Part shown: one piece after another, positions 1-64,000 of the stretch
Layout of the letters: each line of letters begins with the position of its first letter
Position numbering within the stretch: position 1 is the first letter of the stretch
Source: an uncultured delta proteobacterium
Lineage (GTDB): Bacteria > Desulfobacterota > BSN033 > UBA1163
Direction of reading: 5' to 3'
Length of the DNA: 64,000 bases
NCBI GenBank assembly: GCA_963711845.1
Contig: CAVQFR010000007.1
Coordinates: 2,165 to 66,164 of the forward strand
Notes under the pieces: generated by a model
Told to the model about the DNA's origin: nothing
The model's database searches: none
What the model saw: only the letters and a program-made list of their open reading frames with translations
Made by a program: the position numbers and the translations under genes

Positions 1-14
1 TTTTCTAACAGGGT

Positions 15-563
15 TTACTTTTTATTTCTTTTAGCGGAGGTTTTTTCATCAAATTCTTTCCAGAACTTTTCTTCAGATTTTTTCCAGGACCTCCCCCACC
101 GGGAATTAAAATACCCTTCCAATTTTTTCATCAGGCGACCCCACCCGGGCAGATAATCATACTTCAATACATCTTCCAGGAAGGGAACCACTTCTCCTAG
201 CTTCTCCTTGGGAAGATACGCTCGAGCCTTCATCTCAATGGAACGTTTCAATGAATGCGGATAAAGCGCGTGAGCCGTAAGCATGGTTACGGTGAGATTT
301 CGCTTTGTCGATAAATTGAGAAGTTCAAAGCCCCGGATTCCCATGATATCCAAGATCACGACGTCATAAGACCGAGAGGCTAATCTTTGGGTGGCTTCGT
401 GATAAGTCGTAGCTTTTTCTAATTTGCATTTTGGCGCGGCATCCAAGATCTCTTCTTCCAGAACCGCCAAAACATCTGGTTCATCGTCCACGGCAAGAAT
501 TCTTTTACCGTTCAAAATAGATTCAGCCATCATGCTTTCACCGTCTTCGTCCCTGGAGTTCAC
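15..563 (-). CDS. Stand-alone response-regulator receiver (CheY-like) protein with a Lys/Glu/Trp-rich C-terminal tail
   Basis: 182 aa ORF. Receiver motifs are present: ILAVDDEPDVL, VVILDIMG and MLTAHA. There is no output domain. The receiver is about two-thirds identical by eye to the receiver fused to the upstream histidine kinase. The true start may be the internal Met at ~533. Confidence 0.8.
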   Translation of the reverse strand: MNSRDEDGESMMAESILNGKRILAVDDEPDVLAVLEEEILDAAPKCKLEKATTYHEATQRLASRSYDVVILDIMGIRGFELLNLSTKRNLTVTMLTAHALYPHSLKRSIEMKARAYLPKEKLGEVVPFLEDVLKYDYLPGWGRLMKKLEGYFNSRWGRSWKKSEEKFWKEFDEKTSAKRNKK

Positions 564-723
564 AGTGAGAGACGTCTCGTCTTGGGTAAACTAATCTCAC
601 GGAGTTCTCCACTTCGTCCACTCCTGCCAATTGAGACCTGTCTTCTTCTCCCAATCCGACTCGAACTTACTATCAAAAAATCCCTTCAACTTCTCATAAA
701 GACGCTTCCACCCTGGAACATAT

Positions 724-1940
724 TCATAGGTCAGCACATCTTCCAGGAATGGAACAATCTCGGCCCAGTTTCTCCTTCGGGAGGTAGGCCCGAGCCCCCA
801 ATTCCACCGACTTCTTCAGAGCCTCTGGCGAAAGGGCATGGGCTGTAAGCATGGCCACTCGGAGGTTCTTCTTCACCGCCACATCCAACAGGTCAAAACC
901 TCGAACTCCCATGATGTCTAGAATGACGACGTCATAGTCCGTTGATTCTAACATTTTGGCCGCGGTCTCATACGCGGTGGCCTTGTCTAGTTTGCAGTTG
1001 GGACAGGTTGCTGATATCTCCTCTTCGAGAATTTTCAAGACATCTGGCTCATCATCGACTGCCAAAATTGTCCTTCCATCCAGAATGGATTTCGCCATGA
1101 TGCCCCTCCCGTTGTCTCTGGGAGATCGAATCGGAGGAATTCGAACCATAAATCGTGTTCCCACTCCCTCTTGACTCTCCAAGGTAATCTCTCCTCCCAT
1201 GGTCTCCACCAGAGCCTTGACCCCTGTGAGGCCTAATCCGAGTCCTGGGAGATAGGCAGTTTTTTCATTATTCAGCCGAACGAATCGCTCAAAAATGACC
1301 CCTTGCTCCTCCAAGGGGATTCCAATCCCATCATCCTCCACCGAGACGAGCAAATCCGCCTCCCCACTGATCTTCACCTCCATGCGCTGACGGCGGTATT
1401 TCATCGCATTGCTCATCAGGTTCCGAAGGATTTGTTGAATCTTCTTTTGATCATGGCAGAAAGGAGACTTGCCATACTTGCCGATGATCTCAACAAAGAT
1501 CCCGTGATCCTTCAGGTCGTGCCGGAACGCTTCCTGGTTCTCGGCTTGACTGAGCCTTTCGACGGCATTGGGGATGGACATCTCGAGAACGTCCAAGAGG
1601 GCTTCCACAACCGTTTTTTCAATTGAAAAATATTCCTCTCGAATACTCCTTCTTCCGAACGAAGGATTTCGATCATCTCTTGGGTTAAATTCTTGGCCCT
1701 ATGGATGTTTCTCGAAACACGATCTAAAAGGCGCTTCTGGTGATCTGTCAGAGGACCGTATCGGTCCACTTTATGGAGAAGGCTATCCGTGCTGGTGGAA
1801 ACAATAGACAGAGGTCCTGTGAGGTCATGAATGAAGAGATCGAACAGTCGCCATTTCACCTCCACGATCTTACCTTCTTGGCTTCTCTCTGGATTGGTTT
1901 TTATCGTATTATTTTTTTCAGAATGCTTTCGCCCAATCAT
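724..1940 (-). CDS. Hybrid sensor histidine kinase (HisKA, HATPase_c and C-terminal receiver); reading frame broken once in an A6 run near 1600
   Basis: The 142 aa ORF has the H-box HDLTGPLS. The 294 aa ORF has the N box (NLMSNAMKY), G boxes (DDGIGIP, GLGLGL) and then a receiver domain (ILAVDDEPDV, VVILDIMG). The two ORFs overlap at 1512-1608 in different frames. Translating across the ttgaaaaaacgg run gives a continuous ...FQLKKTVVEALLDVLEMS... sequence. Confidence 0.75.
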
Positions 1941-2224
1941 TTGTTTTCCAACTCAAGGGCCACCGAAGGGGCTGGTTCAATGAGTCACGGGGCCGGGGAG
2001 GACTATTTTGTACGATCGTTGCTTGCTTTTTCACTATGTATAGGTCAGCCATATTTCTCTGTCAAGCAAAAAATGGAGGTCCTTGCCATCTTCAAAGCAT
2101 GGGAGGCCTCTCCTACCGCACACAACCGAAACTTGAAACGATTTAAATTCTTGTTGATTATTCAATCGATTATGATATATTTGCATGTGTTTAAAGGACT
2201 TTAGACAGGTCTGGAGAATTCCAG

Positions 2225-5200
2225 ATGAACCAATCTGTTAATATCTCCAAAATCACACCTCCTTATCTACCAAAAATTTTATATCGACCCCGTCTTGTCA
2301 ATCTGATCGAAGAAAACAAAGACAAGAAGTTAATTCTCATCCTGGGCCAGGCCGCCCAGGGGAAAACGACTTTAGCTGCCTCCTATGGAAAGACATCGGA
2401 GATGCCATTCGCTTGGGTGAGCTTAGACAAAGACGAATCCGATCCCGCGAGTCTTTTCCATTTAACGGTTCAATCCCTCCAGACAGGTCCTGAGGGACAT
2501 CGATTTTTCACACCTTCTTTCTCCTTATCCCCCGCAAATCACGGGACCGGGGAAGAGATTCCGCTTTACCGAGAATGGGCGCAATCCATTTTCAAAGAGG
2601 TCTCGATCCCGGTTCAGATTGCCATGGACGGTCTGGACCGGCTTTCCACGACGGCTCCTGGATTTAAGTTCCTTCAAGTTTTGGTTGAAGATTCGCCACC
2701 GAATGTACACCTCATATTGTTATCAAGAGAAATACCTCCTCCCGTTCTGGAATTTCAGCATCTCAAGATAAGACAGCAAGCGCTGGTCTTAACCAATGAG
2801 GATCTAGCCTTCACCCAAGATGAGATCGAAGGGGTTTTTCCAAGAAGTTCGTGGGATATCTTTCGACGCCGGTCAATTGAAAAAGATTCACTCAGCCACA
2901 GAGGGATGGATTGGGGCGCTGATCTTGTTTGCGGAGTTCCTGGGCCGATTTCAAGAGTCGACCATGGAAAAGTTTATTTCAGAGGATTTTCCCAATCATT
3001 TTAAGAAAGAAATCTTTCAGTATTTTGGCAAGGAGATCTTTTCCTCTTTATCGGAGCAAGTTCAGAAATTTCTAATCAGATCATCCCTCATCGATCTGAT
3101 CGAACCCGCTTTCATGAGGGATTTTCTTGGGATGGAAATGGCCGAGGAGATTCTTCGGGAGCATGTGAGAAAAAACCTTTTTGTCCATTCGTTCTATGAT
3201 GAGAAAAAGGGGTGGCTATTTCAATATCATCACCTCTTCAGAAATTTCCTAAAGGCCAAATTTGTGACGTCGGTAGGGCATGAAGAACAGAAGTCCTTGC
3301 TCCTCAAGGCAGGGACTCTCTATGATCAAAGAGGAGAACTGGAAAATTCAGTGAAATACTTTCTTGAGGCAAACGCTTACCCACAGGCGGCCTCCGTGAT
3401 TGCGCGTTTTGGGGTGGTTTTATTACGAAAAGGAAGAATAGAGGATTTGTCTAAGTGGCTTCACGCCCTCCCTAACGGTACCATTCAAGACAGTCCTTGG
3501 CTCTTTTTCTATCTCGCAATGACCAAACGGTTTCAGGGGGGAGAGAGAATCTGATCGCCCTTCAGAAGGCTTATACTCAGTTCAAACAACAAGGAGATAT
3601 GAGAGGTACGCTCATTTCTCTTGCACAACTCATCGAGAGCTTCATTCAAACAGGCATCCATCTGACGCCCGTAGAAATTTTGATCGAGGAGGGAGAGGCA
3701 GCCCTTCAACAGTCGGAGTCGATTGAATACCCGCACGAGAGGGCCGTCCTCTGGAATTTCGTTGGACTGGGTCGCATCTTGGGAGAAGGCGATATTCGTA
3801 AAGGGATCTGGGCCTGCCGGAATGCTTACTCGATCGCCAAGCAGTTAAGGAATGCCAGCCTCCAGGCGTATGCCTTGTGTTTTTCTGCTCTTGGTTTTGT
3901 TTTGCTTGGGGAATTTTCTCTTGTGGACGAAGGGTGTAAGAAAATTGAAAAGGTCACCGAGAAGAGTGTTCATCCAGAATTCAGGGCAATAGAACTTGCA
4001 GTTCAGTGTCTTCTGGCAAACCACCGGGGCGACTTTAGCAAGGCAGAGATTCTGGTCGAAAAACTTCAGGAGGAGATCGATAAGCACGGGTTCCTTTATA
4101 TGGCGCCATGGATATACGAAATTTCGGGGTACTTAAGAGCTTCTCAGGGAAAATTTTCAGAGGCAGAGAAGATCGGGAAACAGTATCTTAGCACAGCGAT
4201 CTCCTTAAAAAATGGCCTCTTTAAGGGATTGGCTTTTAGGTTGTTAGGGCTCATTTATCTCCATGAGAATGATTTTAGGAAAGCCAGGGAGGCCATCGAT
4301 CAATCCATGGATGCCTTTTCAAGTGAAGCTCCGTCGAAGTACCACCTCAACCGAACCAGAATACAAATGGGCCTGGTTTGTACTCACCTCAAAGAATTTA
4401 GAAGGGCTGAGAAGGAGCTTGGTGAAGCCTTAGAATATTTCTCATCCATCTCAAATTACATCTCTCTGGCGGAGATCCATTTTGCAATCGCTTTCCTTCA
4501 GCATGATCAAGGCATGAATGATGATGCTTTCTCACACCTGCAGAATGGGTTTAAAATTGCGAGAGAGAGAAAATATGAATATTTCTATACTCTTGGGACG
4601 AAATATCTTATCAAAACATGCATATTGGCTTTGGAGTTAAAGGTTTCAGAAGCCATCGATGATGCAGCGCATCTCCTTTCGACGCGTCTCTCTTCGCTGG
4701 CAGAGGAGGATCTCAAGAAGCTATCGAATCATCCAGATTCCAGAGTGAGGGAGAAGGCCTGGGAGATCCGAAGGAAGATTCATCGTTCGAAGGCTCCTCC
4801 TCTTCGAATTGAGACCCTGGGAGCATTCCGGTTATTTCGTGGAGATTCCCTGATGGAGGAAGACGAGTGGGATCGGAGCCAGCCGAAAAAATTGTTGAAA
4901 ACCATCCTCTCTTACGGGGGCGAGAGGATTCCAAAAGAAATCATCATCGATGAACTCTGGCCGGAGGAAAGTCCAAGGGTAGCAGAAAGGAACTTTAAAA
5001 CGACTCTTCAACGTTTGCGAAAGTCTCTCGAACCTTTCATTGATAAGGACTTCGGCTCCTCTTACATTCACCTCCACGACAACATTGTCTTTCTCGACGC
5101 CGAACTCTGCCATGTGGATGCCGATCGGTTCTTATCGCTCCTTAAGATGGCCGAGGAGAAGCAAAAAAAAGAAGGTGGGAAGGAGGTTTTTCCTTTCTAC

Positions 5201-5593
5201 GCGGAAGCCCTGGAGATTTACAAAGGAGATTTCCTTCCAGAGGAACTTTATGCACCCTGGCCAGACAAGAAAAGAGAGGAACTGAGGGTGAAGTATATTG
5301 AATTGTTGAACAAGATGGCAAGTCTCCATGAGAGACAGGGCTCCCTAAAAAAGGCAATGGATTGTTATAAGAAGGCCATTCAGGTGGACCCTCTGATTGA
5401 GGAGTCGTATCAGAAACTGATGAGCTTCCATGCGAACAAAGGCATGTATAATGAAGCTTTGAGGATTTATGAAGACTGTAAGAAGGCTCTCAAGAGAGAG
5501 CTTAAAACCCAACCGGATTCTACAACCACTGGTATTTACAAAAAAATATTGGAAAAAGTAGGTTCCTCTCCTCGCTCTAGTACACGGAAATGA
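2225..5593 (+). CDS. Large MalT-like STAND NTPase regulator: P-loop NTPase, helical/TPR region, then C-terminal winged-helix (OmpR-type) plus BTAD domain; two compensating frame changes at homopolymers
   Basis: N-terminus carries a Walker A motif (ILGQAAQGKTTL). The middle is MalT-like (SATEGWIGALILFAEF). The C-terminus has an OmpR-type wHTH (LRIETLGAFRLFRGD ... KKLLKTIL) followed by a BTAD/TPR-like tail (YEDCKKALKRELK). Three ORFs lie in frames 2, 3, 2 and overlap at ~2820-3004 and 3497-3554. The shifts sit at ggggttttt (~2833) and the G7 run (~3533). Confidence 0.75.
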
Positions 5594-5613
5594 CTAATCA
5601 AACAGAAAGCGAG

Positions 5614-5652
5614 GTAAACCCCGTTAGAAAGTCTTTCACTTTCTAACGGGAG
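5614..5652. repeat. REP-like palindromic hairpin, probably a bidirectional terminator, containing the 17-mer GTAAACCCCGTTAGAAA
   Basis: ccgttagaaagt / ctttc / actttctaacgg forms a 12 bp stem with a 5 nt loop. It sits between the convergent ends of the STAND regulator (stop 5593) and HepT (stop 5656). The same 17-mer recurs inverted at 63741-63757. Confidence 0.6.
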
Positions 5653-5655
5653 GGT

Positions 5656-6123
5656 TCATTCTACAGATAAATTAAATTTTGTAGGGTTCTTTAAGACTTT
5701 ATGGATGTGCTCCAGAAACATATGAAAATCTTCAAGTTCCTCTTGGATGATCATGTAGATCTCTTTCTCTGAAATTTCCCCATAAAAATGAACCATTCGA
5801 TTCCTGTAGCCTGCCATTTTCGTGAGTGAGTTAGCTACAAACTCGGCAGGAATAATCTTGTGTTTTTCAAGGAGTCGAGGAATATCTTTATATGAGGCTG
5901 GTCTGGCACCAGGAATTCTTGAAAGAATATGAGACCCTATGCCTATAACAGCCTCGAGAGCCCTATGTAAATCATAGAAGGCTATGCGGAAGTTATCAGA
6001 ATTTGAATGAAATTTTATATAGGGGATCCCCTTGAACCTCTCCAGGCTCTTGAGAGAATCCTCAATATATGAAATTCTGGCCTGTAATACCTCTTTGTTG
6101 AGAGGAACTTTATGCCTTGGCAT
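5656..6123 (-). CDS. hepT: HepT-like HEPN toxin (DUF86 family)
   Basis: 155 aa with the HEPN R-x4-6-H motif (GYRNRMVHFYGEI). It overlaps the upstream nucleotidyltransferase gene by 14 nt, which is the typical toxin-antitoxin arrangement. Confidence 0.8.
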   Translation of the reverse strand: MPRHKVPLNKEVLQARISYIEDSLKSLERFKGIPYIKFHSNSDNFRIAFYDLHRALEAVIGIGSHILSRIPGARPASYKDIPRLLEKHKIIPAEFVANSLTKMAGYRNRMVHFYGEISEKEIYMIIQEELEDFHMFLEHIHKVLKNPTKFNLSVE

Positions 6124-6502
6124 ATCTTTTCATTGTGACTCGATCAAACAATTCCAGTACGGGTCTGAAATCGAGATACTGATTTATAACTCGGTTTTCA
6201 TAATCGGCAGTCGATTTCGGGTCTTCTTCAAAAATAATCTTTCCGTCCTTGATGGCAAAATACTGGAGGGGAAGAGAAGCTTTCTGCAAATAAACAATAT
6301 CCAGCCTTGATGAAGGGTAAATCGCTGAAAATAAATCATGGAGGATTTTATATGAAGATCTGGTATCCTCTATGGGTTTTCTTAATACCACTCCGATGTC
6401 AACATCACTGGTATGTGACTCCTTTCCAGTTGCTCTTGAACCAAAAAGGTATACGACGGAAACCCCTATTTTTTTAAGCTCTGCCTTGAATTCCTTTTTC
6501 AT
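6110..6502 (-). CDS. mntA: MntA-like minimal nucleotidyltransferase antitoxin
   Basis: 130 aa with the motif GSRATGKESHTSDVDIGVVL (GS-x9-DxD). It lies immediately upstream of hepT and overlaps it. Confidence 0.8.
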   Translation of the reverse strand: MKKEFKAELKKIGVSVVYLFGSRATGKESHTSDVDIGVVLRKPIEDTRSSYKILHDLFSAIYPSSRLDIVYLQKASLPLQYFAIKDGKIIFEEDPKSTADYENRVINQYLDFRPVLELFDRVTMKRYAKA

Positions 6503-7046
6503 ATTCTACCTTCATCTCGAGTATTATCAAGAGTCAGCAAATTTCTAATTTTGTAAACCGTTGACATTTTGAGTAATTATACATCCTTTGTTGAACAATT
6601 CAAATAAAATTCTCATGATAGTAATACTACCTCCGAACGATGAGAGTCACATTCTACCGAAACTGCACAAGGCTGTCATTCCCGATGAAACGGGAATTCA
6701 AGTAGGAATACGCGGATTTTTTGACACCATTTGACACGATTTTACTCTTCCAAAAGATCCTACTGATCCTGCCGAAAATAATGCCTCTCGATCGATTGGA
6801 CTCAAGCGTCTTAGTGATTTCTAAAAAAATTTGAAATCTCTTTGCTCAACTATCAACCACTAAAGATCTACTTTTCCTATCAATAGGTTAGAATTCCAAT
6901 GCCAATTTTTTTCACTTGAATTTGGTTACCTTTTGGTTACCTGACTGTGATATACATGGAGGCGATTTTTATGAACGACTGAATAACCAACAACTGGTAA
7001 CCAATAACCGAACAAACGGGGGGACCAATGGGGGTGGGACTTCCAA

Positions 7047-7090
7047 AAGCCTGGCATTCAAAATGTCGATGCCAGGCTTTTCCTTTTTGG
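7047..7090 (+). terminator. Rho-independent terminator-like hairpin with a T-tract
   Basis: aaagcctggcat (stem), 11 nt loop, atgccaggcttt (stem), then tcctttttgg. It lies in an ORF-poor region and follows three GGTWACC palindromes at 6924-7002. Confidence 0.5.
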
Positions 7091-7804
7091 TGGCTCTTCA
7101 CTCATTCAAACACTTAGCACTAAACACTAAGATTCGCAGCCGTCATGAATAGCTACTTAGTTCGCATCTACCGCAAAGCCGATAATAATCCGCGTATGCT
7201 CGTTGGAGTTGTTGAAGAGGTCGGAGCAAAGGAGAAAAAGGCATTCAGCAACCTCTATGAATTATGGGAAATCTTGAATCCAGTTAGAAAAGAGCGGATG
7301 CTGTCTAAAAGAAATAGCAACTCAAAACGTAACCGAAATACGAAGCAAAGTTGAATTTGAGCTTGCCCACCGAAGTGAGGTTTGCCTCATGTAGGCGAGC
7401 GCTACTAAGTGTCCTTCTTACAAAAACTTAACCTGAACGTGACAAACATGTGACGAAGAAAGGAGGAGGTTATAAACCAAGGGGGAACATTAGAAATACA
7501 TTGTTGTTAATCAGCATTTTTCTTTTCCTTGCCGGAACTGGGGCTATTCCCGGCCCTGCAATGGAGCAGGGTTGCTCACCGGCGGGCCTAAAGCTAGACG
7601 AGCGTGTCGAACCGGTTTGGGGCTCTTGACTAGTGTCTAGGTCAGGTATCCAATTTCTTGAAGCGTTCTTATTGGAGGGAGATACCCCGAGAGAACTTTT
7701 GCAGCCCTGAGGCTACCGGTATGATCGTGAGGACTGCCTTGTGACTGGCCGAGGGGGAGCAGGAAATTAAATCTCGTAAACATATCTGCAGAGAGGAGGA
7801 GCAT

Positions 7805-10729
7805 ATGAAGCCAAAGAGAAGAGAACCCACATTTTCCCGAACAGCAGCCATACTTTTTGTAAGCATAACAGCAGCTCTCCTAATGGGTTACGCAGCAACG
7901 GCTGCGGCTCAATTTAATCCCGTAGGAGAGTGGAAGTACCATAACTACTTAGGGAATGAAGGCTGCTCAATTTGGAGCCTGTCCGTGGCCCCCGGACTCT
8001 ATAACCTGACGGGTTATGGTGGTGTTGCAAATGGGGAATATCAAATTGTTGGATGCGGCTCCATTCCAGGAGCTGAAGCATATTCTTCATATTCCTGCCT
8101 GGACAAGACCTCTATGACTCCTGCCAATTACCCATTTTGGACATGGGTAATAATGGATAACGATAACCTTACATATATTCACACTCATAATACATCTTAC
8201 GACTATTCTGGAACATATATGGCAAGGGGTTGCGTCTTTGGCTATGGCTTGATTGATCCCACCAAGTGGGCGGATCTGGAATTTGTTACGCGTATTGAGG
8301 ATGATGCACTTCGCTCAGCGGCCAGGAGCAGCCTTAATAATCCAAATATAAGCAATAATCTAACTTTTTTCGATCCAAACAATGTGACTTCTATCCAGGC
8401 AGACGTTACAGTGACTGACCTAATATATAACGGAGATTTTCCACGGGCGCGAATCCACGGGTTCTTCTATGATGACGGCCCCGCCCACGTTCGAGCCGAG
8501 GTCGCAATCGGAAATTTTGGTAGCGGACTGAGAGCCCGTTATTCAGTCGGAAGTTGTTCCGATTTCAACTGCACCACCGGTTACACCGAATTTAATTCCG
8601 GTCTATTAGGCGATATTCTGGGGCTGGGGACAACCCATAACTTGTTCATTTCGTGGAACGGCACGAAGTTTGATTTCGCATTGGATGAAAGTATCACTGC
8701 TTCTTATCCTCCCGCGGTCTCAGCCCCCTTGACCTCTCCAATTCCCTTCAAAGCCATTGGCACCAATGTTGCCAGCGGCCTGGGGGGATTTGTTTCAGCT
8801 TTGTTCGATAATGTCTATATTAACAACAACACCCCACCCGCACCCGCATACGATGACTTTAGCTCCGCACTAATCAAGAGTACGAACTGGAAACATTACA
8901 CTGAAGAAATAAACCAAGCTCTTGAGATTGTGAGGGAGCAGATCAGCGACGGGGTTTTCGGAATGGCTGTGCGGGGCTATGCTTCCTTCGCTAACAATGG
9001 CTTGAATCTGCTCAATGGCCAAAATGTAAAAGAGCTTCAGGCCCGTCTTAAAGTAGAACAACTCATAAATCTCCCGCAGCCCAATCCGGCCACCCCGATG
9101 GCCGCGGTGTTTGGTTCTTTTTACAACGCCGGTGGTGGTGGCCCTGGCGACGCAACTGGTGATATTAGGGCATTAGCAGGAATCAGACTCAATGGGACTC
9201 AACCAGTGGGCTTCTTCAATATCGTCCGATGTACTGCGCCTAACTGTAATATATATCCCGGGGAATATGAACGCCTATATTATCATGAAGACCCGCTGAC
9301 ATTGGTGGGTGAACCCCATACGGTATCTATTAGCTATAACGATTCATTAAAGAAATTTATTTTTGGTTTCGATACAAGGACTACCATGCCAGCCCCATCT
9401 GATTTCATCGCACCACTTCCAATAAGAGTTGGATCTCCCAACGTAGTCAGAATGGGTCCTCTCACGCGCGTGGCCTTTTTTAATGGCCTTTCGGGAGAAG
9501 GCAGCGTTTCTGCCCGGTTTGCGAATATAGCAACAGTTGTCGATACGGACGGAGATGGTGTGTCTGATTCGCAGGATAATTGTCCCACGGTTTACAATCC
9601 TAATCAGTTAGATACGGATGGTGACGGCGTTGGTGATGTCTGCGACAACTGCCTCGGAAAGCCCAATGCTGATCAGTTGGATTTCGATCACGATGGTGTT
9701 GGTGATGCCTGCGACAACTGTCCTAAAATACCTAATGGTCCTCTACTTGGCACTTGTTTGAATAGCGGGAAGCCATGCACTGCTAATAGTGACTGTGTTG
9801 GTCATGATCTTTGTAGCAAGAATCAAGAAGACTCCAATGATAATGGTGTTGGTGATGCCTGCGACAGCGCCAGCCTGAGCTCTCCTCCCGAAACGGCGGA
9901 CTCCATTACTTATAACATATGCGTCACTTTTGATGACTTCTTTATCACATGCGAGCCCGGCCATCGCAACACTCTCATCACCTGTTGCGACGGACCTTGC
10001 CTTTTTGATCAGTACGGTAAATTCATACAGGACAACATGCTGAGACCTCCCATTCACACGGACACGTCAGCTTTCACGATAATACTCAACCAAGACGGTA
10101 CAGTCGCAACCGGGGGTGATCTCATCAATGTTACACCAGGCCAAGAAATATGTTTTGACGTTAACCTGCTTGACTATTACCCTCCCGAGGTCCTGAAATC
10201 AGCGACATCCCTCGATTGCTTTGCTACGACTTCCTGCAATGAGAGGGATCCCGAGATAGATCCAGCTACTGGCCAATGTAAAGATGGGAGTAAATGCGTC
10301 GAGATCGCGAACTATACAGTCAAAACTGATGTTCTGCCTAATATCTCGTCACTGAATCTTAAGGTTGAAATAGACATCAGACCGTTAAGCGAAAAGAACC
10401 TCATCAACCCGCGGTGGTCGGGGCTGTTTGGGGTGATCCCCGTGGCCATCCTGTCTAAAGGAAAGTTTGATGCCCGGACAAAAGTAATAAGGGATTCCTT
10501 GAGATTTGGCGTAACGGGAAAAGAAGATTCAATTGTTCGAATATTCGGAGTACCTGCCTGCGTGGCGTTCGACGTGGATCACGATAATGATAAGGACTTG
10601 GTGTGCCTTTTCCTTACCAGGGAAATCGGAGATATCGGCCCTGAGACAGAAAAACTCAACATGAGTGGTAGCCTTAGGGGTGATACCGCCGGGTTCATTG
10701 CATCCGATTCGGTCACTATAATACCTTAG
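7805..10729 (+). CDS. Secreted 974 aa protein with thrombospondin type-3 (calcium-binding) repeats
   Basis: Signal peptide (…[13 protein letters not shown]). There are several DxDxDGxxDxxDNC repeats: [52 protein letters not shown] and [12 protein letters not shown]. No cell-wall sorting signal is recognisable. A ~450 nt leader with hairpins precedes the gene. Confidence 0.8.
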
Positions 10730-10889
10730 GATGCAACTAAGGAGAGTTTTGACCCTGGCCAAGGAGAAAGCGGTGACAGGCCTGCCTCTGACTGCGGAAC
10801 GGAGAAATTTGATAGCGGGGCGGGGAAAGCGGAATGACGATAAGGTTTAGAAATACATGACATATTGAAGGTAGAAGGGAGGGGACGTC

Positions 10890-11831
10890 ATGAGAAAAAC
10901 AAACGATGTAAAGTTCACACTGGTCTTCGGGTTGATCGGGTTAGCTGCCCTGAGCTTTGCTTTGTTTCCGAGTCAGGCAATTGCCCAGACCGCACCTGAT
11001 TTTGATGGGGATGGGATTCCCGATTCGGTGGAACAAAGTCCGAATGGTATCACTCTTCTCGGTAGCCCGCCCCAGAAGTTCCTGCCGTGCACAGGAGCTC
11101 AAGGCGAGGACAGGCGCACGTGTCTTAACTGGCAAACGCCTGACCTCTTCGTTATCCTGATCAGAGCTAAGGGATGCCCCGGCACACCCCCAAAGTGTGG
11201 GGCCAACGACCCGCTAGGGACTTGCCAGCCCCTTTTCACCAGCGGTAGCAACATCCCTGTGAAGCCCTATGCTACTGCTCCATATGATCCATGGGAGCTG
11301 GTGGAGGCGCGCAAGGACCAGGGCGGACTCGGGATCACGATCCATGAGATCACTGCGACTCAAGTGAACACACTCAGGGAAATCCCTGGTATCAATAATC
11401 CCAAGCAACATGCAGTGAGGCTCACCGAGAGCCTGAACGCCTGCGGGACTGTTGCACTTGGTTCTTCGAATCCGGGAACGCCTAACACAACGGGTGTCGC
11501 CACGCTTTACACCCAGCGGATCAAAAATAAAATAGACCAGGAATGCGCTGCTGTGTCGGGTAATTGTTACGACGGCTTAGACACAACCCACGAGATAAAG
11601 CCCCAGCTCTATTACCTCTACATCCAAAGCTTGCTTGTCCATGAGCTTGGGCACGTGATGGCGCTGACAAAATTGTGGACCCCGGACTACGGGGGCCCTC
11701 ACGAGGCACCCGGATCCCACTTTATCATGGAGCAGAAGCCACAAGTCAAGACAATTTTAGGTGATAGTGTGAAGTGGTACATTTCAATCGATTATTCGGT
11801 GCCGAGCAAGTCGGACTTCAAACTCAAATAG
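10890..11831 (+). CDS. Secreted zinc metalloprotease (HExxH zincin)
   Basis: Signal peptide (…ALFPSQAIAQT) and the motif LLVHELGHVMAL. An N-terminal DFDGDGIPD Ca-binding-like motif is also present. The gene lies directly downstream of the TSP3-repeat protein gene. Confidence 0.7.
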   Translation: MRKTNDVKFTLVFGLIGLAALSFALFPSQAIAQTAPDFDGDGIPDSVEQSPNGITLLGSPPQKFLPCTGAQGEDRRTCLNWQTPDLFVILIRAKGCPGTPPKCGANDPLGTCQPLFTSGSNIPVKPYATAPYDPWELVEARKDQGGLGITIHEITATQVNTLREIPGINNPKQHAVRLTESLNACGTVALGSSNPGTPNTTGVATLYTQRIKNKIDQECAAVSGNCYDGLDTTHEIKPQLYYLYIQSLLVHELGHVMALTKLWTPDYGGPHEAPGSHFIMEQKPQVKTILGDSVKWYISIDYSVPSKSDFKLK

Positions 11832-11910
11832 CTCGGACGGACACATCTCGGAGGCAGTTGGCAGGTGGATTTCAGAGAGAAAGATGAATTCTCAGAAAGG
11901 AGGATTTAGG

Positions 11911-12435
11911 ATGAAGATAATGAAGGTACTTTTTGTTTTGCTGTTGATAGCGGGAGTGTTCCTTTTCACAGGCCCATCAACTCTGCAAGCTGGTGGGGGC
12001 GGTGTGGTGCCATGGGACGCTATCCAGATAAATCAGGCCCCGCGACCTTGGGTGGATTACAGAGGGGGCGAGCTTTCCGTCCTTTTCGAAAGATTTGACG
12101 CGAGCTCAGCGTTTGCTGGTGACGACTCCCTCTGTCCATTTGCACTATTGGTCACAAAGATGAGCTTCTCTCTGAAATTGAAGGTAGCCGGAATCCAACA
12201 GGCTTACAGCCAGGTGAGAGATGTTGTTGTCTGTCATGACAATTTCGACGGGCAGTGGGAAGAGCTGAAGAACTTTCTCAACGAAGTGGTTATCAGCGGC
12301 ATCTGCGGTTCTCCAGGCGTGTGGGGACTTCCTGATGTGGGTGGAAATTGGGTCGTTACAAAACTCGTAAACCCGGCTGCGAGCTCTGATGTCTTTATGG
12401 CACAGATAAATATCGCCGTTAAGTGTTCGCCCTAA
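11911..12435 (+). CDS. Small secreted Cys-containing hypothetical protein
   Basis: Start chosen at MKIMKVLFVLLLIAG, preceded by a strong SD (aaaggagga) 7 nt upstream. It has a signal peptide and 4 Cys. No recognisable domain. Confidence 0.5.
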   Translation: MKIMKVLFVLLLIAGVFLFTGPSTLQAGGGGVVPWDAIQINQAPRPWVDYRGGELSVLFERFDASSAFAGDDSLCPFALLVTKMSFSLKLKVAGIQQAYSQVRDVVVCHDNFDGQWEELKNFLNEVVISGICGSPGVWGLPDVGGNWVVTKLVNPAASSDVFMAQINIAVKCSP

Positions 12436-13183
12436 TCAGAGCCCGTTGAGAAGCCCCATCCCAAGCCCAGGAGCTCTTGCGAAATTATTCTTGGGAGACA
12501 AACCTGACTCAGACTCACGTGGTCAAGCCGGTCACTAAAAGAGGATAAGGGCAGGTGCGACTGTTCGTGACCAGCACCGTCATGAGCGTAGCCTGCAAGA
12601 ATTGAACGGCTTCGGGCCTTCAAAAAATACAGCACTGCGTTTGAGGATCCTTTTTGCCCACGGGCCGTTGTGTTGGCTCCTGGGCATCATTTTTTGCTCA
12701 GCTATCAAAAATCAGTTTAGGAGTTTCATTCAGTTCAAAGTTGGTATTGAGTACCAGGGGACCCAGCACTATTGATCACGGCCGAAAGGTCGTCCTGATC
12801 AGGCGCAATCCCAATCTTCGAGTCGGTATGAAATATGGGTGTCTCAGCAACGCGGGCATGCGGTGATCGCATGTAAGGGCAATTGAGTGCAGCCTCGGAC
12901 TTTTGCAGAGTTTAAAGAAGATATTTTCGCGTAAACATGATGTGCCCGCCAGCCCACTGCAAGGTGGCTGGCAGGAATTATTGTTGAAGGATCGTTTGAG
13001 TTCAAAGGCGCCCCTTGGGTAACTTCAATGCATTACTCCAATTTCTCAGTTTCGCCACCTAAATCTTATTTCCCCCGGACATTTGAACCCTGTTGCTGGC
13101 ACCGTTGCTTCTGTGCTATGCTTCGATTTGAAAACCACGACGTTAAGCTCTAAACGTAAAATCGCAAACAAGGAGAAGTTTGC

Positions 13184-15697
13184 ATGAAGGACCGCTTCAA
13201 TGTCCCGTCCGTTATCCTTTATGCTCTGATCACTATCACCATCGTGATCACTATCTTTTGTTTCGTCAAGGCCCTATCATGGATAAACAAGCCATTCCCT
13301 GGCTTCACGATATATCACCCTCCCTATGTGGGCTCCTACAGCAGCAGAGACTGGCCGGGCAAACAGGCAGGCCTGAAATACTTAGATCGTATCCTCTCCA
13401 TTGATGGTCAAGCCGTCAAGATAGGCCAGGATGTGCTCGATGCGATCGAGAAAACGGACCCAGGAACACTGGTTCATTATCGGGTCCAGTCAAAAGGCGA
13501 AGTCCGTGAAGTCTCGGTGCCAGTGGACATATTCACTCTGAAAGATTTCTTTATGGTCTTTTCGATCAACTTTTTTGTTGGCCTCGCGATTTGTATCCTC
13601 GGCTTCATCGTCTATATTCTCAAACCCAACACATTTACAAGCTGGGCCTTTCTGATACTGAGTTTCACCATAGGCCACTACGGTATAACCGGCTTTGAAA
13701 TCCATTCCTCATATTGTCTTGTCCGATTTCATTATCTCGTTCTTAGCATCTTTCCGTTCACTTTCTTGCATCTTGGTTTGATCTTCCCTGAAAGAAAGCC
13801 CATAATGATTAGGTTCCCAGCACTTGAATACCTCATCTACGTGCCACCCATATTATTAGCCGTGGCTTACCAAATCTATTTTTCAACATTTCCGGAGGTG
13901 GTTGGATCAAATTCGCCATCTTGGTTACCTACCTATATAGAACTCAGCACTTTCGCCAGAGTGTTTACGCTTTTTGGCTTTGTGAGTTTCATAGTCCTCG
14001 TCATTCACACCTACTTCAAGACTGCTGTCATAACGGCCCGCCAGCGAGCCAAGATGATGATTTTTGGAGTGGCCATTGCTTTTCTCCCTGTGGCAATATT
14101 AGCACTACTTGCCCTCGCGCTGAAGGTGTATTTCCCGTATAATTTTGTATCTCTCTTTGCTGTCTTCTTTCCTGTGTTAATCGCTTACTCCATTGTCAGG
14201 CACAACCTCTTCGATGCTGACATTATTATAAGACGCACCGTGGGGTATGCGATTGTTACGGTTGTGGTCATTGCAGCCTACCTGGGGGTAACCATTTCAC
14301 TGAATGTCTTTGTAGGCAAATACCAATTAGCACAGTCTCAGGCTTTTCCCATATTGTTCACCCTTGGAATAATTCTGGTTTTCAACCCTTTGCGTAACCG
14401 TATTCAATCTCTTGTGGACCGTCTGTTTTTTCGGAAGGAATATGACTATGGCGCTATCGTGGAAAAAGTTGGTGGAGCCATGACCTCTTTGCTGGAACTG
14501 CCAATGATTCTTAAGCGCCTTACACAAACCTTGATTGAAGATATGTTCATCAACACCAGTTCTGTCATGCTATTGACTTCGGCTGGGATTGAATATCAGA
14601 TCTACCTGGCAGACGGAGAAAGAAAAGAAGATGTGGAAAGGAGAATTATCAAGAGGGATGAGCCTCTCATTGAGATCATTGAAGGTGAGAAAAGGGAAGT
14701 AACGAAATATGACATGCTTGAAGATCCAAAATACAGATCAGTTTCCGAAAGCTGTGCCGCCAATTTTGAGGCGCTTCATGCGAGTCTCATGGTTCCTTTG
14801 GTTTTTCAAGACCGGGTGATTGGCTCGCTAAACCTGGGTGAAAAGAAATCAGGTAAAGCTTACAACCGTGAAGATATCGATCTTCTCCGTACGTTAGCTC
14901 ATCAGGGGGCAGTGGCTATTGAAAATGCGAGGCTCTTCCAGGAAAACTTGGAAAAACAGCGCATGGAAGAGGAATTGAACATTGCACGTGACCTCCAGAT
15001 GAGCATGCTTCCATCTGTTTGTCCTCAGATCGCGGGATTCACCATAGCAGCTACTTCAATCCCAGCGAGGGAAGTGGGTGGAGATTTCTTTGATTTCATT
15101 GAGTTGGGTGAGGAGAGATTGGGCCTTGTTGTAGGGGACGTGACCGGGAAAAGCGTTTCCGGTGCCCTCGTCATGGCAGCATCCCGAAGCGTATTCCGCA
15201 TGCTGTCCGACGAGCAGCTTTCGGTAGGGGATATCATGATCCGGGCCAACAAGAGGATCAAGAAGGATATCAAGTCAGGCATGTTCGTGGCCTTGCTTTA
15301 TGCGGTTTTAGATGGGAGTAACAAAATTCTGAGTTTCTGTAGCGCCGGCCAAACCCAACCAATACACTTCTCCCCCAAGACGGGGGAAGCCCATCTCATG
15401 GAGACCGAAGGGGACAGATTCCCTCTCGGCATCCTGGATGAGGCTGATTATCAGGAAACCCGACTGAAACTTGAGCGAGGCGACAGGGTTGTCTTTTATA
15501 CGGACGGTATCGTTGAGGCAATGAATAAGCAAAAGGAGATCTTTGGGTTCGAGCGCCTGCAGGATGTGGTTAGGACTGCAGGAAAGATGTCGGCAGATCC
15601 CCTCTTGAAGGAAATCCTTGACAACGTCAGCAGATTTGTCGGTGGCGCCGCCCAACACGACGACCTGACCGTCATCGTGGTAAGTGTTGAAGGGTAA
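13184..15697 (+). CDS. Membrane-bound PP2C-family Ser/Thr phosphatase (RsbU/SpoIIE-like) with an N-terminal PDZ-like domain, ~8 TM helices and a GAF domain
   Basis: 837 aa. PDZ-like segment (LDRILSIDGQAVKIGQDVLDAIEK). Hydrophobic block at 13560-14350. GAF end (HQGAVAIENARLFQE). PP2C motifs (EVGGDFFDF, VVGDVTGKSVSGAL, FYTDGIVEA, HDDLTVIVVSV). SD aaggag upstream. Confidence 0.8.
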   Translation: MKDRFNVPSVILYALITITIVITIFCFVKALSWINKPFPGFTIYHPPYVGSYSSRDWPGKQAGLKYLDRILSIDGQAVKIGQDVLDAIEKTDPGTLVHYRVQSKGEVREVSVPVDIFTLKDFFMVFSINFFVGLAICILGFIVYILKPNTFTSWAFLILSFTIGHYGITGFEIHSSYCLVRFHYLVLSIFPFTFLHLGLIFPERKPIMIRFPALEYLIYVPPILLAVAYQIYFSTFPEVVGSNSPSWLPTYIELSTFARVFTLFGFVSFIVLVIHTYFKTAVITARQRAKMMIFGVAIAFLPVAILALLALALKVYFPYNFVSLFAVFFPVLIAYSIVRHNLFDADIIIRRTVGYAIVTVVVIAAYLGVTISLNVFVGKYQLAQSQAFPILFTLGIILVFNPLRNRIQSLVDRLFFRKEYDYGAIVEKVGGAMTSLLELPMILKRLTQTLIEDMFINTSSVMLLTSAGIEYQIYLADGERKEDVERRIIKRDEPLIEIIEGEKREVTKYDMLEDPKYRSVSESCAANFEALHASLMVPLVFQDRVIGSLNLGEKKSGKAYNREDIDLLRTLAHQGAVAIENARLFQENLEKQRMEEELNIARDLQMSMLPSVCPQIAGFTIAATSIPAREVGGDFFDFIELGEERLGLVVGDVTGKSVSGALVMAASRSVFRMLSDEQLSVGDIMIRANKRIKKDIKSGMFVALLYAVLDGSNKILSFCSAGQTQPIHFSPKTGEAHLMETEGDRFPLGILDEADYQETRLKLERGDRVVFYTDGIVEAMNKQKEIFGFERLQDVVRTAGKMSADPLLKEILDNVSRFVGGAAQHDDLTVIVVSVEG

Positions 15698-15721
15698 AGA
15701 AAACGCACTGCACCTTGCCCT

Positions 15722-17350
15722 ATGCGACAACTCTTGTGTGGAACAATTAACGTACTGAAGACCAGAGTATTAAAGATATCCCTCCTTTTTCTTGCCCCGG
15801 TTCTGTCCGGGACTTTGCTTGTTCTGGCCTTCCCAAAGTATGACCTGGGATGGCTGGCGTGGGTTGGACTTCTACCACTCCTTGTTGCTGTCTATGGGAA
15901 AAGGGCATTATTCGGTTTCTTTTTGGCATTCCTTTGCGGCATCAGCTTTTTCTCAGGAGTCTTCTATTGGACGCTGCAGGTTAGTTCCTTTACTTTCCTT
16001 CACCAGGTTATCCTGATCGTTTACTTGGGCTCCTATTTTGGGTTCTTCGGGTTAGCATTCTCTTTTCTTACAAAACGCTTTAATTTGACAGAAGTATTCC
16101 TCACGGCCCCATTCCTCTGGGTTTCTCTGGAATTCGTCAGATCAAACATGGGGTTTATGGCGCACCCATGGCCGTTGCTTGGGCACTCCCAGGTTCCCTA
16201 TCCACAGGTTATTCAGATCGCTTCTTTCTCGGGAGCATACGGGGTCAGTTTTCTCATTGTCATAATCAATTCTGCGGTAGCTGGCCTGGTTCTCCCTCTA
16301 TTTCACCGAACAACTGCTTCTGTTCGGCAGCCGCTTAAAACCAGTCCTGAGCGTGGGGCATCCGCCCTGGCGGGCGCAGCAGCCCTTTTTCTGATGGTCA
16401 GCTTAGCCTACGGCGTTGTGACCATATCTCAGCCAATCCAGGGAAAGGGAATCAAGGTCTCTGTAATCCAGGGAAATATTGAGCAGAGCAAGAAGTGGAA
16501 TCCGGCGTACATAAAATTCATTATGCGTACCTACACCGACCTGTCGCAAGAGGTCTCAAAGAATCGGCCGGCACTCATCATCTGGCCCGAGGCCGCTACG
16601 CCTCTGATGATCACCAAAGCCCCCAAGCTCCACGAAGAGGTTAGACGGATGGCAGAGGCGGGCGGAAGCTATCTATTGTTAGGAAGCTCCAGTCATGAAA
16701 AATTCAAGAAAGGGAAGGAGGCCAAGTTTTATAACTCTGCCTTTCTCATCAGTCCTGAGGACAAAGGCACAAATCAGCGATATGACAAGATCCGCCTTTT
16801 GCCATTTGGGGAATACATGCCCATGGAAGAGACCATCCCCTGGCACTGGATCAATGTGCCCAATGTAAGCAACTATACACCTGGAAAAGAATTCACCGTA
16901 TTCGAAGGGCCGGGTTTCCGTTTTAGCGTGAATATCTGCTGGGAAACCGTATTCCCCGACATGGTCAGACAATTCGTTAAGAACGGAGCCCAGTTTGTCG
17001 TCAACATCACAAATGAAGCATGGTTCGGGAAGACCGCCGCCCCTTACCATTTCCTCTCCTCGAACGTGTTCCGAGCCGTGGAAAACAGGATTTATTTGGT
17101 GCGCTGCGCAAATACGGGAGTCTCTTGTTTCATCGACCCTTACGGTCGAATTGTTGATCGCGTTAAGGACGCAAGCGGTCAGGATATTTTTGTGAGGGGC
17201 GTGTTAACCGAAACGATAATCCCTATGGATTCTAAGACCATTTATACACGCTATGGGGACTGGCTAGCGTGGCTGTGTATAGGGTGCTCTGCGCTTTTCT
17301 TGATTATTGGTCTTTCTAAACATAAGTCGAACCTGTTCTCCATCTCCTAA
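15722..17350 (+). CDS. lnt: Apolipoprotein N-acyltransferase
   Basis: 542 aa. N-terminal multi-TM region followed by a CN-hydrolase domain (NICWETVFPD, catalytic Cys context; RLLPFGEYMP). Confidence 0.85.
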   Translation: MRQLLCGTINVLKTRVLKISLLFLAPVLSGTLLVLAFPKYDLGWLAWVGLLPLLVAVYGKRALFGFFLAFLCGISFFSGVFYWTLQVSSFTFLHQVILIVYLGSYFGFFGLAFSFLTKRFNLTEVFLTAPFLWVSLEFVRSNMGFMAHPWPLLGHSQVPYPQVIQIASFSGAYGVSFLIVIINSAVAGLVLPLFHRTTASVRQPLKTSPERGASALAGAAALFLMVSLAYGVVTISQPIQGKGIKVSVIQGNIEQSKKWNPAYIKFIMRTYTDLSQEVSKNRPALIIWPEAATPLMITKAPKLHEEVRRMAEAGGSYLLLGSSSHEKFKKGKEAKFYNSAFLISPEDKGTNQRYDKIRLLPFGEYMPMEETIPWHWINVPNVSNYTPGKEFTVFEGPGFRFSVNICWETVFPDMVRQFVKNGAQFVVNITNEAWFGKTAAPYHFLSSNVFRAVENRIYLVRCANTGVSCFIDPYGRIVDRVKDASGQDIFVRGVLTETIIPMDSKTIYTRYGDWLAWLCIGCSALFLIIGLSKHKSNLFSIS

Positions 17351-17726
17351 AGTGTTTAATCATACGCCGCTTTATCCTCTCATACAAAGCCGGCCCATTA
17401 ACGTAGCTCTCCCTAGATTGGAATGGGTTGGAATTCCTTGCGGGAACTATAAAACACTGGTAGCATCTGCCATGCCAATGCGTTATAGATAGTGTGCCTT
17501 AAAGGGCCCTGGCGATCTGGACCAGTTTCGAGGTCAACAGAAAACTCAGCAAGAAGTCACTCTTCTTTGAAGGCTTTGGCCAATTTCGGACTGAAAACGA
17601 AATGCTGGAGTGGTAGGCAAAAGAGCTCCTTAAGTGCTTGCCTAGAAAGTAAGCTTTGACAGGATCCTGAGCGTAGTGTTATTCTTCACTCGGTCTGTTG
17701 AAGTTTGGCCGAACAATAGCTGAGAC

Positions 17727-19001
17727 TTAGGGCCAAGCTGGCAAGTTTATATTATTGACGCGAGTGAGCACCAGTTGATGGTCGTTTAGCGTGCGTGTGG
17801 CGAATCCGGCCTCACAATAAGAGAAATAGTAAAGCCACTTTCTCTGGAACTCTTGGTCAAAGCCCATTTGAGAAATTGCATCCTGAGCGGACTGGAAACG
17901 TTGACGCCAATGTCTCAGAGTCAGAGCATAGTGAAAACCCACATTTTCCAGGTTCTCAACTACAAAGCTCGAGTAGGCAGTCATAGCTTGGCAGAGCGCG
18001 GTTAATGATGGGAGAAGTCCACCCGGAAAGATGTGTTTCGGAATCCAGCCACAGCGCTTCCGATAAGCGTCATATTCCTGATCAGGATAGGTGATGACCT
18101 GTAGCACCAGGAGCCCGTTGGGTTTGAGTAGCCGGTCACAGCACTGAAAAAAGGTTCCCAGATACGCATGTCCGACAGCTTCCAGCATCTCGATAGAGAC
18201 AATCTTATCGAAATGTCCGTGTACCTCACGGTAATCGGCATGAAGGATCTTGATTCGGTGATCGAGCCCTTCCTGGCGAACCCGGTCTCGGGCTAAACGG
18301 TACTGCGCTTCAGAAACAGTAATTCCAGTAACGCGACAGCCAGTTCTCCTAACCGCCTCGATGGCAAAGCTGCCCCAACCGCACCCGATTTCGAGAACAT
18401 GATCGCTAGAATCAATACGGGCCTTATTTATGATGGCGATGAGCTTGTTTAATTGGGCCGTCTCAAGGGTGTCGCTGGGAGAGAGATATAGCCCGCAGGA
18501 ATATGTCATCGATACATCCAGAAAGAGCTGGAAGAAGTCATTGCTGATGTCATAGTGGCGTTCAATATTCTTCCGTGCTCCTGAAAGGGTGTTTTTTTGT
18601 GTTAGATACCTCAAACGATTGAGAGCCCGCAACACACAAGCTGTTCGGAATTGTCCATCTGAAACGGCATCTTTGTTTTCAATAAATAGCCGAATCACCC
18701 CAGTCAGGTCGCTCGAATCCCAGTATCCTGCCATATAGGCTTCACCAAACCCTACGTCTCCTTCAAATAGGCACCGGGAGAAAAAATTATAATTTTTGAT
18801 CGTAAGGTCTGCCTTTAGGGAGGAACTCTTATCTCCATAAGTGCGCGCCTCGCCATTTGGGAGGTATACCGTTAACACACCCCGTCGTAAACGCGCAAAA
18901 ACTCCAAGAAGAACCGTCATGCATGGCTTCTGTATAAAAGTAGGCTGGTTTCTACGAATCGTCATTTCACTTCGAGGTAGAGGTTTAATACACATCGCCA
19001 A
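17727..19001 (-). CDS. cfa: Cyclopropane-fatty-acyl-phospholipid synthase family SAM-dependent methyltransferase
   Basis: 424 aa with the SAM motif VLEIGCGWGSFAIEAV and the CFA/mycolic-acid-synthase family C-terminal region. The true start is probably the internal MTIRRN at ~18965. Confidence 0.8.
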   Translation of the reverse strand: MAMCIKPLPRSEMTIRRNQPTFIQKPCMTVLLGVFARLRRGVLTVYLPNGEARTYGDKSSSLKADLTIKNYNFFSRCLFEGDVGFGEAYMAGYWDSSDLTGVIRLFIENKDAVSDGQFRTACVLRALNRLRYLTQKNTLSGARKNIERHYDISNDFFQLFLDVSMTYSCGLYLSPSDTLETAQLNKLIAIINKARIDSSDHVLEIGCGWGSFAIEAVRRTGCRVTGITVSEAQYRLARDRVRQEGLDHRIKILHADYREVHGHFDKIVSIEMLEAVGHAYLGTFFQCCDRLLKPNGLLVLQVITYPDQEYDAYRKRCGWIPKHIFPGGLLPSLTALCQAMTAYSSFVVENLENVGFHYALTLRHWRQRFQSAQDAISQMGFDQEFQRKWLYYFSYCEAGFATRTLNDHQLVLTRVNNINLPAWP

Positions 19002-19018
19002 GTTGTTTCGGAATACAC

Positions 19019-20764
19019 TTATTCTGAAAGATGGCCAGCGAGTTTTTCTGGCTGGTGGACTGTAATCCCTGATGGCCTTACCGCCTTGGCACTGGTTTCA
19101 TAGAAGGTTGGCGGTTCATACGTATGTCCAGCTGCAAGACGGTTTTTTTCCCTCCTAAGAAGATACAAAATACAGCGCCCAACAATGGGAGCCACAATCC
19201 AGGATTTTAATCCGAACTCACGGTAGATATCTTTCAGTATATCCGTCATCTTCTTCACGATTCCGGGATTTTCCTTGAACCAGCACCGGCCCGCCCATAG
19301 GCCCGCAGCATAAAGGGTCGCCATCTCTTCAACTTCTCTGGTAAATCTTTTACGAATTCGGGCTTCCGGATGATTCTTGTTCTTCATCCAGCCGTTCATT
19401 AATGTGCGCATCATACGCATTACACTTGGGCCATTCACTTCAAAGTCACGTTGGAAAGCTCGCAGCAAGAACTCACCTTCCTGCCCGTCCTTGATGTGAG
19501 GATGACGATAGTTGAATCGGAATTGTCCGTGAGCATCTGCCTCTTCAAGCTCAGATTCATCCAAAAGATCCCCTCTTTCCTTTAGAATAGCGCGCAGCGG
19601 AGAGCCATGTACAGCTGTATATAACATAAATTGATGAAAATCGGTTTCGTGGCCCACAGCCCAATCGATAGCCTCATCGATGTTTTCCGGCGTGTGCTCC
19701 CCTAAGCCTATTATAGTCGATCCCAAGACCCGGATGCCATTTGCCTGTAACTCGCGAACAAAAGATCGAGTGTCACAGCCTTTAACCTTCCCATATCTGC
19801 TGTTTTCGCCCTCTAATCCAATCCATACCCAGGATATCCCTAAACCCACCAACTGCTCCATTGAATAGTTTCTCAACGCGTCTATTGAACTAAATACATA
19901 TAGCGCCCAAGCCTTTTCATGTTCTTTCATCAGATCCAACAAACGCAATGCCCGCATTCGATGCAAAAGGAAATTCTCGTCCATCACGATAAAGGACCCC
20001 ACGCCCATTTCCTGCTCTAATTGGCACGCGATGTCGAACAACTCATCGCCTGTTTCATAGAAATTGACAAATCTTCCCTTCCCACCGAACATGGCCGAGG
20101 TCGCACAAAAATTACACCCGATCGGACAACCGACGGAAGGGATAAGCACTGCAGCAGTTCCGCGATTGCCACTAGTGAGGGTTATACCCATGCAGCGCGG
20201 ATCTATTGCAGAAATAATTTGTGGATGGTTGATAGGCTGGTTCTGTTCTCCACCTAGAAACCTCCTAAACCATCGCACACCATCGCCGCGTACCACATAG
20301 TCAGCATCAATCCTATCACCAAGGTCCGCCATATTGGCGATATACCCGCCAACCACAATAGTGGTGCCAGGCTGGCGCTCACGAATGATCGCGCACATCT
20401 TTTCCACTTTTTTGACGTTTGCCGGGATTGCGCTGATTCCAATGATATCGTATTTTTTGTCTTCGATCTCCTGGACAAAACGATCAAGAGTTGGATAATC
20501 GAGCAGCGTACAGGGCGCACCAACGTTTGCCTGAATCAATATCAGTCCGCAACTCCGGTGAAACATTCGAGGTGAAAAAGGACCTTGAACTCTTGTAACC
20601 TGGTTATGGTACAATTCCATCGGGTTGAGTGTGCGGCTTCCGTACTCATCGTCCTGTGCATAAGGGCCAAAGACGCTTGTCAAGAGAACCTTCGCACAGG
20701 AGCCAAGTGGGTGGGCTTCCTGGTGGTTAAGACTGGCTGGATCGTTGACGTCACAAACCTTCAT
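19019..20764 (-). CDS. B12-binding (class B) radical SAM enzyme
   Basis: 581 aa. N-terminal cobalamin-binding Rossmann-like region and the radical SAM cluster motif CPIGCNFCATS. It is immediately upstream of, and co-directional with, the cfa-like gene (17 nt gap). Confidence 0.75.
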   Translation of the reverse strand: MKVCDVNDPASLNHQEAHPLGSCAKVLLTSVFGPYAQDDEYGSRTLNPMELYHNQVTRVQGPFSPRMFHRSCGLILIQANVGAPCTLLDYPTLDRFVQEIEDKKYDIIGISAIPANVKKVEKMCAIIRERQPGTTIVVGGYIANMADLGDRIDADYVVRGDGVRWFRRFLGGEQNQPINHPQIISAIDPRCMGITLTSGNRGTAAVLIPSVGCPIGCNFCATSAMFGGKGRFVNFYETGDELFDIACQLEQEMGVGSFIVMDENFLLHRMRALRLLDLMKEHEKAWALYVFSSIDALRNYSMEQLVGLGISWVWIGLEGENSRYGKVKGCDTRSFVRELQANGIRVLGSTIIGLGEHTPENIDEAIDWAVGHETDFHQFMLYTAVHGSPLRAILKERGDLLDESELEEADAHGQFRFNYRHPHIKDGQEGEFLLRAFQRDFEVNGPSVMRMMRTLMNGWMKNKNHPEARIRKRFTREVEEMATLYAAGLWAGRCWFKENPGIVKKMTDILKDIYREFGLKSWIVAPIVGRCILYLLRREKNRLAAGHTYEPPTFYETSAKAVRPSGITVHQPEKLAGHLSE

Positions 20765-21023
20765 CTGACACTGTAAATTGGCTCTCGCTTTGGGAGGATT
20801 GGCTTGCTAGTTGTTCTCTTATACCAATAAACTCATGGAAAAGCAACTCAACAGCTCTAGTGCATTAAATTCATGCAAAGAGATCATTGCCTTTTCTGCG
20901 CCTCGTAGGGTCTGAATAATAACCACTGTTTTGCATCGAAACCGATTTTGCTTGGATATAGGCTTGTTCAACCTTGGCGGTTTGTTCTTAAAGAATAGCA
21001 GGATAAAGAAGAAAAATTCAGTC

Positions 21024-21052
21024 TTGAAAAAGTATCGCCAATTTAATATAAT
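21024..21052 (+). promoter_or_regulatory. Consensus sigma70-type promoter (TTGAAA, 17 nt spacer, TATAAT) upstream of the rsbW-like gene
   Basis: ttgaaa at 21024-21029, a 17 nt spacer, tataat at 21047-21052. It lies ~80 nt upstream of the 21131 start. Confidence 0.5.
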
Positions 21053-21130
21053 AGCGCCATTCTTCCGGAATTTCAGTTCATCCATCGTATTTGATTAGCT
21101 TTCATCTTTTGTGATGGGAGAGGAGTTCTC

Positions 21131-21559
21131 TTGATGACTTCAGATAATAAAATTGAGCTTCATATCCCAAGCATCATGGGTTTTGAAAAGGTTGCGATGG
21201 AATGTTCTGCATCCGTAGCAAAGAAGATGGGATTTACGGAGGATCGAATCGAGGACTTGAAAACGGCTGTTGCTGAGGCTTGCCTGAATGCCATTGAACA
21301 TGGTAATAGAATGGATACGAATACTAAAGTGGGGATTACCCTGACGGTCGAGGAAACGAAACTTCAGGTGACTGTGAAAGACGAAGGGAAAGGAGTTGGC
21401 AATATCTCTCTACCCAGTATCGAAAATAAAATGGAGGGAAAGGATAAACCCCGGGGATGGGGCCTCTTTCTTATTAAAAATCTGATCAATGAAGTCACTT
21501 TCGAACCCAGTCCGGAAGGCGGAAACATTACCAAAATGGTCATCTATTTAGAAAAATAA
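21131..21559 (+). CDS. Anti-sigma regulatory factor, Ser/Thr protein kinase (RsbW/SpoIIAB-like, HATPase_c)
   Basis: 142 aa with the N box EACLNAIEHGN and the G box (KDEGKGVG … GWGLFLIKNL). This is the usual size and architecture of RsbW-type partner-switch kinases. Confidence 0.8.
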   Translation: MMTSDNKIELHIPSIMGFEKVAMECSASVAKKMGFTEDRIEDLKTAVAEACLNAIEHGNRMDTNTKVGITLTVEETKLQVTVKDEGKGVGNISLPSIENKMEGKDKPRGWGLFLIKNLINEVTFEPSPEGGNITKMVIYLEK

Positions 21560-21630
21560 ATGGGAAAGGATGGTTGAAGAAACTCAGTGATCTAAGGAGG
21601 AAATCGGGTTTCACCAGAGCATAGATAAAT

Positions 21631-21975
21631 ATGAATAAGGACATCCAGGTTTCGATTTCTCAGAAAGACGACGTTTCGATCCTCAATATCAAAGGGGATG
21701 TCACTGCCATGACAGGAGAGAGCATCGAAGAGGCTTACCAAAAGGTAAGCAACAGTGGAGCCCAAAAGATACTCCTCTATTTCGATAAAGACGGGTATAT
21801 CAATAGTGGCGGGATCGCCATCTTGATTGGCATTGCCTCAGAGAGCAGGAAAAGTGGCCAGACAGTACGGATGACCGGTCTGTCCGGCCACTTTCAAAAG
21901 ATTTTTAGCATGGTGGGGTTGACCAAATATACTGAAATTTTCCAAACAGAGGAATTGGCCCTCAAAGATTTTTAA
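21631..21975 (+). CDS. STAS-domain anti-sigma-factor antagonist (RsbV/SpoIIAA-like)
   Basis: 114 aa. STAS fold pattern (ILNIKGDVTAMTGESIEE … ILLYFDKDGYINSGGIAIL) with the conserved phosphorylatable Ser context (YINSGG). Confidence 0.85.
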   Translation: MNKDIQVSISQKDDVSILNIKGDVTAMTGESIEEAYQKVSNSGAQKILLYFDKDGYINSGGIAILIGIASESRKSGQTVRMTGLSGHFQKIFSMVGLTKYTEIFQTEELALKDF

Positions 21976-21985
21976 AGATCAAGCC

Positions 21986-22052
21986 TCTCCCCTCACCCTA
22001 TCCCTCTCCCCGCGGGGGAGAGGGGAGGGTGAGGGGGTCTCATAGATCATCA
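21986..22052. repeat. GC-rich long palindromic element (CCCCTCACCC … GGGTGAGGGG family); likely a terminator after the rsbV-like gene
   Basis: cccctcaccctatccctctcccc / gcg / ggggagaggggagggtgagggg forms a ~23 bp imperfect stem. A second, related copy lies at 24320-24378. Confidence 0.5.
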
Positions 22053-22071
22053 GGAATGGTAAACGAAATCC

Positions 22072-23535
22072 ATGGAAGATGAGGCCCTCAAAAACGTCCA
22101 AGATCCTTCCAAAGAAGAAAAAGAATCCCAACAAGAACTTGAAAAGCGAATCTTCCATCTAAAGGCCCTCTATGATTTGAGCCAAGAGATAGGGTTCTTA
22201 AGAGGTACTCAAGAGATTACGAAAAACCTATTATTGATGATGATCGGGACCTTTGGGGCATCCTGTGGATTTATTCTTCTTCTCGATGTGGGCCGAGGCA
22301 AGATTGAGGCATTCACTCAGAGAGGCATGATTAAAAATTCTTTAGATCTGTTTTCTCAAACCATAGATTCCGCTTACTTTCAAGAGTCAAGCGAAGCCAC
22401 CAGCATCCGGGTGGTAGACGGACGAGGCGAAGTTCAGAAAAAGGAAAAGGGACCGTTTTTTGACCTCCTCTCCTCATTGAATATAAAGATTTGGATTCCT
22501 TTTGAAATCGAAGCAAATTTGAGAGGCGGTATAGGATTGGGAGAGAAGCTATCAGGAGATTCCTACAATCGAGATGATCAGGAATTGTTAAGCACCATGT
22601 CCCATCAGGGAGCAGTCGCTATTGAGAATGCCAGACTTGATCAAGCTCGCATCGAGGCTTTGGAGCAATCGAAAAAGGAGCTCGAGAAGCTCAATAGAGC
22701 AAAAAGTAAAGCGCTTGACCACCTCTCTCATGAACTGAGGACACCGCTCTCTGTGATCCAGGGAAACATCCGGATTTTGAAGCGTAAAACTCAATCACAA
22801 ACCCCTCCTATCGTGAGGGAAGAGGTCTTTGAATCCTTAGAGAAGAACCTGAATCGTCTTTCTGATATCCAGCAGGAGACCGATCAGATTATCCGTTCTC
22901 ATCAGGAATTAGAGATGAAGCCTCGGCTTGAGGAATTCGATTCTCCTGCTTCTTTTTCTCCTGCAACTATCCGCCTATACACGTTTACTGAGCGAATTTT
23001 GGAGAATATAAAGAAGCAGGCCCATCATCGGGAGATTCAACTTCAATTAGATGGGGAAAACGATCTCACTCTTCAAATGGATCCAAAGATCCTTGAAGAT
23101 ATTCTCGTGGGACTATTAAAGAACGCCATCGAGAACACTCCTGATGAAGGAATGATTCGGGTTGTTCTGGAGCACAGAGCAGAGTGGCTGCAACTCAAGG
23201 TGATGGATTTTGGCATAGGGATAACCAAGGAGAACCAGAGGCGTCTTTTCGAGGGATTATTTCATACCCTTGATACCGAACTCTATTCTTCTAAGAAACC
23301 TTATGATTTTGGTGCAGGAGGTAAGGGGCTCGACCTGCTTCGCCTCAAGGCCTATGGACAGCGCTTTGGTTTTGACGTTTCGGTAGGCAGTCAAAGATGC
23401 ATCTATCTTCCAACTGATCACGACCTTTGCCCGGGAAAAATCTCTGAATGCCCACACGGTAGAGTCAGAGAGGACTGCCTCAACTCTGGAGGAAGCACTT
23501 TCTGTTTAACCTTTTCCATCAAGGGTGATTCATAA
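22072..23535 (+). CDS. GAF-domain sensor histidine kinase with a C-terminal Cys-rich extension
   Basis: 487 aa. GAF end (HQGAVAIENARL), H-box (LDHLSHELRTPLSVI), N box (LLKNAIENT), G boxes (DFGIGI, GGKGLDL). The tail has 5 Cys plus His: CIYLPTDHDLCPGKISECPHGRVREDCLNSGGSTFC. It is paralogous to 40767-42245. Confidence 0.8.
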   Translation: MEDEALKNVQDPSKEEKESQQELEKRIFHLKALYDLSQEIGFLRGTQEITKNLLLMMIGTFGASCGFILLLDVGRGKIEAFTQRGMIKNSLDLFSQTIDSAYFQESSEATSIRVVDGRGEVQKKEKGPFFDLLSSLNIKIWIPFEIEANLRGGIGLGEKLSGDSYNRDDQELLSTMSHQGAVAIENARLDQARIEALEQSKKELEKLNRAKSKALDHLSHELRTPLSVIQGNIRILKRKTQSQTPPIVREEVFESLEKNLNRLSDIQQETDQIIRSHQELEMKPRLEEFDSPASFSPATIRLYTFTERILENIKKQAHHREIQLQLDGENDLTLQMDPKILEDILVGLLKNAIENTPDEGMIRVVLEHRAEWLQLKVMDFGIGITKENQRRLFEGLFHTLDTELYSSKKPYDFGAGGKGLDLLRLKAYGQRFGFDVSVGSQRCIYLPTDHDLCPGKISECPHGRVREDCLNSGGSTFCLTFSIKGDS

Positions 23536-23633
23536 CTTACAAACTAACCCATTTTGATGGTAAGGTCATACGACGGGGGAGCGGTGTAAATTGACTCAGT
23601 CTTACCTGACCTATCAGACATGATCGGAAGATT

Positions 23634-24245
23634 TTATTGTTTTAATTTGAAAGAGATTATTTCCCAATCATAGATTACATCCCAATAATCACTTTTTTCA
23701 TATTGGCACTTCACCATAGATTTCACATCGGGCGAATACCAATACCATGCTTTCCCTTCCTTTGGCCGACCCGCTGTTTCTCCAACCGTTTCTTGTTTAT
23801 ACTCTAATTTAAGAGCCTTAAATTTTCCTGCTTGAATCACGATCTCTTCCCACCCCAAAACAGTTAAAGTCTCAAGATATGTCATTTCTTTTGATCCTAA
23901 GGCGGTTTGTTTAGTTATAAATTTGTCGTTCCATGTCTTCCCGACATCCAATGGAAAATTAAAAAGTCTTTTGTTCCTTCCCTCATACTTTGTTCGTTTA
24001 TCTCTAGCCATGTAGTAGAGTCTATTCAGAGAGCTTTTCTCACAAATTAAAGTCAAATCCCCGCGGGCCGTTGAGTATTTCACCACATAACTATCTGCCT
24101 CTGCATCAACTACCGTTATAATCACATCATCAGATAAAACCCACTTGTCCCCTACGTTCCAAACAGGGGCTTCAACCTTATTTTGACCAGATACAATGGT
24201 TGGAATGAATAAGACTAAAAAGATTAATAAAATCTTCTTTTTCAT
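23634..24245 (-). CDS. Secreted or periplasmic hypothetical protein
   Basis: Start set at MKKKILLIFLVLFIPTIVSGQ, preceded by SD aaggagg. It has a signal peptide and no recognisable domain. Confidence 0.55.
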   Translation of the reverse strand: MKKKILLIFLVLFIPTIVSGQNKVEAPVWNVGDKWVLSDDVIITVVDAEADSYVVKYSTARGDLTLICEKSSLNRLYYMARDKRTKYEGRNKRLFNFPLDVGKTWNDKFITKQTALGSKEMTYLETLTVLGWEEIVIQAGKFKALKLEYKQETVGETAGRPKEGKAWYWYSPDVKSMVKCQYEKSDYWDVIYDWEIISFKLKQ

Positions 24246-24319
24246 ATGATCTCCTCCTTTCATATATGGATTGATGTTAGAGAAATATTATCTTCTCGTT
24301 AAAAAGTCAATAGATTTTT

Positions 24320-24378
24320 TCTTCAATTCCCCCTCACCCCGCCCTCTCCTCAGTGGAGAGAGGGGAAGGGTGAGGGGC
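24320..24378. repeat. Second copy of the GC-rich palindromic element (CCCCTCACCC … GGGTGAGGGG)
   Basis: cccctcaccccgccctctcctc / agtg / gagagaggggaagggtgagggg. It lies in the divergent intergenic region between the 23634 gene and the selenoprotein operon. Confidence 0.5.
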
Positions 24379-24765
24379 GCAAATTTAAAAGAATTTAAAG
24401 CGTTCGTATTAGATACAAATCAGTGAATTCCATCACAAACACCTTTTCAAGTGCTATTGTTATATAGCTGAAATTAAACAGCTTCTTCTTTTGCTCTTTT
24501 TCCCTGAAAACAGGGTTATTATATTTCGTTCCAAACGCAACATTTCCTTTGGAAATCAATAAGTCTTGCTTATTGTCTTTTCCAGTACATCTTCCTTAAA
24601 TCCTAAGGTAGGGATAATTTTCACAATCTTATTTTAGTATTGACAAAAAAACGACTTTATGGTGGTGTTATATTGGTATTGAGGTATAAGGGGAGGGCTG
24701 ATGAGTAATAATCTTCCAATTCACTACTCCTTTTTACAAGCTTTAACTAACTAACAGAAGGAGGG

Positions 24766-25305
24766 ATGACAATGCGACGCTTATGGATGGTTATCTTGTT
24801 TCTACTCATTTTCATGTTCTGGAACGCTCCTGTGGGGAACGCTCAATTCCGAGAGGCAGGAGCAGAAAAACTCAGGGTTACTGTGGATGCCCCCGATTTT
24901 ACCCTGAAGGAGATCGGTGGAGGAAAAATCTCTCTCAAAGAGCTGCGAGGGAAGATCATTTTGTTAAACTTCTTCGCCACGTGGTGACCAAACTGCAAGA
25001 GGGAGTCTCCCTCATTTGCCAAACTTCATGAGGAGTTTAAGAACTCAGATTTGGTCCTTCTCAAGGTAGCAACGAAAGAGAAAGAAAAAGATATAACAAG
25101 ATATAAGAAAGAACATAATTTTTCTTCCCCCATCCTCTTTGAGGATGATGCAGCAGTGGCCACTGCCTATGGAGTCTGGAGTCGCCCCCAGACTTTTTTC
25201 ATCAATCGGGAAGGTAAGATCGTCGGCAGAGCACTTAAGGAAATGGACTGGACATCGAAGAACATGAAAGATCTCATTGAATTTCTTTTGAAGGAGAAAA
25301 AATGA
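24766..25305 (+). CDS. TlpA/ResA-like thioredoxin-fold thiol:disulfide oxidoreductase, predicted selenoprotein (in-frame UGA at 24985-24987 in the CxxC position: W-U-P-N-C)
   Basis: The 24766-24987 ORF has a signal/TM segment and ends ILLNFFATW then TGA. The same frame continues PNCKRESPSFAKL…FFINREGKIVGRAL, the TlpA-like body, with no other stop. The UGA sits exactly where TlpA/ResA carries the first Cys of WCxxC. A SECIS-like hairpin begins 11 nt downstream. Confidence 0.7.
24995..25017 (+). promoter_or_regulatory. SECIS-like stem-loop 11 nt downstream of the in-frame UGA
   Basis: After UGA comes ccaaacugcaa (11 nt), then GAGGG-AGUCU-CCCUC (5-6 bp stem, loop containing GU). The stem is extendable with a bulge (CAAGAGGGAGUCUCCCUCAUUUG). 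The spacing matches the bacterial SECIS rule. Confidence 0.5.
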
Positions 25306-25886
25306 ATCGAATGAATTTAAAGAAGATATCGTATTTGGTTTTTGTCCTGATCTTTGGATTTTTGGGAACCCGATGCGCCACTCAGACTCACAAAGAAGAA
25401 GTTAAGACATATCCAAAGGATTATGTTCATTCTTTAAAGGAGATTCATCTTGAGAAAGTGTTCAATGAGAACCGGGGCTTAAAAGTTCTGGAAGAGAATG
25501 CGACCACAGTCCATGACTACTACCGCGGAGGCGTCCAGGAGAAGGAAGAAGGGGAAAAACTGATCAAAGAAAGTAGGTGGGGGGAGGCACGGGTACATCT
25601 TGAAAAATCAAATCGGTTCTTGAGGGTCGTCCTCAAATATCTTCCCGAGGATGAGGCTTATCGCAATATCTATGGGGAGCAAGTGGTCATTTTTTTGCCC
25701 AACCTCTTGATCGCCGACAATGACCTGAAGTTGATCACCGTTTACAAGAATACGAGAAAGGATGATAAAGTGGCTGAGGCGAAAGGGAATGGGCAGCATC
25801 ATCTTGCCGAATCTCTAAAGAGTGTAAGAACCGAGTGGGCCTATCAAATCAAGAAAGAGTATGAGGCTGAATTGCCTAAAAAGTGA
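25302..25886 (+). CDS. Secreted hypothetical protein
   Basis: 194 aa with an N-terminal hydrophobic signal (ISYLVFVLIFGFLGTRCATQ). No recognisable domain. It overlaps the neighbouring genes by 4 nt and ~25 nt, which suggests an operon. Confidence 0.5.
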   Translation: MNRMNLKKISYLVFVLIFGFLGTRCATQTHKEEVKTYPKDYVHSLKEIHLEKVFNENRGLKVLEENATTVHDYYRGGVQEKEEGEKLIKESRWGEARVHLEKSNRFLRVVLKYLPEDEAYRNIYGEQVVIFLPNLLIADNDLKLITVYKNTRKDDKVAEAKGNGQHHLAESLKSVRTEWAYQIKKEYEAELPKK

Positions 25887-25893
25887 GGCAGCC

Positions 25894-27417
25894 ATGAAAG
25901 AGAAATGGATTTGGATTTTTTGTCTCATTCCGGTTCTCCTGATCCTTGGGACCACTCAGGACAGCTTCTCAAAAGAACCAGTAAGGCTTTATTTCTTCTA
26001 TTCTGAAGAGAGCGGAGGGCTGAAGGTCCAAGAAGGATTCATTACGCCTCTTTCAAAGAAGTACCCCCTTGAGATCCAATCTTTTTCCTTAAACCAATTG
26101 GGTAATTATGACCTCCTTGGCAAATTCGAAAAAGAATTGAAACAGGAGGATAACGAACTTCCTGTCGTTATTATCGGGAATAAAATCTTGGGGGGCGAGC
26201 CTAAGATTCGAAAAGATCTGGAGGGATGGGTCAAATCCTATGCTGAAAAAGGAGGAATTGACTGGCCCTCCCTTCAAGTGACGAAGACGGACCGGTGGAT
26301 CCCTCATGCCCCTACAGAGGAGGAAAAACGTTCCCAAACGATCGTGTATGGCGCTTTTTTCTATACCCATGGATGCCTTCACTGTGAAGGGGTGAAGGCA
26401 AAGTTAGGGGAGTGGGCCCCAAAGTTTCCTGATTTGAGGATAGGAACCTTTGACATGTCAACGGAGGAGAATAAAAAAATAGGTGAGGCTCTTTTTGAAA
26501 TCTATAAGGTTCCAGAACGCCGACTGGGGGAGATTGTTCAATTCTATATCGGAGAAGACTACCTTTCGGGAGAAGAATTTCGTTATGAGGATTTCGAAAA
26601 ACTGGTCTCAAAATATCAGGGGAAGGGTGCTCCTCCACCCTGGGAGAAAGTGACCCAAGAGGCTTTGATGAAAGGGGAGGAGAAGATCATTGATCGGTTC
26701 AAAAAATTCAGCCTCTGGGGCGTGTTGGTCGCAGGCCTGATCGATGGTCTCAACCCCTGTGCCTTCGCCACGATCGTCTTTCTGGTCTCCTATCTTTCTT
26801 TTTTGGGCAAACAAAGCAAAGAAATCCTTACCTACGGTATCATTTTCACCTTTGGTGTCTTTATTGCTTACATCATAGCCGGAGTGGGTCTCATGGCGGG
26901 CCTCCGCCAGTTGAGCGGTTTTCCCATGATTACCAAAGGGATCTATCTCGTCATCGGCATGTTTGCGTTCGTACTCGGGATCATCAGCTTTTACGATTAT
27001 CTTCAATTTCGTCGTGGTCATATGGAAAAAATGAAGCTTCAGCTTCCCATGGTCCTGAAGAAAAAGATCCACGGAATTATCAGAATACAAACCCGCTCCC
27101 CGAAAGCGGGCTTCATAGGGACATTCATCCTCGGATTCGTCATTGCTGCTACGGAGGTGGTCTGCACCGGGCAGGTGTATCTCCCCACCATCGGATATAT
27201 CATGAGAGTCCCCGAATTGAGGGTGAATGCCTTTTTAAATCTCGTCCTCTACAACATCATGTTCATCATACCGCTGGTGGGCATTTTTGTGGCGGCCTTT
27301 TTCGGAGTGACTTCTGAGAGGATGGCAGTTAAAACAAAAGAACATACGGGGACGGTCAAGCTGTTAACGGCGCTCTTGTTCATTGGTTTGGGACTGTTTC
27401 TTTTCTTTTTCCGCTAG
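25894..27417 (+). CDS. Fusion of a periplasmic thioredoxin-like domain (CxxC) with a CcdA/DsbD-family transmembrane disulfide-reductase (electron transporter) domain
   Basis: N-terminal signal and soluble domain with a CxxC motif (FYTHGCLHCEG). C-terminal ~6 TM region has the two conserved TM Cys typical of CcdA/DsbD-beta (GLNPCAFATIVF and TEVVCTGQVYLPT). Start chosen at MKEKWIW. Confidence 0.7.
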   Translation: MKEKWIWIFCLIPVLLILGTTQDSFSKEPVRLYFFYSEESGGLKVQEGFITPLSKKYPLEIQSFSLNQLGNYDLLGKFEKELKQEDNELPVVIIGNKILGGEPKIRKDLEGWVKSYAEKGGIDWPSLQVTKTDRWIPHAPTEEEKRSQTIVYGAFFYTHGCLHCEGVKAKLGEWAPKFPDLRIGTFDMSTEENKKIGEALFEIYKVPERRLGEIVQFYIGEDYLSGEEFRYEDFEKLVSKYQGKGAPPPWEKVTQEALMKGEEKIIDRFKKFSLWGVLVAGLIDGLNPCAFATIVFLVSYLSFLGKQSKEILTYGIIFTFGVFIAYIIAGVGLMAGLRQLSGFPMITKGIYLVIGMFAFVLGIISFYDYLQFRRGHMEKMKLQLPMVLKKKIHGIIRIQTRSPKAGFIGTFILGFVIAATEVVCTGQVYLPTIGYIMRVPELRVNAFLNLVLYNIMFIIPLVGIFVAAFFGVTSERMAVKTKEHTGTVKLLTALLFIGLGLFLFFFR

Positions 27418-27459
27418 AACACCATAGAATGGGTGTGCGTCTCATGGTGACGGGAAAAT

Positions 27460-27977
27460 ATGATTCCACAAATCAAAAAAATTCTTTTCGCAACCGATCT
27501 CAGCAAAAACTCTGCTTATGCTTTCTTTTACGCGGTCCATATGGCGAAAAGAGACGAAGCAAAGATTGTGATTTTGCATGCGATTGAACCTCTTCCTTTC
27601 ATGCCGGTAACTTTTGGAGATTTCTCGCATCAGGTTGTGAAGGACCGCTGGGAGGAGACCGTTAAGAAAGTTTAAGGAGCGAATACAGGATATTTCCGTA
27701 AAGGTGGACAGCTCAAATGGGCATTTCGTCTGTTGACCTGGTATCCAACATCCTTATTCGGCTGGGTAACCCTGTGGAAGAGATCCTAAAGGTGGTCGAA
27801 GAAGAAGATTGCGATGTAATCGTTCTTGGAACCCATGGCAAGGGACTTTTCAAACAGACCTTGCTTGGGAGCGTGTCCAGTTCGGTCCTTATTCGAACCC
27901 AGAAACCAGTATTTGTGATACCATTGCCATCTAAAAATACCAACCTTGATTTGAACGTAATGGAGGACTTCTTATGA
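27460..27977 (+). CDS. Universal stress protein (UspA family); reading frame disturbed in the 27675-27717 region
   Basis: N-terminal part [10 protein letters not shown]…IVILHAIEP (frame 1). C-terminal part [53 protein letters not shown] (frame 3). Both are canonical USP segments. The ~40 nt linker is out of frame. Confidence 0.6.
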
Positions 27978-28621
27978 AAAAGATTTTGATGATGATTATC
28001 TTCGTAATTTTTCTTTTCGGCTGTGCAGGGATCCCCGTCCGACGCGCACTTCAAGAAAATATCAATGTTTCTCCGGGGAGGGTTGAAGGAAATCAATTCA
28101 CTGGTATTCGATACTCCTTTAATGTCTCCGTTCCTGGCCATTGGAAGGTCACGACAGAATTCCCTGATTTCCTTGAACAACTGGGTTACGACAAACCTTT
28201 TTCGACGGATAAGGAGCAGACAGAACTCTATGCGTATAATCCCGAAACAAAATCAAATATCAACTTCGATTTCACGCCGACGGGTCGGTATGCAAGATTC
28301 AACCAGAAAAGAATCGAACTTCTCACTTCAATGGCAACTGAAAGTTTGAAAGCTGAATTGGATAAAGAGTTTGGGAAGGGTGTTGTTAAACCGGACGTGT
28401 TTCCCGCAGAGCCGATCTCCTTAAAAGGTGTTAAATACGCTGCAAAAAAATATGCGACCTATACGGCAAAAGGACAGAAACGGGAACAGGGATGGATTTA
28501 TGGATTTACAGAACCCTATCAAATTTTTATCATTTACTCGATATTCGAAAAGACGATGGCCAGCGACCGCCAGGATCTGAAAAAGATTCTTGATTCTTTT
28601 GAGTACATAACAAAGAAATGA
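27974..28621 (+). CDS. Lipoprotein, hypothetical
   Basis: 215 aa with a lipobox (IFLFGCAG). No recognisable domain. It is the last gene of the co-directional block running 24766-28621. Confidence 0.6.
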
Positions 28622-28775
28622 CGAGGGTTGGAGACGAGGATGATCAATTTGATAGGGTTAGCTAAACACATGGGTTTAGATACTCCTTCTCCTGGAACAA
28701 TCATGGTATTATCACCGAGGTGATGATTTGCCCTGGCCTACTCTTTCTAATAATGAAGAGGAGTTATTAACAATC

Positions 28776-30450
28776 TCACCACTGAATTCCTTTCTTCTTA
28801 AGATAGCTTTGCGCATCATTGTTTCCTAAACTCGCAGCCTTTTTCAAATCTTCCAGAGCTTGTTCTGTTCTGCCAAGTTTCAAAAATGTATACCCCCGCT
28901 GTAAAAAAGATCAGGGAGGACGTCGGATCGAGTTTAATCGCTTTGTCAAAATCTTTAATAGCATCTTGAAGTTTATTCAATGAGGCGAGGGCCATCCCTC
29001 TTCTAAAATTAGCATATGAAAACTCAGGGTCGAGCTCAATTGCCTTATTGGCATCCTCCAGTGCTTGATGATAGTTTTTCAACATGAAATAGGCCCAGCT
29101 CCGATGGCAATAGGCATATACATAAGCCGGGTTAAGTTTTATTGCTTTATTTAGGTCCTCAATGGCCTTCTGGTAGTTGAGCAAACCAATATGGGCCCAT
29201 CCCCGGGTATTAAAGCCCCAGGCAAGGTTTGGGTCAAGTTTGATAGCCTGTTCGCTCTCGCTAAGGGCTTGTTGGTGTTGCCCCCAATCATTGTAGATTG
29301 CGGCTCTTCCGGCATAAGGTTTTGCAAAATTAGGATCGATCTCGATTGCCTTATCGAAGGCTTTCATAGCCTCTTGGTTCTTCTTATCTCTGTATCTCAA
29401 TGCATACCCTTTTTTAAACCAATCCACCGCGTTCAATTCGTTAACAGCTTTAGCGTATTTCTCTTGGCTGACTTTCTCTCCTTCGCCTTTCCCCATCTCT
29501 TTTTTCAATTTCTCAATCTCTTTTAGCGCCTCTTCCGTTTTTTTCTTCATCTCTTCCAAAGTCTTACTCTGCTCCTGATCCCTACGAACAATATCCATTG
29601 ATCTTGCTAATTCATCAGTTACTTGAACCTTTGGAGCAGGGGAAAGAGCGGGTTTTGAGATTTTTTCGGGGGATGGAGGTGGTTTCTTCTCTTTGGGGAC
29701 AACTTCTGGTGAAGGAGGCACGGTTGCTAAGGGCTTTTCAGGTAAGGGAGCTGTGATTTTCTCTTTAAAGGCTACCTCTGGTTGTGGGGTAGGGGAGATA
29801 TAAAATTTCCAGATCATCATAGCAGCAACTACCACAATCGCAGCGACCACAAAACCTAAAGCAGCCCTCTGCCATTGTGTGGGTTTAGCCTTTTTTTGGG
29901 TGGTTGCTTCCGGCTCAATTTGCGCCCCGTAAACCCGCACCGGCTTGATAATGTTCTTGACCTGATGCTCCCCCAGATACTTGTACCTCAAAGGCAGCTT
30001 GTTCTCGATCTGCTCGAATGCGCTCCCCGAGATACATATCCCTCCCGCCTCGGCCAAGCCTTCCAGCCGGGCCGCAATGTTCACTCCATCACCGTAGATC
30101 GCATTCCCTTCCTCGATTACATCCCCCAGGTTGATCCCAATCCGAAACGCCATCCTGCGGCTCTCAGGCAGCATGGCGTTCTTCGCCCTGAGCACCTGCT
30201 GGATCTCCACCGCACACTGCACCGCATCTACTACGCTCACAAACTCAGCCAGAACGTTGTCCCCAAGGGCGTCCACAATCCGCCCTCGGTGCTGCTGAAT
30301 GAGGCCCCTCATCATACCCTTGTATGTGTTCAGGGTATGGACGGTCCACTCTTCGTCCTCTCCCATGAGGCGGCTATACCCCTTCACATCTGCACTCAGG
30401 ATGACAGTGAGTTTACGTTTCACTTCTTGTGTGTTCATGGAGTCCTCCAT
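28776..30450 (-). CDS. Membrane-anchored class III nucleotidyl cyclase with C-terminal TPR repeats (paralog 1); one frame change in a T6 run at ~28905
   Basis: The ORF spans 28816-30450. The cyclase domain has the metal-binding Asp residues (ILSADVKGYS, DALGDNV). It has one TM helix (ALGFVVAAIVVVAAMMIW), a Pro-rich linker, a coiled coil and 5 or more TPRs. The ORF tail becomes nonsensical after AIKLDP. Shifting one base in the tttttt run restores a TPR ending …LQRGYTFLKLGRTEQALEDLKKAASLGNNDAQSYLKKKGIQW, with a stop at 28776-28778. The likely start is the second Met (MNTQEVKRKLT). Confidence 0.75.
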
Positions 30451-30493
30451 GGGTTAGTTGGGAGGTTGGTTTAAAACCCTATGGTTTGATAAG

Positions 30494-30522
30494 AGTCTAC
30501 TAATTTTGAATGGAAACTTCAA
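30494..30522 (-). promoter_or_regulatory. sigma70-like promoter (TTGAAG, 17 nt spacer, TAGACT) upstream of cyclase paralog 1; member of a conserved promoter family
   Basis: Minus-strand reading: cctgTTGAAG tttccattcaaaattag TAGACT, ~40 nt upstream of the start codon. It shares the aattcctgTTGA context with the elements at 42515-42543 and 44961-44989. Confidence 0.45.
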
Positions 30523-30686
30523 CAGGAATTATTTCTCATGTCTCGTGATCCGATATGTGACTTTGTTTTATCGATTACTACTTCAAATGCTGTAGGGTGG
30601 GACAAAAATGTAAAAACAATATTACAGGGAGAACTCCTTTTTCTTCCCAGATCCTGCCCGTCTCGAAGCCAATTTACCACTTCCAC

Positions 30687-30920
30687 CTACTTATCAACAG
30701 TCAGGGCAAGTAAGGTCGACTGAAAATTTACGATTGAAATAAACAAAAAAGGCAAGGTCAATTTGGCCCTTTTCTTTTCAATCAGCTCTTTTAAGGCTTC
30801 TGGAGTTATGAATCGAACATTTTCAGCCCGCCCAACGGTAACGATGAAGCAGATTATTGGAATAAGGAATGCAGCAATAACTGTGATGATCCAAAGCGAT
30901 TTCTTGACTCGATCCTCCAT
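30687..30920 (-). CDS. Small membrane protein, hypothetical
   Basis: 77 aa with one TM helix (LWIITVIAAFLIPIICFIV). It lies immediately downstream of the MauE-like gene with no gap. Confidence 0.4.
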   Translation of the reverse strand: MEDRVKKSLWIITVIAAFLIPIICFIVTVGRAENVRFITPEALKELIEKKRAKLTLPFLFISIVNFQSTLLALTVDK

Positions 30921-31427
30921 TCACCATATGAATCTTAATCTTTCTCTCCATGCCTTTGGCAGAACATTCCCCACAGCTTTCCAATGACGGACATCAGAAG
31001 GCGCCCACATCACGACCATCGCAAAGAACATCATTGGAAGATCAAGGAAGATGGTTACAGAGGCCAATGTGTCTCCGAACGCTCCAAAACAACCGCAATC
31101 AACGCTACGCCCATGTAAAAACACGATGGCCTTGGCAATAAAAAAAGATAAGCTCAGCAGGCCAATCCCCAAAGCCGATAATCGGGTTAACACTCCGAAA
31201 AGTAACCCTAATCCACACAGCAGTTCAATGAAAGGCAAGGCCAGTCCAAAAGGACGAGCTAAAAACATGGGCAGGATAACAAAGAAGTACACGGCATCCA
31301 CCGAATAACGCTCAATATCAACCAGTTTTCCAAAGGCCGCTGTAAGAAAAAAGGCTGCCAATATCAAGCGAAAGCAGAGAACAACAGTTTTTGTGGCTTT
31401 CTTACGTAAATTTTCAATCATATTCAT
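30921..31427 (-). CDS. MauE/DoxX-like integral membrane protein
   Basis: 168 aa with 4 TM segments and the characteristic VDCGCFG motif of the MauE (methylamine utilisation protein E) / DoxX-like family. Confidence 0.6.
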   Translation of the reverse strand: MNMIENLRKKATKTVVLCFRLILAAFFLTAAFGKLVDIERYSVDAVYFFVILPMFLARPFGLALPFIELLCGLGLLFGVLTRLSALGIGLLSLSFFIAKAIVFLHGRSVDCGCFGAFGDTLASVTIFLDLPMMFFAMVVMWAPSDVRHWKAVGNVLPKAWRERLRFIW

Positions 31428-31429
31428 CT

Positions 31430-31804
31430 CCTCGCCCCATTTTTTCTCGCTATTAGAAAATCAAGCGATTGGGCATCAATATTGAATTGGGACAGGAATG
31501 CGAGAGGATCGTCCATGCCTATTCCAATATTATCATGGACATTCAGATCAATGGAAACACCGGAAAGATCCGAATATCGCTCCCGTATGCGCACCCCAAC
31601 CTCACCCAAAGAATGCAGGTCACGATCTCTGACCCCAACCTTACGACCTTATACCGCATACTTCGACAGTCCCTTCAGAGCATAAATGAGAAGGTCTTGA
31701 AGAGTTGCTACTTCGGGCTCTTTGCCACAAACTCCTATTCTGGTACATCCCTCCCCTTTAGCCGTTTGCTCACATTGGCAGCAAAACATACTTTTTTCTC
31801 TCAT
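31430..31804 (-). pseudogene. hcp: Remnant of a hybrid-cluster protein (hydroxylamine reductase, hcp) gene: the N-terminal ~125 codons only, with an in-frame TAA
   Basis: Strong SD (aaggagg), then [51 protein letters not shown]. This is the diagnostic Hcp N-terminal Cys cluster (MFCxQCEQT … C … C). An in-frame TAA follows at 31649-31651. The frame then continues Hcp-like (GRKVGVRDRDLHS …) and ends at the MauE start. The expected ~400 further codons are absent. Confidence 0.55.
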
Positions 31805-31966
31805 TATTTTTCCTCCTTCTTTTAGATATGGGGGAAAGATATCTGCTTTCCTAATATTTACTCTAAAGATATCTCCAAAAGTCTATTCTTGCATTGACTT
31901 AAGTCAAACCTGGCAAACGGTTAGAAACGTGCAAGATTAAATAAAGCAGGATTTTGTTGCAATTTC

Positions 31967-33860
31967 TCACTTCAAGCCCGCCTTGCGCAGGGCACCAATA
32001 TGGCGATCCAAATCGGCCTGATTCTTGAAGAGGAGTGCTTTTGCATGATGTTCAAGAGAAAACTTGGGATCTATCTTCAGGACCTCTGCGACCTCATCCT
32101 GAGCTTCCTTCTCACGGCCCATCAAACTATAAGTGGCGGCTAAGCCCAAGCGAGGCATCGTACTATCAGGGGCGCGATGGAGAGCTTTCTTATATCCCTT
32201 TATCGCCTCTTCATACCGCCCCAATTGAACATAGGAAGAGGCCAACATTTGAGAATACCAGGCCGGGAAAGGATTGAGACGTATTGCCTTCTGATACATT
32301 GCAATCGCTTCCTCAAACCTTCCAGCATAGTATAAACTATAAGCCAATGCCGCCTGGACAAAATCTGAATTGGGATCGAGGGCGAGCGCCCGTTCCCCTT
32401 CTGCAATAGCCTTTTCGTACTGCCTTTTACCCAAAGAGATTCTTCCCAAAAAGGCGTGGCGCTTTTCCCGAAGAGTCGTCAAGGACGAGGGCCTTCTGTA
32501 CGCTTTCTTCTGCACGTCTTAGAGATTTTTCAGGGGATTCAGTTGTTCCATAACTCAAATCCATGATGAGAGTCGCGCCCAGGCGTAAGTAGGCTTCTGC
32601 ATATTTCGGGTCGAGAGCAATAGCTTCCTCTGCATATCTTCGGGCTTGGATATTACCCTCTTTAGTGAATCGACCTGACTGATGGGCTGATTGCAAGAGC
32701 TTCAAATATGCCTCAAGGTTGTCCGTGCCTTTTATCGGTAGGCCGGATCGTTCTACCCCCTCCAGCTTAACCTGGAGGGCAGATATGATCCTCAGCGTAA
32801 TCTCATCCTGTAAAGCAAAAATGTTTTTCAGATCTCGGTCGTAGCGTTCAGCCCATAAGTGGTGTCCCGTAAGGGCATCGATGAGCTGTGCGGTAATCCT
32901 CACTTTGTCGCCCGATTTGCGGATGCTTCCCTCCAGGACATACCGCACACCCAGTTCCTCGCTCACCTGCTTGACTTTCACGGGCTGACCTTTATAGGTG
33001 AAAGTTGATTGCCTTGAAATCACAAATAAGTGGGGAACCTTGGAGAGAGCGGTGATGATTTCCTCAGTGATTCCATCGCTAAAATACTCCTGCTCTTTGT
33101 CACCACTCATGTTGACAAACGGCAGCACAGCAATGGAGGGTTTGTCAGGCAAGGGGAAAGCCATTTTTTCTTTTGAGGCAACCTCAACTGGAGGACGAGT
33201 AGGGTGAAGGTATAAACGCCAAATTACAACAACTGCGGCTACTACAATTAGAATTGCTACAAGAATTGAAACTGGATTCTGCCATTTTCTTGGTTTAGCC
33301 TTTCTCTCACCGATCACCTTGCCAGCTCCCTCCGGCTCCATCAGAACTCGATAGACTCGTATGGGCTCTGCGATGTTCTTAACCGCTTGCTCCTCAAGAT
33401 ACTTATATCCAAGGTTTAACTTGTTCTTAACTTGATCAAAGGCAGTTCCAGAGATACAGATACCTCCTGCTTCAGACAGACTCTCTAAACGCGCTGCAAT
33501 ATTGACTCCGTCCCCCAAGATCTGCTCCCCATCCTCAATCACATCCCCAAGGTTGATCCCGATGCGAAACTCCATCCTGCGGTTCTTGGGTAACTCAGCA
33601 TTTCGGGTTTTGAGGTCCTCCTGAATATCGACAGCACACTCAACCGCATCGACCACACTGGCAAACTCGGCCAGGACATTGTCCCCAGGAGAGTCCACCA
33701 CTCGAGCCCGGTGTTGCCCCACCAAGTTCCGAATGACCTCCTTGTATGTCTTCAGAGTCCGGACAGTCCACTCCTCGTCTTCCCCCATGAGGCGACTGTA
33801 CCCCTTCACATCGGCACTGAGAATGGCAGTTAGCTTACGCTTAATTTCTTGGGTGGTCAT
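31967..33860 (-). CDS. Membrane-anchored class III nucleotidyl cyclase with periplasmic TolB-N-like domain and C-terminal TPR repeats (paralog 2); one frame change near 32470
   Basis: The 477 aa ORF holds the cyclase (MTTQEIKRKLTAILSADVKGYSRLMGEDEEW … VDSPGDNVLAEF … GGICISG), one TM helix and a TolB-N-like domain (LPFVNMSGDKEQEYFSDGITEEIITALSKV … QLIDALTGHHLWAERYDR). The 182 aa ORF holds the TPRs. The two overlap at 32427-32515. The shift occurs at gcgccacgcc. Confidence 0.75.
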
Positions 33861-33916
33861 TAAATTCTCCTCTATGCTTTATAAATGAAGAGTTCGTGCA
33901 AGGGCTTGAGGGTCGA

Positions 33917-36900
33917 CTATTTTCGCTCTTCTATGGAAGACAGGGCCTCTTTAGCCTGTTTCAGGAACCCTTCGGCCTCGGTTTGTTCAAAGATCTGGAT
34001 AGCCTCGGAGATGTATTCCTTGGCTTGCTCGGTCTTCCCTTTCATCCTATACAGCAAACCCAAATCGAGATAGGCCATCCCCATCATGCCTTTAGCGCCG
34101 ATTTCTTTAGCAACCTCTATTGCTCGATTGAAATGTTCTTCGGCCTTCTTGCTGGCGAACGGGACGTTCTTAACGAGAAAGCCTATATTCTTAGCCATTG
34201 TTGATAGACTGATCGGCCCCGATCCCTCCACAATCTGAGAATAGACCTTCCCCAGGGCATACTCGGACCGGGCATAATGGGGTCGCCACTGGTTTTCCAG
34301 ACATTCTCGTTGTCCCTCTTCCAATAGCTTCAACCCCTGGCTCATCTGGCCTTTGGCAATTAACAACACCCCCATATAAATACACGCCTGTATTCCGATC
34401 CATCCAGCCCCAAACTTCCGGCTGTAGCTCAACACTTCCTCAAGAGCGGTTTCAGCCTTATCCAGCTGGTTGCTGAGCAAATAGCTCAAACCAAGGTTCA
34501 GCCTTAAAAGCTGTGAGTAGAAAGGGTCCACAGCGAGCCGGGTTCCGGTCTCCAGGCATTCAATGGCCGAATGGAAATCACTACGCAAAGCGTAGCCACC
34601 TCCCATAATCCCGTGACCCATCACCAAGCTTCGAATATTTGAATGTCTCTCACCATAGTCCAGAAGGGCTTTCCCGGCTTCAAGGGTCTTTTTCGTCTCT
34701 CCGCTATAATAGTACGCTGCCCCTAATCCGCCAAGGGACTTGAAATACAAGTACGGATCTGACTCGAAAGACCTGGAGATATCCTGGGCCCTCTGTCCAA
34801 AGTCAACCGCTTCTTCCAGAAGGCCCAATCCGGCACAGGTCCAGGTAAGCCAGGTGCAGGCGTAGCCGATCACCCTCCTGTCTTCAATCTCCTCCCCAGT
34901 CTTGAGAGCTTTGCACAAGTATTCATAAGAGCCTTTCGCCTTCCCGCTGCAATGCAAGCCAAAGCCGAGCCATGCATAGAACATCCCGAGTTCGGCCTTG
35001 CCCACGGACTCAGCCAGTCCTTCATGATTGCTGAACAAACTGATGAGGCCCCTGAAATCGCCACGGTAGTAAAAGACATAGGCCCACTTGTTGAGCAGAT
35101 CGATGAGGAGCCTCTTTTCCTCATCCGTCATGGCTGGTTTATTCTTAAGAAGATCGAAAGCCTCTTGATAGTACTGATGGGATTCTTCAATGGCATACCT
35201 TTTGAGACTCTTCTCGCCCGACTTCATAAGATAATCGACGGCCTTGTGTAGAGATTGACCCCGCTTGAAATGAAAGGCCAGGGTCTCATAGAACTCTGAA
35301 AGCCTCTCGCGAAACAACTGCTCCATCACAAGAGCAATTCGCTCATGGACTGCCTGGCGCTCCCTTTTAAGAAGACCGCTGTAAACCACCTCCTGGGTCA
35401 GGGCATGCTTGAAAACATATTCCAGCTCCGGCTGAAAAGACCTTATCCGGATCAGGTCGAACTGCTCCAACCTGTGGAGATGATGGTCCAGCCGCTCCTT
35501 GAACTCCGTGATTTTTGTAAGGATCTCATAGAGAAAGGTCCTCCCAATGACCGAGGCTTCCTGAAGAATGCGCTTCATCTCCTTCTCCAGTCGGTCGAGC
35601 CTTGCGGAGATGACGCCTTGTACTGTTGGAGAAATGTCTGCCTCGCCGATTGGCCGACTTAGCTTCCAGTTGCCGTTGTCGCGGATGAGGGTGCCCGACT
35701 CGATCAGGGAGTTGATAACCTCTTCCAGATAAAAAGGATTACCCTCTACCTTCTCCTGAATGAATTTCCTCAACTCCTGGGGGATGGTCTTGGACTTCAG
35801 CAGAGATTCCATCATGTCCTGGCTATCCGAGGCTGAAAGATCCTGGAGATTGATCTCCTGGTAAGTCTTGCCAAGGGCACCCAACTGATGGCTGGTGAAG
35901 AGGCTAAAAGGAAGCCTGTATGCACAGATAAACAGGACCGGATAACTGAACTCCGATAGAATCGAACGAAGAAGATCAAGGGACGATGGATCTGCCCAGT
36001 GGATGTCCTCCAGACAGATAACCGTCGGGCCACTCTGTGCCAAAGCGGAAAGAATGGCCTGGACTGCTTTTAACAGACTCGATCTCCAGAATTCAGGGCT
36101 CACCCCTTCTATCTCTGGGTAGCTGAGGCTATAAAGGCTCCCTACATAAGGGAGCACATCCTTTTTCTTTCCAATCAGGTTTTCTATACCTGATTCGATT
36201 TTTCCCCTCACTTTTTCTGTAGAATCGCCTTCTTCAATTTGCCAGGTTCGATTCAGGAGATCGATCAGTGGAAAATAGGGAATGTTTTGGGAATAGGCGT
36301 AAGCGTGGCCCTCACGCCATTGGATTTCATTGAGATCCAATGTGGCCCTGAATTCCTCAAGAAGTCGGGTCTTTCCGGTGCCCGCATCACCACAAATAGA
36401 GAAGATTCCCCCTTTGCCCTGACGCAGCCTTTGCACTGCCTCCTGAAGTTGGGCCAATTCCGCCTTCCTGCCGATGAGATCAGCCCTCAACCCAAGGGTA
36501 CGATGCAAAGTAAGCGGCTTCTCCTTGGTAGATAGCAGCCTGTAAACTTGCACTGCCTCTACCTTCCCTTTGATCTGGGCAGGCTCTAACCTTTCAAAAA
36601 CAAAATGCCCTTCTGCCAGCTGATAAGTCACTGAACCCACCAGAATCTCTCCTGCCTTGGCCAGATCGCTCAGCCGAGAGGCCAGATTGATGGTGTCTCC
36701 CAACACGCCCGTAGTGACTCCTTCCTGATCCATCTGACCTGTCACAACGAGACCCGTATTGATGCCGGTGTGCATGGATAAAGATCTTTCAATCCTTTGC
36801 TCAACCCGCGGACTCATCGCCTCTACAAAGGAGTGTATTTCCTTAGCCGCCCGGATGGCCCTTACCGGATCATCTTCGTGGGCCTTTGGCACACCAAAGA

Positions 36901-37267
36901 AGGCCACGACTGCATCACCAATAAATTTTTCAATGGACCCATTGTACTTTTTCACGATAGAGGTAATCTCTGCGAAGACTTGACTCATGATCTCCTTGAC
37001 GTCTTCAGGATCAAGCCTTTCCGACATAGCGGTATAACCTGATAGGTCAGAGAAAAGAACGGTGACCTGCTTTCGCTCCCCCTCAATCTGCGGTTCTATT
37101 CTTCCAATTACTGCTTCTTCTAATTTCTGTCCGCACTCACCGCAGAATTTGTCTGCAGGAAGGTTTTCAAAATGGCAATTGGGGCAGAGCAATATTAGTT
37201 TTGCACCACATTCCTTACAGAACTTTCTTATCTCTGGATTTTCAGTCTGGCATTTCGGACATTTCAT
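33917..37267 (-). CDS. Multidomain signalling protein: N-terminal double zinc ribbon, class III cyclase domain, STAND/AAA+ P-loop NTPase, C-terminal TPR array (1116 aa)
   Basis: Zinc ribbons (MKCPKCQTENPEIRKFCKECG … CPNCHFEN … CGECGQKL). Cyclase (KQVTVLFSDLSGYTA … EKFIGDAVVAFFG … GINTGLVVTG). Walker A (ICGDAGTGKTRLLEEF). Long helical/TPR C-terminus. A 56 nt gap separates it from paralog 2 downstream. Confidence 0.8.
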   Translation of the reverse strand: MKCPKCQTENPEIRKFCKECGAKLILLCPNCHFENLPADKFCGECGQKLEEAVIGRIEPQIEGERKQVTVLFSDLSGYTAMSERLDPEDVKEIMSQVFAEITSIVKKYNGSIEKFIGDAVVAFFGVPKAHEDDPVRAIRAAKEIHSFVEAMSPRVEQRIERSLSMHTGINTGLVVTGQMDQEGVTTGVLGDTINLASRLSDLAKAGEILVGSVTYQLAEGHFVFERLEPAQIKGKVEAVQVYRLLSTKEKPLTLHRTLGLRADLIGRKAELAQLQEAVQRLRQGKGGIFSICGDAGTGKTRLLEEFRATLDLNEIQWREGHAYAYSQNIPYFPLIDLLNRTWQIEEGDSTEKVRGKIESGIENLIGKKKDVLPYVGSLYSLSYPEIEGVSPEFWRSSLLKAVQAILSALAQSGPTVICLEDIHWADPSSLDLLRSILSEFSYPVLFICAYRLPFSLFTSHQLGALGKTYQEINLQDLSASDSQDMMESLLKSKTIPQELRKFIQEKVEGNPFYLEEVINSLIESGTLIRDNGNWKLSRPIGEADISPTVQGVISARLDRLEKEMKRILQEASVIGRTFLYEILTKITEFKERLDHHLHRLEQFDLIRIRSFQPELEYVFKHALTQEVVYSGLLKRERQAVHERIALVMEQLFRERLSEFYETLAFHFKRGQSLHKAVDYLMKSGEKSLKRYAIEESHQYYQEAFDLLKNKPAMTDEEKRLLIDLLNKWAYVFYYRGDFRGLISLFSNHEGLAESVGKAELGMFYAWLGFGLHCSGKAKGSYEYLCKALKTGEEIEDRRVIGYACTWLTWTCAGLGLLEEAVDFGQRAQDISRSFESDPYLYFKSLGGLGAAYYYSGETKKTLEAGKALLDYGERHSNIRSLVMGHGIMGGGYALRSDFHSAIECLETGTRLAVDPFYSQLLRLNLGLSYLLSNQLDKAETALEEVLSYSRKFGAGWIGIQACIYMGVLLIAKGQMSQGLKLLEEGQRECLENQWRPHYARSEYALGKVYSQIVEGSGPISLSTMAKNIGFLVKNVPFASKKAEEHFNRAIEVAKEIGAKGMMGMAYLDLGLLYRMKGKTEQAKEYISEAIQIFEQTEAEGFLKQAKEALSSIEERK

Positions 37268-37296
37268 TTTTGACTCCGGTAATTTGTGTCCTCTTT

Positions 37297-40200
37297 TTAC
37301 AGCTTTTGGAAGAGCTTTTTTGTGCGGGCCAAGTGATAATCCATTCCCATCCTGCTGAACATCTCTTCAGACCTTCTCAGGTATTCAAGGGCTTTTTCCT
37401 TTCTTCCGGCATCCAAATAAAGCTCGCCGAGAGTTAAGCAACCCACAGCATACGCTGGCTTCGTTTCTAGATCATCCAGCATTTTCATTCCTTGCAGAAT
37501 GTACTCTTCTGCCTTATCTATCTGCGATTCTTCCATTTTTCCAACGGTCCTTCCAAGTTGAAGCCATGCCTCTCCTTCAAAATATTTTTCATGGTTCTTT
37601 TGCGCTAGATTCAGAGATCGCTCAGCATGAACTTTTGCCTCATTCAAATTACCCAAATCAAAATGAACCAGACTTAAAGCCCAGAGATGAAGGGACAACC
37701 AACCAGGGGCTCCGATATGCATCTTCATGTTAAGGCCTTTTTCCGCGAATCCCAGGGCTTTGCCAGGATCTCCCATCAAACGATATCCATCCCCAATGAA
37801 GCACCAGGCAAGGGGCAAGAAGAAGACTGCTTTCAATTTTTCAAGGTATCCAATGCTGGTCTCCATATGTTTTGCAGAATTCTCTCCATCGCCTTTAGGG
37901 CTGAATAAACACCCGTACAGGAATTCCGCAATGGCTATGCTATATACGTTATTGGCTTCTTGTGCTAAAGAAAGAGCTTTATTACATGCCTGCTCTCCTT
38001 TTCCAAATTCCCCCACATATCCCAGGCCATGTCCATAGTTGGCATACAAATACGAACGCAGATCAACGGGCATGCCGAATAATTCACCCTGCCTTTGGGT
38101 TTTTTCAAGCGAAGCCAAGATTCTTGGAGTTAAGTGCACCACTTTCCGGTATTCTCCCGCGACATCCATGGAAAAAGTTAGCATCACACCGATCCGAGCC
38201 GTTATTTGACTGTCCTGTAACCGCTCTGCTTCCTCAAAAGCATCCTGCTGATATTTCATTCCCAGCGCAGCATTTCCTTTAGCTGAATAAAAAGAGCCCA
38301 GATGACTGCATAAGATTGCCAAACTTTTTTTGTCCTTAACACCTTTACAAAGCGTCTCTCCCTCCTGGAGTATCTTGAAAGAATCTTCAGGATAAGCTAG
38401 GAGTCTCATCGAATGCGCCGTCGAAAGGATGACTTCAATCTGTTCCTTCTTGTTCTGATCTGTTTCGCCCATTTGCTTGAGGATACCGATCGCATCTCTG
38501 TAAAAACGGAAGGCCTCTGTCGGGGAATAGCTTCTCATGGCTTTGTTGCCTGATAATTTCAGGTATTGGTAAGCCTTTTCTAAGTCATCACTCTTGGAGT
38601 AATGATAAGCTAACATCTCATAGAACTCTTCCAACCTGTCCGGGTAAATCTCTTCGATGGCCCTTCCAATCTTCTCGTGGATCTCCTTTCTCCTCTTGAG
38701 AAGTAAGCTGTTATAGGCCACCTCCTGGGTGAGGGCGTGTTTGAAGATATATTCCAGCTCAGGGAAGAGTCTCTTCTCATAGATAAACTCCAGGCCCTGA
38801 AGGTTTAAGAGATGGGATTTAAGCTCTTCCTTCATCTCCATGATGGCCTGAAGGATACGAAACGCAAACTCTCTCCCAATCACCGATGCCACCTGCATGA
38901 TCCTCTTGAGGCTCTCCTCCAAACGGTCCATCCGGGCCGCTATGATCCCCTGGATGGTATCGGGAACCTGAATATCAGAGGGTTTTTTACTTAATAAATA
39001 GTGATCCCCCTCTCTCCGGATCGTCCCGTTTTCTAACAACGTATGGGTAAGCTCCTCCATGAAGAGAGGATTCCCAGCAGCTTTGTTCAGGATCAATTCC
39101 CTAAGCTCAGGGACGATCTCTCCTTCCTTGAGAATAGACTGAACCAGTTCGGCACTTGTCTGGAGAGAGAGCTGATCTACACGGATGTTGGTGTAATACG
39201 ATTTGCTCCCCCAGCGATGGGTATATTCCGGCCTATAGAGAAGGATCAAGAGAATGGGTGTGTTGGCCAGCCAGCCGATGAAGTAGTCGAGGAACTCTTC
39301 AGAGGTCTTGTCGATCCAGTGAAGGTCTTCGAAAACAAGAACCAAGGGCTTTTTTTGGCTTTCTCGAATCAGTAGATCCCTAATGGCTTCAAAGATCTTC
39401 TCTCTTTTCTGTTTGGGCTCAAGCTTAAGGTGGGCTTCATCATCTACTTTAAGAGAGAGAAGCTCTTGGAAAGGTGAGAGCGCACTTTTAAGCTTCTCAT
39501 TAAGCTGAAAGACTTTCTCTTTTATCTTCCTCTTAATAGAAAACTCCTGCTCCCCTTCTTTGATCTCAAAATATGATCTCAGGATATCCAGTATGGGCAG
39601 GTAGGCTATCGAGCCTCCGTAGTGGAGGCACCGTCCTTCGAGGTAAACGTATTCTTCTCTTTGGAACATCTTCCTCGTCTCAAAGATGATCCTTGACTTC
39701 CCCACTCCAGCTTCGCCCACGACCCCTACCATCTGCCCGGACCCGGATCGAACCTTTTCCAAAGCCTCTTGGAGAAATTCCATTTCTCTCTTTCTGCCAA
39801 CAAATTTCGTAAGGCCTGCCACAGCAGCCGCTTCGATCCTTGTTTTTACTTTACTGGGCATTAAGAGCTCATAGGCTTCTTGAAGCTCCTCTTTCCCCTT
39901 CACCTGGACCTTGCCCAATGACTCGAACTTGAAGAAATCTTTTGCAAGTTTGTAAGTATGTCCTGATACTAAAATGGTGCCAGGCTTTGCCGTGTTCTCC
40001 ATCCTGGAAGCAAGGTTAGTGGTATCACCGACCGCTGTGTAATCCATCCGCAAATCATCCCCGATTGAGCCTACCACTACCGGCCCGGAGTTGAGCCCCA
40101 TACGCATTCTAAAATCAAATCCGGACTCCCTCTTCACTTTTTCCCCGTACTCCACCAGGGCCTTTTGAATCGACAAGGCAGCATAGCAGGCCCGTTGAGC

Positions 40201-40663
40201 ATGGTCCTCATGAGCTACAGGTGCACCGAAAAGAGCCATCACTCCATCCCCCGTAAACTGATTGATGGTCCCTTCGTATTTGTGAATCTCATCCATTGAA
40301 ATCCTGAAACATCCGTCCATGATTTGATGGACCTCCTCTGGATCGAGCTTCTCAGACATGGAGGTGTAATTGAGCCACATCCGCAAAGAGCACCGTTACA
40401 AGTTTCCGTTCACCTTCGATAGAGCTGCGGGTAGTGAGGATCTTATCAGCCAAGAATTTGGGGGTGTAGGATTTGGGCTTTGAGTAGTCGATAGGAGGAG
40501 CTTCTTTACGCTTCTCAAGAGCAGTCCCGCACTCACCGCAGAATCTGAATTGGGGCGGATTAAAAAAATTGCAGTGCGGGCAGACCTTTTCTAACTTAGT
40601 TCCACATCCTCCACAAAATTTCATGCCTTCAGGGTTTTCAGTCGAACATTTCTTGCACTTCAT
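37297..40663 (-). CDS. Second double-zinc-ribbon / cyclase / STAND NTPase / TPR protein, tandem paralog; one frame change at ~40352-40386
   Basis: The 103 aa ORF holds the zinc ribbons (MKCKKCSTENPEGMKFCGGCG … CPHCNFFN … CGECGTAL) and the start of the cyclase (GERKLVTVLFADV). It overlaps the 1029 aa ORF, which holds the rest of the cyclase (GDGVMALFG), the Walker A (VVGEAGVGKSRIIFE) and the TPRs. It lies 29 nt upstream of 33917-37267. Confidence 0.75.
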
Positions 40664-40766
40664 GGTGCCTCTCTTTCACGACAACTAGCGAAAAAACATT
40701 GCCCGCTGTGAGAAAGGCTTGCTGCTACTCTCCTCTGGTGAATCAAGCTATTTTAGACTGGCTCTC

Positions 40767-42245
40767 TTAGAAGACATCCTCGACACCTTTTTTCAAAGGG
40801 ATCCTTAATGAAAAGATCGTTCCGGAAGCAAAACAATCTGACCTGTTGCCGATAAACTGACAGAGAGATATCCGCCCCGGGCATTCATCGATGTCCTCTG
40901 GGATGTAGCTGCAACGGGTGCTCTCGAAATCGATTTCGAAACCATAACGTTCTGAAAATACCTTGGCCCTAAGAAGGTCTGCGCCGGAACCGCCGGCATT
41001 GAAGTCGTAGGGAGCCTTCGTAGAGTAATAGTTTGTATCCTGGGTGTGAAAGAAGCCGGTGAGCACCAGTCTTTGGTTCTCGGCTGTAATTCCGGTGCCA
41101 AAGTCCCGAAAACGGATAACCATTTGGTCACCCTCGATTTTGGCCGTCACTTCAATCCTACCCTGGTCAGGAGTATTCTCGACGGCATTTTTCAGTATGC
41201 CGCTGCATACCTTCTCAAGGGCACTCCGATTTGCAATGATCGTCACCCCCTTGTCGAAATCCTGGACGATCTCTACTTCTCTTTGCCCCATGGCTCTGCG
41301 GGTGTCGTCACATATGGACTGGAGAAAGTCCTCGACGAAAAGCTTCTCTGTACGTTCCTCGCCAACTTTGTAGATCGAATCGAGGTAATCCGAAAGGAGA
41401 TTGAGCACCTTGCTGTACTTGCCTCGACGCACTCCGTTCTGGTATTCAATGAAATGAAGGGCATTCTCGATGATCTTAGTAATTTTTGTCCGGTCTTCTA
41501 CCGATCTTTCTCTGATGATGTTGTCAATCTCCTCCTGAAGTCGCATCAAGCGATGTAGATTCCTTTGGGCGATGATCACGCTCCTCTCCAGTCCGGTGAT
41601 CTTTGCCTGGCTGAGCCCACTTGAAATCCTAGCAAACGTGGCTGAGATAAGGGCAAGGGGCGTTGCCAACTCGTGAGAAAGATGGTTGATTGCCCTCTCT
41701 TTCGCCTTGTTCATCGACTTCAACTCCTCGTAGAGCCTGGAGTTTTCAAGGGCGATGGTGGCATAGTCCGCGATGGAGGAGAGCATTTCCACATCGTCGT
41801 CCGTGAAATTTCCCCTGTTCTTATTCAGAGCCTGAAGGGTTCCCACGCACTCCTTCTGTCTGTTGATCAACGGGACACAGAGGATGTTTCTTGTCCGGAA
41901 ACGTGTTTTTTCGTCCACGTCGGCATCGAACCGTGGATCACTGGACGTGTCATTGACGATGGTGGGGGCTCGGTTCTGGAACACCCAGCCTGCTATCCCG
42001 TACGTTGCAGGGATCCGGATCTCGTTCTTCTTGAGGTCCGTCGAGACGAGGGACCATAGTTCGTTAGGTTTCTTGTCGTACAAGAATATGGAACTCGCCT
42101 GGGTGTCCATGATACCGTTCGTGTGTTGGATAATAAGAGGAAAGAGTGCCTCCAGATTCATCTCCGACGTAATGATCTGACCCACCTGGAGAAGTTTCGC
42201 GTAACGCTCGACTTTCTGTTCCACTGTATAATCCCTTACCCTCAT
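40767..42245 (-). CDS. GAF-domain sensor histidine kinase with a C-terminal Cys-rich extension (paralog of 22072-23535)
   Basis: 492 aa. GAF region, H-box (INHLSHELATPLALI), N box (ILKNAVENT), G box (DFGTGI). The tail is CSYIPEDIDECPGRISLCQFIGNRSDCFASG. It lies ~100 nt upstream of the tandem cyclase genes on the same strand. Confidence 0.8.
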   Translation of the reverse strand: MRVRDYTVEQKVERYAKLLQVGQIITSEMNLEALFPLIIQHTNGIMDTQASSIFLYDKKPNELWSLVSTDLKKNEIRIPATYGIAGWVFQNRAPTIVNDTSSDPRFDADVDEKTRFRTRNILCVPLINRQKECVGTLQALNKNRGNFTDDDVEMLSSIADYATIALENSRLYEELKSMNKAKERAINHLSHELATPLALISATFARISSGLSQAKITGLERSVIIAQRNLHRLMRLQEEIDNIIRERSVEDRTKITKIIENALHFIEYQNGVRRGKYSKVLNLLSDYLDSIYKVGEERTEKLFVEDFLQSICDDTRRAMGQREVEIVQDFDKGVTIIANRSALEKVCSGILKNAVENTPDQGRIEVTAKIEGDQMVIRFRDFGTGITAENQRLVLTGFFHTQDTNYYSTKAPYDFNAGGSGADLLRAKVFSERYGFEIDFESTRCSYIPEDIDECPGRISLCQFIGNRSDCFASGTIFSLRIPLKKGVEDVF

Positions 42246-42246
42246 G

Positions 42247-42422
42247 TGGGGCCCATTTTCAGAAGCTTCCGGGCTTCTTGTAGATCGAACTCTGCCCCGA
42301 TTTCGGCGAAGATTGCTTCAGCTTTTTCTAGATGGGCGCGATCCTTGAATGTGTTTTGCCCCACATTCCTTACAGAACTTCTTTGTCTCCGGATTTTCAG
42401 CCTGGCATTTCGGGCATTTCAT
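42247..42422 (-). pseudogene. Deletion remnant of a zinc-ribbon / cyclase / STAND / TPR paralog: first ~25 codons fused to a C-terminal fragment
   Basis: ORF reads MKCPKCQAENPETKKFCKECGAKHIQGSRPSRKS*, nearly identical at the DNA level to the 5' end of 33917-37267. A +2 frame reads …KAEAIFAEIGAEFDLQEARKLLKMGPT*, which resembles the extreme C-terminus of the 1116 aa protein (…AIQIFEQTEAEGFLKQAKEAL…). Confidence 0.5.
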
Positions 42423-42514
42423 TTTTGGCCTCTCCTTTGAAAGAGACCCAGGATACAATTATTAAAGATTGAGTTTGGTTGGAAGTTTAACCTGAGGTCT
42501 TACGTTCTGATAAA

Positions 42515-42543
42515 AAGTTACTACTTTGGAATAAAAAGGTCAA
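42515..42543 (-). promoter_or_regulatory. sigma70-like promoter (TTGACC, 17 nt spacer, TAACTT), same family as 30494-30522 and 44961-44989
   Basis: Minus-strand reading: cttgTTGACC tttttattccaaagtag TAACTT, ~90 nt upstream of the remnant ORF. It could drive the remnant, GAF-HK and tandem cyclase genes through to 31967. Confidence 0.4.
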
Positions 42544-42697
42544 CAAGAATTGAAGGTTAGCACCATCCCAGATTTCTACCGGTCAAAACGCCAATCCGAA
42601 GCTTCCACCTATCTTCATTCTTAGATAGCCTTGAAGGTAACATTACTGGAAGAAACATTTATTAAATGAAGAGGAACTGTTTCCAAGTCACCTACCC

Positions 42698-44608
42698 TCA
42701 CTTCAGTCCCGCCTTGCGCAAGGCGTTAACAACTTTATCTATTTCTGATTGATCCTTATAGGGAGTGACTGTCTTTGCAAAGTAATCCAGTGAGAACTTT
42801 GGATTTATCCTGAGGACTTCTTCAGCCTCAGCACGGGCCTCCTTCTCTCGACCCATCATACTGTATGTAGTCGCCAGACCAATATGGGCAATGATGATGA
42901 TCAGGCGCACGCTGAAGTGCCTTTCTTATATGCCGAAACCGCCTCTTCAAACCGACCCGTCATCCGGAGGGCATGGCCAAAGTATACAAAGGTATAGGCC
43001 GCAGCATTGGGGTTGAGTCGGATTGCTTTTTGGAACATTGGAATGGCTTCCTCCGGCCGGCATGCAAAGAGCAGGGCCGAGGCATATGCAGCATAGGCAC
43101 CCGATCCGCTGGGATCGAGGGCTACAGCCCGTTCCCCTTCAGCAATCGCCTTGTCATACTCCCTTTTGTAATATAGAGAACAGTCAACATGATGTGGGCA
43201 ATGGGTATGGAATCATCCATGGCAAGGGCTTTTTTCGCCAGCTCTTCAGCTTTCTCAAGAGTCTCCCGAGGGGACTTCGTGTTGCCAAGCTAATAATCGG
43301 TCATGTAGACCCCACTGAGTTGGGCATAACCTACTGGATTTTCTGGACACATTGAAATAGCCTCCTCTGTAAGCCGCCGAGCCACGTTGTTGTCCTCGAT
43401 ATTGAGACGGTCACTGTATTTGGCCGCCTCCATTAGCTTCAACATAGCAATCGAAACCTTGCTTCCCCCTGTAGTATTTCGAGTACGCCGAGGATATTTC
43501 CCCCTCCGTCAGCTTCACTCGGATGGCCGTCAAGATCTTCATGGTGATCTCATCCTGCAGGGCAAATAGGTCTTTCAGATCACGATCGTACCGCTCTGCC
43601 CAGAGGTGATGTCCTGTGAGGGCATCGATCAACTGGGCATTAATCCGGATGCGGTCAGCAGACCTCTGAACGCTCCCCTCCAGCACATACCGAACCCCAA
43701 GCTCCTCGCTCACCTGCTTAACCTTCACAGGTTTGCCCTTATAGAAAAAGGTTGACTGTCTGGATATCACAAATAAGCGGGGAACTTTGGAGAGAGCGGT
43801 GATGATGTTCTCGGTGATCCCGTCACTAAAAAACTCCTGTTTGGGGTCTTCGCTCATGTTCACAAAGGGCATTACGGCAATAGAGGGCACATCGGGCAAG
43901 GGAAACGCCATCTTTTCTTTGGAGGCGACTTCAATCGGAGAAGTGGGACGTAAGTATGAGCGCCAGATCACAACAATTGCGGCTACTACAATTAGGATTG
44001 CTATAACAATGAAAGCCGTCTTCTGCCATTTTGTTATAGCAGCCTTTTTCTCTGCGGCGATACGGGGGACAGCAGCCCCAGGCTCCAATAGAACACGATA
44101 CACCCGCACCGGCTTGGCGATGTTCTTAACAGCCTGTTCCCCAAGAAATTCATATCCAAGAGATAATTTATTCTCCACCTGATCATAAGCTGTTCCGGAT
44201 ATGCAGATGCCTCCTGCTTCGGAGAGACTTTCCATACGGGCCGCAATGTTGACTCCATCGCCGAGGATCTTATCCCCCTCCTCGATTACATCCCCAAGGT
44301 TGACACCAATTCGAAACTCCATCCGGCGGTTTTCAGGTAATTCTGCATTTCGAGCTTTAAGTTCTTTTTGGATCTCAACAGCACACTCAACCACATCCAC
44401 CACGCTGGCAAACTCGGCCAATAGATTATCCCCTGGGGCATCGACCACTCGGCCATGGTGTTGCTGAATGAGGTTGGTCATCACCTCCTTGTAAGCATTC
44501 AGGGTGTGAACGGTTCCCATTCTCATCTTCTCCCATGAGACGACTATAACCCTTCACATCGGCACTGAGGATGGCAGTGAGCTTACGTTTAACTTTTTGG
44601 GTAGTCAT
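42698..44608 (-). pseudogene. Degraded third paralog of the membrane cyclase / TolB-N-like / TPR gene, with multiple frame disruptions
   Basis: Fragments in three frames. The N-terminus is MTTQKVKRKLTAILSADVKGYSRLMGEDE. The cyclase core is VDAPGDNLLAEF…GGICISG, with a TM helix and TolB-N-like domain (…QLIDALTGHHLWAERYDR). The TPR tail is …GLATTYSMMGREKEARAEAEEVLRINPKFSL…RKAGLK. At least 4 frame breaks (near 44520, 43400, 43200 and 42900) and missing residues. Confidence 0.6.
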
Positions 44609-44960
44609 GGAATCCTCTTCTAAAGTCTTATAAATGGAAGGATAGAAACAACTTCTTATAAGACTTTGGTTTTAGAATGGTTTATGGGCCCCTAGGGAGG
44701 TAAAACCCTCTCGGAGGCTTCATATCGGCCCCTTTTGGATTTCCCATTTCATTTCCAACTCCAAAAGGTTGAGGTTGTCTTGTCTTTTGATTTATGATAG
44801 GAAGGAAATTATCTTACCCCGGCAGCAGAAAGTCCCCCCCGGTTTAAACGGGAGAGGATGAATGCGCCAACTTTTGGCCGGGATGTCGCCCCGTTTGGGC
44901 GTTCGTCACGTGCCACGGGCTTTGTCCGTGGGGCTCCACATACCATCAAATGCTGTTAAC

Positions 44961-44989
44961 AAACTACTCATTTTCTACGGGAAAGTCAA
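44961..44989 (-). promoter_or_regulatory. sigma70-like promoter (TTGACT, 17 nt spacer, TAGTTT), third member of the conserved cyclase-gene promoter family
   Basis: Minus-strand reading: cctgTTGACT ttcccgtagaaaatgag TAGTTT, ~350 nt upstream of the start of degraded cyclase paralog 3. It lies in the divergent region shared with the phosphodiesterase gene. Confidence 0.4.
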
Positions 44990-45069
44990 CAGGAATTTGA
45001 AGTTGCCAGTTTTCGGTTTGGTAGGGTTTCAACATATTCCTCAGGCGTCGCATAGAGGGGAGGGTTGAT

Positions 45070-45834
45070 ATGAAAATCAAGGTACTCGGGTGTTCAGGCG
45101 CAGAGTTTCCTAACCATCATTTTTCAAGTTTCTTAATAGATGGCAAAATCTTATTCGACGCTGGGAGTGTAACGGATGTCCTCAGCGAGAAAGATCAGCT
45201 GAAGATCAAAAGTATTTTTGTGACCCATGCCCATCTAGATCATATAAAAGGAATCCCTTTTCTCGCGGATAATATCCTCATCGGAAATAAACAGGGGAGG
45301 GTTGATATCTTCAGCATCCAACCTGTGATCAAAGCAATCAAGGAGAGTCTCTTGAATGATGTCGTATGGCCCGATTTTACCAAGATTCCACGTGGCCTTG
45401 GTAGCATCTTGAGGATGAACAAACTGAAGCCTGGCGAACCCGTCAGAATTGACGGTTATTGCATTGTACCTTTTGAAGTTAACCACGCTGTCCCTGCGGT
45501 GGGATATCTCGTCGAGAGCCAAAAAAAGAGGCGGCTCTTCTACAGTGGCGACACAGGACCCACTGACAAGACATGGAAGGAAATTGCAGTGAAGATCGAT
45601 TGTCTTATCCTTGACGTTACTTTTCCGAATAAAATGGCAAGAGAGGCGATCAGAACAGGACATTTGACTCCGTGCTTATTAAGAATGGAGCTTTCAAAAA
45701 TGAAAAATATGCCTGAAAGGATTTATGTCACACATGCAAAACCCCAGTACTCGGAGACCATCGCCTCAGAACTGAAAAGACTTAGGATCAATCATCTTAG
45801 GTTATTGAAAGACGGAGAATCTATCGAGCTTTAG
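45070..45834 (+). CDS. Class II 3',5'-cyclic-nucleotide phosphodiesterase (CpdP-like, metallo-beta-lactamase fold)
   Basis: 254 aa. N-terminus KVLGCSGAEFP. Class II PDE signature H-x-H-L-D-H (FVTHAHLDHIKGIPFL). SD gagggga upstream. Confidence 0.7.
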   Translation: MKIKVLGCSGAEFPNHHFSSFLIDGKILFDAGSVTDVLSEKDQLKIKSIFVTHAHLDHIKGIPFLADNILIGNKQGRVDIFSIQPVIKAIKESLLNDVVWPDFTKIPRGLGSILRMNKLKPGEPVRIDGYCIVPFEVNHAVPAVGYLVESQKKRRLFYSGDTGPTDKTWKEIAVKIDCLILDVTFPNKMAREAIRTGHLTPCLLRMELSKMKNMPERIYVTHAKPQYSETIASELKRLRINHLRLLKDGESIEL

Positions 45835-46164
45835 CCCTGCTTCCCCTATCTACGGGCCGGGGACATTCGGAGGGTAACTACTACTAGAGGATGGAAGTTT
45901 TTGTAGTTCGGAGCTGCACGGTTGCCCCTACGGTTTCCAAATACCAATTGTGTTGGGAAGAAGACAGATAACTGGACAACCTAAAGTATGGATAATCAAA
46001 GATGATTGTGCTAAAAATCCTTTATTTGTTCTAATACAATATCCGCCTCTTCACTCATCAAAAAGTTGCGAAATTCGTCCACGATGGGGAGCCAGGAAAC
46101 AAAGGGCCCGTACTTTTTAGCATGGGCCTTTTTGTTTCCTAATTTTCCCGATTGTAGTTGTATA

Positions 46165-46285
46165 GGCCTTGAAACTTGAAACAAGCTTGGATAATGTCTC
46201 ACCAAGAATCATTTCCTCTTTCAATCTTCCAGACGTTTTATCCACTTCAACAAAATCTTCTGTTGACCCTCAAGACCAAGCACCA
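46165..46285. repeat. ~120 bp repeat, copy 1 (MITE-like)
   Basis: ggccttgaaacttgaaacaagcttggataatgtctcacc … tcaagaccaagcacca. It is ~85% identical by eye to 47201-47320. Confidence 0.55.
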
Positions 46286-46405
46286 GTTACTTGCATTGAT
46301 TGTTGGGACGTGAACCTCAATCTCCCTCTTCTAAAATGGTAAGCCGATGCTAAGTTGTTTTAGAACCTACTTCTCCTCGTTCCCCTCCAGATTTGACGTC
46401 ATTCT

Positions 46406-47179
46406 CTACACGAAACGCGCTATTGTCCTAGATGGATCCCTTGTGGCATCACAAACGATAAGGGTTGTCACCATGTCGACGTACCTGTTCCCCTGTGGAT
46501 ATAGGTGTCTTCCAAGTTGGTCAAAATCTCCATTGATATCCGTGTAGCTCAAGACCGTCGTAAAGAGAGGGGTATCATCAATGTTACCTAATACCTCACC
46601 GATAACCCCTATCAGCGGAAGAAAAGCTTCGTAAATAGCGCCCCCGCCTCCAGTAGCCGCCGCGATAATCGCTTTGATCACCCCCTTAAAATCGTCTGTC
46701 TTCCTGAGTGAAGCCAGAGCCGCGCCCACGTCACGAATGGCCTCATTACTTTTCATTATGGATGCGAGGACATGGATTGCACCCGGTGGTTTGTTTTTTG
46801 TCTCCTCCTCCTTCCAATAATAGACGGTCCTATCAACAGATAGCTGCTCTCCATCGTCTACATCGGCAAAGCCTTTTAAATTGAGCAAATAGGGTTCGGT
46901 CCCGAGGCTATCGACACTGGAGGCAATAACATAGAGATTGGAATATCTGATAAAAGGCCAGACATGGGGCGTTTTGTTGTCTCTGATGAGGACTTGTGAC
47001 AATCTGACCTCCAGCCCGGTTAATTTCTTTGAGGTAGGGATACCGAGAGACGCGAAACGTACGGAACGTGAACTATCACCTTTCGGCAGACTCACGATTG
47101 CCCTTTGTGTATCGGCCAGGTTCATTTTCATATTATCCAATCCCTTCGTACTGGGTTTTTCTGCTGGAGCCATTCCCAT
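46406..47179 (-). CDS. Hypothetical protein (257 aa) bracketed by the two ~120 bp direct repeats
   Basis: ORF with a Gly-rich segment (AAATGGGGAIYEAFLPLIGVIGEVLGN). No recognisable domain or signal peptide. Confidence 0.4.
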   Translation of the reverse strand: MGMAPAEKPSTKGLDNMKMNLADTQRAIVSLPKGDSSRSVRFASLGIPTSKKLTGLEVRLSQVLIRDNKTPHVWPFIRYSNLYVIASSVDSLGTEPYLLNLKGFADVDDGEQLSVDRTVYYWKEEETKNKPPGAIHVLASIMKSNEAIRDVGAALASLRKTDDFKGVIKAIIAAATGGGGAIYEAFLPLIGVIGEVLGNIDDTPLFTTVLSYTDINGDFDQLGRHLYPQGNRYVDMVTTLIVCDATRDPSRTIARFV

Positions 47180-47200
47180 TAATGTCTATCACTGGTGACT

Positions 47201-47320
47201 GGCCTTGAAACTTGAAACAAGTTTGGATAAATTCTCACCACAATCATTTCCTCTATCAATCTTCCAGATGTCTCATCCGCTTCAACAAAACCTTCTCTCA
47301 AGTTTCAAGCTTAAGCACCA
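47201..47320. repeat. ~120 bp repeat, copy 2, with 12 bp terminal inverted repeats (MITE-like)
   Basis: Left end cttgaaacttga and right end tcaagtttcaag are exact reverse complements. The element also carries an internal tandem (cttgaaa)x2. Confidence 0.55.
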
Positions 47321-47368
47321 TTCGCTTCATCCACTCCCCGACTCCCCCCGCCGTCACGAAGGCCCCAT

Positions 47369-50115
47369 TTACACCCGTTTGTGAAACAGCTCGTAGAGTT
47401 TGCGGTTGAGGTCCGGATCAAATATTCCTTTTTTTGTCTTCTGGAAAAAGAGATCTGTAATAGGGTCTGTAAGCAACCGGAGAAACCTCTTTGCGAAACT
47501 CGGGTCTTTGTATTGGAATTTAGGGTCCATATAAGCGAAGACCGAGTAAACCAGGTTCCCGAAGTAGTAGTACTTATCAATCCCTTTGAATAGAAACGGG
47601 GGAAAGACATCCCAGGCGTTCACCCAGTCCGGATAGAGGGTTCTGTCCCCCACCAGATTAATCTGAGGTTTGCCAAAAGCTTCTACAGCCTGTTTCATGT
47701 AATCGCTGATCATGGGGTCCACGCCCATTTTTTCAGCCCCCACCCAATCAGTAGCAACGATGTCTTCACTGCCGATGATGGTCTCAGTCTTATTTGGATC
47801 TTTATCAGCAAAAATTCCGAATGGCCCATCCGCGCTCGCATAGGCATCGATGAAAGCAAAATGGATGGGGAAGTGCTTGATAAACTCTATGGTCGTTGAA
47901 AAGATATCCCGCTCATGATGGTACTCTAAAAACTTATTCTCCATAGGCAATGCGCCGTAAATGTTTTTGATGGTCAAGGTATAGTAGGCGTAGACATGCG
48001 TCTTATTCTTGGCGAAGGAAATCCGGAAATCGGCATTCTTCCACTCCTGATTGACATAGTGTCTGCCCAGTTTCCCTGAAAATTGGAAACTCTTCGAGAT
48101 CCTCCGAGAGATCGATGATTCGATAGTTTCTTCCTTTTAACCCGATGAATTCCGCCACTGTTTTGACTTCTCGATTGGTGAAAAAAGTGCCATAAGTGCT
48201 TCTCGCCTCACCCACGGCGAGATTCCGGTATCCGCGGTCATGCATGGCGGTGACAAGATATTCGACTAATTCAGGATCCGTGTAGGTTGAACGATCCTTT
48301 GTCGAATACATAAACATGAAATTTGGTTTAATGATAATCGCGAAATCCTCTTTGCTCTTTCCCGAACTCTCACGGGCCTTATCGAGCTTCTGGAAAAACT
48401 CCGTTGCCTCAAGAACCCCCTTCAGGGCGTTGAACTTATCGCTGTCTTTGATCGCAGCCACTTTAACTAACTTGTCTGAGTTGACACTCCTTAGAATGTG
48501 AGGATCCATATCCTCCTCTAAGGCGTAGAACAGCCTTCCCTGATCGTCAGTCATACTAACCACCCGCCGCTGGAAGGTGGCGGTCGGAAAATGGTCATTA
48601 TTGATTTCGAGGAGATTCTCATCCTTCATCTTGAACGAGATCGCCTCATCTTCGGACAATATTTTCCATTGATCACCCTGGATATCCAGATCCATGGACG
48701 CAATATGGTCAATGATCCTTCCAAGAAATTGCTCAACTTTATCTTTCAGGTAATCGGTTCGGTTTTTCCGGAATACGTCCGAGCGGATCTTGACATAGAT
48801 CTGGTCTGATTCGGAATTCAGTGCGCAGAAATAGTTATAGTAGAGTGTCGGCCACCGAAAGTTTTTCAGGGTTGAAATCTCAGCCTCCCCCATCGTTTGA
48901 TTAGCCTCAAGGGTAAATGCCTCTGTCTTCAATTCATCCTTGAGCGTAATCCGTCCCTCAGAAACATGAACCCTGATAGGCGTGAGATGGAGACCAAGAC
49001 CTCCGATGCGGCGGAGTAACTCTTTCACCTCTTCCCGGTATTGGCGTGGAATGAGCTTTTCGAAATTGGAAACGACGAGAAAGGGTACATCCACGGTAGG
49101 ATATGACTTGCAGCTGAAATGGATTTCTATTTTGGCATGCATCTTACGCAAATGCCCGGGAAGAGGTGATTTCTCAAGATCGGCCTTCGACACACTGTAT
49201 CCTTCAACCAATTGGTAGATGGGACCTTCATACTGATAAACTCCCTTTTCCACGTCCAGTTTCAGATTCTCAATGATGCGATCCGTCAATACATATCTTT
49301 CCCAGCTTCCGTCACTTTTCTGCCCTCTGTTTTCCCTCTGAATAACAAGAGCAATATCCCAGAAGACCTCATCGTCTCCCCATGGGAAATCTTTGTCATG
49401 GATGCCAGAAAAGAAGAAGAAGTTCCGAAAACCTCCCTCCTCTGAGTGGATCTTCCCCCTCAGAACAAGATTTTCATATCTGGTACGATAAGCAAGGCCT
49501 GGAAGATACGTTTCCCTGATCTCACCGTAACAGAACTTAACAAACGCGGATAGGGTGCGGAGTTTTGTAATCGGGGAAAGAGTGTTCGTCACCTCGAAGG
49601 AAGCGAGCATCGAGGGGAAATCGGGTAACCGAAAAGTCAAAATCCCCGAGCCGATAGGGGTCCCGTCGATCCGTCTCCCGTGATAGATGCGGGTAAATAG
49701 TCTTGTCATATCTTCTAAGACGTCGATCCCTGGGTCGTCGTGGATGACTTTATAGCCATGGAGGAAGTAATCCTTCCCGTCACTGCCGATGAACGAGACG
49801 GAGTAGGCCATCTGTCTTGTCCCGCTGGCTGGATCCGGCTTAAACAGAGTGAATACCTCCGTCTCTGATGGGCAGATTTTGTCCGAGTGGTTTATAGGAA
49901 ATGGTACCACTCATCTTGGCTTCCTGGCCTGACAGTTTAATAAAGTCGGAGACGCTCTCGATCTCAATGGCCACATCAAAGGAGAGGGAATTGTCCTGTT
50001 CTTGACCTTTTTTTTCACCCTCTTCAAAATCCGCTACTCCCTCGGCCACATACCCTGACATCGTCTCCGAAAATCGGAGGCCGACCTTTTCTGCCTCTTT
50101 CCGCTTAAAGGGCAT
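47369..50115 (-). CDS. Large (~900 aa) protein with a C-terminal DUF362 domain; reading frame broken at ~47990 and ~49880
   Basis: DUF362 hallmarks straddle the 48003/47977 ORF boundary: …FAIIIKPNFMF…TDPELVEYLV, RNYRIIDLSED, then in the next frame FAKNKTHVYAYYTLTIKNIYGALP, …FIDAYASADGPFGI, IIGSEDIVATDWVGAEKMGVDP. The shift sits in ccaattttcagggaaa. The 600 aa N-terminal region has no recognisable domain. Confidence 0.6.
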
Positions 50116-50235
50116 CCATCCTCCTCCTTCTCAGCCTATAGGTCCCCGGGTAGGCGAAGACCCTTCTGGGCATTGTCAAGAATCGAAACAGCGGATGGCG
50201 GTCTGCCATCTTTTGTATTCCCACCTTCGACCAAC

Positions 50236-50883
50236 TTATGGTCTGTAAATCTCTATGGCGCCTGCTTTAATTCCTGCTTGGGCAATATCTTCAGGAGTTG
50301 TATTTGAAACACTTACCCCTGGATCCATAAAGTCCTTTCCTGCCTCTTTGTAGCAGTACCTCGTAAAGGCGCTGCAGTACATGGCATTGGGACTATCAAC
50401 GGGATTGGGGAGCCACTGTTTTTTGGTGATGATGGCCCACCATGTCCCGAGAAGTTCATGAATCGGATAAAGTACCTGCTCATCCACGAGCTGCAAAGCG
50501 GTGGCAGAGATATTATCTCTCTGATCCTCCGTGAGTCCAAAATCGATCACCGCAGCATTTTCTACCTCCTCCCTGCACCACTTTCCAATCCAGTTTTCCT
50601 GGGCACCGTTCCGAATCTGCGCTTTAAGAAGATTCACCTTAAGGTCCGATTCGAATATATAAGGGCTTTTACTCTTAGAACCGCCCGGCCCTCTCCGGTC
50701 GAACCTTAAATCTCCAAGGATGAAACAGTGGGACCAAAGAGAGGCTTTCCCGTCCGTTGTCACAACCTTCTGCGCCTCCCGGACGGCCATTCCGAGCATC
50801 CCTTTAGCGCCCACCATCCCTATGAGCCCCGGTTCGTAATGAGTGGTAAAAAATTCCAGGAGTTTGGGATTCAATTCCTCCAC
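50236..50883 (-). CDS. Hypothetical protein (215 aa); possible Cys/His hydrolase but unassignable
   Basis: ORF preceded by a 700 bp ORF-free regulatory region. It contains a SLWSHCFILGD segment and a later YPIHELLG segment. Confidence 0.4.
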   Translation of the reverse strand: MEELNPKLLEFFTTHYEPGLIGMVGAKGMLGMAVREAQKVVTTDGKASLWSHCFILGDLRFDRRGPGGSKSKSPYIFESDLKVNLLKAQIRNGAQENWIGKWCREEVENAAVIDFGLTEDQRDNISATALQLVDEQVLYPIHELLGTWWAIITKKQWLPNPVDSPNAMYCSAFTRYCYKEAGKDFMDPGVSVSNTTPEDIAQAGIKAGAIEIYRP

Positions 50884-51581
50884 AGTTCATCCCTCCTTCT
50901 ATCAGTCCGCCAGGCTGTTGAAAAACCCTTTTCGACAGTTTGGGTAATGTTGGCTTCTTCCAACAGATTTTTTATCCTCGACAATTAGACTCTCTTGCTC
51001 CAAAGAAAGAGCGAAAAAAAAGTGAAAATTAACGAATTCAGATACTTTTCGACTTATGAGAGAGGAATTTGCGGAAGGCTCTAAGGGAAGAATAAACCCC
51101 TTAGAGCTTTTGCCAGGGCATCTTCTGGAAGGACCTTTTCATCGTTCGCTCCAAAAGACTGAATTGTAGTAGGAATAACCGTCCGGGGGCTAAATGTTTA
51201 CAGGCTGTTGAAAAACGCCCATCTGCAGCGTTCCCCTCATCCTCGCCCTGTTAGATGAAGAGGCCTAGCTCTCAGAAAGAAGCGCCACAAACTATGGGAC
51301 CCGATAACCTGAGACTCAACCTGGGTACTATCTAACAGGGCAAGTCGTTGCAGCGTACATTCAAGTACGCCTCACTCCTCAGGATTTCGTGTGCCTTGCA
51401 TCTGGGCATTTTTGATCAGCCTGAAAAAAATGAGTTTTTCAACAAGCTCTTTATCTCTTGTCGAATTTCCTAAAGGAGTACGGTACAAAACCCATTGTAA
51501 GAACGTTGTCGAATCTATCAAAAGCGCTCTGAGAAGTCAAATACTTTTTTGATACTTTTTTGTTGAATTTTGTGTCCGGGC

Positions 51582-52616
51582 TCAGGCCGGGGTTTGATTC
51601 TTCAGGCTGTCAAACCAGGCCAGATTCTCCTTAATCAGGTCGGGGATGGGCAAGTGGTAGGGACAGCGGGGCAGGCATTCTCCACATTCCGAGCAATTCC
51701 GGGCCTTCTCTATCAGATCCATCACCCATTTCGACTCCTGAACATTAGTACCGAATCGCTTGATGATGCTCTTAAGTCCGACAGCAAATTGAATTTTGAT
51801 TTTTTCCGTGCAGGGTTGGCAGTAGTCGCAGCGTCGACAGAATTGGCTGTCGAATTCCTTCTTGATGGCTTCAATTCGCTCTCTATCTTTCTCCGTCAGG
51901 GAATAACCTTCCGTAAAGATCTTCCAATTTTCACGCGCCTTTTCCAGAGTCTCCACTCCAGGAATGGGAACGATGTTCGCCGTTGAGAGGACAAACCTCA
52001 AGGCAGGACCAGCCTCTTCAATCACCCCGCCCGAGAATGGCTTCATCGCCAATATACCGATGTCTTTTTCCTTGGCCAAGGGGAAGACTTTCTGAAGCGC
52101 ATCGGGTTCCAAAAAGCTGTAGCAGGCCATGATGACGTCAAAATGCCCGTCCTTGACCGCCTTCTCCAGTATCTGAAGGTTGTGACTGGTCATGCCGATA
52201 TGATCGATGAGTCCTTCGTCTCGCGCGCGTTTTAACCCTTCGTAGCCTCCTCCAGGCGCCATGACCTTTTCATATTCTTCGAAGCTGGAGACACCGTGCA
52301 GATGGTAAATATTGATTTTTTTTACCTTCATCTGCTTGAGGCTCTCACCTACGTCATTATAGGTCTTCGCTGATCTTACCGGAGATTTTGAGGAAAGAAT
52401 GACAGGGCTATTTATTTTTTGGAGTGCCAATCCGATCCGGTGCTCGCTGTTCGTATAACCACGGGCGGTATCCAGGAGGTCGACTCCCATTTCGATCACC
52501 GCCCGTATGACGGAAACGGCTTCACGTTCACCAACCCGTTGTATCGGAATTCCACCCCACCCCAGTTTGGTCACTAAAAGATTTGTCCTGCCCAGCCTGA
52601 CTTTTTCCATAGGCAC
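51582..52616 (-). CDS. Aldo/keto reductase with C-terminal 4Fe-4S-binding extension
   Basis: 344 aa. AKR core (GTNLLVTKLGWGG … YGNSEHRIG-like segments). The C-terminus carries two Cys clusters (CRRCDYCQPC and CSECGECLPRCPY). Confidence 0.75.
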   Translation of the reverse strand: MPMEKVRLGRTNLLVTKLGWGGIPIQRVGEREAVSVIRAVIEMGVDLLDTARGYTNSEHRIGLALQKINSPVILSSKSPVRSAKTYNDVGESLKQMKVKKINIYHLHGVSSFEEYEKVMAPGGGYEGLKRARDEGLIDHIGMTSHNLQILEKAVKDGHFDVIMACYSFLEPDALQKVFPLAKEKDIGILAMKPFSGGVIEEAGPALRFVLSTANIVPIPGVETLEKARENWKIFTEGYSLTEKDRERIEAIKKEFDSQFCRRCDYCQPCTEKIKIQFAVGLKSIIKRFGTNVQESKWVMDLIEKARNCSECGECLPRCPYHLPIPDLIKENLAWFDSLKNQTPA

Positions 52617-52733
52617 CCCTGACGCTATTTATAATACAAATAACCGTGCATTTCTATCAATCGCCGGAAAAATTGTTTATAATGATGTAAGAAAATTTGG
52701 CCAAAAATATTTGAAATTGGAAAAAACTGCTTT

Positions 52734-53822
52734 ATGCCCTTTTCAGAGACGATTCGTAAAAAAATCCTCCTCATTGAGGAGGTGATCAACTTCCCCACCT
52801 CCCTGCTCTCGCACAAAAATTACCACTGGGAGAATCTTGCCATGGTTCCCTATTCAGACTTGACAGGGGCGGTCTCTTCTCTGGTTGGAAAAGGCAGGAA
52901 GGTCGTCATCATCACCGGTTTCTATGTTCCGGTTGGAGATCCGCCGGCCACAGAGACGGACGGTCCTCCAGGAGCCCTTGCCCTGGCAAAGGGGCTGAGA
53001 CATCTGGGGATGGAGGTCTCTCTCCTCTCGGATGAATATACCCTTTCAGCATTGAAGGCGGGATTAAAGGTCCTTGATCTCCCGGAAAAAGAGGTCCCCA
53101 TCATCTGCTTTCCATTGGAGCATTCAGACCGGGATCATACGAGCCGGATGATGAATGAAGAGAATCAAAGCTCCATTTCGATCCGGTTCGCTCAAGACTT
53201 TTTCAATAGCGTGCCGGGTCAAGACCTTACCCATCTTGTTTATATTGAAAGAGTGGGGCCCAATCACACCCTGGAATCCTTCATCGCTCAGCAACGCCGG
53301 GGCAAGCCCCCCTTAAGAGAATTTGAAACGATCCTTCCTCCTCCCATCAGAAACCGGTGTTTCAGCTCGCGCCTTGAGGACATCACCCGATTTACAGCCA
53401 AAACGCATTTTCTCGTCGACGTTGCCGAGAGGTTGGGTTTGCCCCTTGAAAGCATCGGGATCGGGGACCGGGGAAATGAAATCGGAGCGGGGAAGATTCC
53501 GTGGGAGGTGTTTAAACAAAACTCTTCGACAAATCGGGAAGCGGTTTTTTGCTCTCGTGTGAGAACCAGCACCCTCATCTCCTGCGGGATTTCGAACTGG
53601 GGAGGCTATGCCCTGCTGGCAGGAGTGGCGTTGGCCAAGGGGAGATTGGAGATTCTCGAAAAAGTGACTCCCGAACAAGAAGGGACCGTTCTCGATTATC
53701 TCGTCCGTCACGGCCCGGCCATTGATGGGATCACTTGCAAGCCGGATCTTTCCGTGGATGGAATCGAATTTGATGACTATGTGAAAGTGATTGAACGAAT
53801 CAAGGAAATCGCTTTTGAGTGA
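52734..53822 (+). CDS. Conserved hypothetical protein (362 aa)
   Basis: ORF contains the segments ITGFYVPVGDPPATETDGPPGALALA and GIGDRGNEIGAGKI. No domain assignable from sequence alone. Confidence 0.4.
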   Translation: MPFSETIRKKILLIEEVINFPTSLLSHKNYHWENLAMVPYSDLTGAVSSLVGKGRKVVIITGFYVPVGDPPATETDGPPGALALAKGLRHLGMEVSLLSDEYTLSALKAGLKVLDLPEKEVPIICFPLEHSDRDHTSRMMNEENQSSISIRFAQDFFNSVPGQDLTHLVYIERVGPNHTLESFIAQQRRGKPPLREFETILPPPIRNRCFSSRLEDITRFTAKTHFLVDVAERLGLPLESIGIGDRGNEIGAGKIPWEVFKQNSSTNREAVFCSRVRTSTLISCGISNWGGYALLAGVALAKGRLEILEKVTPEQEGTVLDYLVRHGPAIDGITCKPDLSVDGIEFDDYVKVIERIKEIAFE

Positions 53823-53889
53823 ACCTTAACGTTGCAATCCCATTTCCATTCAATTTAAAATATGGTATGAAACATGCGGGGGCTTACCA

Positions 53890-55242
53890 ATGAAACATTT
53901 CTCTGATGCTTACCGGCGAAAGACACCCATCTCAGAAAGCCTCTTCAAAAGGGCGAAAGAGGTGATGCCCGGGGGTATTTCTCACAACGTTCATTTTTTC
54001 CCGCCCTACCCTTTCTTCATCAAAAAGACAAAAGGCTACAAAATCTGGGACGTGGACGGGAATGAATACGTGGACCTCTGGATGGGCAATTTTACCCATA
54101 TCCTGGGCCACCGCCCTTCCGTCGTGGTCCGTGCCATTGAAAAACAATTAAAGGAGGGAGTCCATTGGGGCCTGGCGTATAAGAAACAGATCGAATGGGC
54201 AGAACTGGTTCAAGAACTGGTGCCCTCCGCAGAAATGGTCCGGTTCTGTTGTTCCGGGACAGAAGCGACCATGTACGCGGTCAGGCTTACCCGTGGCTTT
54301 ACGGGTAAGAAAATCATCCTGAAAGCCGCAGGGGGGTGGCACGGAGCCAATTCCGATCTCTCCTTAGGTATTAAAATGCCTTATGAAAGAGAGGAAAGCC
54401 TCGGCTTACTCCCCGAACTCCAGCAATACACAAAAGTCATTCCCTTTAATGACCTTTCCGGCTCGCTCGAAATCATTCATCAAAATCAAAAAGATTTGGC
54501 CGGAATCATTCTCGAACCGATCATCGGTGAAGGCGGGTTTATTTCAGCGACGGAAGAATATCTTCAAATGCTTCGCTCGGAGACCCAAAAGCTGGGAGCT
54601 CTCCTGATTTTCGATGAAGTGATTTCATGTTTTCGAGTGGCCCTGGGGGGCGCCCAGGAAAGGTTCAACATTCTACCGGACCTGACGACTCTGGGAAAGA
54701 TTGTGGGCGGAGGAATGCCCGTCGGCGCCCTGGCGGGGAAAAGGGAGATCCTCGAGAGATCTTCACCTGAAAAGAAGATGAATAAGTGGGAAAGAATTTT
54801 AATCGGCGGGGGAACCTTTTCCGCCCATCCGTTGACCGCCGCTGCAGGATTGGCCATGCTTCGTTATTTAAAAGATCATCGCAAAAAGATCTATCCTCTT
54901 CTGGAATCAAAAGGAGAAAAAATTCGCAAAGGGCTCCAGGAGGCCCTTGACCGGGAAGGATTGAATGCCGTGGTCACGGGGACCGGATCGCTCTTTCAGA
55001 CCCATTTCCCTTTTGAAAAGGGAGTGAAACTGGATTCTCCGCAATCCATTCACCGCCTCACCGATTTAGAGAAAAGGGAGAATGAGTTTAGAATCAGAAT
55101 GCTCGCAAAAGGGATTCACGTCATGCACGGCGGGGGTTGCCTATCGATTGCCCATTCTGATGAGGACATTGAAAAAATCATTAAGGCCGCCCGAAAAGTC
55201 GGCAAGGAGATGGTTGACTCAGTTCGGAGTTCGAAGTTCTAA
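53890..55242 (+). CDS. Class III aminotransferase of the glutamate-1-semialdehyde 2,1-aminomutase family (HemL-like, divergent)
   Basis: 450 aa. …MPGGISHNVHFF…YKIWDVDGNEYVDLWMGNFTHILGHRPS…FCCSGTEATMYAVRLTRGFTGKKII parallels the HemL N-terminal blocks. It lies close to the hemE-hemH-hemY genes. The N-terminal motif is less typical (GGVNSPVRAF in canonical HemL). Confidence 0.6.
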   Translation: MKHFSDAYRRKTPISESLFKRAKEVMPGGISHNVHFFPPYPFFIKKTKGYKIWDVDGNEYVDLWMGNFTHILGHRPSVVVRAIEKQLKEGVHWGLAYKKQIEWAELVQELVPSAEMVRFCCSGTEATMYAVRLTRGFTGKKIILKAAGGWHGANSDLSLGIKMPYEREESLGLLPELQQYTKVIPFNDLSGSLEIIHQNQKDLAGIILEPIIGEGGFISATEEYLQMLRSETQKLGALLIFDEVISCFRVALGGAQERFNILPDLTTLGKIVGGGMPVGALAGKREILERSSPEKKMNKWERILIGGGTFSAHPLTAAAGLAMLRYLKDHRKKIYPLLESKGEKIRKGLQEALDREGLNAVVTGTGSLFQTHFPFEKGVKLDSPQSIHRLTDLEKRENEFRIRMLAKGIHVMHGGGCLSIAHSDEDIEKIIKAARKVGKEMVDSVRSSKF

Positions 55243-55311
55243 GTTCGGAGTTCTGAATATTTACCCCAACCCCTGAGCTTTAAAATTTAAATTTGAAACC
55301 TCAAAGAAGGA

Positions 55312-55963
55312 ATGGCAATGGCAGAGGATGCAACAAAAATTGGTGTGATCGTCGTGGATATTCAGGGAGACTTTACAAAACTGAAGAACGGCTCCCTGGC
55401 CGTGGATGGAACAGACGAAGCCTATATTAAAACCGTGGAGGAAAATACAAAGAGACTGAAAGAAGCAGGTTTTCCGATTTACGCCACTCAGGATTGGCAT
55501 CCTGCCGATCACATTTCTTTCTTTACCAATCATCCAGGGAAAAAGGCTTTCGATGTGATTCAGCTTCATGAAAAGGACCAGGTCCTCTGGCCGCCCCATT
55601 GCGTGCAAAAGACTCCCGGAGCAAAGATCTTATTGGATCACAAATTATTTACAGGGGTCACGAAAAAGGGGATGGATCCACAATATGATAGTTATTCTGG
55701 TTTTCAGGATGATGGCGGGAAAAAGACTGACCTGGATCGAGCTTCTCAAAAAGGATGGGATTAGAAAACTGGTCGTCTATGGTATTGCAACCGATTACTG
55801 TGTCAGGGCGACCTCACTGGATGGAGTGGCAGCAGGATATAAAGTCGTTTTAATCAAGAATCTCTGCAGGGGAGTCGCGCCGGATACCTCTCAAAAGGCG
55901 ATTGAAGAGATGAAGGCAAAGGGGATTGTCGTCCTGGACAATTTGGATTTAGAAAAGATATGA
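55312..55963 (+). CDS. pncA: Nicotinamidase / isochorismatase-family hydrolase; frame change in an A5 run at ~55725
   Basis: N-terminal ORF: IVVDIQGDFT…YATQDWHPADHISF (catalytic Asp, Lys and His context). Second ORF: LVVYGIATDYCVRATSLDG (catalytic Cys). The reading frames join across gggaaaaagactgac. Confidence 0.65.
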
Positions 55964-56283
55964 AAGGATGTGTTGACCGAAGTTACCGGCCTGATCGGCA
56001 GCGAGAATCCGAAGTCTACCTCATCTGAGACCCGCCGGAAGTGATGTCTTTCCTTCAAATAGACTCGCCTTGCCGGCATATTTTAGATTGAATTTCTCCG
56101 AAACCTTATCCCCGTAAACCCATTGTCCCCATATTTCGAATTTGTTCGAGTCCCAGAGACCTCCGGGAGTGATGGGGCATCCTCAGAGCATCCGGACTTC
56201 GACCCTCACTGAAACTTCTTCTCCTTTCTTCAGATCTTCCTTCGGACGAGGGACTCAGAATGTTGACAATCAATCCATTCAGT

Positions 56284-56748
56284 TCAATGATCAATCCCTT
56301 CACCCAGGATGTGCTTACCGGGAATAAGGGTGATTGTCTTTGAACCTTTCTGTACGGCGTGAGGGTACGCAAGAGGAGCTTCAGCAAAAATCTCTACTTG
56401 GGTTGGTTTATCTAAAAGAATCTCGGCTTGATAAAAAGCGGCATCAGGAGTTCCATAAAGAGGCTCCCCTCTTTTATGAGGTTGGACCATAATACGGTCT
56501 GTGTCACCCGTCCCTCCTTCCTGTTTTCCCTGAGCAAGAATCTCTCCTGATTCGAGATTCTTAATTCGGACAAAGGCCCCACCCACCCCCGAGCCAATCA
56601 CTTTAGCGTCCTTTGAAACCACACGAACGATCACCTTTGTCGGAATCTTTTCAGCAGAAAAAGCTGGGGATGTTAATAGAAAGATGATATGAGTGGAAAT
56701 GAGAAAGAGCAACACAAATCTTGAGATTGTATTTGTTCGCTTACTCAC
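56284..56748 (-). CDS. Secreted hypothetical protein
   Basis: 154 aa with a signal peptide (…IIFLLTSPAFSAEK). No recognisable domain. Confidence 0.45.
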   Translation of the reverse strand: MSKRTNTISRFVLLFLISTHIIFLLTSPAFSAEKIPTKVIVRVVSKDAKVIGSGVGGAFVRIKNLESGEILAQGKQEGGTGDTDRIMVQPHKRGEPLYGTPDAAFYQAEILLDKPTQVEIFAEAPLAYPHAVQKGSKTITLIPGKHILGEGIDH

Positions 56749-56837
56749 CTTTAAGCTCTCTCCTTCTACTTTCTGCCTTCTCCCTTTATCCTCTTCCCTT
56801 TAGCCTATCGCCTCCCGCCTTTTACCTCTAGCCTTGC

Positions 56838-58340
56838 TCAGTAATACCGCTTCTCGTCGACGTGGTCTTCGGAGAGATCCATGCCCCATTCACCGAGGAC
56901 CTTCGAAACCGCCCGTTCACCGCTCTCGATGCAATTCGGGACGCCTACACCCCTGTAACAGCCGCCGGCAAGGGCCAGGCCGGGAATCTGAGCACTGTGG
57001 TTTTCGATCAGTGTGACACGTTCAAGGTGCCCGAGCGTGTACTGCGGCATGCCGCGGTGCCACCGGAAGACGCGCGAGAAGAGCGGCTTCGCAAACGGGT
57101 TGAGGCCCAGGATATCACGGAACTCGGCGAGTACCGTCTGCACGAGTTCCTCGTCCGAGCGCTTCAAAATTTCCTGGTTGTGTGGACCCCCGACGAAACC
57201 GCGCAGCAGCACCTTGCCCGCCGGGGCCCGGCCCGGCCACTTGGTGGAGGAGTAAGTCGCCGCCATGAGGGCACGGCCCTCTGCGAGGGGACACAGAACC
57301 CCGAAGGCATTCAGATCGAAACCAACCTCGTTCTCCTTGAAGGCGATCGATACCGTCGCCGAGGAAGAAGTCGGTATGTTGGCAAGGGCGTCTGCGATGG
57401 CCTCGTCATGGGGGCGGATGAGCGGCTCGGCAGCCCACGACTCGGTGGCAATGATCACTGCGTCCCCGTCGACGTTAGAACCGTTGGAGAGCTGGGCGCT
57501 CCATGCACCTTGCTTGATGCAACGGAGCGACGTGACGGCCGCGCCCGTGTGGATGCTCTCGCGACCTGCGGCGTCTGCCATACGGTTCGTCAGTTGCTGC
57601 ATACCATTCAAAAAGGAGGTGAAGAACGTACGAGGTTTCTCTCCCGGCTTGGGCGGGTACTTTCGCCGCATTTCTTCGATCTTGCGACGGGTAGCAATGA
57701 AAGCCTTCATGAGAGACCCGTACTTCTGCTCCATCTCGAGAAGGCGCGGGAAGGTTGCAGCAAGCGACATTTGCGCAGGGTCGGACGCGTGGACGCCTCC
57801 GACCAGCGGCTCTGCAAGGCGATCGAGGCACTCACGGCCCATCCGGCGGACCACAAAGCTCTCGAGTGTCTCATCGTTGACCTCCCCCGGCGCAACCTTC
57901 CTCCGCGGGATGAAGAGGTCCACAGCCATCCGGACTTTACCCTGCCATGAAAACAGGCCGGTTGTGGCAAAGGGCACGAACTTCGTGGGGGCGAACATCA
58001 TGACGCCATCCGGCATCTGATGAAGTTTGCCGCGAGACAGGATCCACGTGCGCTTCCGGGAGTCGTCGGTCGGTAATTCGTCATCGAAGATCCCTGTGAG
58101 CTTGGCGATACGGTGGCACGCCGGCTTTTCGGTCAAGAAACAGTCCGGACCGCCGTCCACGACGAACCTGCCCTTCTCCGAGGGATCCGGGACCATCTCT
58201 GTTTGGATCTTCCCCCCAAGACGCCGGTCCTTCTCGACCAGAACGAACTCGACGTCGTGGCCTTCCGCCGCGGCCCGGGCGACCTTGTAGGCAGCGCCAA
58301 GCCCGGCAGCGCCGCCGCCGATGATGATGATCCGCTTCAT
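56838..58340 (-). CDS. hemY: FAD-dependent protoporphyrinogen / coproporphyrinogen III oxidase
   Basis: Start chosen at MKRIIIIGGGAAGLGAAY, the FAD dinucleotide-binding motif. HemY/PPOX family blocks run throughout (…VLVEKDRRLGGKI…). Confidence 0.8.
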   Translation of the reverse strand: MKRIIIIGGGAAGLGAAYKVARAAAEGHDVEFVLVEKDRRLGGKIQTEMVPDPSEKGRFVVDGGPDCFLTEKPACHRIAKLTGIFDDELPTDDSRKRTWILSRGKLHQMPDGVMMFAPTKFVPFATTGLFSWQGKVRMAVDLFIPRRKVAPGEVNDETLESFVVRRMGRECLDRLAEPLVGGVHASDPAQMSLAATFPRLLEMEQKYGSLMKAFIATRRKIEEMRRKYPPKPGEKPRTFFTSFLNGMQQLTNRMADAAGRESIHTGAAVTSLRCIKQGAWSAQLSNGSNVDGDAVIIATESWAAEPLIRPHDEAIADALANIPTSSSATVSIAFKENEVGFDLNAFGVLCPLAEGRALMAATYSSTKWPGRAPAGKVLLRGFVGGPHNQEILKRSDEELVQTVLAEFRDILGLNPFAKPLFSRVFRWHRGMPQYTLGHLERVTLIENHSAQIPGLALAGGCYRGVGVPNCIESGERAVSKVLGEWGMDLSEDHVDEKRYY

Positions 58341-58401
58341 GGATCTCCTATACTGCAGAGGCCAAGGGTTCAAGTGTTTAAAGACTTGTGCAAGATTTCA
58401 A

Positions 58402-59340
58402 CTAGACCCCTCGAACCCCAGAATCCTTGAACCCTTTAATGTGTTCTTCGACAATCGCTGCAAGGGCCTCTATGAATTGCTCAGAAAAATTAAGGGAAGC
58501 AGTTCTTTTCAATATCATCCCCATGGATTCAGCCTTCCCTCGATAGAGGATATCAATATCGTAAAGTACTTCAATGTGATCTGCAACAAATCCGATGGGG
58601 ATGATGAGGATCCCTCGAACCTTTTGCCGTGAGAGTTCGGTCAGGAGAGATTCTACATCCGGACCCAGCCACTCCTCAGGTCCCATCCCCCGGCTCTGAA
58701 AACCAATATGCCAGGGAAGGGGTTCAATCTTTTTAAGAACCTCTTGGACACTCTCCTCCATATCCTTGACGTAGGGTTCATTCTCCACAAGAGATTTTGG
58801 AAGACTGTGGGCAGAGAAGATGAGATGAACCTTCTGTCTCTCTTCCGGAGTGAATTGTATCAACCCCTCCTCGATCTTCTCTTGAATCGCCCCGAGGAAG
58901 AGAGGATGAAGATGCCATCCCTCCACAAAAGAAATTTCCGTCTTCTCCCCAATATTTTTTTTTAGTTGATTCACTTCTTCGATATAAGCTCCTGTGCTCG
59001 CACGGGACCGAAAAGGCGCCATCGGAAGAGCGATGACCTCATGGATCCCATCCTCGGCAATCTTTTTCAATGTCTCTTCAATCAGAGGGTGCCCATAACG
59101 CATTCCTACATAGGATTTGAACGGGTAGCCCTTCGCACCAAGACTCTTCTCCAGAGCTTTTGCCTGTTTGAAGGTGATCTCCGGAAGAGGCGAGCGTCCT
59201 CCGATCAGGCGATAACGCTCCTTGATCCTTTCCAATTGTTCTGAAGAAGGTTTTCTGCCTCTGAAGAGACGGGTCAAAAAGGGTTCGACCTCGTCAAGAG
59301 AGCGGGGCCCTCCGAAGGCTAAAAGGAGAATGGCTTTCAT
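58402..59340 (-). CDS. hemH: Ferrochelatase (coproporphyrin ferrochelatase type)
   Basis: Start chosen at MKAILLLAFGGPRSLDEVEPFL, a typical ferrochelatase N-terminus. Further blocks: RYRLIGGRSPL and …FSAHSLP…. Confidence 0.8.
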   Translation of the reverse strand: MKAILLLAFGGPRSLDEVEPFLTRLFRGRKPSSEQLERIKERYRLIGGRSPLPEITFKQAKALEKSLGAKGYPFKSYVGMRYGHPLIEETLKKIAEDGIHEVIALPMAPFRSRASTGAYIEEVNQLKKNIGEKTEISFVEGWHLHPLFLGAIQEKIEEGLIQFTPEERQKVHLIFSAHSLPKSLVENEPYVKDMEESVQEVLKKIEPLPWHIGFQSRGMGPEEWLGPDVESLLTELSRQKVRGILIIPIGFVADHIEVLYDIDILYRGKAESMGMILKRTASLNFSEQFIEALAAIVEEHIKGFKDSGVRGV

Positions 59341-59436
59341 AAATACTTCAGTTTGAGGCTGGAGGATTGAGGCAAATTCTATTACGTCTAACCTCAAGCG
59401 CCTGTCTATCGGCAGGCGGCGCTCCTCCAACCTTTG

Positions 59437-60510
59437 CTATCCCTTTTTTGAACTATATTGATGAACCGCCTCGATCAAGGCGGTGACATGATCGGGAGGG
59501 GTGGTGGGGAGGATTCCATGGCCAAGGTTGAAAATGTGGCCAGGCCGACCTCCGACGCTATCAAGGATCTTCTTAACATTCTTCTCGATCAAATCCACCG
59601 GGCCAAATAGAATAACAGGATCGAGGTTTCCCTGGATAGCGACATCATACCCCAGACGTGCCCAGGCCTCGCCGATATTCACCCGCCAATCCACTCCAAT
59701 CACATCTCCGCCTGCGCGTTTCATCAGTTCCAAAAGCGTCGAATTGGAGGTGGCGAAATGAACGAGAGGAACGCTCTTGCCCACACCCTCAATCACCTTT
59801 TTGGAATAAGGGAGAACATACTCCTCGTAATCGCTCGGGGTCAAGCATCCCACCCAGGAGTCAAAAATCTGAACCGCCTGGACACCCGATCGAATCTGGG
59901 CGTTGAGATAACGAATCAACACCTCCGAAATCTTCTCCATTAAAGCATCCCATGTGGGACGGTCCTGGTACATCAGGCTCTTCGTGAGAACGTAGTTATT
60001 CGAATGACCCCCTTCGATGATATAACTTGCAAGAGTGAAAGGGGCACCGGAGAATCCGATCAAAGGGACCTTTCCTTCCAATTCTTTTCGAACGATCCGA
60101 ATCGCCTTCATGAGAAAAGGGATTTCCTCTTCCGGTTCGATGAGCCTCAGTCGCTCCACGTCCTTTCTCTCCCGGAGGGGATGATGGAAAACAGGGCCTT
60201 CCCCTTTGGCAAACTCAAACTCCACCCCCATCGGTTCCAGGGGAATGAGGATATCGGAGAAGATGATGGCCGCATCGAGCTTAAACTTCTCAATGGGCTG
60301 GAGCGTCACCTTCGCTGCCAGTTCGGGATTTTTGCACATTTCCAGGAAAGAGTATTTCTTCCGGAGCGCCCGGTACTCCTTCATATAACGTCCCGCCTGG
60401 CGCATCAGCCAGATGGGCGTATAGGGTGTACGTTCTCTTCGACAAGCCATCAGGAAAGGATATTGATTCTTCACGTTCGAATAATTTGCATTCGCAATCA
60501 TAAATCCCAA
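59437..60510 (-). CDS. hemE: Uroporphyrinogen decarboxylase
   Basis: 357 aa. TPIWLMRQAGRYMKEYR is the HemE signature. Length and further blocks are consistent with HemE. Confidence 0.85.
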   Translation of the reverse strand: MGFMIANANYSNVKNQYPFLMACRRERTPYTPIWLMRQAGRYMKEYRALRKKYSFLEMCKNPELAAKVTLQPIEKFKLDAAIIFSDILIPLEPMGVEFEFAKGEGPVFHHPLRERKDVERLRLIEPEEEIPFLMKAIRIVRKELEGKVPLIGFSGAPFTLASYIIEGGHSNNYVLTKSLMYQDRPTWDALMEKISEVLIRYLNAQIRSGVQAVQIFDSWVGCLTPSDYEEYVLPYSKKVIEGVGKSVPLVHFATSNSTLLELMKRAGGDVIGVDWRVNIGEAWARLGYDVAIQGNLDPVILFGPVDLIEKNVKKILDSVGGRPGHIFNLGHGILPTTPPDHVTALIEAVHQYSSKKG

Positions 60511-62134
60511 ATATCATAAACTTCGAATTCGATGATCGATATCGAAACAATTCGGCATTTACTGTCGACTGAATCTCTCCGTCAATTCGCCCTGCTAATC
60601 GAATGAGCGGCAAGGCTACACACTTGCATTTGTGCTTAACTCTTTCCTTCCAATCCCTGAGCAGCTGGATAAGCAATCTTACCCCAGCACCCGTGCCGCC
60701 TCTTGGGATATAGGGCCTCTCTTTTTCTATCGACGCGGGTCCGGCAATATCGAGATGAACCCATGGAATCTTTTCCACGAATTTGCTCAAGAAGATCCCT
60801 CCGATGATGGCGCCTGCGGCCCGCGTTCCCACATTCCTGAAATCCGCCGCATCACTTTTCAGATATTCAAAATACTCATCCCAGAGAGGAAATCTCCAGG
60901 CTTTTTCCCCTGTCTTCGAAGAAGCCTCTTCGATCCGTTTCAGGAGGGCATCGTCATTACCGAAAAGTCCGATGACAAAGTCTCCTAAGGCAACCACGCA
61001 AGCCCCCGTCAATGTGGCGAGGTCAATGATCGCCTTCGGTTGATACCGTAGACTAAAGGTGAGGGCGTCCGAAAGAATCAGCCTTCCTTCCGCATCAGTA
61101 CTGATCACTTCGACCGTCTGCCCGGAAAGGGTCTTCAAAATATCACCGGGCTTATAGGCCCTTCCGCTTGGGAGATTTTCTGTCGCAGGCATGATCCCAA
61201 CCAGATGGAAAGGAAGCTGGAGCCTGGAGGCAGCTTGCAGGGAGGCTAATACTGCCGCAGCCCCGGACATATCGTCTTTCATCCGCTCCATATTCTCCGA
61301 GGGTTTGATCGAAATCCCCCCGCTGTCAAACGTGATCCCCTTCCCTACCAACGCGATGGTATCCAATCCCTTCCCCTTATTATATTCAAGAACGATAAAC
61401 TTCCCGGGCTCCTGGCTTCCCTTGGCCACGGCGACAAAGGCTCCCATTCCCATGGCCTCTGCCTGACTTACCTCCAATACCTGAACCTCCATTCCATAAT
61501 CTTTCGCAATCTTTTTAGCTTTTTCAGCCAGAAGAGTGGGGGTGACCTCATTGCTGGGTCCATTGACCAGATCCCTCGCCAGGTAGACCGCTTCTGAAAT
61601 GGTTTGTCCTATCCTGAGACCATCGCCGATCAACTTAATGTCTTTGTCTTTCTCCCCAAGAAGTTTGACTTCTCCAATCTCTTTAATCTTATCCCGTTCG
61701 AGTGTCTTAAAATCATTGAACTGGTAAACGCCGAGGAGGAGCCCGGTCACAAAAGATTCAGCCAGCTCCGCCTCCGAATGGCCTTCAAAGCTCTTTATCG
61801 GAAAAGCAAACTGTTTGATCCCTGAATTCCGGATAAACTGGCCGGCTTTTGATGCAGCCCCCCGCCATTTTTCTAAATCGAATTCGCCTTTCTTGCCCAG
61901 GCCGGTCAGGAGCACCCTCCGGGCGGGAAGAGCACCCTGCGTGTGAAGGAGGCGGCATTCAAACAACTCTCCCTTAAAATCTCCCTGTTTGATCAGGGTC
62001 GAGATAAATCCTTTCCACTCCAGGTCCACGCTCTGGATGGGTCCTTCCAGCGGCTCGGGAGATTCATAAGAAAAAAGGAGAAGAAGTTCACAGGAATATT
62101 TTTCAGGTCTGCCTTTTTCTACCCGGATGTCCAT
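60290..62134 (-). CDS. pepA: Leucyl aminopeptidase (M17 family); the 3' end is uncertain because the ORF reads ~220 nt into the hemE start
   Basis: M17 signature NTDAEGRL (VISTDAEGRLILSDAL) plus the catalytic blocks. The protein should end near …GVRLLIQLLRDWKE (~60600). The long junk tail that follows suggests a masked stop, probably from an indel. Confidence 0.75.
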   Translation of the reverse strand: MDIRVEKGRPEKYSCELLLLFSYESPEPLEGPIQSVDLEWKGFISTLIKQGDFKGELFECRLLHTQGALPARRVLLTGLGKKGEFDLEKWRGAASKAGQFIRNSGIKQFAFPIKSFEGHSEAELAESFVTGLLLGVYQFNDFKTLERDKIKEIGEVKLLGEKDKDIKLIGDGLRIGQTISEAVYLARDLVNGPSNEVTPTLLAEKAKKIAKDYGMEVQVLEVSQAEAMGMGAFVAVAKGSQEPGKFIVLEYNKGKGLDTIALVGKGITFDSGGISIKPSENMERMKDDMSGAAAVLASLQAASRLQLPFHLVGIMPATENLPSGRAYKPGDILKTLSGQTVEVISTDAEGRLILSDALTFSLRYQPKAIIDLATLTGACVVALGDFVIGLFGNDDALLKRIEEASSKTGEKAWRFPLWDEYFEYLKSDAADFRNVGTRAAGAIIGGIFLSKFVEKIPWVHLDIAGPASIEKERPYIPRGGTGAGVRLLIQLLRDWKERVKHKCKCVALPLIRLAGRIDGEIQSTVNAELFRYRSSNSKFMIFGIYDCECKLFEREESISFPDGLSKRTYTLYAHLADAPGGTLYEGVPGAPEEILFPGNVQKSRTGSEGDAPAH

Positions 62135-62274
62135 AGTACCCTCAAGTTACTTTCTCCCGAATTGAAATTCGAAACAAATGCAAATGCCCAAGACTAAAAT
62201 GACTGAAGCCGATCAATAATGCTCTTTGAGCATTCTTTGTTTCGCAATTCGCATTTCGCCTTCGCGACCTTCTA

Positions 62275-63480
62275 TTATTCTCTTTCTTTCAATTTTGACA
62301 CCGTGATCGATCGGCTCTCTTCTACCGTCGAAAATTCCTTCACCTTATTCACCAAAGAAGGAGGCCAACCTCCTCGACCCATGATCTTCGCCAGCATCCA
62401 TGGATTCAAATCAGAAACCTCCATCCACTTCCCTGCCTTCTTGATCATCTCATCCAGTGTTTTTCGATTGGGATCACCCTTGAGAGGATACTTTTCTTTC
62501 CTCTCTATTTTAACTTTAGCCACATGGTCGCCTCCGAAGATCGCGTCGAGTTCCTCCCTCCGGGCATACGCATAGAGCGCCTCCTCCATCTGGGCTAACT
62601 CGACATCGATCTCCTCATTAAAAAGCCTTTTCTTTTCTTTCATCTCCACATATTGATTGACCAAGGCGACCCCTTCTTCGTTCAAATACTCATTCGGCGG
62701 AAGGCTTCCCGTTGCGATGAGATGTTTTCTTCTGGGGCAGAATCCCTGATAATCGCACCAATTACAAAGAGGCCCTTCTTTCGGAAAGAAGGTTCTGTCC
62801 GTTTCAATCCTCCGGATGAGTTCTAAAGTCGTCCGGCGGAGTTGATGAAGCTTATCGGGTGTTCTTGAAGAATGTATTTCCGTATCGAAGGTGAGGTAAT
62901 GCCAGATGAGTTTGACTTCCTGAACGCCCTGCCACTTTTCCGAAACCCCCATTTGATAAAAAGCCAGCTGCCGGTCTGAATCGACATCTTCCTGAGTGGG
63001 GAGCCTGTTGGAGGTCTTGTAATCGTGGATTTCGAGGACAGAGCTGTCCACCAAGGTCACGCGGTCGATATAACCTCGGATCCAACAATCTTTTTCTTCC
63101 TCCAACGGGAAGGTCATATACTCTTCGAGACCCAACGTTTTTCCTTGATCAAATGGATAATACCGCTTGTAATAGTCCGTGATACATTTCTCTCCAAGGC
63201 GGCGGTAGTCTTCGGCGCTGTAATCCTTTCGCACAATCCGGATCATCTCATTCCAATTTTTTTCCCAATCCTGATGGTAGAAGCTGAGGAGCTCTTCCAG
63301 GGTATTGAGTTTGGTCACTTTCAGGTCCCGATAGACCTTCTCCAAGGCATCGTGTACCCTTGAACCCATGAACGCCTCAATGCCTTCCGTCTCGACCTCA
63401 ATCTTATCGATGTAGGCGAGTTTGTACTGGTGGGGGCATTTCTCATAGGTTGAAAGTTGTGAGTGAGAATAGGTCGGCAT
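62275..63480 (-). CDS. PD-(D/E)XK (RecB/Cas4-like) nuclease with C-terminal Cys cluster
   Basis: 401 aa. Motifs I to III: E…, IHDYKTS (D-x-K). N-terminal Cys (YEKCPHQYKL) plus CNWCDYQGFCPRR gives a four-Cys arrangement like Cas4/AddB Fe-S nucleases. No CRISPR array nearby. Confidence 0.6.
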   Translation of the reverse strand: MPTYSHSQLSTYEKCPHQYKLAYIDKIEVETEGIEAFMGSRVHDALEKVYRDLKVTKLNTLEELLSFYHQDWEKNWNEMIRIVRKDYSAEDYRRLGEKCITDYYKRYYPFDQGKTLGLEEYMTFPLEEEKDCWIRGYIDRVTLVDSSVLEIHDYKTSNRLPTQEDVDSDRQLAFYQMGVSEKWQGVQEVKLIWHYLTFDTEIHSSRTPDKLHQLRRTTLELIRRIETDRTFFPKEGPLCNWCDYQGFCPRRKHLIATGSLPPNEYLNEEGVALVNQYVEMKEKKRLFNEEIDVELAQMEEALYAYARREELDAIFGGDHVAKVKIERKEKYPLKGDPNRKTLDEMIKKAGKWMEVSDLNPWMLAKIMGRGGWPPSLVNKVKEFSTVEESRSITVSKLKERE

Positions 63481-63715
63481 TGTCTATCCCCTTCGGGCTC
63501 CCATCCGGCTTTCTTGTAGCAAATGGCCTGTCGTACGACAGGCAATGATCAACTATTTTTAACAAGAAAAAGGGGTTCTGTCAAAAGATGAGAACCCCAG
63601 TGAGGGAGAGCCGGTGGATAAGACATTATGGGTTTACCCCGTTAGAAATAATGCCTCGCTCCTCTGCAGCGGGGATGAAAACTATTCCTTTTTCAGCGAA
63701 CACGGGGTTCAAAGC

Positions 63716-63757
63716 CCCGTGTGAGCCCTCCCGTTAGAAATAAGAAGACTTTCTAAC
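63716..63757. repeat. REP-like palindromic hairpin of the CCCGTTAGAAA … TTTCTAACGGG family; terminator of the FKBP gene
   Basis: cccgttagaaa / taagaagac / tttctaacggg. It includes the inverted 17-mer GTAAACCCCGTTAGAAA (63741-63757), identical to 5615-5631. A half-copy lies at 63633-63650. Nested hairpins lie at 63691-63711 and 63572-63598. Confidence 0.6.
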
Positions 63758-64000
63758 GGGGTTTACTTGACGGAAATCAGTTCCACCTCAAAGATGAGAG
63801 TGCTGTTGGGGGGGATCTGTCCTCCTCCCGCGCTTTCCCCATAGGCCAGCTCAGGGGGAATGAAAAGTTGCCACCTGGAGCCTCCTTTCATCAATTGCAA
63901 AGCCTCGCTCCATCCTCGGATGACACTCTTTACCTGAAAGGTTGACGGCTGGCCTTTCTTGTAGGAACTATCAAACTCGCTACCATTGATGAGAGTGCCC
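63754..64000 (-). CDS. FKBP-type peptidyl-prolyl cis-trans isomerase, C-terminal part (gene continues beyond the window)
   Basis: Reverse-strand translation reads …GTLINGSEFDSSYKKGQPSTFQVKSVIRGWSEALQLMKGGSRWQLFIPPELAYGESAGGGQIPPNSTLIFEVELISVK*, a canonical FKBP domain. Confidence 0.75.

Follow-up and report, generated by a model that had tools for sequence, protein, structure and literature searches.

A predicted selenoprotein gene with a conserved SECIS-type hairpin, encoding a TlpA/ResA-like thiol:disulfide oxidoreductase in an uncultured delta proteobacterium

Results

Organization of the locus

The gene described here lies on the forward strand of a 64,000-nucleotide stretch of DNA from an uncultured delta proteobacterium (contig CAVQFR010000007.1 of assembly GCA_963711845.1), which is referred to below as the window. 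The features of the gene and of its neighbours are listed by position in the window, with the kind of evidence for each in brackets.

22072–23535, + strand: GAF-HisKA-HATPase sensor kinase, upstream (Pfam; syntenic in orthologous loci)
24753–24759, + strand: putative Shine-Dalgarno-like GGAGGG, 6 nt 5' of the ATG (read from the sequence)
24766–25305, + strand: complete coding sequence of the predicted selenoprotein (179 codons with the Sec codon counted, followed by the TGA stop)
24766–24846, + strand: predicted N-terminal signal peptide, MTMRRLWMVILFLLIFMFWNAPVGNA-Q (translation and orthologues)
24985–24987, + strand: UGA predicted to be read as Sec, position 1 of the UxxC redox motif (orthologue codons; ResA alignment)
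24994–24996, + strand: TGC, the resolving Cys of UxxC (invariant column; codon counts)
24995–25019, + strand: predicted SECIS hairpin (fold; pairing in 66 sequences; codon invariance)
24995–24998 with 25016–25019, + strand: lower stem of the predicted SECIS (fold)
24999–25004 with 25008–25013, + strand: upper stem of the predicted SECIS (fold; conserved pairing)
25005–25007, + strand: apical loop GUC of the predicted SECIS (fold)
25014–25015, + strand: 2-nt bulge of the predicted SECIS (fold)
25303–25305, + strand: terminal TGA stop of the predicted selenoprotein gene (overlaps the ATG of the next gene as ATGA)
25302–25886, + strand: conserved downstream gene, 194 aa, hydrophobic N-terminus (synteny)
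25861–27417, + strand: conserved downstream gene, 518 aa, soluble CxxC part and DsbD/CcdA-like membrane domain (synteny; sub-threshold Pfam)

An ORF that starts with ATG and comprises 73 codons (24766–24987) closes at the TGA at 24985–24987, beyond which the frame stays open for another 105 codons until the TGA stop at 25303–25305; the first TGA is the sole interruption of the 24766–25305 frame. Translation across this codon reads ...GKIILLNFFATW-[TGA]-PNCKRESPSFAKL..., which gives a UxxC arrangement within the motif W-U-P-N-C, with the predicted Sec at residue 74. An earlier note on the same DNA had described two ORFs in one frame parted by this single TGA and had read the junction as LLNFFATW-U-PNCKRES, and our translation agrees with it on both points. 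When in-frame joins across a single stop were scanned throughout the window, no other case with a redox motif was found.

The 179-aa read-through product matched the Pfam AhpC-TSA domain (PF00578) over residues 40–153 with an E value of 9.6e-29 (100.3 bits against a cut-off of 26), and Redoxin over residues 40–170 (2.3e-20). The AhpC-TSA match spans the Sec position and the TGA likewise falls inside the Redoxin match; because both matches cross the stop, neither half alone would be a complete domain. Residues 1–27 resemble a cleavable signal peptide, having a hydrophobic N-terminus followed by xNA-Q, and an N-terminus of the same kind is present in the aligned orthologues, which suggests that the protein is exported to the periplasm. 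The protein begins with MRRL, and a Tat signal was considered and rejected, as the RR pair is not conserved and orthologues carry QR, KR or RH.

The order of genes around the coding sequence is conserved in the orthologous loci, where a GAF-HisKA kinase gene is followed by the split AhpC-TSA gene, a gene for a protein of 191–237 aa, a gene for a protein of 507–524 aa, and a Usp gene. Neither Pfam nor NCBIfam had a match to the 194-aa protein of the window. The 518-aa protein carries a CxxC in its N-terminal soluble part (HGCLHCEG) and Cys residues in its C-terminal membrane domain (NPCAF and VVCTGQ). The whole of this membrane domain (residues 283–516) matched the NCBIfam ArsG family at 9.7e-8, and Pfam DsbD_TM matched residues 285–513 weakly, under the cut-off (E 0.055); a PDB sequence search with the 518-aa protein returned no match. 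By analogy with CcdA and DsbD, which act on ResA and TlpA, the 518-aa protein may be the electron supplier of the Sec enzyme, carrying reducing equivalents to it across the membrane. The earlier note had put the other premature stops in the window down to frameshifts, and in the one case that was checked this held: comparison with its orthologue shows two frameshifts that disrupt the Usp gene (27460–28000), which is consistent with an indel-prone assembly.

The TGA codon is conserved among orthologues

A protein search recovered at least 15 database orthologues that end exactly at ...NFFATW, ASW, APY or ATY, as well as full-length orthologues that carry Cys at the site in the form of ATLCPNC, ATYCPNC or ATWCPNC (P0005, P0011, P0012 and P0024, among others). 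In the orthologue DNA that was fetched, the site codon is TGA in 79 loci, which reduce to 66 distinct sequences when counted over the 42 nt from the site codon onward, and TGC or TGT in 49 homologous loci. Both the Sec and the Cys forms that the earlier note had proposed looking for in relatives are thus on record. All 14 of the orthologous MAG loci L008–L021, which come from short-read and long-read assemblies, have TGA; these are 59–96% identical in amino acid sequence, and their labels read Thermodesulfobacteriota, 'delta proteobacterium' or Syntrophaceae. Wetland and sediment samples are among the sources of the orthologues. Between the window and L008, the locus of the close relative CAVPSJ01 (MFD10007.bin.2.36), the DNA identity is approximately 91%, and hence the organism of the window is related to that of L008 rather than identical; the list of indels between the two combines assembly errors and real differences that are not separable.

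The residues right after the TGA are conserved in the orthologue alignment. The second, resolving Cys is an invariant column (C77 of alignment A1) and is encoded by TGC in 68 of 69 sequences. When orthologues were compared with the window sequence, dN/dS was 0.07–0.12 over the 45 codons after the TGA and 0.13–0.21 over the 47 codons before it. Among more distant TlpA-like homologues the site is almost always Cys (CPPC), and Sec turns up sporadically, as UGWC in MAGs of Nitrospirota/Nitrospinota and as UPFC in a single paralogue, in L055. Thiol oxidoreductases usually show this distribution, with scattered Sec forms among mostly Cys homologues.

These observations leave next to no room for a nonsense mutation or a sequencing error, which would make the gene a pseudogene or an assembly artefact. 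The window does contain assembly-type defects, such as the two frameshifts of the Usp gene, and orthologues are publicly annotated as truncated fragments. However, the other defects in the window are indels rather than substitutions, the frame downstream of the TGA is free of stops and under purifying selection, and 66 distinct sequences, obtained from independent samples with different assemblers, have the TGA, which excludes an error common to all of them. The earlier note had argued that this TGA is unlikely to be an artefact of the frameshift type, and its recurrence in orthologues, together with the purifying selection downstream, bears this out. Hardly more credible is a reassigned code (code 4 or 25) in which TGA specifies Trp or Gly and the residue is not Sec: three database proteins (P0001–P0003) do have W at the site (ATWWPNC), but in them the terminal TGA is translated as W too (…KEKKWI…), so that a code-4 translation (TGA as Trp) must have been used by the gene caller, and, further against such a code, TGA terminates 15 of the 41 long ORFs in the window including the predicted selenoprotein gene, homologues have the catalytic Cys at this site rather than Trp or Gly, and the conserved SECIS-type hairpin described below would be needless.

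A hairpin 3' of the TGA is conserved and constrains codon usage

With the U of the UGA numbered as nt 1, GAGGGA (nt 15–20) pairs with UCCCUC (nt 24–29) to close the loop G21-U22-C23. Eleven nt intervene between the UGA and the start of this upper stem, and the spacing from the UGA to the loop is 17 nt. Past the 2-nt bulge, four extra pairs (nt 11–14 with 32–35) lengthen the stem to 10 bp. The calculated energy is −9.1 kcal/mol for the 6-bp hairpin alone and −11.5 kcal/mol for the extended hairpin. The fold agrees with the structure drawn in the earlier note, a GAGGG/CCCUC stem lying 11 nt downstream with a GU-containing loop and extendable to about 10 bp with a bulge.

In one sequence the hairpin is weak evidence and is not statistically exceptional, since its fold z-score in the window sequence alone is −1.86 and a crude bacterial SECIS model passes 93 of the 2578 TGA trinucleotides in the window (3.6%; 1.7% under stricter rules). 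A scan with the same crude model detected no SECIS-like hairpin after the terminal TGA at 25303. The whole window was also scanned at the Rfam gathering thresholds and gave no match; we know of no Rfam model for an in-frame bacterial SECIS of this kind, and the null result therefore says little.

Comparison of the 66 TGA-form sequences was far more informative than the single fold. The six pairs of the upper stem are intact in every one of them. Pair 17-27 occurs as A-U (34 sequences), G-U (22) or G-C (10) and is intact throughout; this pair ties an Arg/Lys replacement (AGG/AAG) on one side to a synonymous Pro change (CCC/CCU) on the other. Over the 66 sequences, 91.1% of the cells are paired, compared with 45–63% when the 3' partner is slid by 1–3 columns, and the covariation score of 0.179 was reached in none of 500 shuffles. 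RNAalifold independently predicted an upper stem of 7 bp, the extra pair being 14-30 (A-U in 27, G-U in 17, G-C in 11 and broken in 11), a consensus pair that the window sequence does not have. The lower stem is poorly conserved, with pair 13-33 unpaired in 50 of the 66 sequences. In the loop, G21 is invariant (66/66) and is followed by U in 63 sequences; the other three, all from Nitrospirota/Nitrospinota, have G at position 22, a pattern that fits the G[G|U] rule.

Codon usage was examined near the site in the 42 codon columns where the amino acid is conserved and has more than one codon. Synonymous variation is zero at only two of these, Glu+6 (GAG in 69 of 69) and Ser+7 (TCT in 69 of 69), and it is these two codons that make up the loop and the uppermost part of the stem. 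By comparison, another Glu codon is GAG in 33 sequences and GAA in 34, and another Ser column uses four codons. The Cys-form homologues have GAG (33) and GAA (14) at the Glu codon in question, and both CCA and CCG at the Pro codon. Taken together, the conservation, the covariation and the lack of synonymous change establish, at the level of the aligned sequences, that the hairpin is far beyond chance and under selection as RNA.

The consensus model of the bacterial SECIS (Zhang and Gladyshev, 2005; summarised in PMC13188914) specifies an apical loop of 3–9 nt on an upper stem of 4–16 bp; a G at loop position 1 or 2, most often in the form G[G|U]; a distance of 16–37 nt between the UGA and the loop; and a free energy of −7.5 kcal/mol or below. 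The hairpin falls within all four of these constraints. Its loop, GUC, has 3 nt and its upper stem counts 6 bp in the window sequence and 7 bp in the consensus fold, both inside the limits of the model, and the 17-nt distance to the loop lies in the range given.

The hairpin also resembles SECIS elements of the E. coli fdhF type in lying within the coding region, in its 11-nt offset and in having a small loop that starts with G-U. In E. coli fdhF, as a rule, 11 nt likewise separate the UGA from the upper stem, and the earlier note had taken the 11-nt offset seen here to match bacterial SECIS spacing. Unlike the fdhF element, the hairpin has a loop of only 3 nt (GUC), or of 5 nt with the closing A-U pair left unpaired; the bulged U of the fdhF upper stem is absent, and the lower stem is variable.

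The properties of the hairpin bear on another account of the locus, according to which a near-cognate tRNA for Trp or Cys occasionally decodes the UGA, or ribosomes terminate there and re-initiate further on, while the hairpin has some other role, such as pausing or mRNA stability, and neither SelB nor Sec takes part. This account would draw on the absence from the 64-kb window of the Sec machinery genes selA, selB, selD and tRNA-Sec, which the earlier note takes to lie elsewhere in the genome: ARAGORN found no tRNA, and hence no tRNA-Sec, in the window, and no SelA, SelB or SelD domain was found by Pfam or NCBIfam scans of 33 window ORFs, which included every ORF of at least 250 aa that looked like a real gene. 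It would also draw on a GTG located 11 codons past the TGA, which is called as a start in L001. This start, however, is not conserved. The window has GCC at the position of the GTG codon of L001, and its first possible start is 22 codons 3' of the TGA; the orthologues have no conserved start codon among the 21 codons after the TGA, and the intervening codons, including that of the invariant resolving Cys, are conserved. Moreover, the hairpin agrees exactly with the SECIS model in its position, its spacing and its G[G|U] loop, and the pairing of UxxC with CxxC forms is the classic signature of Sec (PMC9312934, PMC1088965). We consider read-through or restart of this kind improbable, and decoding of the UGA as Sec is the reading adopted below.

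Similarity to ResA and TlpA

The closest solved structures found in the PDB sequence search were B. subtilis ResA (3c71, E 8e-24) and other extracytoplasmic reductases of the thioredoxin family; TlpA (1jfu) was matched at 1.7e-10. In the alignments with the ResA and thioredoxin-family sequences of the PDB, the counterpart of the Sec is the first Cys of W-C-x-x-C, and the Sec aligns with the same Cys in the Cys-form orthologues, which confirms the claim made beforehand that U replaces the N-terminal Cys of the CxxC motif. The top NCBIfam model was ResA (NF002854), which scored 102.9 against a cut-off of 170, and TlpA (NF047696) scored 52.5 against 230. As both scores are under threshold, the protein, judged by its sequence, is TlpA/ResA-like at the superfamily level only. 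The label of TlpA-like oxidoreductase given in the earlier note therefore stands at that level, where the AhpC-TSA and ResA matches place the protein, and does not carry over to the narrower NCBIfam ResA and TlpA families.

ResA of B. subtilis and TlpA of Bradyrhizobium are extracytoplasmic CxxC thiol-disulfide reductases that are re-reduced via CcdA/DsbD. The protein described here has in common with them the fold, the domain and a similar N-terminal export signal or anchor, and a DsbD/CcdA-like membrane protein is encoded nearby, recognised in our case by sub-threshold family matches. It differs from them in that the nucleophilic Cys is replaced by a predicted Sec, and in that genes for cytochrome c maturation or Sco/Cox proteins are absent next to the gene. 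A further model, NF041054, which has 354 positions and describes a ResA-like WAxxUGC selenoprotein, was considered and rejected; the protein scored 55 bits against a cut-off of 300 and is not a member. The NF041054 protein is likewise a TlpA/ResA-like selenoprotein, but its motif is UGC, in contrast to the UxxC (UPNC) seen here.

Placement in a known selenoprotein family

The family named 'Prx-like thiol:disulfide oxidoreductase' is defined as PF00578 with UxxC or UxxU; it is graded as predicted with high confidence and is represented by WP_010940744.1 of Geobacter sulfurreducens (PMC9312934, PMC13188914). Its members are distantly related to Prx and have a thioredoxin-like UXXC motif (PMC1088965), and Table 3 of PMC1794560 lists such selenoproteins for Syntrophus aciditrophicus, Desulfotalea and Geobacter. 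The protein of the window fits this family by the published definition of domain plus motif (PMC9312934), which is the basis of the assignment. Its Sec motif is the thioredoxin-like UxxC and not the TxxU of true Prx. Shared with the family are AhpC-TSA (PF00578) as the best Pfam domain, a Sec in UxxC, the existence of Cys homologues, a bacterial SECIS shortly 3' of the UGA and a host lineage that is deltaproteobacterial (Thermodesulfobacteriota). What sets the present sequences apart is that they form a distinct clade, with the motif W-U-P-N/S/D-C-x-[RK]-E-S-P-S, which lives in uncultured Thermodesulfobacteriota/Syntrophaceae MAGs and has a conserved operon of its own.

Discussion

We regard it as highly probable, from the comparative sequence evidence presented above, that the locus is a genuine selenoprotein gene with its SECIS, and that it encodes an exported TlpA/ResA-like (Prx-like) thiol:disulfide oxidoreductase with Sec in the active site. 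In the mechanism that we propose, the UGA at 24985 would be recoded, with the hairpin at 24995–25019, located within the coding sequence, acting as a bacterial SECIS. The elongation factor SelB, loaded with Sec-tRNA(Sec), would bind to the apical G-U loop and the upper stem and would deliver Sec when the UGA occupies the ribosomal A site; at the TGA at 25303, which is without such a hairpin, translation would terminate. The signal peptide would direct the protein to the periplasm, and the predicted mature form would have about 150 residues and a mass of about 17 kDa, with Sec as the nucleophilic active-site residue. There, the Sec-Cys (selenenylsulfide) pair may reduce disulfides or oxidised thiols of a partner protein, and its re-reduction would probably proceed via the co-transcribed DsbD/CcdA-like membrane protein (25861–27417).

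This type of bacterial selenoprotein has been known since the mid-2000s and the lineage is known to be rich in selenoproteins, with FdhA, HdrA and SelD among those to be expected in it; no new mechanism is involved, and the finding leaves the knowledge of Sec decoding and of thiol-disulfide oxidoreductases unchanged. What changes is the reading of the gene and of its relatives. Public records call members of the clade truncated 'AhpC/TSA family' fragments, and the annotation splits into two 'AhpC/TSA' or 'hypothetical' fragments what is, by the present reading, a single selenoprotein gene. A well-populated clade of at least 66 distinct sequences would be added to the Prx-like family, which is predicted with high confidence but is not known to have been characterised biochemically, and the source organism would be marked as a Sec user. 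The locus also offers a clear natural case of a SECIS inside a coding sequence that limits, via the R/K-E-S-P-S motif, which codons are used as well as which amino acids.

The analysis further brings to attention a conserved, uncharacterised operon. A tentative idea, which we think rather unlikely as it stands, is that the Sec oxidoreductase is the terminal reductase of an uncharacterised selenium-dependent periplasmic reducing pathway, specific to the lineage and encoded by the conserved cluster, with a substrate unlike those of the ResA/CcmG/TlpA systems. The lineage referred to is that of uncultured Thermodesulfobacteriota/Syntrophaceae-like bacteria, and the cluster is that of the GAF sensor kinase and the Sec-TlpA-like, 194-aa, 518-aa and Usp proteins. 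In the same scheme, the 518-aa protein would be viewed as a CxxC thioredoxin-like domain joined to a divergent DsbD-like membrane domain.

Sec and Cys forms of the oxidoreductase gene

Among the database loci fetched as carrying homologues of the TlpA/ResA-like selenoprotein gene, close orthologues with a Cys codon (TGT or TGC) at the Sec position were found at L097:1720, L104:1720, L124:333 and L140:58 (the number after the colon is the position in the locus), and these retained the SECIS hairpin or a slightly changed version of it, the loop of the altered versions being GUG or GGC. The presence of the hairpin in these Cys forms suggests that they are recent Sec-to-Cys conversions that carry a relic SECIS. 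TGA at the CxxC position was also observed in more distant TlpA-like genes of Nitrospirota/Nitrospinota MAGs (L022:4223, L023:4208 and L033:1574); the motif there is U-G-W-C, and the hairpin core is the same as that of the selenoprotein gene, with the loop GGC instead of GUC. An additional paralogue at L055:3102, bearing the motif U-P-F-C, adjoins two Cys paralogues.

Three public proteins recovered in the protein search (P0001, P0002 and P0003) have Trp at the Sec position, and Trp also at the terminal TGA (…KEKKWIELI). These entries were evidently translated with a table in which TGA encodes Trp, and are therefore artefactual full-length "orthologues".

In the minimum-energy fold of the single sequence, a second small hairpin (25021-25038; AAACUUC-AUGA-GGAGUUU) lies immediately 3' of the SECIS.

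Operon partners and neighboring genes

Two genes following the selenoprotein gene are conserved in the operon:

25302-25886, gene for a 194-aa protein
25861-27417, gene for a 518-aa protein that combines a soluble region containing CxxC with a membrane domain of divergent DsbD/CcdA-like type

Family searches gave no match whatsoever for the 194-aa protein and no family above threshold for the 518-aa protein. Together with the selenoprotein, the two may constitute an undescribed periplasmic redox module.

Upstream, a 209-aa gene on the minus strand (23634-24263; weak DUF3108-like match) sits between the sensor kinase and selenoprotein genes; in L001 the selenoprotein ORF comes immediately after the kinase. 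Downstream of the operon, two frameshifts (one at ~27670, the other at ~27715) interrupt the universal stress protein gene (27460-28000). Against the intact 171-aa L001 orthologue, this gene aligns as three segments, one in each of frames 1, 2 and 3, and the frameshifts are compatible with indel errors of long-read assembly.

Elsewhere in the window, five minus-strand genes carry an adenylate/guanylate cyclase signature (28816-30450, 32427-33860, 33917-37267, 37297-40386 and 43411-44526). The gene at 32427-33860 had only an NCBIfam adenylate-cyclase-type match, that at 28816-30450 combines the cyclase domain with TPR repeats, and in two of the five, each encoding more than 1000 aa, the cyclase domain is joined with AAA_16 and TPR domains.

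Follow-up and report, generated by a model that had tools for sequence, protein, structure and literature searches.

A plastic island of class III nucleotidyl cyclase genes with an embedded GAF histidine kinase and a divergent class II phosphodiesterase-like gene in an uncultured bacterium

An island of cyclase genes

At positions 28776-45834 of the window, the 64-kb stretch of DNA that was analysed, five genes for class III cyclases cluster with a gene for a GAF histidine kinase, the remnant of a cyclase gene and a divergent gene for a class II (MBL-fold) phosphodiesterase-like protein (Table 1). We read the locus as a plastic chromosomal island for cyclic mononucleotide (cNMP) signalling and not as a defence system, with a probability of roughly 60%. 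The analysis demonstrates the domain content, the catalytic residues, the synteny and turnover of the genes, purifying selection and a linkage between phosphodiesterase and cyclase genes. In the circuit that we propose, two unrelated families of sensor cyclases would supply the inputs, the embedded kinase would most likely read the cNMP product through its cAMP/cGMP-type GAF domain, and the divergently transcribed phosphodiesterase would remove the signal, cNMPs being its presumed substrate. The locus would be a compact natural set of writers, a candidate reader and an eraser for cyclic mononucleotides in an uncultured anaerobe.

Table 1. Features of the island, with positions in the window
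Feature	Position	Strand	Description
memA	28776..30450	-	Cytoplasmic class III cyclase domain, one TM helix, Pro/Lys-rich linker, coiled coil, ~5 TPRs
Promoter-like 44-nt element	30487..30530, 42508-42551, 44954-44997	-	Three shared copies
MauE/DoxX-family membrane protein	30921..31427	-	Syntenic passenger gene; Pfam MauE 64 bits
memB	31967..33860	-	Cyclase, TM helix, FlgO/TolB_N-like periplasmic domain, TPRs (Pfam)
STAND1	33917..37267	-	Double zinc ribbon, class III cyclase, AAA_16 STAND NTPase, TPR array; 1116 aa
STAND2	37297..40663	-	Architecture as STAND1; Guanylate_cyc 85.7 bits
GAF histidine kinase	40767..42245	-	492 aa, candidate cNMP receptor; Pfam GAF 65 bits and HATPase_c
STAND cyclase-gene remnant	42242..42458	-	~25 N-terminal zinc-ribbon codons and ~40 C-terminal codons (STAND/TPR-like tail)
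memC pseudogene	42698..44608	-	Cyclase, TM helix, FlgO/TolB_N-like domain, TPRs; at least five frameshifts
Class II (MBL-fold) 3',5'-cNMP phosphodiesterase-like protein	45070..45834	+	254 aa; divergent from the cyclase array

A preliminary description of this DNA had mapped three paralogous membrane cyclase-TPR genes, two of them with a TolB-N-like domain and one badly degraded, two tandem zinc-ribbon/cyclase/STAND/TPR genes of ~1,100 aa, an internal-deletion remnant, a GAF histidine kinase and a divergent class II cNMP phosphodiesterase. Pfam and ORF analysis recovered every element of that map: the membrane genes are memA, memB and memC, the TolB-N-like domain belongs to memB and memC, memC is the degraded copy, DZR, AAA_16 and TPR domains were found in the tandem genes, and in the remnant an N-terminal zinc-ribbon piece is joined to a C-terminal tail of STAND/TPR-like sequence. 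Five ORF sets with a Pfam Guanylate_cyc domain occupy the minus strand at 28776-44608, and no further cyclase domain was found in the whole window. The reported clustering is likewise real, the concentration of cNMP genes being non-random and the locus being kept, with a different gene set each time, in the related contigs L007, L003, L004, L005 and L008 to L011.

The island is flanked by ordinary chromosomal genes (Lnt, CMAS, radical SAM, HemE and PepA), and in both the window and L007 it is bounded by the phosphodiesterase gene at one side and by lipo215 at the other. The MauE/DoxX-family gene has a counterpart at the same position in L007 with 95% aa identity. Read on the minus strand, the 44-nt element contains TTGAC(n), 17 nt and TA(g/a)nnT, and is a candidate promoter. 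The best explanation for the host is an uncultured Thermodesulfobacteriota (Desulfobacterales-like) bacterium of the sulfate-reducer type, with the island on its chromosome.

Two families of sensor cyclases

The cyclases fall into two families, three membrane cyclase-TPR genes and two zinc-ribbon/cyclase/STAND-ATPase/TPR genes. All three membrane proteins score above the Guanylate_cyc (PF00211) cutoff of 21.9 bits (memA 41.2, memB 35.3 and memC 35.8). memA, which also gives 108 bits with TPR_1, has no TolB_N-like domain and carries a Pro-rich linker followed by TPR repeats instead. The FlgO score is above the family cutoff of 22.6 bits in memC (24.2) and below it in memB (19.9); PF04052 TolB_N is present in longer homologs, and JGI labels some family members "TolB-like protein". 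The membrane cyclases would be single-pass proteins with a cytoplasmic N-terminal catalytic domain and, as sensor, a periplasmic TolB_N-like/TPR or a TPR-only module.

The N-terminus M-T-T-Q-E-[IV]-K-R-K-L... had been described as near-identical in all cyclases of the locus. This holds for memA, memB and memC only, the STAND genes starting with MKC(P/K)KC. The motif ILSADVKGYSRLMGEDE is found again throughout the 150 nearest representatives of clusters formed at 50% identity, and the solved structure 3mr7 has a related, divergent version of it, ILAADMAGYSRLM. It is a family-wide catalytic motif and holds the first metal-binding Asp; its conservation therefore speaks for purifying selection and not for youth. 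The recent duplication that had been proposed does not stand, with identities between the membrane cyclases of 64-77% in protein (memB/memC 77%, and 75% in DNA; memA 64% to both) and of 32% between STAND1 and STAND2. Both families are old, and the array is not one recently duplicated family.

The membrane cyclase domain matched 49,549 cluster representatives at E<=1e-3. JGI currently gives members of the membrane subfamily the name "adenylate cyclase", and NCBI calls them "adenylate/guanylate cyclase domain-containing" or "tetratricopeptide repeat" proteins. The best solved relatives of the domain are 3mr7 (E 5e-36) and Mycobacterium avium Ma1120 (1e-14), which have the N-terminal motif ...ILAADxxGYSRLM... 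and the motif GVNxAARL in common with the membrane cyclases. The 3mr7 structure is a structural-genomics entry named "adenylate/guanylate cyclase/hydrolase".

STAND1 is the only intact cyclase ORF of the five. Its Pfam domains are DZR, Guanylate_cyc (82.3 bits) and AAA_16 (89.2 bits against a cutoff of 32.6), and Walker A and B read GDAGTGKT and VICLEDIHW. Both STAND genes have Walker A and B and C-terminal TPR_12 and TPR_MalT regions, an arrangement of AAA_16-type P-loop followed by a repeat sensor that marks them, by their sequence, as STAND NTPases. With the family TIGR03903 (TOMM system kinase/cyclase fusion) the two proteins score 273.5 and 334.3 bits, well short of its cutoff of 705.75, and membership was rejected; the matches start at profile positions 274 and 326, so the kinase domain is absent from the STAND proteins. 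In these presumably cytoplasmic proteins, a ligand bound on the TPR array would activate, and NTP-dependent oligomerisation would then pair the N-terminal cyclase domains into active dimers.

Active sites and nucleotide specificity

Both metal-binding Asp residues, the transition-state Asn and the Arg are retained at aligned positions in 5/5 cyclases; therefore none is a pseudo-cyclase, and the suggestion that some members might be can be set aside. The residues are D21, D60, D64, A117, N124 and R128 in memA, D17, D56, D60, Q113, N120 and R124 in memB, and D17, D57, D61, K114, N121 and R125 in the reconstructed frame of memC. The specificity positions were mapped by alignment through Ma1120, whose canonical Lys/Asp pair is K101 and D157 (PMC4215837); in the canonical adenylyl pair the Lys precedes the G of the GD motif by three residues, and the Asp/Thr precedes the Asn by seven.

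As the preliminary description had noticed, these positions vary among the members: ahead of the GD motif, the three membrane cyclases have D, whereas STAND2 has Q and STAND1 has K. The pairs are D/A (memA), D/Q (memB), D/K (memC), Q135/T209 (STAND2) and K114/G187 (STAND1). None is the canonical adenylyl combination of Lys with Asp/Thr, four being non-canonical and the fifth joining Lys to Gly, a pair conserved in 106/120 homologs of STAND1. Unlike 3mr7 and Ma1120, which have the canonical Lys/Asp, the three membrane cyclases have Asp at the Lys site and Ala, Gln or Lys at the Asp site. In the wider membrane subfamily the pair is mostly Asp/Arg, and the subfamily appears to have a conserved charge-reversed pair, with Asp for Lys and Arg/Gln/Lys for Asp.

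The nucleotide made by the island cyclases is something that we can only infer. The hydrogen-bonding pattern of the reversed pair would suit guanine over adenine, so that the product of the membrane family may be cGMP or a different cyclic nucleotide other than cAMP. That it does so, and that the island is a self-contained non-cAMP circuit, widespread in sulfate-reducing Thermodesulfobacteriota, we consider unlikely; such a circuit would consist of the sensor cyclases, a cGMP-type GAF kinase and a class II phosphodiesterase of relaxed specificity. The reversed Asp/Arg pair marks a very large uncharacterised cyclase subfamily, and the linked GAF kinase and phosphodiesterase could reveal its nucleotide.

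Candidate reader and eraser

The kinase has the features of a sensor histidine kinase: HATPase_c scores 39.7 bits (cutoff 26.4), HisKA is weak (17.7 bits), and an H-box, HLSHELATPL, is readable in the sequence. The best solved match of its GAF domain is 4mcw, which has no known ligand, and the cAMP/cGMP-binding GAF domains come next (E-values of 3e-28 for CyaB2, 3e-27 for PDE5 GAF-A and 4e-25 for PDE2A). The N, K, F and D of the NKFDE motif are kept and the final E is replaced by V, as in 4mcw. The domain resembles the cAMP/cGMP-binding type and would bind a cNMP in the proposed circuit. The kinase lies between cyclase genes in L007, L008 and L009 and between the phosphodiesterase and a cyclase gene in L010, and it adjoins cyclase genes in 5/5 contigs that carry it. 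Scans of the neighbouring genes gave neither a cognate response regulator nor a cNMP-binding effector such as a CRP-like regulator.

The phosphodiesterase-like protein scores 45.8 bits with PF02112 PDEase_II (cutoff 23.7), over profile positions 82-166 of 340 only, and 72.5 bits with Lactamase_B_2; it falls far below the cutoff of the NCBIfam equivalog NF041851 (40 against 400 bits). The THAHLDH signature is present, and the local match to yeast PDE1 reads THAHLDHIKG...NDVVWPDFT. With yeast PDE1, Bacillus subtilis YhfI and phage and bacterial Apyc1 it shares the HxHxDH motif, and its fold matches theirs at TM 0.72-0.81, although sequence identity to them is only 16-20%; its size of ~250 aa is near that of YhfI and Apyc1. 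The predicted structure (pLDDT 83.7) matched PDE1 (TMq 0.81), YhfI (TMt <=0.81), Apyc1 (TMq ~0.72) and RNase Z (TMq 0.77, with the best E-value), and is structurally equally near RNase Z and PDE1/YhfI, the matched RNase Z chains being longer (~300 aa). Its homologs carry PF02112 together with PF23023 (Anti-Pycsar_Apyc1) and are named 3',5'-cyclic-nucleotide phosphodiesterase by NCBI.

The surroundings of 80 homologs of this protein in other species contain 21 cyclase genes at distances of up to 6 kb, a density of 2.3-4.0 per 100 kb, and a single one at 6-10 kb, where the density is 0.3 per 100 kb. The roughly tenfold higher density at up to 6 kb is seen in several lineages. A cyclase gene was found within 10 kb of 20/80 of these distant loci.

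Gene turnover and alternative readings

memA, memB and STAND2 have one 1-nt insertion each, frameshifts that the preliminary description does not mention. In memA, an extra A at ~28925 relative to L007 and to the 557-aa relative P0257 shifts the reading frame of the final ~45 codons, and the listed ORF is therefore 28816-30450. memB is split by an extra C at ~32459 into ORFs 32427-33860 and 31967-32515; its intact 629-aa counterpart in L007 is 99.4% identical in nucleotides with this one indel, and intact relatives have 630-633 aa. In STAND2 the extra C, at ~40372, falls inside the LFADV-x-NYT metal-Asp motif, two codons past the first Asp. memC is 90.8% identical in nucleotides to an intact 634-aa ortholog in L007 and differs from it by five uncompensated 1-nt indels. 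Only one of the five cyclase genes is certainly intact in this genome, and with 4/5 frameshifted the node could have lost most of its function in this genome, or errors could be frequent in the assembly.

The single insertions in memA, memB and STAND2 may be long-read assembly errors. That the decay is mostly such an artefact, with consensus errors in these three genes and an island functional save for memC and the remnant, is a serious possibility that we place somewhat below even odds. All three genes differ from an intact close ortholog by exactly one inserted base, the related contigs carry Flye-style names, L009 is heavily fragmented, and other genes of the window are split as well (HK 724-1940, STAND-BTAD 2225-5593 and DUF362 47369-49910). 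The inserted bases, however, lie outside long homopolymers, many unbroken ORFs of 340-970 aa are found elsewhere in the window, and errors of this kind leave the five indels within 1.9 kb of memC and the large deletions unexplained.

Sequencing errors cannot explain the larger differences between the window and L007. The N-terminal 1.3 kb of memA is deleted in L007; the STAND1 ortholog there (1117 aa, 94% aa identity) has another position within the island; STAND2 is chimeric relative to L007, its first ~680 nt being orthologous (~93% nt) and the remainder coming from another paralog; and the remnant, whose N-terminal piece is 91% identical to the start of STAND1, is shared with L007 and is therefore older than the split of the two lineages. 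Along the island dS varies between 0.018 and 0.32, a sign of mosaic recombination. The intact genes are under purifying selection, with dN/dS of 0.13-0.25 for the phosphodiesterase, kinase, STAND1 and memB (kinase 0.13). The label of a rapidly evolving hub thus fits the gene content, which turns over by deletion, chimera formation and relocation, but not the sequences of intact genes, which are conservative. The island evolves by birth and death, through deletion, paralog recombination, relocation and pseudogenisation, and it gives a clear view of the ways in which large sensor-cyclase families gain and lose members in one hotspot, namely deletions, recombination between paralogs and decay into pseudogenes.

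It is rather unlikely that the locus is merely a recombination and duplication hotspot that gathers unrelated signalling paralogs, in which adjacency comes from array evolution and the phosphodiesterase and kinase are bystanders. The roughly tenfold higher cyclase density near phosphodiesterase homologs, the constant adjacency of the kinase to cyclase genes, the resemblance of its GAF domain to the cNMP-binding type and the purifying selection on phosphodiesterase, kinase and STAND1 all argue against it, even though gene content is unlike in every relative, many members are decayed, both cyclase families are very large (STAND1 alone has >5,800 homologs), 60/80 distant phosphodiesterase loci have no cyclase nearby, and close homologs of STAND1 are found alone or two together in contexts of other kinds, those at 88-89% identity among unrelated metabolic genes.

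An anti-phage or conflict island, the defence module of the preliminary description, in which cyclases would sense infection and raise a Pycsar-like cNMP alarm with an Apyc1-like phosphodiesterase as regulator or safety valve, is very improbable: immune sensors typically have a STAND NTPase/TPR architecture, gene turnover is fast, homologs of the phosphodiesterase carry the Anti-Pycsar domain and the islands of L003, L004 and L008 have ParE/Phd toxin-antitoxin pairs among their genes, but the PADLOC matches of 5/5 cyclases to PycC models (STANDs <=80 bits, membrane cyclases 22-31 bits) are generic ones expected from any class III cyclase, no Pycsar effector (PycTM, PycTIR) or other PADLOC match was found among the neighbours, dN/dS is low, periplasmic sensor domains suit environmental sensing, and scans gave no tRNA or Rfam RNA and, among the neighbours scanned, no integrase or phage-gene match. 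Bacterial MBL phosphodiesterases such as YhfI are, moreover, ordinary cAMP/cGMP enzymes (Hobbs et al., PMC9117128).

Comparison with known systems

Public databases already annotate all component families of the proposed signalling island, and as a cluster it is unremarkable; it is tidy but fairly ordinary, being built of known gene families with several broken copies. Paralogous class III cyclases also lie side by side in Mycobacterium tuberculosis Rv1318c-Rv1319c-Rv1320c; those are HAMP-linked six-TM cyclases of one family, whereas the island mixes two families with a phosphodiesterase and a kinase. The STAND proteins share domain order and a length of ~1,100 aa with M. tuberculosis Rv0386/Rv1358/Rv2488c (class IIIc cyclase, MalT-type ATPase, TPR, LuxR HTH). 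In 2005 Castro and colleagues reportedly described the Gln/Asn pair of Rv0386 and its guanylyl cyclase side activity. STAND2 resembles Rv0386 in having Gln at the Lys position, and STAND1 keeps Lys. The replacement of the Lys/Asp specificity pair by Gln/Asn in Rv0386, and the side activity, are also given in a preprint (10.1101/2024.03.06.583649). Compared by architecture and residues, the STAND proteins of the window differ from the Rv0386 group in their N-terminal double zinc ribbon and in having no C-terminal HTH.

In Xanthomonas campestris, XC_0250 is a guanylate cyclase made of a class III cyclase domain and TPRs, with a linked cGMP receptor, XC_0249 (PMC3770947). XC_0250 is soluble and, unlike the island cyclases, is without the transition-state Asn and Arg; its effector is a GGDEF protein with a cNMP domain and not a GAF kinase, and the system has neither an array nor a phosphodiesterase. 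The two loci are alike in the cyclase-TPR architecture, the non-canonical specificity residues and a genetically linked cNMP-binding effector, for which the kinase is the candidate in the island.

Gene content of the island

The island at window positions 28776-45834 is a genuine cyclic nucleotide (cNMP) gene island, conserved but plastic. We mapped its genes by listing ORFs, reading all six frames and scanning against Pfam and NCBIfam. A phmmer search with four cyclase domains against all window ORFs found cyclase domains only in the three membrane cyclase-TPR genes (memA, memB and memC) and the two zinc-ribbon/cyclase/STAND-ATPase/TPR genes (STAND1 and STAND2). The gene map of the preliminary description, which named the same five genes, is therefore essentially correct in nearly every detail. 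The genuine cNMP gene cluster that it proposed also stands, while recent duplication and pseudo-cyclases do not, and no sign of a defence role was seen.

Position of island genes and other features in the window, with first and second specificity residues of the cyclases
Feature	Position	Strand	Description	Specificity pair
Kinase	724-1940		HisKA/HATPase_c/REC, split into two ORFs	
NTPase gene	2225-5593		NPHP3_N-type NTPase/STAND/TPR/BTAD, split into three ORFs	
974-aa ORF	7805-10729		thrombospondin type 3 repeat the only Pfam match	
Neighbours of 974-aa ORF	10890-12435		no Pfam match	
Phosphatase	13184-15697		PDZ/GAF/SpoIIE (PP2C), 837 aa	
Second histidine kinase	22072-23535		weak GAF_2 match	
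memA	28776-30450	-	cyclase, TM helix, Pro-rich linker, TPR	D60, A117
44-nt element	30487-30530		5' of memA	
MauE/DoxX	30921-31427	-	membrane protein	
memB	31967-33860	-	cyclase, TM helix, FlgO/TolB_N-like domain, TPR	D56, Q113
STAND1	33917-37267	-	double zinc ribbon, cyclase, AAA_16, TPR; 1116 aa	K114, G187
STAND2	37297-40663	-	architecture as STAND1	Q135, T209
GAF histidine kinase	40767-42245	-	GAF, HATPase_c	
STAND remnant	42242-42458	-	~25 zinc-ribbon codons joined to STAND/TPR-like C-terminal tail	
44-nt element	42508-42551		5' of STAND remnant (hence of the kinase)	
memC	42698-44608	-	architecture as memB	D57, K114
44-nt element	44954-44997		memC/PDE divergent intergenic region	
MBL phosphodiesterase-like gene (PDE)	45070-45834	+	254 aa	
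DUF362 gene	47369-49910		split into two ORFs	
M17 peptidase ORF/hemE overlap	60290-60510		M17 peptidase frame shares 220 nt with hemE start	

All component families of the island are already known and annotated. Tandem arrays of cyclase genes have precedents such as Rv1318c-1320c. The combination of a cyclase-TPR protein with a linked receptor is known from XC_0250/XC_0249 (PMC3770947). Further signalling genes, the phosphatase and second histidine kinase of the table, lie upstream of the island. The three copies of the 44-nt element are 75% identical, read TTGAC(n), 17 nt, TA(g/a)nnT on the minus strand, and may represent a shared promoter.

Two families of cyclases

The cyclases had been thought to share one N-terminus as a result of recent duplication. 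However, the motif ILSADVKGYSRLMGEDE is confined to the membrane family, where it and close variants occur throughout the 150 nearest 50%-identity cluster representatives; the first metal-binding Asp falls within it, and the closest solved structure, 3mr7, has a related yet divergent version, ILAADMAGYSRLM. memB and memC share 77% protein and 75% DNA identity, memA is 64% identical to each in the cyclase and TM region only, and STAND1 and STAND2 are 32% identical, with 24-28% identity between the cyclase domains of the membrane and STAND genes. On these pairwise identities and the family-wide conservation of the motif, we reject recent duplication; the island cyclases belong to two families that are both old.

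Each of the two families is very large. For STAND1, over 5,800 homologs of the same architecture are known, and the membrane cyclase domain hits 49,549 cluster representatives with a threshold of E<=1e-3 and 6,593 with the stricter E<=1e-30. No experimental work on the cyclase/TolB_N/TPR architecture was found in the literature searched. At locus L002 (4408-11503), an 89% STAND1 homolog and another zinc-ribbon/cyclase/AAA_16/TPR gene form a tandem pair, with hydantoinase and fatty-acid genes around; tandem STAND-cyclase pairs therefore exist outside the island too.

Catalytic and specificity residues

Residues were called by aligning the domains with 3mr7, Ma1120, P. aeruginosa CyaB and Synechocystis Cya2, using the published assignment of Ma1120 K101/D157 for the mapping (PMC4215837). 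All five cyclase domains retain the two metal Asp together with the Asn and Arg, so that none is a pseudo-cyclase by sequence and this idea is ruled out. The specificity positions do vary between members, as the preliminary description noted, with D/A, D/Q, D/K, K/G and Q/T pairs. The membrane subfamily typically has Asp in place of the Lys (113/120 close homologs), and in it D/R is the most frequent pair (103 among the nearest 150 representatives); the reversed donor/acceptor pattern of D/R-type enzymes would suit guanine. The K/G pair is kept in 106 of 120 STAND1 homologs, and the Gln at the Lys position of STAND2 resembles Rv0386, a protein with a Gln/Asn pair and a guanylyl cyclase side activity (preprint 10.1101/2024.03.06.583649). 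We regard the conserved Asp/Arg-type pair of the membrane subfamily as the most interesting loose end.

The phosphodiesterase-like protein and the kinase

The PDE protein matches PF02112 at 45.8 bits (cutoff 23.7), spanning the central third of the profile alone. Its THAHLDH metal motif is present, and an NDVVWPDF stretch lines up with yeast PDE1. Homologs more than 90% identical match PF02112 and PF23023 (Apyc1) and carry the NCBI name 3',5'-cyclic-nucleotide phosphodiesterase. In the fold search, the AlphaFold model (pLDDT 83.7) came out about as close to RNase Z as to PDE1 (TMq 0.81), YhfI (TMt up to 0.81) and Apyc1, so that a class II PDE was not separated from RNase Z. Hobbs et al. grouped Apyc1, YhfI and PDE1 as class II MBL phosphodiesterases, with cAMP/cGMP preferred by YhfI (PMC9117128). 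Together, these observations support a predicted class II PDE-like protein.

A cyclase gene lies within 10 kb of the PDE homolog in 20 of the 80 loci that we compared from other species (41-91% identity; Thermodesulfobacteriota, Nitrospirota, Syntrophobacteraceae and others). At distances of 0-1, 1-3 and 3-6 kb from the PDE there are 4.0, 2.3 and 2.7 cyclase genes per 100 kb, against 0.3 at 6-10 kb. The PDE-cyclase linkage is facultative yet recurrent.

The best solved relative of the kinase GAF domain, which covers residues ~10-180, is the HD-GYP protein 4mcw (E 1e-31); the cAMP-binding GAFs of Anabaena CyaB2 (3e-28), the cGMP-binding GAF-A of PDE5 (3e-27) and PDE2A (4e-25) also matched, and heme-/redox-type GAFs gave E values around 1e-7. 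Of the NKFDE motif, the domain has N, K, F and D, with V in place of the final E. The kinase is plausibly a cNMP receptor.

The locus in relatives

The locus is kept across related contigs, but its gene content is not.

Gene order on contigs of relatives (HK, kinase; mem, membrane cyclase gene; numbers in L007 cyclase names are aa lengths; lipo215, border gene opposite the PDE; TA, toxin-antitoxin)
Contig	Order
L007	PDE / mem634 / STAND1117 / remnant / HK / STAND1173 / mem629 / MauE / memA 3' remnant / lipo215
L003, L004	PDE divergent from at least 5 mem genes, ParE/Phd pairs in between
L010	PDE / HK / mem
L011	PDE / mem / mem / STAND
L008	lipo215 / mem / HK / mem / TA

STAND1 is the ortholog of STAND1117 (94% aa) at another position than in L007, and STAND2 is chimeric relative to L007, with orthology limited to the first ~680 nt. 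memA is near-complete in the window, and L007 has a 1.3-kb deletion at the same place. Between the window and L007, dS runs from 0.018 (memB) up to 0.23-0.32 (STAND1, STAND2 N-terminus). The dN/dS is 0.13-0.25 throughout, ruling out positive selection on the sensors at the whole-gene level. Rapid evolution, proposed for the locus as a whole, is true of gene content, which differs in order and composition among contigs, and not of protein sequence, because the island is a recombination mosaic under purifying selection.

The memB segment (window 31806-33847, L007 15245-17285) is 99.5% identical with a dS of 0.018, the genes beside it being 90-93% identical (dS 0.1-0.3); it was likely exchanged recently between lineages. 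ParE/PhdYeFM toxin-antitoxin pairs lie between cyclase genes on L003 (106-624, 7031-7565) and L008 (13596-14130) and are absent from the window. On L009, a relative sampled together with L008, two STAND cyclase genes that are heavily fragmented (221-2659 and 4533-8240) flank the same kinase, and a duplicated kinase fragment lies at 4330-4608.

An unlikely defence role

Defence is ruled out as the best explanation of the island by PADLOC, which gave only generic PycC and TPR matches and found no Pycsar effector; a PycC match is expected from any class III cyclase. The flanks are ordinary chromosomal genes, and scans of the 64-kb window found no tRNA or Rfam RNA. The STAND architecture, the toxin-antitoxin pairs in the islands of relatives and the Apyc1-like PDE still give a defence system a low probability.

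Reading-frame state

The genes of this cNMP island were compared with L007 (ENA ERZ25039602 contig_25302), a close relative whose orthologs of memB, memC and the 5' portion of STAND2 are intact. Of memA, L007 keeps the 3' end alone; intact memA relatives (the 557-aa P0257 and others) have 553-557 aa. STAND1 is the sole cyclase ORF without interruption in the window. An extra A at ~28925 puts the last ~45 codons of memA out of frame, memB has an extra C at ~32459 relative to its L007 ortholog (99.4% nt identity), and STAND2 has an extra C at ~40372, two codons past the first metal Asp. Split genes elsewhere in the window point either to a genome rich in pseudogenes or to indel errors from long reads. 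Given these genes, the long-read-assembler style names of related contigs and the heavy fragmentation of L009, the three single insertions may be either mutations or consensus errors. memC carries five uncompensated 1-nt indels relative to its L007 ortholog (90.8% nt identity), and its decay is likely real because the indels are so dense. The STAND remnant is certainly a genuine decay product.

Follow-up and report, generated by a model that had tools for sequence, protein, structure and literature searches.

P1 and P2, a tandem pair of zinc-ribbon cyclase–STAND–TPR genes from a very large bacterial family, and the relic of a further member

Results and Discussion

Architecture of the P1–P2 Pair

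The window, a 64,000-nucleotide stretch of DNA from an uncultured delta proteobacterium, contains two adjacent genes, P1 and P2, which are ordinary members of a very large, already catalogued bacterial family and add no new kind of system. Both encode, in this order, a double Cys4 zinc ribbon, a flexible linker, a class III cyclase domain, a MalT-clade STAND NTPase, and a TPR sensor. As they are only 32% identical to each other, P1 and P2 are regarded as old paralogs. We assign a probability of roughly 0.7 to the explanation as a whole, i.e., that the two paralogs belong to a family of large soluble one-component cyclase–STAND proteins, that these work by a switch mechanism, and that a break found in P2 is an assembly error. 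The initial annotation had described two adjacent paralogs 29 nt apart with a four-part architecture and no HTH. These points were confirmed: the genes lie on the same strand, the spacer (AAAGAGGACACAAATTACCGGAGTCAAAA) occupies positions 37268..37296, Pfam returned DZR, Guanylate_cyc, AAA_16, and TPR in both proteins, and no HTH family was among the Pfam matches of either. All features described here lie on the minus strand unless stated otherwise.

P1 (33917..37267; delimited by ORF, Pfam, and AF2 data) is intact and encodes 1116 aa, and 95%-identity orthologs found by database search are likewise intact. Its Pfam matches span residues 3–46 (DZR), 65–242 (Guanylate_cyc), and 264–447 (AAA_16), with TPR_12 and TPR_MalT at the C-terminus. 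The double zinc ribbon comprises aa 1–46 (37130..37267; PF12773, 1.5e-10), with cysteines at positions 3, 6, 17, 20, 28, 31, 42, and 45. PF12773 scored 41.5 bits in P1 and 48.6 bits in P2 (cutoff 27.3), and the two CxxC...CxxC knuckle pairs of each protein represent putative zinc sites. Residues 47–63 are modelled as a disordered linker (AF2, pLDDT about 32), followed by the class III cyclase homology domain (aa 64–247; 36527..37078; PF00211, 4e-23), which scored 82.3 bits in P1 and 85.7 bits in P2 against a cutoff of 21.9. The P1 domain carries the metal ligands D74 and D118, the substrate positions K114 and G187, and N194 and R198, and matches CyaB (3r5g) with a TM score of 0.89 in Foldseek.

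The nucleotide-binding oligomerisation module of P1 (35369..36478; PF13191, 5.5e-25) consists of an AAA_16 P-loop domain at aa 264–447 (89.2 bits against a Pfam cutoff of 32.6), followed by helical and winged-helix parts up to approximately aa 633. Motif matching located Walker A (GDAGTGKT) at 36368–36391 and Walker B (hhhhED) at 36005–36022; at the sequence level, the NTPase part had no match in the PDB. The C-terminal part, aa 634–1116 (33920..35368; TPR_12, TPR_MalT), forms a TPR-like sensor array of about 24 helices, modelled mostly at pLDDT > 90 and with matches to LGN/Pins TPRs; the TPR_MalT score of 39.9 is below its Pfam cutoff of 45. TPR-like helices extend to the final residue of the AF2 model, which has a mean pLDDT of 80.6. 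Comparison of the whole model with the STAND-TPR protein 6mfv yielded E 2e-10 over 873 columns and TM scores of 0.19/0.29 (Foldseek), which are low because the domain orientation differs.

P2 (37297..40663; ORFs, Pfam, and alignment) has the same four parts and encodes 1121 aa after removal of one base. Its zinc ribbons map to 40526–40663, the cyclase domain to 39859–40411 (Pfam and alignment), Walker A (GEAGVGKS) to 39694–39717, and Walker B (hhhhED) to 39325–39345. The substrate positions are occupied by Q135 and T209, and both metal Asp residues as well as the transition-state Asn and Arg are kept. The cyclase and P-loop assignments of the initial annotation are thus backed by catalytic and Walker residues in both proteins.

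A Single-Base Break in P2

P2 had previously been taken as one ORF, which overlooked a frameshift at 40372/40373. In the window, the gene is split into an ORF of 103 aa (40352–40663), ending ...FADVAQLHLHV before the stop, and an ORF (37297–40386) that restarts within the cyclase domain. Alignment to a 97% identical contig (L003) placed a one-base insertion at 40372..40373, in the metal-Asp motif between FADVA and NYT. The extra base is that bracketed in GTGGC[T]CAATTAC, where L003 reads GTGGC-CAATTAC and the window reads GTGGCTCAATTAC. The P2 relatives P0121–P0123 are 98% identical, intact, and 1121 aa long. About eight further, unrelated single-base frameshifts occur within the window, with comparable singletons in a hybrid kinase, an isochorismatase, another STAND gene, and other cyclases, so that an assembly error is likely for P2 as well. 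Judged from these alignments, the break is most likely an assembly error and the gene probably intact in vivo; the practical lesson is that this assembly contains frequent single-base frameshifts.

The inserted base lies outside any homopolymer, which leaves room for a real recent mutation. One could accordingly read P2 as a recently inactivated pseudogene within a cyclase cluster that is decaying as a whole in this organism, all the more as frameshifts affect P2 (one) and copies A (one) and B (two) of a neighbouring second cyclase family, and a bona fide relic adjoins. We consider this unlikely: equivalent frameshifts are found in unrelated genes of the window, and P2 is otherwise free of lesions over 6.9 kb in comparison with its 97–98% identical intact orthologs. 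An insertion in copy B, at position 44514, is also unique to this assembly, being missing in 5/5 relatives aligned there.

Conservation, Substrate Positions, and Family Size

A residue census of 226 relatives revealed both metal Asp residues and the Arg in all sequences and the Asn in 225. The G, G, G, and K of Walker A are invariant in this set and the ED of Walker B is nearly so; together, the conservation of catalytic and Walker residues indicates selection on both enzymatic activities. The eight ribbon cysteines are kept in 212–223 of the 226 relatives, the rest being gaps. At the substrate positions, a K/G pair is found in 109 of the 111 members of the P1 clade, and the P2 clade has Q/T in 90 and K/T in 23 members. 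Since Q/T recurs throughout its clade, the Gln of P2 is a conserved derived state and not a sign of decay. Neither paralog has the guanylyl-cyclase Glu-Cys pair, and the canonical adenine-specifying Lys-Asp pair is absent from both, for which reason the product is not readable from sequence. The Lys in P1 would favour ATP, and the conserved Gln/Thr and Lys/Gly pairs flag a possible non-standard nucleotide specificity.

Among the best 240 database matches listed (61–100% identity), nearly all full-length proteins combine DZR, cyclase, AAA_16, and TPR domains, and the machine-given database name for family proteins is "class 3 adenylate cyclase/TPR". The architecture covers 14,463 clusters (50% identity; E ≤ 1e-30), and at least 566 matches were obtained in species genomes; these represent many phyla, and Cupriavidus and Pseudomonas are among them. 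The added zinc ribbons, which the initial annotation had singled out as distinctive, are therefore common.

Genomic Context

P1 and P2 are located in a chromosomal cyclic-nucleotide signalling cluster, in which the pair is flanked by three further cyclase genes (copies A to C of the second cyclase family), a GAF histidine kinase gene, and a phosphodiesterase-like gene. Copy A (31967..33860; cyclase/TM/FlgO-like/TPR) contains one frameshift near 32450, and in tblastn a 631-aa protein of L001 spans the two frames. Copy B (42701..44602) contains two frameshifts, including the 1-nt insertion at 44514, and copy C (28816..30450) encodes a protein of 544 aa with cyclase and TPR parts. The phosphodiesterase-like gene (45070..45834, plus strand) encodes an MBL-fold protein with a class-II cAMP phosphodiesterase signature (PF02112, 5.7e-12, 45.8 bits against a cutoff of 23.7); its match to NF041851 (2.3e-10) is below that model's cutoff. 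The kinase gene (40767..42245; GAF/HisKA/HATPase_c, with GAF 9.7e-18 and HATPase_c 7e-10) lies between the relic and P2, and its product may read the cyclic nucleotide. Linkage of the kinase to a family gene is kept in relatives, but it is a local feature because no neighbour gene is conserved across the family. Elsewhere, the window contains genes for haem biosynthesis, Lnt, and a peptidase.

Comparison with Known Systems

Fusions of a cyclase with a STAND module have a wide distribution; examples range from mycobacterial proteins to human soluble adenylyl cyclase (sAC). The kinship with Rv0386-type cyclase-ATPase-TPR proteins suggested by the initial annotation holds. Mycobacterium tuberculosis Rv0386, Rv1358, and Rv2488c consist of a class IIIc cyclase, a MalT-type ATPase, TPRs, and a LuxR HTH; in P1 and P2, too, the class III cyclase is N-terminal and precedes a P-loop NTPase of the AAA_16/MalT type and TPR-like repeats, but the C-terminal LuxR HTH is missing and an N-terminal double zinc ribbon is added. 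Castro et al. in 2005 reportedly described a Gln-Asn pair for Rv0386, together with adenylyl and some guanylyl cyclase activity. Like Rv0386, P2 carries a Gln in place of the Lys, whereas at the second substrate position P2 has Thr and P1 has Gly instead of Asn; the actinobacterial relative L072 has exactly the Q/N of Rv0386. Both the Gln-Asn pair and the dual activity are echoed in a preprint (bioRxiv 10.1101/2024.03.06.583649).

Mammalian sAC (ADCY10) likewise combines a soluble class III cyclase with a predicted STAND P-loop region (PMC12802110). Its two tandem catalytic domains pair within one molecule as a pseudo-heterodimer, and it has no zinc ribbons, whereas P1 and P2 have zinc ribbons and a single catalytic domain that must pair between chains. 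The TOMM system kinase/cyclase fusion (TIGR03903) shares the cyclase-NTPase-TPR core over 670–930 residues, but has an N-terminal protein kinase where P1 and P2 carry zinc ribbons. Scores of 273.5 and 334.3 bits for P1 and P2 are far below the NCBIfam cutoff of 705.75, the match begins past the kinase part at model position 274/326, and no TOMM genes were found near P1 and P2. As in MalT-clade STAND proteins (E. coli MalT and Pyrococcus PH0952, i.e., PDB 6mfv, to which P1 has a structural match), an AAA_16 NTPase is combined with a TPR_MalT-like sensor; unlike in that clade, the effector is an N-terminal cyclase enzyme and not a DNA-binding domain. The nearest solved cyclases are Synechocystis Cya2 (2w01) and P. 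aeruginosa CyaB (3r5g), with 31–33% identity and TM scores of 0.83–0.89, which have other N-terminal regulatory modules and no STAND-TPR part. P1 has Gly as in Cya2 and Lys as in 6fht (a Cya2 Glu-to-Lys adenylyl cyclase derivative), and P2 has Thr as in CyaB.

Proposed Mechanism and Alternative Explanations

By analogy with the related families, and in line with the hypothesis of the initial annotation, the most likely mechanism for P1 and P2 is that a ligand triggers ATP-dependent oligomerisation, which would in turn pair the cyclase domains. At rest, the NTPase would contain ADP, and the TPR arm would hold the protein closed and monomeric. Binding of a ligand to the TPR array would allow ADP/ATP exchange and then multimerisation of the NTPase modules, following the MalT-clade paradigm, in which ligand binding leads to ADP/ATP exchange and multimerisation. 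Cyclase domains of this class are catalytic only as head-to-tail dimers. Brought together by the NTPase modules, the cyclase domains could form active sites and produce a cyclic nucleotide, most likely cAMP for P1 with Lys at the purine-selecting position; Gln at this position may result in relaxed or different specificity of P2. Local proteins such as the GAF histidine kinase might read the messenger, and the adjacent phosphodiesterase-like enzyme might remove it. At the N-terminus, the zinc ribbons would represent a separately folded, tethered module, putatively for interaction or redox. Purified full-length human sAC, which includes the predicted STAND region, was not regulated by added nucleotides in a study from 2025 (PMC12802110), which speaks against taking the STAND switch model as established for any cyclase. 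The bacterial subfamily would offer a practical model for STAND–cyclase control because its members are soluble, have a single catalytic domain, are very abundant, and occur in cultured Cupriavidus and Pseudomonas.

The same study found that full-length sAC is insensitive to nucleotides and that its activity is lower, by about 3-fold, than that of the truncated form (PMC12802110), which would suit a STAND-TPR part that is an autoinhibitory or scaffolding appendage and no ATP switch, with activity set by partners or by the zinc ribbons (e.g., through redox state), which are attached via a flexible linker. As Walker A and B are nearly invariant in the 226 relatives, which argues that nucleotide binding and hydrolysis matter, this reading seems improbable to us. 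We are somewhat more doubtful still about P1 and P2 forming a hetero-oligomer, possibly with heterodimeric cyclase sites or two products. L003 has the same P2-P1 order and 29-nt spacing, tandems of a T-type followed by a G-type gene occur in L001 and L004, and the conserved substrate pairs differ between the two clades. However, each protein keeps the full set of catalytic residues and thus needs no partner, and most genomes carrying the family have a solo gene. In addition, L116 shows X-P1 with no P2, and the tandems of L005 and L010 each combine two genes of the K/G type; the gap in the L010 tandem is also 29 nt, but as both copies are of the K/G type it is no P2-P1 pair. A more elaborate version, to which we give little credence, assumes that the P2 Q/T clade makes a non-cAMP or mixed product and that P1 and P2, once a ligand is bound, form a mixed STAND ring (“cyclasome”) sending two messengers to the GAF kinase, with the ribbons as a redox or partner latch. 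If true, it would be the first mechanistic model of STAND control of a cyclase and would bear on full-length human sAC.

The initial annotation had also pointed to antiphage Avs proteins, and the effector-NTPase-repeat-sensor order is indeed Avs-like, so that the TPR part could sense a phage protein and the cyclase produce an alarm nucleotide as in Pycsar, which uses a class III-like cyclase as signal generator. The cyclase domains match the PADLOC PycC models (1e-18 to 4e-23), and copy number varies among close relatives, as for immune genes. Yet PycC scores no better than the generic Pfam cyclase model, PADLOC returned only PycC and TPR models and no Avs model for P1 or P2, and the NTPase is of the AAA_16/MalT type. 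The annotated genes on either side of the pair included no recognisable Pycsar-type effector in which a cyclic-nucleotide-binding domain is fused to a TM or TIR part. These neighbours have housekeeping and signalling functions, and the window shows neither a defence island nor a defence signature. The 118 neighbours surveyed in 30 other genomes included no family that occurred more than four times and no recognised defence-system family that recurred; the only possibly defence-related ones were AAA_21 and patatin, in two neighbours each. A role in antiphage defence is consequently highly unlikely.

A Gene Relic Upstream of the GAF Kinase

A third family member had been reported as a 58-codon remnant at 42247–42422. 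The relic is real (42242..42422; HMM match and shared junction), but this interval does not hold 58 in-frame codons, because 176 nt is no whole number of codons. What remains of the gene are its SD, its ATG, and 23 zinc-ribbon-1 codons, which begin a 34-codon ORF; the tail that follows, about 35 codons long, is out of frame with them (+1 shift). This tail corresponds to the final TPR helices of family proteins, and the HMM matches of the relic as a whole cover positions 1–23 and 370–400 of 402. The tail ends in a TGA that shares bases with the start codon of the GAF kinase gene (ATGA), from which we infer that the family gene was once translationally coupled to the kinase. The junction is identical in L106, L087, and L094 and shortened further in L085, L086, L088, and L089, and the GAF kinases of relatives sharing the relic are 86–95% identical. 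The ongoing turnover proposed earlier agrees with the copy number of the cluster's family genes, which differs between close relatives, but not with the relic itself, which is old, shared, and kept. Today it forms the leader of the GAF kinase gene, and this retention of a gene relic is a further practical lesson of the locus.

Domain Architecture and Predicted Fold of the Tandem Genes

P1 (33917-37267, minus strand) is an intact ORF of 1116 aa, and P2 lies directly upstream on the same strand, 29 nt apart, as the initial annotation had stated. Pfam identified a double zinc ribbon (DZR; aa 3-46), a class III cyclase domain (Guanylate_cyc; 65-242, 4e-23), an AAA_16 STAND NTPase (264-447, 5.5e-25), and C-terminal TPR_12/TPR_MalT repeats in P1, and the two ORFs over which P2 is split yield the same domain set when combined. 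The proposed four-part architecture thus holds for both genes, and so does the lack of an HTH, which was absent from the Pfam matches of P1 and P2. The two proteins share 32% identity over their full length, which rules out a recent duplication as their origin; to judge from their sequences, they are old paralogs. The earlier observation was therefore largely right, but it overlooked a frameshift in P2 and misdescribed the nearby relic of a deleted family member.

P1 was modeled with AlphaFold2 from 143 sequences, at a mean pLDDT of 80.6. An array of ~24 helices (aa 634 to the C-terminus) was predicted very confidently and the cyclase and P-loop domains confidently, a winged-helix region (aa 546-614) less so; the ribbons scored ~76 and a disordered linker (aa 51-63) ~32. 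Foldseek comparisons against the PDB matched the cyclase to CyaB (TM 0.89) and Cya2, the helix array to the LGN/Pins TPR proteins, and the remainder of P1 to 6mfv, a STAND protein with TPR (E 2e-10, 873 columns). No solved structure related to the NTPase module emerged from sequence search of the PDB; the profile search was dominated by cyclase and TPR matches.

The Break in P2

P2 had been taken for one gene, but in the window sequence it is broken by one additional base at 40372/40373. The first piece (ORF 40352-40663, 103 aa) terminates with LFADVAQLHLHV and a stop codon, and the second (ORF 37297-40386, 1029 aa from TTG) starts within the same domain (...NYTSMSEKL); removal of one base restores a protein of 1121 aa. 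L003, a contig from a relative (JGI Ga0566185_0005052) with 97% DNA identity to the window across 6.9 kb, carries an intact P2 (1121 aa), followed by a 29-nt spacer as in the window and the P1 ortholog. The sole indel in this alignment is the additional window base (GTGGC[T]CAATTAC), which falls within the metal-Asp motif (FADVA|NYT).

A programmed frameshift is rejected, as GTGGCTCAATTAC lacks a slippery motif and the gene is in frame in relatives. That P2 is a true pseudogene, as its broken reading frame would imply, is unlikely. All three database proteins at 98% identity to P2 are intact, and the sole truncated entry (P0124, 1027 aa, 100% identical to P2, from a 198-kb NCBI/ENA contig) is evidently the gene call of the window's own assembly. 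Further breaks affect a hybrid histidine kinase (724-1940, minus strand; HisKA and HATPase_c on the overlapping ORFs 1512-1940 and 724-1608), an isochorismatase (55312-55963, plus strand; domain halves divided between 55312-55764 and 55568-55963), a STAND-TPR-BTAD protein in three pieces (2225-5593, plus strand), and two neighboring genes of a second cyclase family, with one break in copy A (31967-33860, minus strand) and two in copy B (42701-44602, minus strand). The copy B break at 44514 is a single-base insertion missing from five relatives. Including P2, this amounts to ~8 frameshifts per 64 kb in unrelated families. Since each is a singleton and the coding sequence around it is conserved, the pattern suggests that the breaks are assembly indels and that the assembly is indel-prone.

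Catalytic and Nucleotide-Binding Residues

Residues were assigned by alignment to the solved cyclases CyaB (3r5g), Cya2 (2w01), and a Cya2-derived construct (6fht). P1 contains the metal ligands D74 and D118, the transition-state residues N194 and R198, and the substrate-defining pair K114/G187; P2 has equivalents of the metal and transition-state residues and the substrate-defining pair Q135/T209. A complementary P1-P2 heterodimer of the C1/C2 type is not supported, as each protein retains every catalytic residue. Among 226 full-length relatives, the two metal Asp, the Arg, and the G, G, G, and K of Walker A are invariant, Asn is found in 225, and next to no variation is seen in the Walker B E-D or the eight ribbon Cys, so that the catalytic and Walker motifs are both present in the pair and conserved beyond it.

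The substrate pair splits by clade, with K/G in 109 of 111 P1-type proteins; of the P2-type proteins, the 90 closest have Q/T and the 23 more distant ones K/T. Gln is thus a conserved, derived state. Across the wider family, the first substrate position is highly variable (K, Q, R, D, N, H, and E), and the catalytic set has been lost in a few members. The K/G combination of P1 is that of 6fht, which its PDB entry calls an adenylate/guanylate cyclase, and on its residues P1 is read as a putative adenylyl cyclase. Gln at the position found in P2 is also the state of Rv0386, as echoed in a bioRxiv preprint (10.1101/2024.03.06.583649). The product of P2 is uncertain because Rv0386, for which Castro and colleagues reportedly described mixed adenylyl/guanylyl activity in 2005, also carries Gln.

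Family Size and Distribution

The initial annotation had pointed to the added zinc ribbons, which are not unusual according to our searches. Two database searches returned thousands of matches, and among the best 240 listed (61-100% identical), nearly every full-length entry combines DZR, Guanylate_cyc, AAA_16, and TPR. The majority of listed entries stem from Thermodesulfobacteriota/Deltaproteobacteria MAGs, under names such as 'class 3 adenylate cyclase/TPR repeat protein', 'AAA family ATPase', and 'adenylate/guanylate cyclase domain-containing protein'. When P1 residues 1-460 were searched against the full set of 1.84 billion cluster representatives, 14,463 clusters matched at E ≤ 1e-30. 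The N-terminus varies among the best 150: some have two ribbons, some one (with the match starting at residue 26-28), and some none, and others carry an additional domain of 400-500 residues. With one genome per species, at least 566 stretches encode relatives, and ~58 of the 80 loci kept from these genomes combine ribbon, cyclase, and NTPase. The phyla include Thermodesulfobacteriota, Methylomirabilota, Rokubacteria, Chloroflexota, Actinomycetota, Planctomycetota, and Bacteroidota, and the cultured hosts Cupriavidus necator, C. oxalaticus, Pseudomonas sp. ACN8, and Variovorax. P1 and P2 share the cyclase-NTPase-TPR core of TIGR03903, an NCBIfam kinase/cyclase fusion, with a score under the cutoff. 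The locus thus counts as an unexceptional member of an extensive, already catalogued family. The literature we searched covers Rv0386-type proteins and soluble adenylyl cyclase (sAC), but yielded no dedicated study of the ribbon-bearing form. A 2431-aa ORF from a Candidatus Edwardsbacteria MAG (L021, 6323-13618) seemingly consists of two family units fused head to tail.

Genomic Context and Proposed Mechanism

The window is chromosomal, with genes for ferrochelatase, uroporphyrinogen decarboxylase, an amine-oxidase-type protein, Lnt, an M17 peptidase, an aminotransferase, and several kinases. The pair adjoins a GAF histidine kinase gene (40767-42245, minus strand), and a PDZ-GAF-SpoIIE phosphatase (13184-15697, plus strand) is a further GAF-containing signaling protein. 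Besides copies A and B, the second cyclase family includes copy C (28816-30450, minus strand); these proteins of ~630 aa combine a cyclase, one TM segment, a FlgO/TolB-like part, and TPR. They are related to a 631-aa protein of L001, another relative's locus, and weakly to TIGR04510; in copy A, Asp apparently replaces the substrate Lys, as judged by eye. Divergent beside this cluster, an MBL-fold protein (45070-45834, plus strand) passes the Pfam threshold for class-II cAMP phosphodiesterases. Elsewhere in the window, a 974-aa protein (7805-10729, plus strand) has a thrombospondin type 3 repeat as its sole Pfam match, and the neighboring ORFs (10890-12435) match no family. A scan for promoters and terminators gave signal at or under shuffle expectation.

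The initial annotation had invoked antiphage Avs proteins. PADLOC returned only generic PycC and TPR matches on the pair and no Avs, and no partner recurs among 118 flanking proteins in other genomes, where the family gene is mostly solo and any one family occurs at most four times; together, these results make the defence reading very unlikely. The commonest neighbors are radical SAM and methyltransferase genes, yet they account for only 3-4 of the 118. In the window, a B12-binding radical SAM gene adjoins a cyclopropane-fatty-acid-synthase-like methyltransferase gene (17727-20764, minus strand). The context pattern is that of a self-contained signaling protein, not a defence system.

Class III cyclases require dimerization for activity. 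Based on this rule and the MalT-type STAND paradigm, ligand binding by the TPR array would be followed by exchange of ADP for ATP and multimerization of the NTPase modules, upon which the cyclase domains could pair and produce a cyclic nucleotide; this may in turn be read by local GAF proteins and removed by the PDE-like enzyme. The analysis itself establishes which domains are present, that catalytic and nucleotide-binding residues are conserved, that the folds are similar, and which genes surround the pair. The putative mechanism is the one initially hypothesized minus its immune framing, so that the earlier interpretation is partly supported. The modest interest of the locus lies in how STAND modules control cyclases and in its unusual substrate pairs. 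Human sAC in its full-length form did not respond to nucleotides (PMC12802110).

The Relic and Copy-Number Turnover

Upstream of the GAF kinase gene, the supposed third-copy remnant indeed derives from a family member, but not as 58 in-frame codons. From the ATG at 42422, the first 23 codons belong to zinc ribbon 1 (positions 1-23 of the family HMM, 43.9 bits). They are followed in the +1 frame by the tail FKDRAHLEKAEAIFAEIGAEFDLQEARKLLKMGPT and a stop, which matches the last 30 positions of the family TPR profile; its TGA overlaps the kinase ATG (ATGA). The identical junction occurs in three relatives (L106, L087, and L094), whose kinase is ~88-93% identical; in the latter two, ribbon piece and kinase share one reading frame, giving a kinase with an N-terminal zinc ribbon. 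Because the junction is common to relatives, the deletion is old. Four further loci (L085, L086, L088, and L089) have a relic shortened to ATGAA plus tail. Every locus that has the leader has also conserved its SD, and in these four loci ~100 nt upstream of the SD are conserved too. The relic persists because it supplies expression signals of the kinase gene, and the region (42242-42600, minus strand) resembles a pseudogene remnant that has been co-opted as a leader.

Ongoing turnover had been deduced from this old deletion, which does not demonstrate it; the copy content of close relatives does. A paralog X of ~1175-1185 aa, absent from the window, is present in L003 (2-2824), L086 (1922-5443), L116 (371-3925), and L117 (338-3880). 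In L086 and L116, it is flanked by the GAF kinase and the next copy, and in L117 it immediately follows the kinase; in L003, X directly precedes P2-P1, and the contig begins inside X, so that no kinase is visible there. Cluster content thus differs between close relatives, with kinase-P2 in the window and L085, kinase-X-P1 in L116, and kinase-X-another paralog in L086.
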